This document shows positions 1-47,085 of a stretch of DNA of 47,085 nucleotides, in pieces. The notes under the pieces are model-generated. The model ran no database searches. It was not told the origin of the DNA and worked only from the letters and a program-made list of their open reading frames with translations. Where the stretch lies: contig NGBS01000027.1 of the NCBI GenBank assembly GCA_002245135.1, positions 62,001 to 109,085 on the forward strand, in the 5' to 3' direction. The translations under genes and the position numbers were made by a program. This stretch comes from Proteromonas lacertae. Its lineage: Eukaryota. Each line of letters opens with the position of its first letter. Within the stretch, counting starts at the first letter, position 1.

Positions 1-210
1 ATTATATTCATTGTGCACAAATAAAATAAAAAAATGCACAATTAAAATATATCGGATATTCTATACATCATCATTCACTATATTCATGCTCACTTTATAC
101 GTTTCATATTTTCATTAATCTATATGATATCTTATTCTTATTTTATTCAGTGTAACTGATTTGAAACGAATCTATTTCTATATTTATACCAAAATCAATA
201 TTTTGCTGAA

Positions 211-2339
211 ATGAAAGTAATCGATAATGAAATTGGTCAGAATGGGTATAGATAATTATATTTGATTATATAGGTTAAGTAGAATGCTAGTGAATAATGG
301 TTATGGTGATTTGAAAGTTAAAGTTGGAAGCGAAGAAGTTGTGTGTGTGAAAAGTATCTTAATGAACGGTAATGCTACAATTAAGAAATTATTGGATGAT
401 GAGAAGCAGAGTGGAGTATTAGAAATATATGAAAAATGTGAAATAAACTCATTTTTAGAAATAGAAAAATACTATAGTGGTGGATGTATGGAATTGAATG
501 AAGATAATGTCTGTGATATATTGAGACTCAGTATCTATTACAATGATAATCGAATAATGAGAATCTGTAAGAGATACTTAAAGAAACATATGAATGATTC
601 AATAGTAATAGAAATATTCTCAATATTAAATGGTTTAAATATAAACCAGTTGAATGAATTGAGAGATGTAAGTGAAGAATATTTAAAAGTGAATGGTTTT
701 AAATACTTGAATGATGGTATAAATATATTTATGTTAATATAAAATAGATAAATTATTATCAAAACTGAATTTACAATCAATAAGGTTTATCTTGAATATT
801 GAAGAGTTAGTTATCAATGATGAAACTTGGTTATTAAATCGATTATTGAAATGGTATAGAAATGTATTGAAAGAAGAGTCAGAAAGTGAAGAAGAATTGA
901 ATGAGTTTAAGTTATTATTAAAAGAAGAGATTAATCAATTTGAAGTAAAGAAAGAAGAAATAGAAGAAGAAAATTTGAATGTAATAAAAGAATTAAAAAT
1001 TGAAATGAAAGAAAGGAAAAATCATGTTTATATTAAAACTAAAGAAGTGAATAATCCTAACTTAATAAAGATAATTCATGAATTTTACATAAAAGAAGAA
1101 GAAGAAATAGAATTAAATGGAAGATTATATGAAGTATTGAATAAAGAAGAAATGAAAGAAGAAATGATGAAATTGTTGAATAATGAAGATGTACGAGTTA
1201 TTGAAATAGTGTTAAATCTGATAATGGGAATGAAAATCTCTGAAATAATTCCTAATAAAATAAAGAATAATTTGTTAAGAGAATTATTATATGAATATGG
1301 AAGAAACAAAAGAAATCGAACAATGAAATGTTTGTGTTTATTTGTTGCTGATATTACTAATATAATGATAAGTGAAAAGTTATGTGGAAAAGAAATTCTC
1401 TTTAGAATGTTGAATGAAGATTATTATTTAAATTCAAAGTCCAAAGAATTATTAATCGAATATATTCAAGAAATGAAATTGGGTGAGAGCGAAGAAGAAG
1501 AAATGAGAAAAATAATAATGGATGAAGAATTATTAGAAGAATTATTAATAAAAGAAATCACATCATTTTCATATCCTCAATCAGAATATTCATTTATATT
1601 AAATGAAGAAATCTCAATAATTCCTTCATTTGATGGAAATCGATGTGAATTTTTAATAAATCCTTCATTGCCAGATGGTTTAATGATAGATAAAGAGAAT
1701 GGAATAATTCATGGAAAAGTAGAAGAGAGTTATGAAAAGAGAGAATATGAAATAAGTTGTAAGAATAATCATAGTGAAAAGAATTTCAAAATATTATTAG
1801 AATTTATAGATGTAAAATTTACAGAATTTAACAAAAGTAAAGGTGTATCAATCTCAAATAATGGGATGTTAATAACAAACACAAATAATGGAGATAATCA
1901 TTGTTATTTGAATTTGAAAATGGAAAATGGAGTTTATCATATCAAATATCAATTTCATCAAAATGGAAATAAAAATAATGGTATAATGTTAGGGTTATCA
2001 ACTGATAATACATATTCCGGTGATCATATTTATAATCAACCAACAACATGTAATTATTATGCATGTAATGGCAAAAGTCAAGATATTGCAAGATATTGTC
2101 ATATTGGAACAGTTGTTTATAAAAATCCAAATTTCAATAATCATGGAGATGGTTCAATTTATGAAGTAATTGTTGATATGAATAAAAGAGAATTTTAGAT
2201 TAGTCATAATGATTCATCTCCTGTTTTACTTGTTAAAGATTTACCATCTCCTTTATATTCATATGCTATTCCATATTTTCAAAAAACTTCAATAGAATTA
2301 TTATCAGTAAATCATCAAAATAAAACAAAAACAATTTAA
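211..2339 (+). CDS. BTB/POZ(-BACK)-like protein with a putative Ig-like repeat and C-terminal SPRY/B30.2-like domain; in-frame TAG at 2196-2198
   Basis: ATG 211; introns 246-273 and 717-747 join ORFs 284-742 and 792-2198 in frame. BTB-like start (YGDLKVKVG...KSIL), Ig-like 'PSLPDGLMIDKENGIIHG', SPRY-like 'IMLGLS...GDGSIYEVIVDMNKREF'. The frame continues 46 codons past the TAG to TAA 2337-2339. Confidence 0.65.
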
Positions 2340-2369
2340 TAAATATAATATTATTTTATATTATTATTT

Positions 2370-3370
2370 TCATTTCATTTCAGCTCCAGATATTATATTA
2401 TATCCTTTATCTCGAGTGTCATTATATCGAAGCCATTTCTGTCGAATTGGATCGGGAACATAAGGAGGATCATTTGGAATTATTCGATTATATGTGTTAT
2501 AAACAGGTCCAGCTCGACCTTTGGATGGGAATATTTTCGTTGATTTATCATATTCTATTTGACCTTCGATTGTCTTAAAAGGATGATAACCATGTCTATT
2601 ATTATCATTAATAATAAATATTTATATATATAATACGTTACATCAGGATCGATTCTCTCAGCTAACCATTGTTCTCTCTTTTCATTATGATTTCTTTGCC
2701 ACTCATTGTCTTTTCTAATTAATTCTTGTTCTTCTTCATATACCATCGTATCATCTACTAAAGGACCATCTAAACTAAATACTCCTCGATTATGTCGATG
2801 ATGCATTATATATCTTCTTCTTAAATCATCATGAATGGCTTTTCGTCTTACTCGTTCTGCTTCTTCAATTCGAATTTCTCGATCATTCATTGCTTTTCTT
2901 TCAGCTGGAGTCATTACTGTTTCTTTTAATTCAGGCTTTTCGATTATCACTTCAGGATCTCGCATTTGGAAATTCATATATTTCTCACGAGATAAACCGA
3001 TTGTGATATTATTTGAACCACTCTTTTGAAGAGTTTCTCTCATTCTGTCATTTTCTTTCTCAAACATTGTTCTAAACATCAAAACTATATTATATTTATT
3101 ATACTCTGGTAGTTTGCCTTTCTCAATTTTGTGAATTAATACAGTTCCTTCTCTTTGTTCCTCTTTTGGTAAATATCTATATTGTTGTTCATCTAATTTA
3201 TAAAATGGTTGAGTTTCATCATAAACAGTAGCATCATATAAATGAGGGAATGGGGAAGTTCTAACTGGTATATCATGACTTATGGTTCTTTGATTTGTAT
3301 CCCATGAATATGTCATTGGTTGTGAATCAAAAAACTTCGTTAGTCTTTTAGGATCAACAGCTTTCTTCAT
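2370..3370 (-). CDS. Hypothetical protein with charged coiled-coil and C-terminal 'KGYNIISG'
   Basis: ORF from ATG 3370; 41-nt GT-AG intron 2596-2636 joins a final exon ending RDKGYNIISGAEMK* at 2370. No family recognised. Confidence 0.6.
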
Positions 3371-3443
3371 CGTTCAAAAAACAATTCTTTTTAATCTGAA
3401 ACGACTACAAAAATACACTTAATACACTGTATTATATAAGGAA

Positions 3444-6431
3444 ATGAAAATGTTGTTATTGTACATGTTATTTATGGTTATATTTGTGTCAGCACAAGAC
3501 ATTACATGTATTTTATTATTTTTGATGTGATAGATTGCAAAGTTTATGATTCTTTACTCAATACTGTGAAGGAAGGATATAGAGGAAGTTATCACACATC
3601 AAGGAATGATATGTATAATTTTATTATTCATTGTAAACAGAGAAAAGATAACAACAAATAGAGTAATTAGATATTACCTTCTATTATTTCATGACTCAAT
3701 AACAGGAGATAGTGATATTCCAGAAATAGAAGATGAAGATGCATTTGCTTTTTATGGAATGAAAGATGCTAAATTTTCTTTACTGAATTGTATGAACCAA
3801 CAGTTGTCAGAGAATGAAAGGACTTTTATAGTAGAAAAGATTATAAACATGTTATACAAAATACATGAAACAAGACCAAAAATAGTTTTACATATCTTAG
3901 AAATATTTTCATCATTATCACAATCACCACGTATATATCATCTAAGAGCAGAATCTAATTACTATGTATATATATATATATATATATATATGATAATATA
4001 TATAATAATAATATAATAAATAGCTTGAAAGATGGCAAAACATGTATGAAGATTTAATTCAATGTTTAAACTACAATTATACTGAGTGTTTATCATTGTA
4101 TTGGTATATAAACAGTATAACCTATCAATGGGATAAGATATTTCAATCATCTTATCAATTCTTAGTAGATAAGCAGAATAATGATAATAATAACAAAGAT
4201 AATGAATTAAAGAGATTATATGCAACAATATATTATTCAAGATCATTGATTGCTTTGAATCAAACAAAGACTGGGATTTCTAACTTGTTAGTGTTATTAA
4301 ATGATCATCCTAATAATGAATTACTATGGGAAGTTATTGATGAGTATTTATATTTTGTATTAATATATTTATTATAGTATTATATCATCTTATGGAGTGA
4401 TAGGCTTTATGAATGCAGTTGCAACTTTGTATATTGATGTTATTCATATATATTTTGTTTAGATCTAATGAAATTTCATTAACTCCTTGTACAAAATTTA
4501 AAATGAATACTTACTTTCCACTTACACTAGTCAATGATAATGATATACAAATCAATGGAGAAAGAATTATCCAGTCGTTGAATAATATGGTTAATCAAAC
4601 TGAGAAAATACCGTATATATTATATTTTATTATTTTTCTATAGAAATATTGAGAATTGTCCACCAAGCATTCTTTAGTAGATTATCTCCATTATTATTAA
4701 AAGATATTTTGATATTCGATCCATTAGTAAAAGTGTTAGATTATCATCCATTAAGAGTTCAACCTCAAGAAGAAAAGAGTATAAATCATATTATTATATT
4801 TATTACCTTATAGTTCGAGTTCCAAATACTCCAATAAAAATTGCTTTTATTTTACAGACAAATGTTCCATATTATTCATTTCCAGAATCATTGCAAGTAT
4901 AATAACAAAAATTATCAATTATTATTACTTATTAGAATTTAATAATGAGATTACCACATAATGAATTTATAACTACTGTTTATCTCACAAAAAAATCTGA
5001 TTGGTTTGAAGATAATTACGATGAATATATAAAAACTCAATGTACTGACATTGAACTGTGTAAATCATATATACGAATAGAAATACTACAAACAGAATAT
5101 GTTGAAAGAATAAAACAAATATATAGTCAAAGTTATGATGTTATTGTGTATGAAAATCCATTTTCAGATTGGCAACAGTATTTATTAGCATTTAATAGAC
5201 TTGCACCAATACAAATCGTTTCAAATGAATGTAAATCACCTACTTTCTTACCTACAATTGATTATATTATAGCTCCTGCAATATTGAATGTTAATTATAA
5301 TGATTTGACAAGTCATTTTACCGAACAAGTGATATTATATACTGCTTCTGGTTATTTATATAATATTCCTAATAAAGTAGAAGTTACTTTGAAGAGAGAA
5401 GATATTGGATTTACTGATGGTCATTTGTTGATTTTATATACTGGAGATTATCATACTAGTGTACCAGGTTATGATATTTTCTTAAGACAAATATTGCATG
5501 TTATTCCTTATGCTTATATTATTATGTTTAAACAGTATATTATATTTTAACTTGTATTAATTTGTTTAGCGGAAAAATATTGTATTATGAAAGTTTCTAT
5601 AGAAGATTAAAGAAGAATATTGAACCTTATTTTCATAGAATTCATTTTGTTAATTTATGTATTTTCATTACCTTTGTATTATTATTATGTTCAATAGATT
5701 CTGAAGAAATATTAATGAATTACTTTTCAATATGTGATATATATTTAGAAACAGAATTTATGCCTCAACCAAAGAATATCATATTAGCAAGTAACTTCAA
5801 AGTTCCAGTAATAGTAATACCTCAATATGGAATGAAAACCACAATTTCAGCTCACATGTTACAATCAATGAATGAAACAATTGGAATAAAAACAAACGTT
5901 TATACTTCAATAGAATATATAATAGACTTAGTAGTTAAAGATAATCACCTTCTTAAAGAAACGAAATCAAGTTTAGATTATTCAAGACATGTACTAATCA
6001 ATGATACAATCTATTTAAATGAATTTATTAGTATGTTAAGAATAGCATCAGGATATCAGTTTAATGAAACAAAGAATATAACATACAATAATATTCAGTA
6101 TTTATTAACTCAAAAAAGGTTTGACACTTTGTTGTATAAGACTTATCAATTTATTACACCTGTTATATCTGATTATGAAATGTGGTATTATCTTGCTACA
6201 TTCTATGAAAATGTGAAAGAATATAATTCAGCTTATCAATGTATTCAGTTTTGTTTAAGATTGAATTCTGTTTATTTACCTGCTATACTTGAGAAAGATG
6301 CTATTATGAAAGTATTATTATTATTATTATATATTGCTTCTTAGAGATTAAATGGAACTGAAATTGGAGCTGAAATGGAAATATTGAATTTTGATGATTT
6401 GAATAAAGTGTTTAATATAGACAGCTTATAG
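3444..6431 (+). CDS. Multi-exon TPR / glycosyltransferase family 41 (OGT/SPINDLY/HMW1C-like) protein with probable signal peptide
   Basis: N-terminus MKMLLLYMLFMVIFVSAQD; 'RLAPIQIV...PTFLPTIDYII...HFTEQVILY' resembles the GT41 RxAPVQ...GLPTIDY...E motif; TPR-like helices (e.g. WYYLATFYENVKEYNSAYQCIQFCLRLN); about a dozen short introns; stop TAG 6429-6431. Confidence 0.6.
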
Positions 6432-6698
6432 ATAACCAATACATATATACTCTTACTATTATTTTATTTGTGATTTGATTCACATTTTAAAGTATGTTAT
6501 GTTGTAAATGGGGAGATTTGATTAATGAAAAGGATTTTTCTTGATCTTCTTTATCTTCTTAGTTTTTATTCGTCTCATATATATATGAGATACTTTATTC
6601 TCTGAAAATGAATTTAGAAGATTCTAATATCATATCCATCCTTTATAACAGTGAAACTTTTCTTCACTCTTATTTTACTTCTTTTCTTGTCGTATGAT

Positions 6699-9507
6699 AT
6701 GAGTTCGAAGAAACATACTTTAAATAATCCAATACTAAAGCGTGCATTACGCAAAAGAAATGCTAGAACTGAAGAGAGTATATATGAAGAAGAAGAAGCA
6801 AAATTTAAGATAGTTGATAAAGATATAATGGTAGGATATTATTAAATTAATCATTGAACTCAGGATGCACAAGAAATCAAAGAACTATTCAAAACTCCAA
6901 TAATGAAACGTGAGCATCAAAACCTAGTGGCTCACTCCGAAGTGGAAAGAGAAAAAGAAAATCGAGCGTGCTAGATATGTTCCATATTTTGGTGGTATAT
7001 ATAAGAATCACGTAATTGAAAAATAGAAGTTGAACAATTCAATGATCCAGAGGTTGGATTAACTATATTCCCCAATAGCCTCACAAAGGTAAAGATGATG
7101 ATATGTGTAACTATGTACAACGAAGAATTCAAAGAATTAGATGATACACTTCGAGGAATTGCTGGTATAATAATATATTATAATGTATTATAGAGAATAT
7201 GGATAATATACATTTAGCTTATGATCTTACTCCTGAAGAAGTCGCAGTATTTGTAGTAATTGATGGTAGAAACAAAGTTAGTCCTACTTTATTCCATGTA
7301 TAAATATTATAACTATTATAACTTGATATATTATAGAAAAGAGAGGATGAAAAATTCTATTTGGTTGAAGATGATGTAAAATTAATGACAGAAGCATATG
7401 AAGAAGATCAACGAAGGTTTAAGAAGTGGAAAAGGCATCAAGATCAATTAAAAAGATATCATTTAGCCAATAAAGATGGTTTAGAAGCACAATTACCAAG
7501 ATTATCATTGCACTTGTTTATACAGAAGAAAGCAATTATAAAAGGAACCAGAGGAAATTTCTCCTATCATACACCATTTAACTTAGTAATAGCAATTAAA
7601 GAAGAAAATGGAGGAAAATTAAACAGTCATTTATGGGCATTAAGAGCATTTGCTAAACAGTTAAATCCAGAATTCTTCTTTCTATTCGATGTTGGTACAA
7701 AACCAGAAAAAACTGCAATTATTCGATGTTATAATGAAATGGTTGCAAATCCTCAAATAGGTGGTTGTTGTGGTGAAATTAAAGTATCAGAATTGAAACA
7801 AACTAGTGCTGTAGTTTGTGCACAGAATTTCGAGTATAAAGTCAGTACATTTATGGAGAAAGCGATGGAAAGTGTTTTTGGATATATTACCGTTTTGCCA
7901 GGAGCTTTTTCAGGATATAGGTATGAAGCTTTAAATGGAACTCCCCTGGATAAATACTTCATTTTAGAAACTCCAGAGTATAGAAAGAATGTAGCTCCCT
8001 TTGAAGCCAATATGTATTTAGCTGAAGATCGTATCATGGGTTTTGAAATGCTGGTTAAAGAGAATAATGATTACATATTACACTATGTATCTGATGCTAC
8101 AGCTGCTACTGATGTACCTCAAACTCTTGGTGTTTTAATTCGTCAAAGACGTAGATGGCTAAATGGTTCTATGTTTGCCTCATTATATGCAATAAAAGAA
8201 TGGCCTCGACTGTATAGTGAAAGTGGTCACAGTTTAATAAGAAAAATACTCTTAACATTTCAATTATTCTATCAAGTGTTGAATACTTCAATAAATCTAC
8301 TTGTTGTCGCTAATATGTTTCTTACCTTTGCTATTGTTATGAAATTGACATTTTATGAAGTATAAAATTATCATCGATATAATTTGAATAGGAAGTTCAA
8401 TTTATTGGATTTGTGTTAGATATGTTTTATATATTCATTATTCTAGTTCAAGTATAAAATTATCATTATTATAATATTATTATTATGTTATATAGATAAT
8501 ATATGCACTTGGAAATGATCCTACTAAAAGTCTAGGAATATATAAATTCTGTTATATTCTATTCGGATCTCTAAACTTATTCTCACTTTTTTGCACTTTT
8601 TGGAATATTAAAAAGATTGATTTTATGGTTATTTATAGTTGTGGTTTAACGGTTATCACTATATTCCTGTGTGCAGTAATACATGGTCAATTTGTGTCAG
8701 TTTTACAAACATTTCCACATTATATGTATATTATCTATATATATATATATATTATTTTCATTTCTAAATAGGTTTATGCTTCCAACAATTATGAATATAT
8801 TCATTATATATTCATTTTGCAATGTTCACGATGTTTCATGGGGTACAAGAGATGCGCATCATATTGAAGATGGTCAAGCAGAGGCTATGAAAGATAAATA
8901 TAAAAGTTTCAGAAGTAAATTATTAGTAATTTGGTTAACTGCGAATTGGGTTTATGCAGCTCTTATTCTACAAGTATATATATATATATATATTATATTA
9001 TGTTTTAATAGTATGGTTCAATTAATGCATTTGCATGGTTCATTGGTGTGGTAATGGGTATTTTAATTGGATATCGTGTAATTGGTTCAATATTGTATAG
9101 AATATTAGAATTATGGAATAGTGGGAAAAAACCAAGTTATGATACAGAAAGTGAAATGTATTTATATATATATATATATTCATATTATTATTATTATTAT
9201 AGTACTCAAAGTGAAAGAAGCTTCCTCTTATTCTTCTTACGATTCTCAACAACAATTTTCAGATATTGAAAGTGGGAGAGTATCTCAAACACCAACTACT
9301 GCTTCAACATTTTCTACTACAACAGGATCATCTGTTTCTTCTTCTAGTACTTATACACCAGCAAGTGGAACATCGCCACCACCAGCAAGTGATAGTGGAA
9401 ATAGTGGTAGTGGTAATAGCAACGGAAGTAATCCAACGAATTTAGTATCAACACCAATTTCGAGTGTTCCAGAAAGTGAATTAACTCCACTTTCTAAAAG
9501 CGTTTAA
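6699..9507 (+). CDS. CHS: Chitin synthase (GT2, division-1/oomycete-like) with Ser/Thr/Pro-rich tail
   Basis: Motifs CVTMYNE, KEENGGKLNSH, DVGTKP, QNFEYK, VLPGAFSGYR, LAEDR, QRRRWLNG, TM helices and DVSWGTR; multiple short introns; an apparent +1 A frameshift near 6958-6961. Confidence 0.95.
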
Positions 9508-9633
9508 AAATTCTCATTCTCTTTATTATTATTATTATTTCTCTCTATGATTATTATTTTTTTATTTTAACTTAATCCAACAAAATGTTAAACAAATCAT
9601 AAATAAATTATATATATATATTATATATACATC

Positions 9634-12504
9634 CTATCCAAACGTTTTTCTACTACTCCTAGCTCTCTTTCTAACTTTCTTGTGCTTATCAGAACTACTA
9701 GCATCAATCATATAACTAGCCATAGCTAACTGCACAGTAGGTGGTAAATGATGCATACTGCTGCTACTAGGTCTTGAACCAGCAAATAAATTCGATTTCC
9801 CTAAAGAAACACTCTTTGATTCTACTCTCATTCCATTTTTATGATTATTTGGTAAAAACATATCTTTATAAGATTCACTAGATGAACCAACATCATAAAT
9901 ATCTTTACCTTCATCTGGCTGTATTGCTATTGTCTTTGATCTAAATCTACTATTATTATTATTAACACCATTGTTGTTAAGATTAGAAGACTTTCTCATA
10001 AATGGAGGAGGTGGAAATGGTGATTGTTGTTGTTGTTGTTGTTGTTGAATTGGTTGTGGAATTTGTTGTGGTGATTTGGATGTATGAATTGGACTAGAAA
10101 TCACTGGATTTAATGTACCATCTAAGAAATCCCAAGGATTATTCTTCCCTACAATATTCAAATTTTTATTGCTATGGGAAGGACTGAGTAATTTGGGAGA
10201 AATGCAACCTGAACCTGATCTTAATCTAGTATTGGAATTACTCTTCCTCACTGGTGATGATGATGATAGAGTAGGAGGTAATGGAGCAGTTGTACTTGGT
10301 GGTATTTGGATTGGCATAGTATTTGATGTTGTTGAAGATGATGAAGATTTCATTGAAACTTGTAATAACTGTTGTTGTGATAAGGTTTGAGTTGTACTTC
10401 TTCTTAATAACATTGATTGAGTTATTGAACCTGTTAAATTATAAGGACTTGCTTCTGTAATAGCTCTTTGACGTTGTGATTGTTGTTTCTGTCTGTAAGA
10501 TGACATATGTGATAAAGATCCACTCATTGTATTACCATTTATATTATTACCATTATCACTGGAAGATATTTTATCCTTCATAAATGTATAGGATATTTTG
10601 CATTTCATACCACTCATAGGATCAAATAAAGGATTATCAAACCATTCAACTATTAATGGAGTTAAAGCGGTACTTACACTACTAAATCTTGATCGAGGTT
10701 CTATTAAATCAGATATTCTATCAGATTGAAATGAATCATTACTATTTCTTTTACTACTGATTTTATAATTCTCTATTTGTAGTCTTTGTAGGTAATATTT
10801 ATCAATTTCATCATTATTAACATCACTTTTATATCTTCTATTCTTAACTCTGATAATCCTCTTAACTATGTGTATTTTGTATGTTTTCTTTGTATAAGCC
10901 TTTGTTCTTAAAGATCTATTCACAAAATCTCTTTCTACTGCTGTATTTCTTTTCATAGGTATAAAATAGGATTGCAATCCAGTAGAATAAGACGAAGCTC
11001 TTCTTGATAAATGTCTTGGAACAGTACTTACATCATTATTATCTAATGAATCTTTTAATTTTTGCTTTCTTTTATTCTCTGCTTTATTTGGATTATCATT
11101 ACAGTCTTTACATATTCTATCTGGTTTCTTAATAAAACATTGTTGACAGACTATTAATCCACATTTATTACAATGATATTTCCTTTGTAGTAATCCAAAG
11201 GTGTTTTTGCATAGATTGCATTGTTTTGCTGAATCAATATTTACAAATACTATAAAAACAGAATAAAAAATGAGAATAAGTAAAAGTGAAAGAGTAAGAT
11301 AAAGAGAATATATATATACGTGGTGCTGGTGTTATCTTATCAAGATGTAATGTTTCATTCGAATATGAATGTGTTAATGATTGAGATATTGCTTCTTTCC
11401 ATTGCAATTTGCTTTCAACAGATGGAAATATGATTATAAACGATTGCTCAATACCATATATCAATAAACTAGTAGGAGCTTCAGGTATAGATTCACACTA
11501 TATATATATAGGCATATTTTAAAATAATAATAATAATAATAATAATATACTCCAACATATTTTACTGCATATTCAAATGAAGATGATTGTGTACAAACGA
11601 CAATTAAATCTGAAAATAAATATAAATAGCGAGACATTTCTTCTTTATTGATTATCTTTACTGCTTTTTCATATATCTAATAATAATAATAATATTAATA
11701 TATACATAAATTCTATGTAGTTCAACAATTGGATATTTTCCTTTCAATCTTTCTTCTATTGATATTAACATTGTTCTATTTCCAGATTGTTCTATGCTTC
11801 CTTTTATCTGTTTACATATATATAATGAATTATCAAAGAGTTGTAATAGTTCGGAATGTAACATTGATGATCGATTTGTGTTCAGCAATATTATTCGGAA
11901 ATATCGTGCTAATCTTATTATATATTGGTAGGGTAAGTAGAAATAATATAACAAATTTGCTTTATTTGTATAAGTTGGGTTAGAAGTGAGTAAATTTGAG
12001 AATAATTTATTTTCTTTCATTAAATCACATATATGAGAGGTAATAATGTTGTAATCATCGAAAAAAGCAAGATCTTTTGATATTTTATCCAAAAATACTT
12101 CATATAAAGAATATAGATCAAACTCTTTCGACAAAAGCCCTTTTTCAAGATCAGTCTATTACAATAACAAAATTAAAAATACCTGGAACTTTAATATGTC
12201 TGTACATAACACTATTAAGTCGATAAACAACCCTTGGAATTCCGTTTCTGTTAATACATGGTTCATTTTAAGCTTTGCATAAATTTCTTTCAGCCATGAC
12301 AGTAGATATCTAGACAATGACAGTCATTATATACTCAAAATCTAGTTGGTAATAATGTTCCTGCTTTACAAAGTCTCGCAGATACTCTAAATAGAAATGC
12401 TTTGCTGACTTGGATCGGACAATAGTTAGCAAAGACATCTCATTCCAAGATAAACTTTTCATTTTATATGAAACGGATATATTATTATTCAATTGGTTTG
12501 TCAT
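9634..12504 (-). CDS. FGD-like RhoGEF (DH)-PH-FYVE protein with long Ser/Gln/Pro-rich tail
   Basis: DH-like helices (FVKQEHYY..., LLYYFYLPYQYIIRLARYFRIIL), PH (RYLYLFSDLIVVC...SFIIIFPSVESKLQWKEAI), FYVE-like (CNLCKNTFGLLQRKYHCNKCGLIVCQQC...ICKDC). Start codon uncertain (may extend to ~12600). Confidence 0.75.
10024..10047. repeat. (TTG/CAA)n poly-Gln microsatellite in the FGD-like tail (mirror near 46388-46413, one unit longer)
   Basis: Direct reading; Q8 versus Q9 in the two ORF translations. Confidence 0.85.
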
Positions 12505-12699
12505 TCGTGTAATAAGGTTGTAACTGTATGTATTATTTAAGTTTTGTTATAATTATTAGTAATACCTTAATACACGTATGCACATATGATAAAACATCAA
12601 GATATACATAATGCTTAATTTTAGTGTTAATTTATAAGATGAATATAATACACCACTTTTATTGTTTATTTATATGAATAAATTTCAATCTATTCTGAA

Positions 12700-13144
12700 T
12701 TATGTGACTGATTTTGACTGTTTTTGGCATTCTGCTATCTCAGTTAATCTAGCTTTCTAATGTACAAATTAAATTTATATTAATACAAGTTCTGGGTCCT
12801 TTCTAGCACATAACAGTACATCTTCAGTCCCTATTTTATTTCTCTTCGCATGATGTGCAAATGCCTCTAAATCTGATGCAAATGTCTCTATGTTGAAATG
12901 ATAAACTAAAGATACCAACATATTCAACTAAAAGTTCTGTCAAAACTCCATAACACTATGTCACATATATGTTTAAAATGAACAGAAATACTTTATCGTT
13001 AATCTTAATACCACTATCTTTCTCTAATTAGTTTTATAACCAATACACTGTTATACCAGTATTTAAACATAACTCACTAATTGAAACATACAAGGAATGT
13101 TTGAAATCCTATAAAATTATCTAATTATTCTATACTTCTTCCAT
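12700..13144 (-). CDS. CENPS: Centromere protein S / MHF1 histone-fold protein (96 aa, 6 exons)
   Basis: Manual splicing of 5 introns (27, 33, 36, 28, 30 nt) gives MEEDFKHSLYVSISELC...FASDLEAFAHHAKRNKIGTEDVLLCARKDPEL, matching the CENP-S signature DLE.FA.HAKR..I..EDV.L.AR. Confidence 0.9.
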
Positions 13145-13248
13145 TTGGAGGTAAAAATCACAAAAATATTAATACATTCTTGACTGTATTTATAATAAAT
13201 ACACTGTATTATAAACACGACATAAAATCACTTTTTTTTCATTCCGCA

Positions 13249-14338
13249 ATGCAATTTTTGATAAACAGATTTCGTATAGATTGGAGTGTTATTCTTTTAG
13301 ATCCTCATCAACCTAAAGAAAAGGAAGTAGTTGTTGAAGAAAATTCACAAGATATGTATTACAGAAAACATCATAAAAGTTTGATATTTTTGTTTCACTT
13401 TCAGAGAATTTAAAGTTCTTCCCTGGCTCAATAACTAGAAGATTAGCAGTTATTGGATTAATATGTAAATTATGAAGAGACTCATTTCTAGTCCTTGTTC
13501 CAATAATATATCGTTACACAGCACTTTCTCACTTCGTATCTGTAGATTGGTTCGTTAAAGAAAAAAGCAATGTCATTGGATGGATTAACAACAATTATTG
13601 GATTTCATATATTATGTATATACATTTATTATTATTATTATTATTAGATATATTGGAGTTATTTCATTCTTCAATATGTTTTGCATTCCAGGTGGTCAAT
13701 TATTATATTTTGCTGCTGGAATTATTTATGGTCCAATTTTAGGTTCATTAATCTGTACAATTGGTATTTCGATTGGTGCTACTGGTTGTTATTTCCTTGA
13801 ATCAAGAGCATTAACATTTAATGAATTAACACCAACTTGGAGAAAAGGATTAGAGTTTGCTACAAGTTTATTAGGTGGAAAACATCAATCTCCATTATAT
13901 TATATGGTTAATGTAGCTTTATTAAGAAATGTATATAATTATTATTATATTCACTTTATTTATTATAGATTCCATTTATTCCCACTTATATTGTCAATTT
14001 ATTACCATTGTATTATGATTTACCTGGTTTTGTTTACTTCATTGGTGTGTTAATTGGAACTATTCCTTATAGTTACTTTATGAATATATCTGGTGATATA
14101 ATGATTGATATATTCCAATATAGAAGTATATATATCTTTTATTAATATTAAAGTAGAAAATCTGATTGATGTTAGTCATAAATTCTCATGGAGATATGAT
14201 TTGTATAGATATGCAGCTCATGAATTATCTGTTATGAAAGTAATAACAGCAGCTGCATTTTATTTGTTCTGGGCAATTGGATTGTTTATTTTAAGAAGTG
14301 CTCTTCATCACAAAGTACTTGTTGTTCATAAAGAATAG
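13249..14338 (+). CDS. VTT/DedA (SNARE-associated, TMEM41/Tvp38-like) membrane protein
   Basis: 'FCIPGGQLLYFAAGIIYGPILGSLICTIGISIGATGCYF', 'LLR-FPFIP', 'YFIGVLIGTIPYS'; several short introns. Confidence 0.8.
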
Positions 14339-14439
14339 ATATTTCCTATTTTTATTCAACACTTGAAAAAAAACAAATTATTATTATTATGAATATACAA
14401 AACAAAAATAGATTGTTATTATTATTCTTGATTTGGATT

Positions 14440-15133
14440 TTATTTTTTCTCTGGGCTTTCATACACAATAGGTTTTGAACATAGATCTATTTTTCCTAAT
14501 ACATTTATAAACTCTTCTTCATTTGATAAACTCACAAACCACTTTGTTAAACTTGGGAATTTCTTTCTATAATCTTCATCGAATAAATACTGAAAATGGT
14601 AAACAACTGTACACATCAATACAATATCAGCTAATGTGATTCTATTACCTACAACATACTCTTTATCCATTAAATGATCATCTAATATTTTTAACAATCC
14701 TTCCATTTTCTGTTTGGCCTCATCTTCTTTTTCTTTATTATATTTAGCACATCCTACTAATGGTAAATACCAAGCATCAGCTGCAGGTTCAAGTAAAGTA
14801 TTTGACCATTCACACCATTCATCAACCAATCCCTCATCATAAAATGTTTCACCACATAATCCTACATCACGACGCATTCTAGCTATATATTTAGCTATTG
14901 AATTACTACCATAAACACACCCTTTACTAGTCTCTAGAGTTGGTACACCACCATTTGGATTCTTTTTTAAATAGTCTTCAGTCTTATTATCTTCACCCAT
15001 TTTAAATGGAGGAATATTTAGTTTTATATTGCAGTATTGCGATGTTATAATTGCTTTAGCTGCTTTATTATTATTCGCATATGTGTAAAGAGTCTATTGG
15101 ATTGTATAAAATAGAAATTTATACAAGTACCAT
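14440..15133 (-). CDS. Glutathione S-transferase of the EF1Bgamma N-terminal type (no C-terminal EF1G domain)
   Basis: ATG 15133, one 31-nt intron; KKNPNGGVPTLET, SNSIAKYIAR, YVVGNRITLADIV, FPSLTKWF. Confidence 0.85.
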
Positions 15134-15195
15134 TGAATAAAACAGAGAAAAAGAAAAGTGTAACGACTATCTTTTTGAAAATTATAAAACCTTAA

Positions 15196-18100
15196 ATGAA
15201 GAAATCTTTTGCAGATGATGTATTATCCTCATTATTACCATGTAATACTCATGTATATTAGCATAATATTATTTATAGATAAAAGAGAAAGTAGAAAAGA
15301 GTGTTTATGAAATAGATTTGGTGTTACAACATCAAAATGAGATAAGAATGATGAAAGTAGTAAATGTTCAAAGAATCGAAGAAAATAGAATATCAGAATA
15401 CTTAGAGAATAACTCATTACTGATAGAAGGTTGTTTATCCTTCATTTATCCTTCTCATGTGATTCACTCGAGTATTGAAGGTGATTATATGTTAATATTA
15501 AGAGGATATTACTCGAGAGACTTAGAACAGATTACTCAAAGTAAATCTTTTTCAAGTGATGATATATGTAAAATGATTGTGTTATTATGTAATATTTTGA
15601 TGATATTGAATGATTATTGTTTAGTATTAAGGAATTTGAAGAGTAGTAACATAATATATGAAGAAAATGGAGAAATGAAGTTATGTGATTTATTGTTGAA
15701 TGAATTGAGAAAATATGAAGATATGAGATTGTATGATATTTGTTTCAAAAGCCCAGAAGAGTTGAATGGATATGAATGTAATGAGAGAAGTGTGATTTGG
15801 TCAATTGGCTGTATATTATATGAAATGATTTGTAAGAAATTACCATTCAATGAAGATAATGATATCAAAAGAACAGTTAATAATGTCATGAGATGTAAAC
15901 ACAGTTTAGATGTAGAATGTGATGATATGATGAATGAGTTGGTCAGTAAGTTGTTAAAAGTGAAAAGTAAAGATAGATTGAGTTTAAAAGAGTTGAGAGA
16001 AGAGATGATAAAAATGAGTGAAATATTGAAAGATGATAAAAATAATATGATGATATGTAAAGAAAGAAAAGAGTTATTGTTTAATAATAATAATGCAATA
16101 GTAATATCCCCCAATATTTCATATCAAATACAATATTATCTTCAATATAATAAATATGAAAGTATAAATGTTATATATAAAGAATAGAACTTAGAGATAA
16201 ATTGATAGAATCATTTAATCATCAATATAGTGACAGAATACTAGCTATACTATTGATGATGAAATTATATAAAGAAGATAATACAATAAAATATAAACTG
16301 AAATTCCAAAATCGTCACCAATGTAAAGTGGTTAAACAGTCTTATTTAGATGATATGATATTTGATATTAATACTGATTATTATGACAAAGAAACAATCT
16401 ATAGTAATGTAAGATGTGTTTGTTTCTGTGAAGAAGGGGTATATTATTTACTGAGAATATTAAAACTAATAAATCCAACAAAAATCAAAATTAGTATTTT
16501 TTTAATACTTTTATTATATAATACATAGAGATTAACATTCTATTATCATGTCAATCATTTTTTGGATCATTTTTTTCTCAATTATATAATCTAAATCAGT
16601 TAGATTTATCATGGTGTGAAATTACCTATCACTTTATTGAAACATTTGTTAAATCAATTCCATTGACAAGATTGAAATGTTTAGATCTGTCATGTATCTA
16701 TTATATATATATATAATGAAATAGTTAATCCAATTGGTTCAAAAGGCTTCAAATTATTACTTCCATATTTACATTTATTAATCAACTTTAAGAATGAATT
16801 GAATCTTAGAGGAATGAATTTAAATGATGAATCAATGATGTTATTATCAAAAAAGTTATATAAATATCCAAATCTTAGCAAAATAGATGTTGTATTCAAC
16901 AATAATATTCATTCAAAAGGATTAGAAACATTATTCTCCAAATGTACAAATATATATTGTAATCCATGTAAAGAATTACTTGTTAATAAAAATATACCAG
17001 TTTTGTTCAATAATTTAAACTCATTAAATCTTAGTAACTTAGACATTAATGATAATGTTTTTAATTCTTTCATTTCTTTAAGATCAAATGAATTAAAAGA
17101 AACAGTAGAGCTGGATTTGAGAAGTATAATTTGATGTTATTATTATATTTTCTATAGATAATAAATTATCATATAAAAGTATAAAAACACTGATTAACAA
17201 CTTATCTTCATTTCCCAGTCTTAAATACCTTTATCTATGTGGAAATGAAATAGGAGATGCAGGAATGAAATTATTATCTCCACATATACATTTATTGAAA
17301 GATAAATATCATGATGATATTATTAACTGCTCAAGTATAACTATTATTATTTATTAAGTTTTGAATAGAAATGGGATTATCTTCAAAGGGGTTAGAATAT
17401 TTGTTGGGAGGTTTAAAAAATAATAATAGTAAAATAGAAGATGATGAAGAAGAAGAAAATGGGGAAGAAGAAGAAGAGGAGGAGGAAGACGAAGAAGGTG
17501 ATGATGATGATGATGGGAAGGAGAATATGTATAAACTTGATATAAGCGATAATAATATAAATTCGGAAGGAATAAAGCATTTGATGAATTATATGATGGA
17601 AAATGAAAATATAGAAAACTTGATTATTCACAGTATATATTTGAGTATTATATATAATAGATAATCCTATTGGTAGTATTGGATTTGGATATTTATTAGG
17701 ATCTTTAAAACTATTGATCAATGATGGTGATGATAATGCGTTAGAATTTAATTTAAGTAATACATTAATAGATGATGAATGTGTACTATTGTTGGTAGAT
17801 GAAATACATTCAATTGAAGACTGTGATAGAATAAATCTGAGTGAAAATCAAATTGGAATAAAAGGATTAAAATCCATCTGTTCGAAGTCATTAGAAAATA
17901 AATACATTCCATTCATACAAATGAAATGTTCATCATGGACGAATCAAGAATTGAAGTATTATTTGAACTATTGCAAAAATAAATCAGCAATATCAATTGA
18001 TTTTTCTAGTATAATATCTAAATTGTTTTAATGTAATAGATTTGAATATTAAAGATTCTCACATTTGCTTAATAAAACAGATTAACTATGAATATCTTGA

Positions 18101-18606
18101 TTTATCTAATAACAAAATTAGTCATGAAGGATTAAAAAAGCTGATAGATTCTTTACCAGAAGATGTAAAACATATTTCAATACATGATAATCCAATTGGA
18201 GATGAAGGAGTAGAGATAATATGTAGTAATTTAGATAAATTTATTCGTAATAATTTTTCATTAAATCTCTCAAGTATTTTACTCTTTAATTATAATCTTT
18301 ATAGATATTGGAATGAATGAAAACGGATTAAAGATGTTGATAGAAAAATTAAGAGATTATGAACTATTAAAACAGATAAATCTTTCAGCAAATGAATTAA
18401 ATGAAAAAGGATTGAAATTATTTAATGAAAATCAAAAGTATTTTCAAGATTTGCAAGAATTATCAATAACATTGAAAGAAGATGTAGATAAATCAGAATT
18501 AAAATCATTTTTAGAAACATTTTCATCAATTGGAATAATAAAATTAGATGGAATTTCAGAAAAAGAAAAGAAAGAATTAAGTAAAGAATTCTTCAACATT
18601 AAATAA
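15196..18606 (+). CDS. NEK-like pseudokinase fused to RNI-type leucine-rich repeats with an acidic tract
   Basis: Kinase C-lobe with degenerate motifs (LRNLKSSNI, CDLL, SPEE, IWSIGCILYEM); repeated L.L..N.IG..G...L units over many exons; E/D run at ~17437-17514. Confidence 0.8.
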
Positions 18607-18849
18607 CTGAAATTCTGAGTTAATAATGTAAATTTTGAAAAAATAATGTCAAGCTTTTATGGTTTGAGGAGTGTGTATTTTGTTGTATTTTATAATTTTC
18701 ACACTTATATTCAGTTTGAGTAAATTAATTCAATGTTATATCTTATTATTGTGTGTGGTTAATCTGTTGGTCAAGTTGGAAGTATATATACAAACGTATT
18801 TACTGAATGATCTCTGTAGATGAAAAGAAATAATTAATATAAAATATAT

Positions 18850-20520
18850 TTATTGACATAAACATCCACCAGCTTCACTTGGAGCACTTCTGCCAACTTC
18901 ATTCAAAACTGGAGCAGCTTCTATTCCTCTTTCATTCAATAAACATCGAAACCATAATAATCGATCTTTCGCTTTTTCTACATTCAAATTCTCTGGATTA
19001 CTCCATAATCTTTCACTTACACTTGCTGCTCTTGGCCAAATTGTATTAAATATTACAGAACTATCTACTGTTTCACCCCACATACAAGCTTCACCTCCTA
19101 ATACTTTCTTTTCTTTTTCTTTATCATCAATTCCATTTAATGGATCATTATTATAAAATACTTCCCAGTTGTTATTCAAATCATCCAAATACCATTTCTT
19201 TGATATTATCACATTAAATCCACGATTGATTATTGACATTGTACTTGTTCCACCTAACCAGATTTGAATTATTGATTCAGTATTATTTATTCCTTTTGGA
19301 ATATGAGTTACTACTTCTTCCCAATTCATTGTCTTTTTATTATTATTTAATATTATTTTATGACTATTATCAACCATATATTTATAAGTATCAGTTACAT
19401 CATATCCATGTTTATTCATCCACTCTTTTATACGAGGAGTTTCATTCCAACACTTCATTGATACTTCATCACCACCTAAATGAATATAATTATCAGGAAA
19501 TAATGAAGATATTTCACCAAATAATTGTTTTAATAAAGGCATTGTGTAATTACTACTTGGATCTAATGGTTCTAAACATGTTTCACTTGGACATACTTCA
19601 GGATCTATTTATATAATAATTAATAATTTATACATTCTTTACACCATGACATCATATGGCCAGGAATATCAATTTCAGGAATTATTCTTATACCTCTCTT
19701 TCGAGCATATTCTATTATATCTTTCATTTCTTTCTAAATAAATAAAAACAAATTTATTTATTTATTTATACTTGTGTATATCTTGATGCATTATCATAAC
19801 TAGAATCCCAAAACTTCGGTAAGGATTTTATTTCAGCTACAAATGCTTGATTATCACTTAAATGCCAATGTAATGTATTGAATTTCGCATAACTTAAACT
19901 GTCTATTACTTTCTTTAAGATTCTTTTGGGTAAAAAGTGACGAACTGAATCTATTAATACTCCTCGATACTATTATACACATTTATTATATAATTAATAC
20001 TGCAAAATATGGTTTATCAGAGATTATCCAAGGTGAGTCATGAATTATATATTGTTTTCTTGTTGAGTCATATGTCACTAACTGAGAAAAGGTCTCTAAT
20101 CCATAATATGCACCATACACTGTAGAAGCTTCTATTATTGCACTTGGAGGAGAAACTGTGATATTTAAAGAATAACTCTCATCTACTCCCATCTATTATT
20201 ATTATTATTTTCATATCAAAATATTGAAATACTTGTAAATCAGCATTACAATCATCAACTCTCACTATAACAGAACTTAAAAAAGAAGAACTAATATCAC
20301 CTTCTTCTTCATGTTCTCCAAATATTATTGCCTTGTATCTTGAGAAAGAATCTTCTAAATCTTTACAGGATATTTCACTTTTAAATTCAAAAGAAAAACC
20401 TCTAACAAATAAATCGGTATTTCCACGATTATATTTATTAGGATAGGGCCATATTTTTAGTGTTGATTCACTTAAGCAGAAGTGCAGATAGATAAAAAAA
20501 CAAAAAAACAAAAATATCAT
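18850..20520 (-). CDS. Beta-N-acetylhexosaminidase (GH20), secreted/lysosomal
   Basis: Signal peptide, [41 protein letters not shown], catalytic [30 protein letters not shown]. Confidence 0.95.
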
Positions 20521-20588
20521 TTTCTAAACGAATATATTGTCAAAATAGATTGTAATAATCATCATTTTCTCATTATATATAGATAGAA

Positions 20589-21721
20589 ATGAATAAAATA
20601 ATATCAAAGAAATATAAATGTGGATCATATTCTGTTTTAGAAACAAATTCATTATCAAAGTCAGTAAAAACAAAGAAAGTGTTAAGAAAACATGAAATAA
20701 CCACTCAGATAGGAATATTTATACCTCGAGGATTGATTGAAGATGTGTGTAATATAAAAGAATTAGTTGAAGAACTTTTCTACTATAAAGCGACAGTTCC
20801 ATTCTGTTATATTGTAAATGTATATTAATGTGTATATGAATTGTATATAGAAAGAATTTATCGAAGAATATATAAAGTCATGCAATTGTTTTGTTTTATA
20901 CTCCATAAACACTCCAACTCCTCCATGTAATTCAGTTTATGTAGTGAATGGAATACTGTATTTGTATATAGACAAAGATTCTTATCAAACAATTGGATTA
21001 GATGGAAAGAAAATAAACAATAATTATTATGTAATAATCATCAATTTAAAACATTTAAACAATTCCTTTTATGAAAAATTAATAAGTAGTTTATCTGATG
21101 ATCGAGTATATGATAATAATATAATAATGAATAGATGAATAAAATAACAGTAATAATGTCATATACAAACTCAGAAAATGGTAAATGTTTATCAATGAAT
21201 ATACCACCAGATTACCAACCCAAACAAATCTACAATACATTTTCAATAACAGAATATAATTCAATCGAAATACCGAATTATGAAAGTGTAAATTCGAATT
21301 AAATAATAATAACTCAATGAAAGTACAAGAAAGTGAAATATGTAATATAAACAATCTCCTTGATTATATTGGGATGATTGAATGTAATATAGATGATATA
21401 TTGTATGGAAATGAGAAAGATAGTTATATTTCTTCTTTTAATCCCTTAGATGGATATATATCTAATTGTGATGATGCAATACATATGAAATGTAAAGGAG
21501 TATTTTCGTATGTATTTATTGAATGTTTAATGAGTATATTGAATAAGATTATAAACTCCAAACATTTATCATATTATTTATTGTCATTATATGGATTGAA
21601 TAATGATATTTGTTTAAAAGGATTAAATTGTCAATATATTAAGAAAGAAGAAGAAGTTGAAGATAATAATCTTCATTTGATCATGTTTGAAAATGATAAA
21701 TCACTAATATATTGTGTATAA
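20589..21721 (+). CDS. RPP40: RNase P/MRP subunit p40-like (frameshift near 21290 in this copy)
   Basis: 'GILYLYIDKDSYQTIGLDGK' and 'LLDYIGMI' resemble RPP40; two short introns; the mirror copy is open through the affected site. Confidence 0.65.
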
Positions 21722-21810
21722 TATTCTTTTGTTTTTGTATTATTTCATAAAAACACATAAATATGATGATGATAATGAGAATATAAGAATATAAAATGTT
21801 AGAATGAGTT

Positions 21811-24767
21811 TTATGAGAAATACATTGATTTTCTGATTCTTGGATTAACTACTATTGAAGTATCTGTTGTTTCTACATTGTTTACTTTCACTGTTGATAA
21901 TAATCTATATCTGTAAGCACATAAATCAGCATATTTCACACAGGGAGGAATAGATATACATTTTGTACATCGATTAAACAAATAACATTCCCAATAGATT
22001 AATAAACTCAACTCATTCTCATTCCAATGTTTATCTTCATATAAAACAGTGTAACAAGCTGGATGTACTGTTCCTTGGAAACTGTTTTGACTTGATAAGT
22101 AGAATTGAAATCGATTCTTATCAATTATTGTATTATCTATCACTGTTCCACTTATTATATTGTGGTTTTTATCAATTGTTGATTGAACATCACTAAAGAA
22201 TCTAGTGTGATGACGTTTATTTACTATCAAATAAGTCAATTCTATTCTTTTGTCTTTTCCAAAGATTTCTTCCATCGCTCTTTTTGTACTTGGAATTTCA
22301 GTTTCTGTTAATGTTATATTCTGAGATTCACTTACTCCATCTCTTTCAAATATTATTCTTTCAGGTAATATTCCTCTGTTATTCTTTAAATAATCAGTAA
22401 ATAATACTTTTAACATATCTTCCAATTCACTGATTATCTCATTTCCACTATCTTGATATCTCACTTCACTTACATATTTAACACCATCTTCATCCATTGA
22501 ACAAACTACACAAGCGATGGATTTCATTTCACTCTTTTGTTTTGGATGACAAACATCACCACCAACAAGCATTGTTCTTTTTTCTCTCTATTATTAATAT
22601 ATTAATATATATATATACTATTGGATTCTTGATAGTTCCTGGAGATTTTGTACAGTAATTCATACCTCCACATTTAAGATTTAACTTGATTATTATATTC
22701 GCTAAATATTGAATACCACCTTTCAAAGCTTTCGAAGGTATTAATACTTGACTTAATACTCCATGTATAACATCACAACTCATCTTTATTATCTTATATA
22801 ACTCCATATCTTCATTTGGAATAAACACTATTATCAATTCAGGATTGTCTTTCTTCATTTCTTTATCAATACTTCTGCATATATTATTCATATCTCTTAT
22901 ATCAACATTTATCACTCTCATATCATTTGGTAACGACATATTCATTTTTCTACCTGTATTTATCAAATCAGACATTATTTTACCAATTCTATTAGAATTT
23001 CTATAATCACAATTGAATATTTTCCAAGATTTCTATCATCATAATAATCATCATATAATATTATATACTATTGTTGTTCCTTTATATAATTTCACATCTT
23101 TCAGATTATAACTTCCATTATTTGGTTTAATATCAGTATTATTGAAATGAATGGATGGAGATGGAAGATGATGAGCTTCACACTATTAATAACATATATA
23201 AACAATATAGATTTATACTTTTATCATTTCTCTTTCTATTCTTGTTGATAAATCATTGTTTATTGCATTATATATTCCAACATTATTATTACTGATATTT
23301 TCGATCTTTCTTCTTAATATATCAGGTTTAAATGCACTGGCTTTTATCATCTCAGCTTGTTCATAAGGTGTTAACTTCTTGGTATATCTTTGATTACTTT
23401 CAATCTTACATACTTCCATTGGCATACTACAATTATTCTGTAAGATTAATAATGGAAGATTTGGATATGATAATCTAATATTATAAGTATTATTAAAATA
23501 GTCATTCACATTTATCATATTTCCATCAATTGCAAATCTGTTTAACATATAATAATAATTATTATTATATATATACTGTGTAGTAATTGCATTTAAATTG
23601 GAGATATTCTTGATTTTATACTTTCGACAAAATCCTTGATGATTACATTCAATTGTTGTTTCTTTCAATACTTTTAATAAATCTTTCAATTCATTATTGT
23701 TTAATCCTCTTCCAAATCCTCTTAAATCATCAATATTCACAACTTTCTTAAATATTTCTAATACACTACAATCATCAATAAACACACTACATGTTGGACA
23801 TATATTCAATGTTAAACCAATATCACTAATATGTAATCCCATATTAAATCCACCTGTACATATTGATAAACCTTTTCCTATACTCTTCATATTCATTCTA
23901 TTCATATCATAAAATCCATTTCCTATATCTAAATATCTACTTTTCTCATAATCTCGTAAGATATTGGATAATACACTCATCTCCAATTCAGGGATTCCAT
24001 TCATTCTTACACCATATTCATTTATCATATTCAAATCTATCACTTGATTTGTATCACTTAATTTCACATTAAACTATTCGATTGTGATTATTTCCTTCAA
24101 TTAAGGTTATTCGCTTATTCTCTAATGATGTTTCATTTAATCTTACATTACTGTATAACATCTTATCTCCATTATAATACAGCTTTAAACCATTTCCTAT
24201 ATTCATTTCTTTTTCAATTTCACTTTTACATACACTCCAAATATTCATCTTTAATATCTTTGGGAAATGCTCTTCATCTCTTTCATCACTCATCTTTACA
24301 TCATAACTGTAAATTACAACATCACTTTTTCTGATATTCACTTTAAATCGGTTACTTATCACTTCAAATTTTTGACCTAAACTGATATGATTAACAAACT
24401 TTGGAAAAGGACTTTCGATCATACGACCAATTGCTGATACACTGCCACTAACACTGACACTACTACTACTACTAATCGGTAAAACATTAGTTTTACTTTC
24501 AATTTCAGATGATTTTGTTTCATTACACAATCTTGTGCTTGAAGGAAGTCCAACAGCAACATTTCTTTCTACACCATTAACAGGAGCTGGAGGTGGTTGT
24601 GGAACTGACGTAGAACTTACACTGGCTGATTCAAAAATCACTTCTCGACCTTCAGCAATACATTCATTACATCTACACTCGTTCTTCTTCTTAAGCTGCT
24701 TTTTACTAAAGCACTTACTGGCTAATGTTCTTCCACAAGCTTTACAAAAATGATTTTCTGAATTCAT
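21811..24767 (-). CDS. AGO: Argonaute (N-L1-PAZ-L2-MID-PIWI) with N-terminal Stc1-like Zn finger; +1 T frameshift near 24070
   Basis: PAZ (YFNNTYNIRLSYPNLP...PMEVC), MID (YKIIK...GVLSQ...NIIIKLNLKCGG), PIWI (GGDVCHP, FERDGVSESQ, KRHHTRFF, GTVID, FYLSSQ, GT, YADL); 4 introns. Confidence 0.95.
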
Positions 24768-24928
24768 AATTCTTTAGCAGATTAAGTGTCACACATCTAC
24801 ATTCTAGGATTTCTACATTTCTATTGTCATTCACTGTGAAATTCCATTTTTTGTTAATGAAACCCATATAATTTTGAAATTAAATTATTTTTTGAATAAA
24901 TTATCATAAATCAATAAATCAATTAACT

Positions 24929-25999
24929 ATGATAAAATTAAAAAGTCTATTACAATCTTTTCCTCCTTTGTCATCATTATCATCATCGAAATCAGTAAAA
25001 TTGAAAAGCAAGAGTATTTTAGGAAGTGTGTTTGGTTCAATGGTAGGAGATGCATTTGGATCATATTGGGAATTGAAAACTCCTCCAATGAATGAAGAAG
25101 AAATGAAGTTAGCTTGTGAATTTCCCAAAGGTAGTGTTAGTGGTAGAGGTGCCGGTCAAATAACTGATGATAGTGAGATGATGATGTGCATATTATATAA
25201 TTTATATAAGAATGAAAGAAATGTTTATCCTTTACATGAAATATGTAAAAGTTATAATGAATGGTATAAAAGTAATCCTCCTGATTTAGGAATAACAACG
25301 AAGAATAGTTTAAGTGAATTTGATGAAATGGAATTTAGAGATGATAATGAAATAATGGAGATAATAAATAATCGAGATATAAAGAAGAATAAAAGTAAAT
25401 CAAATGGTTGTTTAATGAGATGTAATATAATAGGAGTTTGGTATTATAATGAAAGTAAAGAAATAATCGATAAATATAGTCGATTAGACAGTGGAATAAC
25501 TCACAATAATGAAATATGTAAAGAAGTTTGTAGTGTATATAATATATGTATAAGTGAAATAATTAAGAGTAGTGAAAATGATAATGATGATGAAAGAATA
25601 AATATAATATTGAATGAATTAAAAGATTATTGTAAATTACATGATTATGATATATGTTTAGAATGGATATTAGAAGGAATGGAAGAAGAATTAAAAATAA
25701 ATGTGAATGAACATAATGGTTATATAAAATATGGGTTTGTATTGAGTATTTACTGTTTAAATCATAAATTTGATTATGAGAAAAGTATGAAATTTGTATT
25801 AAAACTAGGTGGAGATAGTGATACAAATTGTTGTATAGTAGGTGGAATAATAGGTTGTTATAATAAGTTAGATAATATTCCTTTATATTGGATAGAGAAA
25901 GTATTAAATTCTCCTTATGATGATAGTTATTTAAATGGAGGAGAAAAATACTATCCAAGTGAAGTATTGAAATATTTATCGAAGTTGGAAATAGTTTAA
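24929..25999 (+). CDS. ADP-ribosylglycohydrolase (ARH/DraG family), intronless
   Basis: GSMVGDAFG, GQITDDSEM, SNGCLMR, ITH, GGDSDTN metal-binding motifs; 356 aa. Confidence 0.93.
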   Translation: MIKLKSLLQSFPPLSSLSSSKSVKLKSKSILGSVFGSMVGDAFGSYWELKTPPMNEEEMKLACEFPKGSVSGRGAGQITDDSEMMMCILYNLYKNERNVYPLHEICKSYNEWYKSNPPDLGITTKNSLSEFDEMEFRDDNEIMEIINNRDIKKNKSKSNGCLMRCNIIGVWYYNESKEIIDKYSRLDSGITHNNEICKEVCSVYNICISEIIKSSENDNDDERINIILNELKDYCKLHDYDICLEWILEGMEEELKINVNEHNGYIKYGFVLSIYCLNHKFDYEKSMKFVLKLGGDSDTNCCIVGGIIGCYNKLDNIPLYWIEKVLNSPYDDSYLNGGEKYYPSEVLKYLSKLEIV

Positions 26000-26084
26000 T
26001 TAAAAAACTATGTTTGTATTTAGTTGTTTTTTAATACTTGATATAACTTTTATGATAAAATAATATAATTTTATATTTGAATAG

Positions 26085-26386
26085 ATATTGTAATGAGTGA
26101 GAATGTGTTAAATGTGATTATAGAAAGATTAAATCATTATAAACCATTAGAAAATATGAATATATCAGGAAATGAATTAAATGAAAGAGAATTGAGGTTA
26201 ATGAAAGAAAATAAAGAAGTATTTGATTGTTTAGATGAATTATCAATAACAGTGAAAGAGAATATAGATAAATCAAAATTGAAATCATTTTTAGAAACAT
26301 TTACATCAATTGGAATAATGAAAATAGATGGAATTGGAGAAGATGAGAAGAAAGATATATCAAAATATTATTTGAATATTAAGTAA
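26085..26386 (+). pseudogene. Orphan paralog of the last exon of the pseudokinase-LRR gene
   Basis: Translation aligns end to end with 18313-18606 (shared ELSIT.KE..DKS.LKSFLETF.SIGI.K.DGI...NIK*); retains an acceptor AG at 26083-26084 but no upstream LRR exons. Confidence 0.75.
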
Positions 26387-26441
26387 TTGAATTAATAAAT
26401 GTTTTTGTTGGGTAGAAATGATAATAATATTAAAAAATAAA

Positions 26442-26795
26442 GATTTAGATTTGTTAGTTGCTTATCATGAAAAGAAAGAACTACCTCCTGAAATTGAAGG
26501 ATGTAAATTAGTTGAATCGTGTGATGATAATATGTTAGGTTCAATTGAGTAAATTTGAAAAAAATATAAAAAGTGATATTTTTAATATTAAAATGTTGTA
26601 TTATGATGATGATAATTTTGAGTAATAAAAAGTGGTAATTTATAAGAAAAGAATGATGAATAAAAAGAAAAAAATCTCTTCCGGACGGGATTGAACCGTC
26701 GACCTTACGGTTAACAGCCGTACGCTCTAACCAGCTGAGCTACGGAAGATTTGAATTTTATTTTCAATATACATTTATAAACTTTATTTTTCTTT
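26442..26795. repeat. Left arm of nested ~354-bp inverted repeat (inverted copy of LSH 3' end, downstream flank and tRNA-Asn)
   Basis: Reverse complement of 27006-27359 with only a few substitutions. Confidence 0.93.
26676..26749 (-). tRNA. tRNA-Asn (GTT)
   Basis: Exact reverse complement of 27052-27125; full cloverleaf. Confidence 0.97.
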
Positions 26796-27005
26796 TTATA
26801 AATGAGATTAATATATTCATAATAATAGTACATCAACTTGTTTACGATTATCATTAACCCAATATTTGAAGAAAATAAAGAATTAATGGCTATTGAAGAT
26901 AAAGATAAGGTATCTTGCTAAGAATTCATTTTGAAATTTTGTTGTGTTGTTATAAATAACTTAATATAAATGATATAGTGGTTTCTTCATCTTAAATAAA
27001 GAAAT

Positions 27006-27359
27006 AAAGAAAAATAAAGTTTATAAAAGCATATTGAAAATAAAATTCAAATCTTCCGTAGCTCAGCTGGTTAGAGCGTACGGCTGTTAACCGTAAGGTC
27101 GACGGTTCAATCCCGTCCGGAAGAGATTTTTTTCTTTTTATTCATCATTCTTTTCTTATAAATCACCACTTTTTATTATTTAAAATTATCATCATCATAA
27201 TACAACATTTTAATATTAAAAATATCACTTTTTATATTTTTTTCAAATTTACTCAATTGAACCTAACATATTATCATCACATGATTCAACTAATTTACAT
27301 CCTTCAATTTCAGGAGGTAGTTCTTTCTTTTCGTGATAAGCAACTAACAAATCTAAATC
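27006..27359. repeat. Right arm of nested inverted repeat
   Basis: Pairs with 26442-26795 across a ~210-bp spacer. Confidence 0.93.
27052..27125 (+). tRNA. tRNA-Asn (GTT)
   Basis: Acceptor TCTTCCG/CGGAAGA, D arm GCTC/GAGC, anticodon stem TACGG/CCGTA with loop CTGTTAA, T arm GACGG-TTCAATC-CCGTC; T-run (Pol III terminator) follows. Confidence 0.97.
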
Positions 27360-29302
27360 ACTATCACTAATCTCCTTTGGATCTTCTACATTCTCTACTT
27401 CATTATTTAAACTAGGTATAATCAATGATATTAAAGTATTCTTCTTCTTTTCTGTATTAGATTTACCAATAATAATCTGCTGCCAAATCCTTTTTCTTTT
27501 GCGCAACATTATACATCCTAGTATCAATTGAATTCCTAGTTAATAATCTATATATAACCACAGGTTTAGTTTGACCATATCGATGACATCGATCTATTGC
27601 TTGAATATCTTCTTGAGGATTCCAATCATTATCATAAATAATAACGGTGTCAGCACTTGATAGATTAATGCCAATACCACCAGCTCTTGTACTTACTAAG
27701 AAGATAAAACAATCATTATTATTGTTATAACTATCTATTATTGACTGTCTAGTGGATGCAGTAACAGAACCATCTAATCTTACATAACTATATCCTTTAT
27801 AATTCAACAAATCTTCAATACAATCTAATACTCTTGTCATTTGAGAGAATATCAACACTTTATGATTATATTTCCTTAATAATAATAATAATTTGTTTAA
27901 TAATATGAATTTACCACAATCGTTGATTAGATTATCATCTGTTTTGTTTTGATTATTAGTTTCTCGTTCATGTATAAGATATGGATGGTTTATACACTTT
28001 CTTAAATCCATTACCAAGTTTCTCAATATATTTGAGTTAATTTGTAATTTCTGTTGTTGGATTAATGTAATAAAATTATCTTTTTCATATAACATCTTAA
28101 TTAAATCATTTTGATAAGGAGAAGTATTACAATATAACAAATACTCTCTTTTCGTTGGTAATGGAGTGTTTATATCTGATTTTATTCTTCTAAGGAAAAA
28201 TGGACCAATTACCTTACGTAATTTATCAATCATTTGCTGTTTGATCATATCATTTTCACCTTCATATCTACTGAAATCAAAACTATATAATATTATATAT
28301 ATATATAATATTATTATTATTACAATACCTTTCCAAAAATAGATTAACATCTCTGAATATTTCAGGTAATAGAAAGTGTAATAATGACCACAATTCCGTC
28401 AAATTATTCTGTAACGGTGTTCCTGTTAATAATAATCTATTCGTTACACTTAAATCAGTATTACAATATTCACACAATGTAAAAAGACACTGGTGAAGTT
28501 GAGAATTGGAATTTTTAATTCTATGAGCTTCATCTACTACTACATAGATGAAATTTAATACACTCAATTTCCTATAACAATTAATAAATATTTATACTTT
28601 GAATATTGTTTGAGAGTTTCATAAGATGTTAATACAACAGGAAAATTCTTTGTTTTATAAGTTTTTAGTTTTTTATATAATTCTTTCTTATAGTTAATAT
28701 CACCATAAAATTTCACTGTTGGAAGTGCTGGAGCCCATTTTGCAAACTCATTTAACCAATTATCTAATGTTGATACTGGTACAACTATTAATACTGGTCC
28801 CCAAACTTGTACTTCTCTTAAATGTGCTAAAAATCCAATTACTTGTATTGTTTTACCTAATCCCATCTCATCTGCTAATAATCCATTTGATCCACTTTCA
28901 TATAATCTGTTTAACCAATTTATACCTTTTAACTGATGTGGATAAAGACTATAAAATGTATATATGAGGGAAAAAAAGAAATATACATTCCTCCTGTTAA
29001 CAAAGAAGGTTGTCTATCTATAATTGTAGATTCATCTGACACTAAAATATTCTCTATTGCTTCAGAATATGTTAATGCTGCTGTTACTAATTGATTGGCA
29101 ACTTCATTTGTCTGACTGGTTGTATTATTCTGTGCCTTAGAAGTAAATTCCGCTTTATCAATATCATCAACTGAATCAACAACACTAGTTGGACTTAAAT
29201 GAACTACTTTTCTTGTTTTACTAGGTTTAATCTCTTCATCCTATTATAATAAAAATAACATAATACTGTGCGTCTTTTTATTTTCACTACAAATTGATCC
29301 AT
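27249..29302 (-). CDS. HELLS: SNF2-family chromatin remodeler, LSH/HELLS/DDM1/Irc5 type (apparent +1 G frameshift near 27483)
   Basis: [102 protein letters not shown]; tail IIIGK...ISDSDLDLL; no HAND-SANT-SLIDE, chromo or bromo domain. SNF2 family certain, subfamily by recall. Confidence 0.82.
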
Positions 29303-29316
29303 TCAGAAATTATTTA

Positions 29317-29350
29317 TTTGGCGCGAAAATGATACTTTTTCGCTCCAAAA
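29317..29350. promoter_or_regulatory. Candidate E2F sites (TTTGGCGCGAAAA and degenerate TTTTCGCTCCAAAA) just upstream of LSH
   Basis: Match to the E2F consensus TTTSSCGC on both strands, 15 bp from the ATG, in a CpG-poor background. Confidence 0.55.
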
Positions 29351-29498
29351 CATTTTATAGATTTACGTTGTATATATTATTCTATAATAAGGACATACCA
29401 ACAAAAAAGGTAAAAACATAACTCTTCTAACATTAATTAAATTTAATGATATAAATATTATTAGTTTTCAAAGTATAAATGCTTTTAATAAATTATAA

Positions 29499-29744
29499 TC
29501 ATTTCTGTGACCTTTCTATTGCAAGAACAAACTCTCTAAAACCAATCTTCCCATCTTTATTCAAATCTGCGTAGTGCATAATATCATTAATTGCTTTTGG
29601 ATCTGGATTAATTCCAACCATTTCACACATTGGTCTTAATTCTTTGGCATCAATAAATCTAAACAAAAAATGTAAATATAAACTATACCCATTGTTATTA
29701 ATATCAAAAGAATCAAATACTTTTTTCATTTTCTCTTGACTCAT
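29499..29744 (-). CDS. Small two-EF-hand calmodulin-like protein
   Basis: Loops DINNNGFIDAKE (after removing a 30-nt in-frame intron) and DLNKDGKIGFRE. Confidence 0.85.
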   Translation of the reverse strand: MSQEKMKKVFDSFDINNNGYSLYLHFLFRFIDAKELRPMCEMVGINPDPKAINDIMHYADLNKDGKIGFREFVLAIERSQK

Positions 29745-29969
29745 TATAGAATAGAATTAATGTTAATAATTAGAACAAAAAAGAAAAAATAAAATAAACC
29801 AATTATATCAAACTTTCAGCTTGAAAATCTATAATGAATAATAATAAAAAAATATCGCATGATATGATTTTTTACACAAAATAATATATTATATAGAAAT
29901 GTTAGATTGTAGCATCTTTTCCTAGAGGAAATACATATTTATGAAACAAAATGTAAAACATTTATATTT

Positions 29970-30269
29970 ATTCAATATTAAAATAATCTTTTGATAATAT
30001 CTTTCTTCTCATCTTCTCCAATTCCATCTATTTTCATTATTCCAATTGATGTAAATGTTTCTAAAAATGATTTCAATTCTGATTTATCTATATTCTCTTT
30101 CACTGTTATTAATAATTCATCTAAACAATCAAATACTTCTTATTTCTTTCATTAACCTCAATTCTCTTTCATTTAATTCATTTCCTGATATATTCATATT
30201 TTCTAATGGTTTATAATGATTTAATCTTTCTATAATCACATTTAACACATTCACATTCATTACCAATAT
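29970..30269 (-). pseudogene. Second, frameshifted copy of the orphan LRR last exon
   Basis: Mirror of 26085-26386 with several indels; no ORF called. Confidence 0.7.
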
Positions 30270-30354
30270 CTATTCAAATATAAAATTATATTATTTTATC
30301 ATAAAAGTTATATCAAGTATTAAAAAACAACTAAATACAAACATAATTTTTTAA

Positions 30355-31425
30355 TTAAACTATTTCCAACTTCGATAAATATTTCAATACTTCACTTGGA
30401 TAGTATTTTTCTCCTCCATTTAAATAACTATCATCATAAGGAGAATTTAATACTTTCTCTATCCAATATAAAGGAATATTATCTAACTTATTATAACAAC
30501 CTATTATTCCACCTACTATACAACAATTTGTATCACTATCTCCACCTAGTTTTAATACAAATTTCATACTTTTCTCATAATCAAATTTATGATTTAAACA
30601 GTAAATACTCAATACAAACCCATATTTTATATAACCATTATGTTCATTCACATTTATTTTTAATTCTTCTTCCATTCCTTCTAATATCCATTCTAAACAT
30701 ATATCATAATCATGTAATTTACAATAATCTTTTAATTCATTCAATATTATATTTATTCTTTCATCATCATTATCATTTTCACTACTCTTAATTATTTCAC
30801 TTATACATATATTATATACACTACAAACTTCTTTACATATTTCATTATTGTGAGTTATTCCACTGTCTAATCGACTATATTTATCGATTATTTCTTTACT
30901 TTCATTATAATACCAAACTCCTATTATATTACATCTCATTAAACAACCATTTGATTTACTTTTATTCTTCTTTATATCTCGATTATTTATTATCTCCATT
31001 ATTTCATTATCATCTCTAAATTCCATTTCATCAAATTCACTTAAACTATTCTTCGTTGTTATTCCTAAATCAGGAGGATTACTTTTATACCATTCATTAT
31101 AACTTTTACATATTTCATGTAAAGGATAAACATTTCTTTCATTCTTATATAAATTATATAATATGCACATCATCATCTCACTATCATCAGTTATTTGACC
31201 GGCACCTCTACCACTAACACTACCTTTGGGAAATTCACAAGCTAACTTCATTTCTTCTTCATTCATTGGAGGAGTTTTCAATTCCCAATATGATCCAAAT
31301 GCATCTCCTACCATTGAACCAAACACACTTCCTAAAATACTCTTGCTTTTCAATTTTACTGATTTCGATGATGATAATGATGACAAAGGAGGAAAAGATT
31401 GTAATAGATTTTTTAATTTTATCAT
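30355..31425 (-). CDS. ADP-ribosylglycohydrolase, copy 2
   Basis: 356 aa, differs from copy 1 only at residue 6 (S/N) by visual comparison. Confidence 0.93.
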   Translation of the reverse strand: MIKLKNLLQSFPPLSSLSSSKSVKLKSKSILGSVFGSMVGDAFGSYWELKTPPMNEEEMKLACEFPKGSVSGRGAGQITDDSEMMMCILYNLYKNERNVYPLHEICKSYNEWYKSNPPDLGITTKNSLSEFDEMEFRDDNEIMEIINNRDIKKNKSKSNGCLMRCNIIGVWYYNESKEIIDKYSRLDSGITHNNEICKEVCSVYNICISEIIKSSENDNDDERINIILNELKDYCKLHDYDICLEWILEGMEEELKINVNEHNGYIKYGFVLSIYCLNHKFDYEKSMKFVLKLGGDSDTNCCIVGGIIGCYNKLDNIPLYWIEKVLNSPYDDSYLNGGEKYYPSEVLKYLSKLEIV

Positions 31426-31575
31426 AGTTAATTGATTTATTGATTTATGATAATTTATTCAAAAAATAATTTAATTTCAAAATTATATGGGTTTCATTAA
31501 CAAAAAATGGAATTTCACAGTGAATGACAATAGAAATGTAGAAATCCTGTGTGACACTTAATCTGCTAAAGAATT

Positions 31576-34526
31576 ATGAATTCAGAAAATCATTTTTGTA
31601 AAGCTTGTGGAAGAATATTAGCCAGTAAGTGCTTTAGTAAAAAGCAGCTTAAGAAGAAGAACGAGTGTAGATGTAATGAATGTATTGCTGAAGGTCGAGA
31701 AGTGATTTTTGAATCAGCCAGTGTAAGTTCTACGTCAGTTCCACAACCACCTCCAGCTCCTGTTAATGGTGTAGAAAGAAATGTTGCTGTTGGACTTCCT
31801 TCAAGCACAAGATTGTGTAATGAAACAAAATCATCTGAAATTGAAAGTAAAACTAATGTTTTACCGAGTAGTAGTGTTAGTGGCAGTGTTAGTGGCAGTG
31901 TATCAGCAATTGGTCGTATGATCGAAAGTCCTTTTCCAAAGTTTGTTAATCATATCAGTTTAGGTCAAAAATTTGAAGTGATAAGTAACCGATTTAAAGT
32001 GAATATCAGAAAAAGTGATGTTGTAATTTACAGTTATGATGTAAAGATGAGTGATGAAAGAGATGAAGAGCATTTCCCAAAGACATTAAAGATGAATATT
32101 TGGAGTGTATGTAAAAGTGAAATTGAAAGAGAAATGAATATAGGAAATGGTTTAAAGCTGTATTATAATGGAGATAAGATGTTATACAGTAATGTAAGAT
32201 TAAATGAAACATCATTAGAGAATAGGCGAATAACCTTAATTGAAGGAAATAATCACAATCGAATAGTTAATGTGAAATTAAGTGATACAAATCAAGTGAT
32301 AGATTTGAATATGATAAATGAATATGGTGTAAGAATGAATGGAATCCCTGAATTGGAGATGAGTGTATTATCCAATATCTTACGAGATTATGAGAAAAGT
32401 AGATATTTAGATATAGGAAATGGATTTTATGATATGAATAGAATGAATATGAAGAGTATAGGAAAAGGTTTATCAATATGTACAGGTGGATTTAATATGG
32501 GATTACATATTAGTGATATTGGTTTAACATTGAATATATGTCCAACATGTAGTGTGTTTATTGATGATTGTAGTGTATTAGAAATATTTAAGAAAGTTGT
32601 GAATATTGATGATTTAAGAGGATTTGGAAGAGGATTAAACAATAATGAATTGAAAGATTTATTAAAAATATTGAAAGGAACAACAATTGAATGTAATCAT
32701 CAAGGATTTTGTCGAAAGTATAAAATCAAGAATATCTCCAATTTAAATGCAATTACTACACAGTATATATATAATAATAATTATTATTATATGTTAAACA
32801 GATTTGCAATTGATGGAAATATGATAAATGTGAATGACTATTTTAATAATACTTATAATATTAGATTATCATATCCAAATCTTCCATTATTAATCTTACA
32901 GAATAATTGTAGTATGCCAATGGAAGTATGTAAGATTGAAAGTAATCAAAGATATACCAAGAAGTTAACACCTTATGAACAAGCTGAGATGATAAAAGCC
33001 AGTGCATTTAAACCTGATATATTAAGAAGAAAGATCGAAAATATCAGTAATAATAATGTTGGAATATATAATGCAATAAACAATGATTTATCAACAAGAA
33101 TAGAAAGAGAAATGATAAAAGTATAAATCTATATTGTTTATATATGTTATTAATAGTGTGAAGCTCATCATCTTCCATCTCCATCCATTCATTTCAATAA
33201 TACTGATATTAAACCAAATAATGGAAGTTATAATCTGAAAGATGTGAAATTATATAAAGGAATAACAATAGTATATAATATTATATGATGATTATTATGA
33301 TGATAGAAATCTTGGAAAATATTCAATTGTGATTATAGAAATTCTAATAGAATTGGTAAAATAATGTCTGATTTGATAAATACAGGTAGAAAAATGAATA
33401 TGTCGTTACCAAATGATATGAGAGTGATAAATGTTGATATAAGAGATATGAATAATATATGCAGAAGTATTGATAAAGAAATGAAGAAAGACAATCCTGA
33501 ATTGATAATAGTGTTTATTCCAAATGAAGATATGGAGTTGTATAAGATAATAAAGATGAGTTGTGATGTTATACATGGAGTATTAAGTCAAGTATTAATA
33601 CCTTCGAAAGCTTTGAAAGGTGGTATTCAATATTTAGCGAATATAATAATCAAGTTAAATCTTAAATGTGGAGGTATGAATTACTGTACAAAATCTCCAG
33701 GAACTATTAAGAATCCAATAGTATATATATATATTAATATATTAATAATAGAGAGAAAAAGAACAATGCTTGTTGGTGGTGATGTTTGTCATCCAAAACA
33801 AAAGAGTGAAATGAAATCCATCGCTTGTGTAGTTTGTTCAATGGATGAAGATGGTGTTAAATATGTAAGTGAAGTGAGATATCAAGATAGTGGAAATGAG
33901 ATAATCAGTGAATTGGAAGATATGTTAAAAGTATTATTTACTGATTATTTAAAGAATAACAGAGGAATATTACCTGAAAGAATAATATTTGAAAGAGATG
34001 GAGTAAGTGAATCTCAGAATATAACATTAACAGAAACTGAAATTCCAAGTACAAAAGAGCGATGGAAGAAATCTTTGGAAAAGACAAAAGAATAGAATTG
34101 ACTTATTTGATAGTAAATAAACGTCATCACACTAGATTCTTTAGTGATGTTCAATCAACAATTGATAAAAACCACAATATAATAAGTGGAACAGTGATAG
34201 ATAATACAATAATTGATAAGAATCGATTTCAATTCTACTTATCAAGTCAAAACAGTTTCCAAGGAACAGTACATCCAGCTTGTTACACTGTTTTATATGA
34301 AGATAAACATTGGAATGAGAATGAGTTGAGTTTATTAATCTATTGGGAATGTTATTTGTTTAATCGATGTACAAAATGTATATCTATTCCTCCCTGTGTG
34401 AAATATGCTGATTTATGTGCTTACAGATATAGATTATTATCAACAGTGAAAGTAAACAATGTAGAAACAACAGATACTTCAATAGTAGTTAATCCAAGAA
34501 TCAGAAAATCAATGTATTTCTCATAA
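31576..34526 (+). CDS. AGO: Argonaute with Stc1-like Zn finger, copy 2 (~935 aa; -1 A frameshift near 34053)
   Basis: Introns 32763-32801, 33121-33156, 33271-33306, 33721-33751/33753; same domain motifs as copy 1. Confidence 0.95.
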
Positions 34527-34615
34527 AACTCATTCTAACATTTTATATTCTTATATTCTCATTATCATCATCATATTTATGTGTTTTTATGAAATAATAC
34601 AAAAACAAAAGAATA

Positions 34616-35749
34616 TTATACACAATATATTAGTGATTTATCATTTTCAAACATGATCAAATGAAGATTATTATCTTCAACTTCTTCTTCTTTCTTAATA
34701 TATTGACAATTTAATCCTTTTAAACAAATATCATTATTCAATCCATATAATGACAATAAATAATATGATAAATGTTTGGAGTTTATAATCTTATTCAATA
34801 TACTCATTAAACATTCAATAAATACATACGAAAATACTCCTTTACATTTCATATGTATTGCATCATCACAATTAGATATATATCCATCTAAGGGATTAAA
34901 AGAAGAAATATAACTATCTTTCTCATTTCCATACAATATATCATCTATATTACATTCAATCATCCCAATATAATCAAGGAGATTGTTTATATTACATATT
35001 TCACTTTCTTGTACTTTCATTGAGTTATTATTATTTAATTCGAATTTTACACTTTCATAATTCGGTATTTCGATTGAATTATATTCTGTTATTGAAAATG
35101 TATTGTAGATTTGTTTGGGTTGGTAATCTGGTGGTATATTCATTGATAAACATTTACCATTTTCTGAGTTTGTATATGACATTATTACTGTTATTTTATT
35201 CATCTATTCATTATTATATTATTATCATATACTCGATCATCAGATAAACTACTTATTAATTTTTCATAAAAGGAATTGTTTAAATGTTTTAAATTGATGA
35301 TTATTACATAATAATTATTGTTTATTTTCTTTCCATCTAATCCAATTGTTTGATAAGAATCTTTGTCTATATACAAATACAGTATTCCATTCACTACATA
35401 AACTGAATTACATGGAGGAGTTGGAGTGTTTATGGAGTATAAAACAAAACAATTGCATGACTTTATATATTCTTCGATAAATTCTTTCTATATACAATTC
35501 ATATACACATTAATATACATTTACAATATAACAGAATGGAACTGTCGCTTTATAGTAGAAAAGTTCTTCAACTAATTCTTTTATATTACACACATCTTCA
35601 ATCAATCCTCGAGGTATAAATACTCCTATCTGAGTGGTTATTTCATGTTTTCTTAACATTTTCTTTGTTTTTACTGACTTTGATAATGAATTTGTTTCTA
35701 AAACAGAATATGATCCACATTTATATTTCTTTGATATTATTTTATTCAT
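34616..35749 (-). CDS. RPP40: RPP40-like, copy 2
   Basis: Mirror of 20589-21721; last exon open. Confidence 0.65.
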
Positions 35750-35817
35750 TTCTATCTATATATAATGAGAAAATGATGATTATTACAATCTATTTTGACA
35801 ATATATTCGTTTAGAAA

Positions 35818-37489
35818 ATGATATTTTTGTTTTTTTGTTTTTTTTATCTATCTGCACTTCTGCTTAAGTGAATCAACACTAAAAATATGGCCCTATCCTA
35901 ATAAATATAGTCGTGGAAATACCGATTTATTTGTTAGAGGTTTTTCTTTTGAATTTAAAAGTGAAATATCCTGTAAAGATTTAGAAGATTCTTTCTCAAG
36001 ATACAAGGCAATAATATTTGGAGAACATGAAGAAGAAGGTGATATTAGTTCTTCTTTTTTAAGTTCTGTTATAGTGAGAGTTGATGATTGTAATGCTGAT
36101 TTACAAGTATTTCAATATTTTGATATGAAAATAATAATAATAATAGATGGGAGTAGATGAGAGTTATTCTTTAAATATCACAGTTTCTCCTCCAAGTGCA
36201 ATAATAGAAGCTTCTACAGTGTATGGTGCATATTATGGATTAGAGACCTTTTCTCAGTTAGTGACATATAACTCAACAAGAAAACAATATATAATTCATG
36301 ACTCACCTTGGATAATCTCTGATAAACCATATTTTGCAGTATTAATTATATAATAAATGTGTATAATAGTATCGAGGAGTATTAATAGATTCAGTTCGTC
36401 ACTTTTTACCCAAAAGAATCTTAAAGAAAGTAATAGACAGTTTAAGTTATGCGAAATTCAATACATTACATTGGCATTTAAGTGATAATCAAGCATTTGT
36501 AGCTGAGATAAAATCTTTACCGAAGTTTTGGGATTCTAGTTATGATAATGCATCAAGATATACACAAGTATAAATAAATAAATAAATTTGTTTTTATTTA
36601 TTTAGAAAGAAATGAAAGATATAATAGAATATGCTCGAAAGAGAGGTATAAGAATAATTCCTGAAATTGATATTCCTGGCCATATGATGTCATGGTGTAA
36701 AGAATGTATAAATTATTAATTATTATATAAATAGATCCTGAAGTATGTCCAAGTGAAACATGTTTAGAACCATTAGATCCAAGTAGTAATTACACAATGC
36801 CTTTATTAAAACAATTATTTGGTGAAATATCTTCATTATTTCCTGATAATTATATTCATTTAGGTGGTGATGAAGTATCAATGAAGTGTTGGAATGAAAC
36901 TCCTCGTATAAAAGAGTGGATGAATAAACATGGATATGATGTAACTGATACTTATAAATATATGGTTGATAATAGTCATAAAATAATATTAAGTAATAAT
37001 AAAAAGACAATGAATTGGGAAGAAGTAGTAACTCATATTCCAAAAGGAATAAATAATACTGAATCAATAATTCAAATCTGGTTAGGTGGAACAAGTACAA
37101 TGTCAATAATCAATCGTGGATTTAATGTGATAATATCAAAGAAATGGTATTTAGATGATTTGAATAACAACTGGGAAGTATTTTATAATAATGATCCATT
37201 AAATGGAATTGATGATAAAGAAAAAGAAAAGAAAGTATTAGGAGGTGAAGCTTGTATGTGGGGTGAAACAGTAGATAGTTCTGTAATATTTAATACAATT
37301 TGGCCAAGAGCAGCAAGTGTAAGTGAAAGATTATGGAGTAATCCAGAGAATTTGAATGTAGAAAAAGCGAAAGATCGATTATTATGGTTTCGATGTTTAT
37401 TGAATGAAAGAGGAATAGAAGCTGCTCCAGTTTTGAATGAAGTTGGCAGAAGTGCTCCAAGTGAAGCTGGTGGATGTTTATGTCAATAA
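35818..37489 (+). CDS. GH20 beta-hexosaminidase, copy 2 (extra T in the signal-peptide T-run)
   Basis: Mirror of 18850-20520 with HLGGDEV. Confidence 0.92.
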
Positions 37490-37732
37490 ATATATTTTAT
37501 ATTAATTGTTTCTTTTCATCTACAGAGATCATTCAGTAAATACGTTTGTATATATACTTCCAACTTGACCAACAGATTAACCACACACAATAATAAGATA
37601 TAACATTGAATTATTCTATTCAAACTGAATATAAGTGTGAAAATTATAAAATACAACAAAATACACACTCCTCAAACCATAAAAGCTTGACATTATTTTT
37701 TCAAAATTTACATTATTAACTCAGAATTTCAG

Positions 37733-39659
37733 TTATTTAATGTTGAAGAATTCTTTACTTAATTCTTTCTTTTCTTCTTCTGAAATTCCATCTATTTTTA
37801 TTATTCCAATTGATGAAAATGTTTCTAAAAATGATTTTAATTCTGATTTATCTACATCTTCTTTCAATGTTATTGATAATTCTTGCAAATCTTGAAAATA
37901 CTTTTGATTTTCATTAAATAATTTCAATCCTTTTTCATTTAATTCATTTGCTGAAAGATTTATCTGTTTTAATAGTTCATAATCTCTTAATCTTTCTATC
38001 AGCATCTTTAATCCGTTTTCACTCATTCCAATATCTATTCATATCATAAAAGATGCAATATTAATAATATACTTGAAATATCAAATACAAAATCATTACA
38101 ACCATAACCTTCTTCTATAAATATTTCTAAATTACTACATATTATCTCTACTCCTTCATCTCCAATTGGATTATTGTTAATTGAAATATATTGTTTTGGA
38201 TGCTTTAATGAGGAATCCATCAATTCTTTTAATCCTTTAGAACTAGTTCTATTATTAGATAAATCAAGTGTTAAATAATCAATCTTCTTAATTAATCTAA
38301 TGTGATAATCGTTAATATTCATATCTATTTCATTATAACATATATTCTATACTTGAAAAATCATATTCTTTATCAAAATAATGTCTCTTCTTTTTGGCAC
38401 AATACTTCAAATAATATTCCAATTCTTCATTTGTCCATAATGAATATCTCATTTCGATAAAAGGATATTCTTCATCTTCTATTGATTTAGAACAAATTGA
38501 TTTTAATCCTTTCATACTAATATTATTCCCTTTTAGATTAATACAGTAGCATTCTTCTGATAAATCTATTTCATCTATTAACAACATCACACATTCATCA
38601 TCTATTAATATATTACTCAAATTAAGATTATATATATCATCACGATCTTTTGCTACCATCATTAAATTCTCAATTAATAATTTAAATCCAACATTTCCAA
38701 TTGGATTATCTATTATATATAATACTCAAATATATACTGTGAATAATCAAGTTTTCTATATTTTCATTTTCCATCATATAATTCATCAAATGCTTTATTC
38801 CTTCTGAATTTATATTATTATCGCTTATATCAAGTTTATACATATTCTCCTTCCCATCATCATCATCACCTTCTTCTTCTTCTTCCTCCTCCTCCTCTTC
38901 TTCTTCTTCCCCATTTTCTTCTTCTTCATCATCTTCTACTTTACTATTATTATTTTTTAAACCTCCCAACAAATATTCTAACCCCTTTGAAGATAATCCC
39001 ATTTCTATTCAAAACTTAATAAATAATAATAGTTATACTTGAGCAGTTAATAATATCATCATGATATTTATCTTTCAATAAATGTATATGTGGAGATAAT
39101 AATTTCATTCCTGCATCTCCTATTTCATTTCCACATAGATAAAGGTATTTAAGACTGGGAAATGAAGATAAGTTGTTAATCAGTGTTTTTATACTTTTAT
39201 ATGATAATTTATTATCTATAGAAAATATAATAATAACATCAAATTATACTTCTTAAATCCAGCTCTACTGTTTCTTTTAATTCATTTGATCTTAAAGAAA
39301 TGAAAGAATTAAAAACATTATCATTAATGTCTAAGTTACTAAGATTTAATGAGTTTAAATTATTGAACAAAACTGGTATATTTTTATTAACAAGTAATTC
39401 TTTACATGGATTACAATATATATTTGTACATTTGGAGAATAATGTTTCTAATCCTTTTGAATGAATATTATTGTTGAATACAACATCTATTTTGCTAAGA
39501 TTTGGATATCTATATAACTCTTTTGATAATAACATCATTGATTCATCATTTAAATTCATTCCTCTAAGATTCAATTCATTCTTGAAGTTGATTAATAAAT
39601 GTAAATATGGAAGTAATAATTTGAAGCTTTTTGAACCAATTGGATTAACTATTTCATTA

Positions 39660-39705
<46 letters not shown>

Positions 39706-41214
39706 AATAATAAATACATGAGAGATCTAAACATTTCAATCTTGTCAATGGAATTGATTTAACAAATGTTTCAATAAAGTGATAGGTAATTTCACACCAT
39801 GATAAATCTAACTGATTTAGATTATATAATTGAGAAAAAAATGATCCAAAAAATGATTGACATGATAGTGGAATGTTAATCTCTATGTATTATATAATAA
39901 AAGTATTAAAAAAATACTAATTTTGATTTTTGTTGGATTTATTAGTTTTAATATTCTCAGTAAATAATATACCCCTTCTTCACAGAAACAAACACATCTT
40001 ACATTACTATAGATTGTTTCTTTGTCATAATAATCAGTATTAATATCAAATATCATATCATCTAAATAAGACTGTTTAACCACTTTACATTGGTGACGAT
40101 TTTGGAATTTCAGTTTATATTTTATTGTATTATCTTCTTTATATAATTTCATCATCAATAGTATAGCTAGTATTCTGTCACTATATTGATGATTAAATGA
40201 TTCTATCAATTTATCTCTAAGTTCTATTCTTTATATATAACATTTATACTTTCATATTTATTATATTGAAGATAATATTGTATTTGATATGAAATATTGG
40301 GGGATATTACTATTGCATTATCATTATTAAACAATAACTCTTTTCTTTCTTTACATATCATCATATTATTTTTATCATCTTTCAATATTTCACTCATTTT
40401 TATAGTTTCTTTTTTCAACTCTTTCAAACTCAATCTATCTTCACTTTTCACTTTTAACAACTTACTGACCAACTCATTCATCATATCATCACATTCTACA
40501 TCTAAACTGTATTTACATCTCATGACATTATTAACTGTTCTTTTGATATCATTATCTTCATTGAATGGTAATTTCTTACAAATCATTTCATATAATATAC
40601 AGCCAATTGACCAAATCACACTTCCCTCATTACATTCATATCCATTCAACTCTTCTGGGCTTTTGAAACAAATATCATACAATCTCATATCTTCATATTT
40701 TCTCAATTCATTCAACAATAAATCACATAACTTCATTTCTCCATTTTCTTCACATATTATGTTACTACTCTTCAAATTCCTTAATACTAAACAATAATCA
40801 TTCAATATCATCAAAATATTACATAATAACACAATCATTTTACATATATCATCACTTGAAAAAGATTTACTTTGAGTGATCTGTTCTAAGTCTCTCGAGT
40901 AATATCCTCTTGTTATTAACATATAATCACCTTCAATACTCGAGTGAATCACACGAGAAGGATAAATGAAGGATAAACAACCTTCTATCAGTAATGAGTT
41001 ATTCTCTAAGTATTTTGATATTCTTTTTTCTTCATTTCTTTGAACATTTACTACTTTCATCATTTTTATCTCATTTTGATGTTGTAACACCAAATCTATT
41101 TCATTAACATCTTTTCTACTTTCTCTTTTATCTATAAATAATATTATGCTAACATACATGAGTATTAAATGGTAATAACCAGGATAATACATCATCTGCA
41201 AAAGATTTCTTCAT
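37733..41214 (-). CDS. Pseudokinase-LRR, copy 2 (frameshift near 41110; two LRR exons strongly diverged)
   Basis: Mirror of 15196-18606. Confidence 0.78.
39665..39702. repeat. Intronic (TA)n microsatellite, expanded relative to the left-arm copy near 16701-16714
   Basis: Direct reading; another (TA)n lies at ~3968-3991. Confidence 0.85.
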
Positions 41215-41276
41215 TTAAGATTTTATAATTTTCAAAAAGATAGTCGTTACACTTTTCTTTTTCTCTGTTTTATTCA

Positions 41277-41970
41277 ATGGTGCTTGTATAAATTAATATT
41301 TTATACAATTCAATAGACTCTTTATACATATGCGAATAATAATAAAACAGCTAAAGCAATTATAACATCGCAATACTGCAATATAAAACTAAATATTCCT
41401 CCATTTAAAATGGGTGAAGATAATAAGACTGAAGACTATTTAAAAAAGAATCCAAATGGTGGTGTACCAACTCTAGAGACTAGTAAAGGGTGTGTTTATG
41501 GTAGTAATTCAATAGCTAAATATATAGCTAGAATGCGTCGTGATGTAGGATTATGTGGTGAAACATTTTATGATGAGGGATTGGTTGATGAATGGTGTGA
41601 ATGGTCAAATACTTTACTTGAACCTGCAGCTGATGCTTGGTATTTACCATTAGTAGGATGTGCTAAATATAATAAAGAAAAAGAAGATGAGGCCAAACAG
41701 AAAATGGAAGTATTGTTAAAAATATTAGATGATCATTTAATGGATAAAGAGTATGTTGTAGGTAATAGAATCACATTAGCTGATATTGTATTGATGTGTA
41801 CAGTTGTTTACCATTTTCAGTATTTATTCGATGAAGATTATAGAAAGAAATTCCCAAGTTTAACAAAGTGGTTTGTGAGTTTATCAAATGAAGAAGAGTT
41901 TATAAATGTATTAGGAAAAATAGATCTATGTTCAAAACCTATTGTGTATGAAAGCCCAGAGAAAAAATAA
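41277..41970 (+). CDS. EF1Bgamma-type GST, copy 2
   Basis: Mirror of 14440-15133. Confidence 0.85.
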
Positions 41971-42071
41971 AATCCAAATCAAGAATAATAATAACAATCT
42001 ATTTTTGTTTTGTATATTCATAATAATAATAATTTGTTTTTTTTCAAGTGTTGAATAAAAATAGGAAATAT

Positions 42072-43162
42072 CTATTCTTTATGAACAACAAGTACTTTGT
42101 GATGAAGAGCACTTCTTAAAATAAATAATCCAATTGCCCAGAACAAATAAAATGCAGCTGCTGTTATTACTTTCATAACAGATAATTCATGAGCTGCATA
42201 TCTATACAAATCATATCTCCATGAGAATTTATGACTAACATCAATCAGATTTTCTACTTTAATATTAATAAAAGATATATATACTTCTATATTGGAATAT
42301 ATCAATCATTATATCACCAGATATATTCATAAAGTAACTATAAGGAATAGTTCCAATTAACACACCAATGAAGTAAACAAAAACCAGGTAAATCATAATA
42401 CAATGGTAATAAATTGACAATATAAGTGGGAATAAATGGAATCTATAATAAATAAAGTGAATATAATAATAATTATATACATTTCTTAATAAAGCTACAT
42501 TAACCATATAATATAATGGAGATTGATGTTTTCCACCTAATAAACTTGTAGCAAACTCTAATCCTTTTCTCCAAGTTGGTGTTAATTCATTAAATGTTAA
42601 TGCTCTTGATTCAAGGAAATAACAACCAGTAGCACCAATCGAAATACCAATTGTACAGATTAATGAACCTAAAATTGGACCATAAATAATTCCAGCAGCA
42701 AAATATAATAATTGACCACCTGGAATGCAAAACATATTGAAGAATGAAATAACTCCAATATATCTAATAATAATAATAATAATAAATGTATATACATAAT
42801 ATATGAAATCCAATAATTGTTGTTAATCCATCCAATGACATTGCTTTTTTCTTTAACGAACCAATCTACAGATACGAAGTGAGAAAGTGCTGTGTAACGA
42901 TATATTATTGGAACAAGGACTAGAAATGAGTCTCTTCATAATTTACATATTAATCCAATAACTGCTAATCTTCTAGTTATTGAGCCAGGGAAGAACTTTA
43001 AATTCTCTGAAAGTGAAACAAAAATATCAAACTTTTATGATGTTTTCTGTAATACATATCTTGTGAATTTTCTTCAACAACTACTTCCTTTTCTTTAGGT
43101 TGATGAGGATCTAAAAGAATAACACTTCAATCTATACGAAATCTGTTTATCAAAAATTGCAT
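42072..43162 (-). CDS. VTT/DedA membrane protein, copy 2
   Basis: Mirror of 13249-14338. Confidence 0.8.
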
Positions 43163-43266
43163 TGTGGAATGAAAAAAAAGTGATTTTATGTCGTGTTTAT
43201 AATACAGTGTATTTATTAAAAATACAGTCAAGAATGTATTAATATTTTTGTGATTTTTACCTCCAA

Positions 43267-43711
43267 ATGGAAGAAGTATAGAATAATTAGATAATTTTAT
43301 AGGATTTCAAACATTCCTTGTATGTTTCAATTAGTGAGTTATGTTTAAATACTGGTATAACAGTTTATTGGTTATAAAACTAATTAGAGAAAGATAGTGG
43401 TATTAAGATTAACGATAAAGTATTTCTGTTCATTTTAAACATATATGTGACATAGTGTTATGGAGTTTTGACAGAACTTTTAGTTGAATATGTTGGTATC
43501 TTTAGTTTATCATTTCAACATAGAGACATTTGCATCAGATTTAGAGGCATTTGCACATCATGCGAAGAGAAATAAAATAGGGACTGAAGATGTACTGTTA
43601 TGTGCTAGAAAAGACCCAGAACTTGTATTAATATAAATTTAATTTGTACATTAGAAAGCTAGATTAACTGAGATAGCAGAATGCCAAAAACAGTCAAAAT
43701 CAGCCACATAA
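43267..43711 (+). CDS. CENPS: CENP-S / MHF1, copy 2
   Basis: Same 6-exon structure, frame intact. Confidence 0.9.
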
Positions 43712-43915
43712 TTCAGAATATATTGAAATTTATTCATATAAATAAACTATAAAAGTGGTGTATTATATTCATCTTATAAATTAACACTAAAATTAAGCAT
43801 TATGTATATCTTGATGTTTTATTAGTTTTATCATATGTGCATACGTGTATTAAGGTATTACTAATAATTATAACAAAACTTAAATAATACATACAGTTAC
43901 AACCTTATTACACGA

Positions 43916-46802
43916 ATGACAAACCAATTGAATAATAATATATCCGTTTCATATAAAATGAAAAGTTTATCTTGGAATGAGATGTCTTTGCTAACTATTG
44001 TCCGATCCAAGTCAGCAAAGCATTTTCTATTTAGAGTATCTGCGAGACTTTGTAAAGCAGGAACATTATTACCAACTAGATTTTGAGTATATAATGACTG
44101 TCATTGTCTAGATATCTACTGTCATGGCTGAAAGAAATTTATGCAAAGCTTAAAATGAACCATGTATTAACAGAAACAGAATTCCAAGGGTTGTTTATCG
44201 ACTTAATAGTGTTATGTACAGACATATTAAAGTTCCAGGTATTTTTAATTTTGTTATTGTAATAGACTGATCTTGAAAAAGGGCTTTTTGTCGAAAGAAT
44301 TTGATCTATATTCTTTTATATGAAGTATTTTTTGGATAAAATATCCAAAGATCTTGCTTTTTTCGATGATTACAACATTATTACCTCTCATATATGTGAT
44401 TTAATGAAAGAGAATAAATTATTCTCAAATTTACTCACTTCTAACCCAGCTTATACAAATAAAGCAAATTTGTTATATTATTTCTACTTACCCTACCAAT
44501 ATATAATAAGATTAGCACGATATTTCCGAATAATATTGCTGAACACAAATCGATCATCAATGTTACATTCCGAACTATTACAACTTTTTGATAATTCATT
44601 ATATATATGTAAACAGATAAAAGGAAGCATAGAACAATCTGGAAATAGAACAATGTTAATATCAATAGAAGAAAGATTGAAAGGAAAATATCCAATTGTT
44701 GAACTACATAGAATTTATGTATATATTTATATTATTATTATTATTAATAGATATATGAAAAAGCAGTAAAGATAATCAATAAAGAAGAAATGTCTCGTTA
44801 TTTATATTTATTTTCAGATTTAATTGTCGTTTGTACACAATCATCTTCATTTGAATATGCAGTAAAATATGTTGGAGTATATTATTATTATTATTATTAT
44901 TATTATTTTAAAATATGCCTATATATATATAGTGTGAATCTATACCTGAAGCTCCTACTAGTTTATTGATATATGGTATTGAGCAATCGTTTATAATAAT
45001 ATTTCCATCTGTTGAAAGCAAATTGCAATGGAAAGAAGCAATATCTCAATCATTAACACATTCATATTCGAATGAAACATTACATCTTGATAAGATAACA
45101 CAGCACCACGTATATATATATTCTCTTTATCTTACTCTTTCACTTTTACTTATTCTCATTTTTTATTCTGTTTTTATAGTATTTGTAAATATTGATTCAG
45201 CAAAACAATGCAATCTATGCAAAAACACCTTTGGATTACTACAAAGGAAATATCATTGTAATAAATGTGGTTTAATAGTCTGTCAACAATGTTTTATTAA
45301 GAAACCAGATAGGAATATGTAAAGACTGTAATGATAATCCAAATAAAGCAGCGAATAAAAGAAAGGCAAAAATTAAAAGATTCATTAGATAATAATGATG
45401 TAAGTACTGTTCCAAGACATTTATCAAGAAGAGCTTCGTCCTTATTCTACTGGATTGCAATCCTATTTATACCTATGAAAAGAAATACAGCAGTAGAAAG
45501 AGATTTTGTGAATAGATCTTTAAGAACAAAGGCTTTATACAAAGAAAACATACAAAATACACATAGTTAAGAGAATTATCAGAGTTAAGAATAGAAGATA
45601 TAAAAGTGATGTTAATAATGATGAAATTGATAAATATTACCTACAAAGACTACAAATAGAGAATTATAAAATCAGTAGTAAAAGAAACAGTAATGATTCA
45701 TTTCAAATCTGATAGAATATCTGATTTAATAGAACCTCGATCAAGATTTAGTAGTGTAAGTACCGCTTTAACTCCATTAATAGTTGAATGGTTTGATAAT
45801 CCTTTATTTGATCCTATGAGTGGTATGAAATGCAAAATATCCTATACATTTATGAAGGATAAAATATCTTCCAGTGATAATGGTAATAATATAAATGGTA
45901 ATACAATGAGTGGATCTTTATCACATATGTCATCTTACAGACAGAAACAACAATCACAACGTCAAAGAGCTATTACAGAAGCAAGTCCTTATAATTTAAC
46001 AGGTTCCAATAACTCAATCAATGTTATTAAGAAGAAGTACAACTCAAACCTTATCACAACAACAGTTATTACAAGTTTCAATGAAATCTTCATCATCTTC
46101 AACAACATCAAATACCTATGCCAATCCAAATACCACCAAGTACAACTGCTCCATTACCTCCTACTCTATCATCATCATCACCAGTGAGGAAGAGTAATTC
46201 CAATACTAGATTAAGATCAGGTTCAGGTTGCATTTCTCCCAAATTACTCAGTCCTTCCCATAGCAATAAAAATTGAATATTGTAGGGAAGAATAATCCTT
46301 GGGATTTCTTAGATGGTACATTAAATCCAGTGATTTCTAGTCCAATTCATACATCCAAATCACCACAACAAATTCCACAACCAATTCAACAACAACAACA
46401 ACAACAACAACAATCACCATTTCCACCTCCTCCATTTATGAGAAAGTCTTCTAATCTTAACAACAATGGTGTTAATAATAATAATAGTAGATTTAGATCA
46501 AGACAATAGCAATACAGCCAGATGAAGGTAAAGATATTTATGATGTTGGTTCATCTAGTGAATCTTATAAAGATATGTTTTTACCAAATAATCATAAAAA
46601 TGGAATGAGAGTAGAATCAAAGAGTGTTTCTTTAGGGAAATCGAATTTATTTGCTGGTTCAAGACCTAGTAGCAGCAGTATGCATCATTTACCACCTACT
46701 GTGCAGTTAGCTATGGCTAGTTATATGATTGATGCTAGTAGTTCTGATAAGCACAAGAAAGTTAGAAAGAGAGCTAGGAGTAGTAGAAAAACGTTTGGAT
46801 AG
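43916..46802 (+). pseudogene. FGD-like RhoGEF-PH-FYVE copy 2 with roughly a dozen small indels (pseudogene or unpolished sequence)
   Basis: Mirror of 9634-12504 broken into many ORF fragments, mostly at homopolymers. Confidence 0.6.
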
Positions 46803-46928
46803 GATGTATATATAATATATATATATAATTTATTTATGATTTGTTTAACATTTTGTTGGATTAAGTTAAAATAAAAAAATAATAATCATAGAGAGAAATA
46901 ATAATAATAATAAAGAGAATGAGAATTT

Positions 46929-47085
46929 TTAAACGCTTTTAGAAAGTGGAGTTAATTCACTTTCTGGAACACTCGAAATTGGTGTTGATACTAAATTCGT
47001 TGGATTACTTCCGTTGCTATTACCACTACCACTATTTCCACTATCACTTGCTGGTGGTGGCGATGTTCCACTTGCTGGTGTATAA
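46929..47085 (-). CDS. CHS: 3' end of a second chitin synthase copy (partial)
   Basis: Reverse complement of 9351-9507, ending ...ELTPLSKSV*. Confidence 0.85.
   Translation of the reverse strand, partial: YTPASGTSPPPASDSGNSGSGNSNGSNPTNLVSTPISSVPESELTPLSKSV

What the first reader, a model, noticed from the sequence alone, without database searches (positions are those of the whole stretch)
9351..47085. Giant gene-bearing palindrome: arms >=17 kb around a ~3.5-kb spacer
Seen: nine complete genes plus the chitin synthase 3' end are duplicated in mirror order. The arms carry real substitutions, microsatellite length changes, an 11-bp promoter indel and one strongly diverged block, so this is not a fold-back read of a single molecule. 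Inference: either a true inverted segmental duplication kept similar by recent origin or arm-to-arm conversion, or two haplotypes mis-joined by the assembler.
Basis: seen in the sequence. Interest (0 to 1): 0.72.

Follow-up and report, generated by a model that had tools for sequence, protein, structure and literature searches.

The report
Giant mirror duplication folded beside tRNA
In this assembled sequence, probably from a Blastocystis-like gut protist, at least 17 kb with nine genes is mirrored around a 210-base loop next to a tRNA gene; it likely arose when a chromosome folded back on itself and then lost 2.6 kb from one side, a known kind of rearrangement, but an assembly error joining two chromosome copies is not excluded.

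Summary
The mirror is in the sequence: 9351-26409 matches 29945-47085 (97-99%), nine genes, with no outer end in view. The centre is not a 3.5-kb spacer. A second inverted pair (26442-26795 / 27006-27359: SNF2 tail plus tRNA-Asn) puts the symmetry centre at a 210-bp loop, and the left arm lacks the mirror of 27360-29944 (rest of SNF2/HELLS and an EF-hand gene). Substitutions between arms look biological (78 transitions, 32 transversions; derived changes on both arms; a 75%-identical LRR block open in both). Most one-base indels look like consensus errors (15 of 24 in the last 3.1 kb). Best reading (0.58): a real fold-back palindrome beside a tRNA gene, with a one-sided deletion and patchy arm-to-arm conversion. 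Main rival (0.30): two haplotypes of a diploid joined by a fold-back read. The deletion 354 bp from the fold and the tRNA at the fold favour the first; allele-like divergence and a noisy contig keep the second alive. No reads or genome were available, so neither junction is confirmed. Argonaute and kinase-LRR copies differ mostly in amino acids (7 synonymous, 36 non-synonymous). Known kind of structure; moderate interest.

The parts
1..9350 (.). Left flank, single copy within the window (BTB gene, unknown genes, chitin synthase 5' part); its mirror may simply lie beyond the window end
   Evidence: no long self-match; Pfam
9351..26409 (.). Left arm of the large inverted repeat
29945..47085 (.). 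Right arm; runs to the last base; last 3.1 kb rich in one-base indels
26410..26441 (.). Junction 1: 32-bp filler joining the left arm to the SNF2 tail; source not found in the window
26442..26795 (.). Inner inverted copy, left: last 36 codons and stop of SNF2, tRNA-Asn; 7 substitutions, 0 indels against the right copy
26676..26749 (-). tRNA-Asn(GTT), left copy
26796..27005 (.). Unpaired 210-bp loop, the centre of symmetry; junction 2 at 26795/26796; holds a possible orphan exon on + at 26829-26909
   Evidence: exon test mixed, no homolog, weak ion-channel lead
27006..27359 (.). Inner inverted copy, right (continuous with the SNF2 gene)
27052..27125 (+). tRNA-Asn(GTT), right copy, identical to the left
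27360..29944 (.). 2585-bp segment with no mirror in the left arm: body of the SNF2 gene and an EF-hand gene
27249..29280 (-). SNF2-family helicase, HELLS/DDM1-like by nearest named hits; one frame break near 27490 against a 93% identical homolog; 5' end approximate
29499..29744 (-). Small EF-hand protein gene
9634..12590 (-). FYVE-domain, Ser-rich gene, left copy (mirror about 43820-46800, +); 5' end approximate
12775..12927 (-). CENP-S exon, left copy (mirrored in the right arm)
13676..14053 (+). VTT-domain gene exon, left copy (mirror 42265-42735, -)
   Evidence: E 1e-3, below cut-off
14440..15093 (-). GST/EF-1gamma-like gene, left copy (mirror 41317-41970, +)
15348..18606 (+). Kinase and LRR exons, inferred to be one gene, left copy (mirror 37733-41065, -); most diverged gene between the arms
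17661..18305 (+). Diverged block, 162 substitutions and 6 indels in 645 bp; two LRR exons open in both arms, 57% and 60% amino-acid identity (mirror about 38035-38705)
18850..20520 (-). GH20 hexosaminidase, left copy (mirrored, +)
21317..21721 (+). Rpp40 last exon, left copy (mirror 34616-35203, -)
21811..24767 (-). Argonaute (ArgoN, PAZ, Piwi), left copy (mirror 31576-34526, +)
24929..25999 (+). Intronless ADP-ribosylglycohydrolase, left copy (mirror 30355-31425, -)
26069..26386 (+). Orphan copy of the last kinase-LRR exon (about 80% to 18301-18606), open here, three frame-breaking indels in the mirror 29968-30285

Best explanation
This is likely a real fold-back palindrome: a chromosome probably broke or stalled just past a tRNA-Asn gene, folded back leaving a 210-bp loop, copied at least 17 kb in mirror order, and likely lost 2.6 kb (most of SNF2 and an EF-hand gene) from one arm 354 bp from the fold. 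Shown: the mirror, the 210-bp centre, the tRNA pair, the one-sided gap, the pattern of differences. Inferred: the break, the fold-back, the order of events, that both arms lie on one molecule, and that patchy arm-to-arm gene conversion has since kept most of the arms at about 0.35% divergence while the cut-off inner repeat drifted to 2% and the kinase-LRR gene took in a block from a paralog. The sequence beyond the loop is either kept elsewhere (inverted triplication, or the other homolog) or lost. The effect would be doubled dosage of nine genes with SNF2 and the EF-hand gene left single, and room for the Argonaute and kinase-LRR copies to differ.
For: (1) One centre explains both inverted repeats; there are two new junctions within 390 bp. 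A one-arm deletion next to a palindromic junction is described in yeast amplicons (2 of about two dozen, PMC4689423, passages); an artefact needs a separate heterozygous 2.6-kb deletion to lie by chance 354 bp from a chimeric fold. (2) The fold lies 256 bp from the only tRNA gene in 29.6 kb of non-redundant sequence (about 1-2% by chance, a post hoc estimate); tRNA genes are fork barriers (PMC5295031, passage). (3) Substitutions are biological: 78 transitions to 32 transversions; of 6 amino-acid differences with a clear outgroup state, 3 are derived on each arm; the diverged block keeps open frames in both arms. (4) Divergence is patchy (chi-square p 0.002 over 12 one-kb bins outside the kinase-LRR gene) and highest at the inner edge: 7 of 354 against 46 of 13030, Poisson P 3e-4, and it decays towards junction 1. 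(5) Homolog clusters of SNF2 and Argonaute share two exact contig lengths, 7075 and 7096 (2 of 9 against 14 lengths, simulated P 2e-4), which suggests the two genes are neighbours on one short-read contig in a relative, so the right-hand order is probably ancestral and unmirrored there. (6) Near-identical multi-gene duplicated blocks are reported in Blastocystis ST7 (PMC3129679, passages).
Against: No read, depth or second assembly supports either junction. The contig is noisy: 24 one-base indels between arms and a frame break in single-copy SNF2. The right arm ends at the window end with no outer boundary, in a stretch with 0 substitutions in 1350 bp, which is how a haplotype bubble would also end. 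Arm divergence of 0.3-2% and patchiness fit two alleles equally well, and Blastocystis is reported as diploid. Points 3 and 4 above therefore do not separate paralogs from alleles. Purifying selection between arms is not significant overall (13 synonymous, 42 non-synonymous, dN/dS 1.2). No microhomology or source for the 32-bp filler was found, and the test for a cut gene in the loop was mixed. A stable palindrome needs an outer junction or telomere that is not in view.
Confidence: 0.58

Rival explanations
1. Assembly artefact: the arms are the two haplotypes of a diploid (or two strains of one culture). One haplotype carries a 2.6-kb deletion of SNF2 and the EF-hand gene, and a fold-back chimeric read (missed adapter, follow-on strand or whole-genome amplification) let the assembler turn round at the loop.
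For: Noisy long-read-type consensus; error-rich right end where the arms become identical; allele-like divergence with a hypervariable kinase-LRR gene; both substitutions in the SNF2 remnant are synonymous, as alleles under selection would be (2 of 2); diploidy reported; palindromic reads from amplification or missed adapters are known to put false inverted duplications into assemblies (PMC6218980, passages).
Against: Needs three coincidences: a heterozygous two-gene deletion, a fold 354 bp from it and beside the only tRNA gene, and a haplotype switch within 564 bp of shared sequence. The loop is 210 bp of genome-like sequence rather than a short adapter-sized centre (adapter size recalled, not searched).
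Confidence: 0.3
2. Real and young fusion of the two homologs head to head (or a real short tRNA-centred inverted repeat through which the assembler crossed between haplotypes): junction 2 exists in DNA but the arm differences are allelic, not paralogous.
For: Explains a real fold and allele-like differences together; ODIRA products with sequence from both homologs are described (PMC4689423, abstract passage).
Against: Still needs the 2.6-kb deletion allele to pre-exist next to the fold; a 354-bp repeat is too short to confuse long reads.
Confidence: 0.09
3. Centromere-type inverted repeat or isochromosome centre: the tRNA-flanked centre marks a centromere, which would make a whole-arm mirror stable.
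For: tRNA genes and inverted inner repeats flank fission-yeast centromeres and give isochromosomes (PMC5295031, passages); no outer end is seen.
Against: The centre is 210 bp plus ordinary intact genes at normal composition; no centromeric repeat.
Confidence: 0.03

Closest known systems
Fold-back inverted duplications with a single-copy spacer (human, Hermetz et al., PMC3907307; abstract and two sections read)
   Same: Mirror arms around an unduplicated loop; extra inserted sequence at some junctions.
   Different: Loop here is 210 bp (766-70,466 bp in that series); arms here have diverged 0.3-2%, so if real it is old and inherited; junction microhomology cannot be assessed.
Yeast ODIRA inverted amplicons with secondary deletion of one palindrome arm, and DUP-TRP/INV-DUP (PMC4689423; passages read)
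   Same: A palindromic junction with one arm deleted near the centre.
   Different: There the deletion runs between short repeats and includes the inversion junction; here a 354-bp inner repeat survives and a 32-bp filler of unknown source sits at the break; a third copy is not in view.
Blastocystis ST7 duplicated gene blocks (PMC3129679; passages read)
   Same: Multi-gene blocks about 99% identical in coding DNA (here 55 differences in 9315 coding bases, 99.4%).
   Different: Those blocks are mostly on different scaffolds and not adjacent; this one is an adjacent mirror. The organism here is only inferred to be Blastocystis-like.
Mammalian X/Y palindromes kept alike by arm-to-arm conversion (PMC3723533; passages read)
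   Same: Gene-bearing arms over 10 kb around a unique centre.
   Different: Human Y arms are over 99.9% identical; these are 97-99%, include housekeeping genes, and conversion is not shown.
Leishmania linear amplicons with inverted duplications (PMC4256157, PMC4028189; search listing only)
   Same: Inverted duplications in a protist.
   Different: Those form at pre-existing dispersed repeats and are often extrachromosomal; no such repeat pair can be shown here.
False inverted duplications from palindromic long reads (PMC6218980; passages read)
   Same: Mirror contig from error-prone long reads.
   Different: Arms here differ by 272 substitutions, a swapped block and a 2.6-kb gap, so both arms cannot come from one molecule.

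Membership tests
Fold-back inverted duplication | Inverted arms around a single-copy loop | tested here: met
   210-bp loop 26796-27005
Fold-back inverted duplication | Inverted microhomology at the fold junction | not testable with these tools
   the sequence that lay beyond the loop is not in the window and no relative's locus was obtained
Fold-back inverted duplication | Sequence beyond the fold cut off | tested here: inconclusive
   possible orphan exon in the loop: 0 of 322 non-coding windows score as high with an order-2 model, 8 of 322 with order 3, where an opposite-strand frame scores higher; no homolog
Fold-back inverted duplication | Both arms on one DNA molecule | not testable with these tools
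   no genome held, no runs listed
ODIRA-type inverted triplication with one-arm deletion | One arm deleted next to the palindromic junction | tested here: met
   27360-29944 has no mirror; gap starts 354 bp from the loop
ODIRA-type inverted triplication with one-arm deletion | Clean deletion between short repeats | tested here: not met
   32-bp filler, no repeat pair found at the ends
ODIRA-type inverted triplication with one-arm deletion | Third copy, second junction, distal sequence kept, origin inside | not testable with these tools
   window ends inside the right arm
Conversion-maintained palindrome (mammalian X/Y type) | Arms over 10 kb carrying genes | tested here: met
Conversion-maintained palindrome (mammalian X/Y type) | Arm identity over 99.9% (human Y) | tested here: not met
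   97.2% and 98.7% by BLAST; 110 substitutions in about 16.4 kb outside the block
Conversion-maintained palindrome (mammalian X/Y type) | Arm-to-arm conversion shown across individuals or species | not testable with these tools
   only one sequence; patchy divergence fits but is not specific
Blastocystis ST7-type duplicated block | Host is Blastocystis | tested here: inconclusive
   26% GC, introns of about 30-45 nt, chitin synthase fit a low-GC Blastocystis or a relative; all close homologs are unnamed
Blastocystis ST7-type duplicated block | About 99% coding identity between copies | tested here: met
   55 differences in 9315 coding bases outside the diverged block
Blastocystis ST7-type duplicated block | Copies mostly on different scaffolds, not adjacent | tested here: not met
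   copies are adjacent and inverted
Single-molecule fold-back artefact | Arms identical apart from sequencing error | tested here: not met
   transition-rich substitutions, open 75% block, 2.6-kb gap
Fold-back artefact joining two haplotypes | Fold supported by one or few reads; arms sum to single-copy depth | not testable with these tools
   no runs listed

The most novel reading that the evidence does not exclude
An old, inherited palindrome born by fold-back at a tRNA gene is the birth form of the near-identical multi-gene blocks that cover much of some Blastocystis genomes and whose origin was left open (PMC3129679): arm-to-arm conversion holds housekeeping copies alike while the Argonaute and kinase-LRR copies diversify in protein sequence, and a one-sided deletion keeps the SNF2/HELLS remodeller at single dose.
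Probability: 0.15. Interest if true: 0.68.

Novelty: new member of a known kind. Interest (0 to 1): 0.38.

Why it matters
If real, it is a gene-rich palindrome that has lasted long enough to diverge in a compact protist genome, with its fold, its one-sided deletion and its conversion pattern all readable. It would give a testable origin for the duplicated blocks of Blastocystis, and a natural pair of Argonaute and kinase-LRR copies that differ mostly in amino acids. If it is an artefact, it is a warning that diverged arms do not prove a palindrome in a diploid long-read assembly, and it still records a two-gene deletion allele and a highly diverged LRR allele.

Tried and rejected
No whole genome is held. 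Two scans of metagenome contigs (SNF2, ADP-ribosylglycohydrolase) found no relative. None of 10 window proteins is in the protein collection exactly, so arm variants could not be checked in other assemblies. Earlier scan notes: nothing for this genome, by sequence or by relatives; one note on an animal palindrome. The 30-residue loop peptide: no Pfam hit, no hit among 1.84 billion representatives, only a weak ion-channel lead in the Atlas (scores 0.85, recognition below the threshold); a blank on so short a query shows little. Rfam found only the two tRNAs. The filler at junction 1 has only AT-rich 12-mer matches in the window, taken as chance. dN/dS between arms gave no overall sign of purifying selection. 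Rejected: both arms from one molecule (too many biological differences); a 3.5-kb unique spacer (inner repeat); one arm as a decaying copy (derived changes on both arms); Entamoeba as host (intron-rich genes with GTAT-type donors and a lone tRNA gene; the Entamoeba traits are recalled, not from a call). Two of 8 Argonaute sites had homolog residues matching neither arm and 2 lay in a low-complexity indel region; these 4 were left out of the polarity count.


Full report
OBSERVATION. Self-BLAST shows the mirror: 9351-16715 against 47085-39694 at 98.7% and 16695-26405 against 39681-29955 at 97.2%. The right arm reaches the last base of the window, so no outer boundary is seen. Pfam names nine mirrored genes: FYVE-domain gene, CENP-S, VTT (below cut-off), GST/EF-1gamma-like, kinase-LRR (joining of its exons inferred), GH20 hexosaminidase, Rpp40, Argonaute and ADP-ribosylglycohydrolase. 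The window is 26% GC with introns of about 30-45 nt in the chitin synthase gene (6 inferred by eye). This fits a low-GC Blastocystis or a relative: published low-GC members have 21-27% GC, short variable introns and normal stop codons (PMC12129017, passages), and Blastocystis encodes a chitin synthase (PMC5608401, passage). Every close homolog found is unnamed, so the lineage is an inference.

THE CENTRE. The supposed 3.5-kb spacer holds a second inverted pair, 26442-26795 against 27006-27359, 354 bp with 7 substitutions and no indel. It carries the last 36 codons of the SNF2 gene and a tRNA-Asn(GTT), identical in both copies. Read from the right end inwards the order is arm, orphan LRR exon, EF-hand gene, SNF2, tRNA, 210-bp loop; then back out tRNA, SNF2 tail, a 32-bp filler, orphan LRR exon, arm. 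So there is one palindrome centred on 26796-27005, and the left side lacks the mirror of 27360-29944 (2585 bp). This gives two new junctions, at 26410-26441 and at 26795/26796. The filler has no convincing source in the window. The loop may hold an exon whose gene is cut off, but the coding test was mixed (order 2: 0 of 322 non-coding windows as high; order 3: 8 of 322, and an opposite frame scored higher), and searches gave no homolog and one weak lead. Homolog clusters of SNF2 and of Argonaute list the same two contig lengths, 7075 and 7096 (2 of 9 lengths against 14; simulated P 2e-4). I infer that the two genes are neighbours on one short-read contig in a relative; a collapsed palindrome would normally break such a contig, so the relative probably lacks the mirror. 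The contigs themselves could not be fetched.

DIFFERENCES BETWEEN THE ARMS. Outside 17660-18305 there are 110 substitutions (78 transitions, 32 transversions), 24 one-base indels and 9 longer indels; the block has 162 substitutions and 6 indels. Fifteen of the 24 one-base indels lie in the last 3.1 kb of the right arm, where they break a frame open for 565 codons on the left; single-copy SNF2 also has a frame break against a 93% identical homolog. These look like long-read consensus errors, worst at a thinly covered contig end (inference). The substitutions look biological. Of 10 amino-acid differences tested against homologs, 6 had a clear state: 3 derived on the left, 3 on the right. The diverged block keeps two LRR exons open in both arms at 57% and 60% identity, so it is likely a swap with a paralog. 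In 9315 coding bases there are 13 synonymous and 42 non-synonymous differences, dN/dS 1.2, no overall sign of purifying selection; Argonaute plus kinase-LRR give 7:36, the other genes 6:6 (Fisher p 0.024, post hoc). Divergence is patchy (0% at 9351-10700, 0.8% at 10701-13300, 0.1% at 13301-15050, 1.9% in the kinase-LRR 5' part, 0.3% at 18751-26080; chi-square p 0.002) and the inner repeat, at 2%, is above the 0.35% arm rate (Poisson P 3e-4).

MECHANISM. Fold-back at a break gives mirror arms around an unduplicated loop (PMC3907307, abstract and sections 8 and 9; PMC7999016, passages). One-arm deletions beside a palindromic junction were found in 2 of about two dozen yeast amplicons (PMC4689423, passages). 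tRNA genes are fork barriers (PMC5295031, passage), and here the fold lies 256 bp from the only tRNA gene in 29.6 kb of non-redundant sequence. Spontaneous inverted triplications are enriched in AT-rich DNA of a fungus (10.1101/2025.01.14.632981, abstract). I therefore read this as a real fold-back palindrome with a one-sided deletion, homogenised in patches by arm-to-arm conversion, as in mammalian palindromes (PMC3723533, passages). The break, the order of events and the conversion are inferred.

THE RIVAL. Blastocystis isolates show a diploid signal, palindromic long reads create false inverted duplications (PMC6218980, passages), and this contig is noisy. Two haplotypes joined by one fold-back read would give arms with real substitutions, a hypervariable LRR allele and an end where the haplotypes become identical, all as seen. 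The patchiness, the transition bias and the two-sided derived changes do not separate paralogs from alleles. What counts against the artefact is that it needs a heterozygous two-gene deletion 354 bp from a chance fold, beside the only tRNA gene, with a haplotype switch inside 564 bp. I put the odds at 0.58 real and old, 0.30 artefact, 0.09 real junction with allelic arms, 0.03 centromeric. No reads could be laid: no genome is held and no run was listed.

COMPARISON AND NOVELTY. It works like a fold-back inverted duplication with a secondary one-arm deletion; membership cannot be completed without reads. It matches the Blastocystis ST7 duplicated blocks in coding identity (99.4% against about 99%) but those are mostly on different scaffolds, and their origin was left open (PMC3129679, passages). 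The listings of four searches (the top 20 or fewer shown each) held no paper describing a nuclear gene-bearing palindrome in Blastocystis or Proteromonas, and the long-read Blastocystis paper has no occurrence of 'invert' or 'palindrom' in its main text; supplements were not examined and subscription papers are outside the library. Inverted amplicons are known in Leishmania (PMC4256157, PMC4028189, search listing only).

VERDICT. Observation partly confirmed, with the centre redrawn. New member of a known kind if real; interest 0.38. The most novel reading, tRNA-anchored fold-back palindromes as the source of Blastocystis duplicated blocks with diversifying Argonaute and kinase-LRR copies, has probability about 0.15 and would deserve about 0.68.

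Noticed in passing
window 21811-24767 and 31576-34526: Argonaute copies differ by 9 non-synonymous against 2 synonymous bases (3 of the 9 lie in a low-complexity indel region); one left-arm change replaces a glycine shared by 15 of 15 aligned homologs near the PAZ domain.
   Followed up: partly
window 15348-18606 and 37733-41065: Kinase-LRR copies: 27 non-synonymous against 5 synonymous bases outside the block, and a 645-bp block of two LRR exons at 57-60% amino-acid identity, open in both arms; likely taken from a paralog. Argonaute plus kinase-LRR 7:36 against other genes 6:6, Fisher p 0.024, grouping chosen after seeing the data.
   Followed up: partly
window 26069-26386 and 29968-30285: Orphan last exon of the kinase-LRR family sits just inside the ADP-ribosylglycohydrolase gene, at the edge of the deletion; open on the left, broken on the right.
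   Followed up: partly
window 24929-25999: ADP-ribosylglycohydrolase is intronless in an intron-rich genome and lies where the body of an LRR gene might be expected; origin not studied.
   Followed up: partly
window 27481-27503: Frame break in single-copy SNF2 against homologs; an error or a real lesion.
   Followed up: partly
window 26829-26918: Possible orphan exon in the loop with a weak ion-channel lead.
   Followed up: yes
window 284-2340: BTB-domain gene with Ig-like and further exons, composition like the kinase-LRR gene; possibly an expanded family.
   Followed up: no
window 2400-6344: Two genes with no Pfam match in the exons tested (2555-3370 on -, about 3430-6344 on +).
   Followed up: no
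window 6690-9507: Chitin synthase with both Chitin_synth_1 and Chitin_synth_2 matches and a Ser-rich tail; only the tail is mirrored within the window.
   Followed up: no

Follow-up and report, generated by a model that had tools for sequence, protein, structure and literature searches.

An apparently undescribed Argonaute architecture with an N-terminal Stc1-like zinc finger

The N-terminal tails of eukaryotic Argonautes are usually unstructured. The described system closest to the locus reported here is Stc1 of S. pombe (2LUY; PF12898), a separate protein with two tandem zinc fingers. According to Bayne 2010 (PMC2875855), the substitutions K100A and R116A in Stc1 abolished its association with Ago1 but kept CLRC binding and tethered silencing. 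Clr4 is bound instead by the C-terminal tail of Stc1, which is very acidic (He 2013, cited through 10.1101/271270). GTSF1/Asterix offers a functional analogy only. In PMC9539491 it is a small zinc-finger protein that potentiates the PIWI slicer, but it is a separate protein that acts on the PIWI clade, and its CHHC fingers are, by the sources cited, unrelated to those of Stc1.

Here, we describe a stretch of DNA of 47,085 nucleotides (hereafter the window, meaning this whole stretch) in which an Argonaute gene opens with a finger resembling those of Stc1. The likeness to Stc1 lies in the C4 finger itself, its F/Y-S-K-x-Q core, a predicted fold like that of Stc1 finger 2, and the link to Argonaute. 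Unlike Stc1, however, the window has one finger rather than two tandem fingers, built covalently into the Argonaute, and the fusion has no acidic Clr4-binding tail. The window has a GC content of 26%. This low value, the short introns of variable length, and the use of canonical stops agree with tortoise Blastocystis, for which PMC10690189 gives 21-23% GC.

Gene structure and the inverted duplication

Both Argonaute copies in the window carry the motif C-x2-C-x7-CFSKKQLKK-x5-C-x2-C at residues 8-36. A regular-expression search of all six frames of the window matched this motif in two places only, 31597-31683 on the plus strand and 24746-24660 on the minus strand, exactly where a sequence-only reading of this DNA had placed it. 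The features of the two copies are as follows:

31576..34526, plus strand: Argonaute gene copy A, five predicted exons; 936 aa if two 1-nt deletions are read errors
21811..24767, minus strand: Argonaute gene copy B, in the second arm of the inverted duplication
31597..31683, plus strand: predicted C4 zinc finger of copy A, residues 8-36, resembling S. pombe Stc1 finger 2
24660..24746, minus strand: zinc finger of copy B, with a single I/T difference from copy A
31696..31926, plus strand: S/T/P/G-rich linker of copy A, residues 41-117
31969..32325, plus strand: Argonaute N domain (Pfam ArgoN) of copy A, residues 132-250, E 3.9e-8
32650..32988, plus strand: PAZ domain of copy A, residues 359-471, E 3.4e-16, spanning intron 1
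33502..34433, plus strand: Pfam Piwi domain of copy A, catalytic tetrad motifs at 33775, 33892, 33994, and 34404
32763..32801, plus strand: predicted intron 1, 39 nt, in frame, with the same end point in the orthologue ORFs
33121..33156, plus strand: predicted intron 2, 36 nt
33271..33306, plus strand: predicted intron 3, 36 nt
33721..33751, plus strand: predicted intron 4, 31 nt
33756, plus strand: 1-nt deletion in copy A relative to copy B, in an A run, frameshift near residue 680
34053, plus strand: second 1-nt deletion in copy A relative to copy B, in an A run, frameshift near residue 779
24073, minus strand: 1-nt insertion in copy B, frameshift after residue 232

The fusion of finger and Argonaute in one reading frame is real. 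The ATG at 31576 opens a frame of 516 codons that holds the finger, ArgoN, and PAZ together, with the proposed Ser/Pro linker between finger and Argonaute, and the Piwi matches follow in downstream frames (Pfam E 7e-39 and 3e-33). In-frame stops immediately precede this ATG, also the start chosen in the sequence-only reading, and no further Met occurs before residue 115. Two orthologues, P0001 (68% identical) and P0002 (63% identical), open their frames with the equivalent Met. Inspection of the frame gave no AT-rich GT..AG intron candidate between the finger and the N domain; on this ground, and from the start Met that the orthologues share, we rejected the alternatives that an intron is concealed ahead of the N domain or that the finger belongs to a gene of its own. 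A stop made by polyadenylation after the finger was likewise ruled out, as the 8-nt sequence that we take to be the Blastocystis polyadenylation end motif occurs three times in the window and nowhere in the gene.

Four AT-rich introns of 31-39 nt are predicted in the gene. A fifth candidate, at 33931, was discarded because both the reading frame and the alignment to human AGO2 continue through it. The encoded domains stand in the usual order of N, PAZ, and PIWI, with MID assigned from its position. Judged by its closest relatives among solved structures, the protein belongs to the AGO clade. The protein shares its domain order with human AGO1-4 and Arabidopsis AGO10, and its tetrad motifs align with those of human AGO2. 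It differs from these AGO-clade proteins in having a predicted folded finger at the tip of its N-terminal tail and a catalytic tetrad of D-E-D-D, in which the fourth residue is Asp, not His. Slicing activity is predicted from these motifs.

The two Argonaute copies are the two arms of an inverted duplication of ~17 kb (window 9351-26405 vs 29955-47085; 97.2% over 9.8 kb and 98.7% over 7.4 kb). The finger is indeed carried by both copies, as had been read; however, being arms of one duplication, they constitute one observation, not two, and we therefore dropped them as independent evidence. This may be a true duplication or two haplotypes joined in assembly. It covers at least eight genes, and divergence between the arms is highest at ~38-39 kb, with 132 substitutions in 951 aligned bases. 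Between the arms, a protein kinase-like gene (40224-41195, minus strand; 15348-16187, plus strand) shows 13 replacement and 3 silent changes over 840 nt, the highest divergence among the genes compared. Just at the inner border of the duplication, inverted repeats of 359 nt (97%) flank a 210-nt spacer (window 26437-27364) and look like a foldback or MITE-type element.

Neither copy is the full Argonaute that had been claimed. Spliced copy A stops after residue 698, owing to the deletion at 33756, and spliced copy B stops after residue 232, owing to the insertion at 24073. Each frameshift site is intact in the other copy, such that the copies combined imply a protein of 936/937 aa. The three frameshift sites are slips in short base runs, and the arms differ by 61 one-base indels over 17 kb; read errors are therefore plausible. 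Alternatively, both copies could be decaying duplicates and the finger a relic without current function. Each copy does carry frameshifts of its own, all three frameshifting indels found among eight coding segments compared between the arms fall in the Argonaute (chance ~0.07), and the Argonaute copies differ by 9 replacement vs 2 silent changes. We nonetheless consider decay very improbable, given that the breaks are 1-nt slips of a kind frequent between the arms, each site being intact in the opposite arm, that the finger is better conserved than the linker across relatives, and that the Argonaute KAK8789888.1 of Blastocystis sp. Blastoise is intact. Decay of the window copies would, in addition, leave the fusion in relatives untouched.

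Around the Argonaute, an ADP-ribosylglycohydrolase gene (30355-31425, minus strand) lies head-to-head with copy A, 150 nt apart, and an Rpp40-like gene (34616-35203, minus strand) lies tail-to-tail with it, 89 nt apart. The unique middle between the copies holds a SNF2 chromatin remodeller (27463-28866, minus strand), ~2.7 kb from copy A, whose top solved relatives are ISWI/SMARCA5, HELLS, CHD4, and DDM1. The window also encodes a chitin synthase (7385-8365, plus strand) and, in both arms, a GH20 hexosaminidase (18850-19542, minus strand; 36797-37489, plus strand). No RNAi factor was found among the gene neighbours within the window.

The finger and its closest folds

Across the four fingers compared, C8, C11, F20, S21, K22, Q24, C33, and C36 are invariant. 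The Cys motif as originally read holds for its outer pairs, but neither its middle Cys, C19, nor C31 is conserved; the zinc ligands are thus predicted, from conservation, to be C8, C11, C33, and C36. Pfam Stc1 (PF12898) was the sole family matching all four fingers, with scores of 12.9-20.4 bits on whole proteins and 17.4-18.1 bits on the window's excised finger, all below the gathering cut-off of 24.8. The match is a single stretch restricted to model positions 51/52-83 of 84, the second half of the model, in keeping with the caveat raised earlier that one C4 finger is present as opposed to two in Stc1. For the window's finger, FYVE ties with Stc1 in Pfam. A FYVE finger has eight zinc ligands holding two ions, whereas only four Cys are conserved here, and Foldseek superpositions onto FYVE domains gave an rmsd of 4.7-6.4 Å; a FYVE identity was ruled out.

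Comparison with solved structures pointed to Stc1 as well. A profile built from the four finger sequences found 2LUY (S. pombe Stc1) as its best match in the PDB (E 6.1e-4; next match E 0.51), aligning best on finger 2, although a single-sequence search of the PDB with the finger did not reach 2LUY. An AF2 model of the finger gave a confident small fold (pLDDT 85), which also appeared within a model of the 516 residues; zinc binding is likewise a prediction. In line with the structural likeness proposed beforehand, 2LUY ranked first for the modelled fold both in Foldseek (TMq 0.71, 1.8 Å over 40 columns, E 0.098) and in VIA (residues 86-126, Z 3.6, 1.9 Å, 41 aligned). Hpy99I endonuclease, however, ties in VIA at Z 3.2, and the fold is therefore not exclusive to Stc1. 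The 'Stc1-like' label accordingly stands as the best match by profile and by fold, while the sub-threshold Pfam scores and the shared fold limit it: the finger resembles finger 2 of Stc1 but belongs to a wider family of fingers, and it is not an Stc1 protein.

The same comparisons bear on a different function, in which the finger would be an accessory domain that binds nucleic acid and keeps a target or precursor RNA (or DNA) close to the Argonaute, its Stc1 likeness reflecting a fold that is shared and widespread. The window's finger has a charge of +7, with 9 K/R vs 2 D/E in 29 residues. The fingers of phage HNH and endonuclease VII proteins and of Hpy99I, all on DNases, resemble this finger in their small C4 fold and in their spacing. 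PHROG endonuclease and HNH families match three of the four fingers (E 0.004-0.005), phage proteins reach TMq 0.6-0.73, and the top Atlas cluster for the finger is viral (all Atlas leads score 0.90 or below). The position equivalent to K100 of Stc1 has, moreover, lost its Lys in the window lineage. On the other hand, Stc1 came first in all three PDB comparisons, with the DNase fingers as weaker matches there, although a margin of less than 1 Z unit leaves them tied. The charge of the Blastoise finger is lower (+3), and the window's own finger had no PHROG match at E 0.1. Fusion to an Argonaute would also be easier to explain if the finger shared an Stc1-like affinity for Argonaute. We regard a nucleic-acid-binding role as rather unlikely, but as the main rival to the reading favoured below.

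Relatives and rarity of the fusion

In P0001 and P0002, the finger, linker, N domain, and start of PAZ lie in one frame that ends at intron 1. Identity to the window in P0001 / P0002 is 69% / 83% in the finger, 45% / 39% in the linker, and 64% / 57% in the N domain. The finger is thus better kept than the linker, which indicates that it is under constraint. P0002 belongs to a cluster of 24 members, and among the 15 of these that were listed, 14 carry the finger; in the same cluster, P0009 and P0013 have finger and Argonaute as separate ORFs, resembling one split gene.

A more distant relative is KAK8789888.1 (P0028) of Blastocystis sp. Blastoise. This Argonaute of 1143 aa is intact and has its finger at residues 6-32. 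It was deposited as hypothetical protein WA158_006668, and the finger does not appear in its precomputed Pfam list. Like the window protein, it consists of a finger, a long low-complexity linker, and a complete Argonaute, and the two are 33% identical over L1-PIWI; it differs in its tetrad, D-E-D-H, and in its linker, a 268-residue Pro/Gly/Lys repeat. Within that linker, an 11-residue Pro/Gly/Met/Lys unit recurs about nine times (P0028 residues ~55-150), and farther along there are two GW/WG dipeptides.

To place both proteins, we built trees on 682 columns with the finger excluded. The window and Blastoise Argonautes were sisters with FastTree (0.92, 78 rows), under LG+G4 (98/90, 36 rows), and under C20 (93, 26 rows), but the pair was lost under Dayhoff-6 recoding (29 rows). 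Both are long branches, and the composition of the window row is skewed. Among the other tree rows to which we gave names (20 looked up), none was a stramenopile, and the tree therefore cannot separate 'Blastocystis' from 'stramenopile'. The window and Blastoise fingers likely derive from one old fusion, and the host of the window is probably a low-GC stramenopile related to Blastocystis.

We surveyed Argonaute tails among the best 150 of 777 matches, of which 114 included the start of the N domain and 66 had a tail of at least 30 residues. Within this set of best matches, the finger was present in two of the 66 testable tails, those of P0001 and P0028, and absent from the other 64. The fusion is rare among the Argonautes examined. 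Two weak searches added no relative: one among proteins of 904-2580 aa found no homologue and missed even KAK8789888.1, and one with the finger only, among proteins of 628-2001 aa, had the query itself as its sole scored candidate. Locus scans of metagenome contigs and viral contigs confirmed no relative.

The architecture had also been thought new, and we found no Stc1-finger Argonaute in the literature searched, which covers few subscription papers. The InterPro table of the Blastocystis genome paper (PMC10690189) has no Stc1 row. A conserved Argonaute architecture with an N-terminal Stc1-like finger is thus apparently undescribed.

Possible roles of the fused finger

Residues 48-126 of the 516-residue AF2 model have pLDDT <50, and the linker is accordingly predicted to be disordered. 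Across the fingered Argonautes, linkers are 69-268 residues long and 4-14% D/E, that is, not acidic, and between close orthologues they are poorly conserved. At the position of Stc1 R116, all four fingers have R or K; at that of K100, one of the four has K, with Leu in the window lineage and Lys in the Blastoise finger.

These observations bear on the proposal, made in the sequence-only reading, that the fusion hard-wires an RNAi-to-chromatin adaptor, with the finger or linker recruiting an H3K9 methyltransferase complex for nuclear transcriptional silencing. Homology to Stc1 favours it, as do the Pre-SET proteins (2, 1, and 1) in the proteomes of the three tortoise isolates, the only ones of eight Blastocystis proteomes with this domain, the five human isolates having none (PMC10690189 supplementary file 7). 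The SNF2 remodeller near copy A fits too, although adjacency is weak evidence in a eukaryote. However, in PMC2875855 the Stc1 fingers were dispensable for CLRC recruitment, and the part that binds Clr4 is the acidic tail (10.1101/271270), whereas the linkers here are neither acidic nor well conserved. In addition, PMC10690189 lists an RdRP domain for none of the eight Blastocystis proteomes, unlike the S. pombe pathway. What the fusion retains is one finger of the part that binds Argonaute in Stc1, without the acidic Clr4-binding tail. This part alone cannot bring a methyltransferase, and a chromatin role therefore needs a recruiting surface not visible here. The proposal is not supported in its original form, and we think a chromatin adaptor distinctly unlikely.

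Alternatively, the finger could recruit some other protein partner, such as a minimal RNase III/Dicer, a decay factor, or a ubiquitin ligase, and make no contact with Argonaute. The modelled domain is small, stable, and exposed, and with its long tether it would suit partner capture. In PMC10690189 (supplementary file 7), a protein with an RNase III domain is listed for all eight Blastocystis proteomes, and Piwi and PAZ domains are listed for seven of the eight. Yet no result indicates such a partner, and the gene neighbours offer no RNAi candidate; we judge this role decidedly improbable.

The reading we favour, though tentatively and at somewhat less than even confidence, is that the finger is a permanently tethered cofactor that docks on the Argonaute itself and does not recruit chromatin enzymes. 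The fused finger would keep the Argonaute-binding role of Stc1 fingers: these are the Ago1-binding part of Stc1, and a fused copy would therefore reach the same kind of surface. On a tether of ~70-270 residues, it could reach its own Argonaute or a neighbouring one. Once docked, it might modulate the loading of guides or slicing, or mask the docking site of free adaptors, acting by analogy much as the separate GTSF1 boosts PIWI slicing (PMC9539491).

In favour of this tethered cofactor are the retention of the fusion in relatives, the first rank of Stc1 by profile and by fold, the pairing of window and Blastoise Argonautes in finger-free trees, the basic residue at the R116 position in every finger, and a non-acidic linker with predicted disorder. 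Against it are the loss of K100 in the window lineage, the sub-cut-off Pfam scores, the non-specific fold, and the +7 charge, together with the pair lost under Dayhoff-6, the frameshifts in both copies, and the split ORFs of P0009/P0013. A complex prediction for the Blastoise finger with its own Argonaute body and zinc, run without alignments, gave a score of 0.01 (mark 0.34) and no answer either way.

A bolder version, which we consider possible but unlikely, is that the Stc1-type finger is an old Argonaute-docking module that extends far beyond fungi and was fused in one protist lineage, yielding a self-capped or self-chaining enzyme. If this were true, the tethered finger would fill the site used by adaptors or join Argonautes that sit next to each other on a target, and the enzyme would be switched between slicing and adaptor-driven silencing.

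A predicted folded finger kept across Argonautes that are 33% identical amounts to a new architecture. As a gene-fusion clue, it would extend the link between Stc1 and Argonaute from fission yeast to stramenopiles. In the fusion, moreover, finger and Argonaute form a single-chain construct with which the site of an Stc1-type finger on an Argonaute could be mapped. It also gives access to RNA silencing in Blastocystis, a protist common in the gut.
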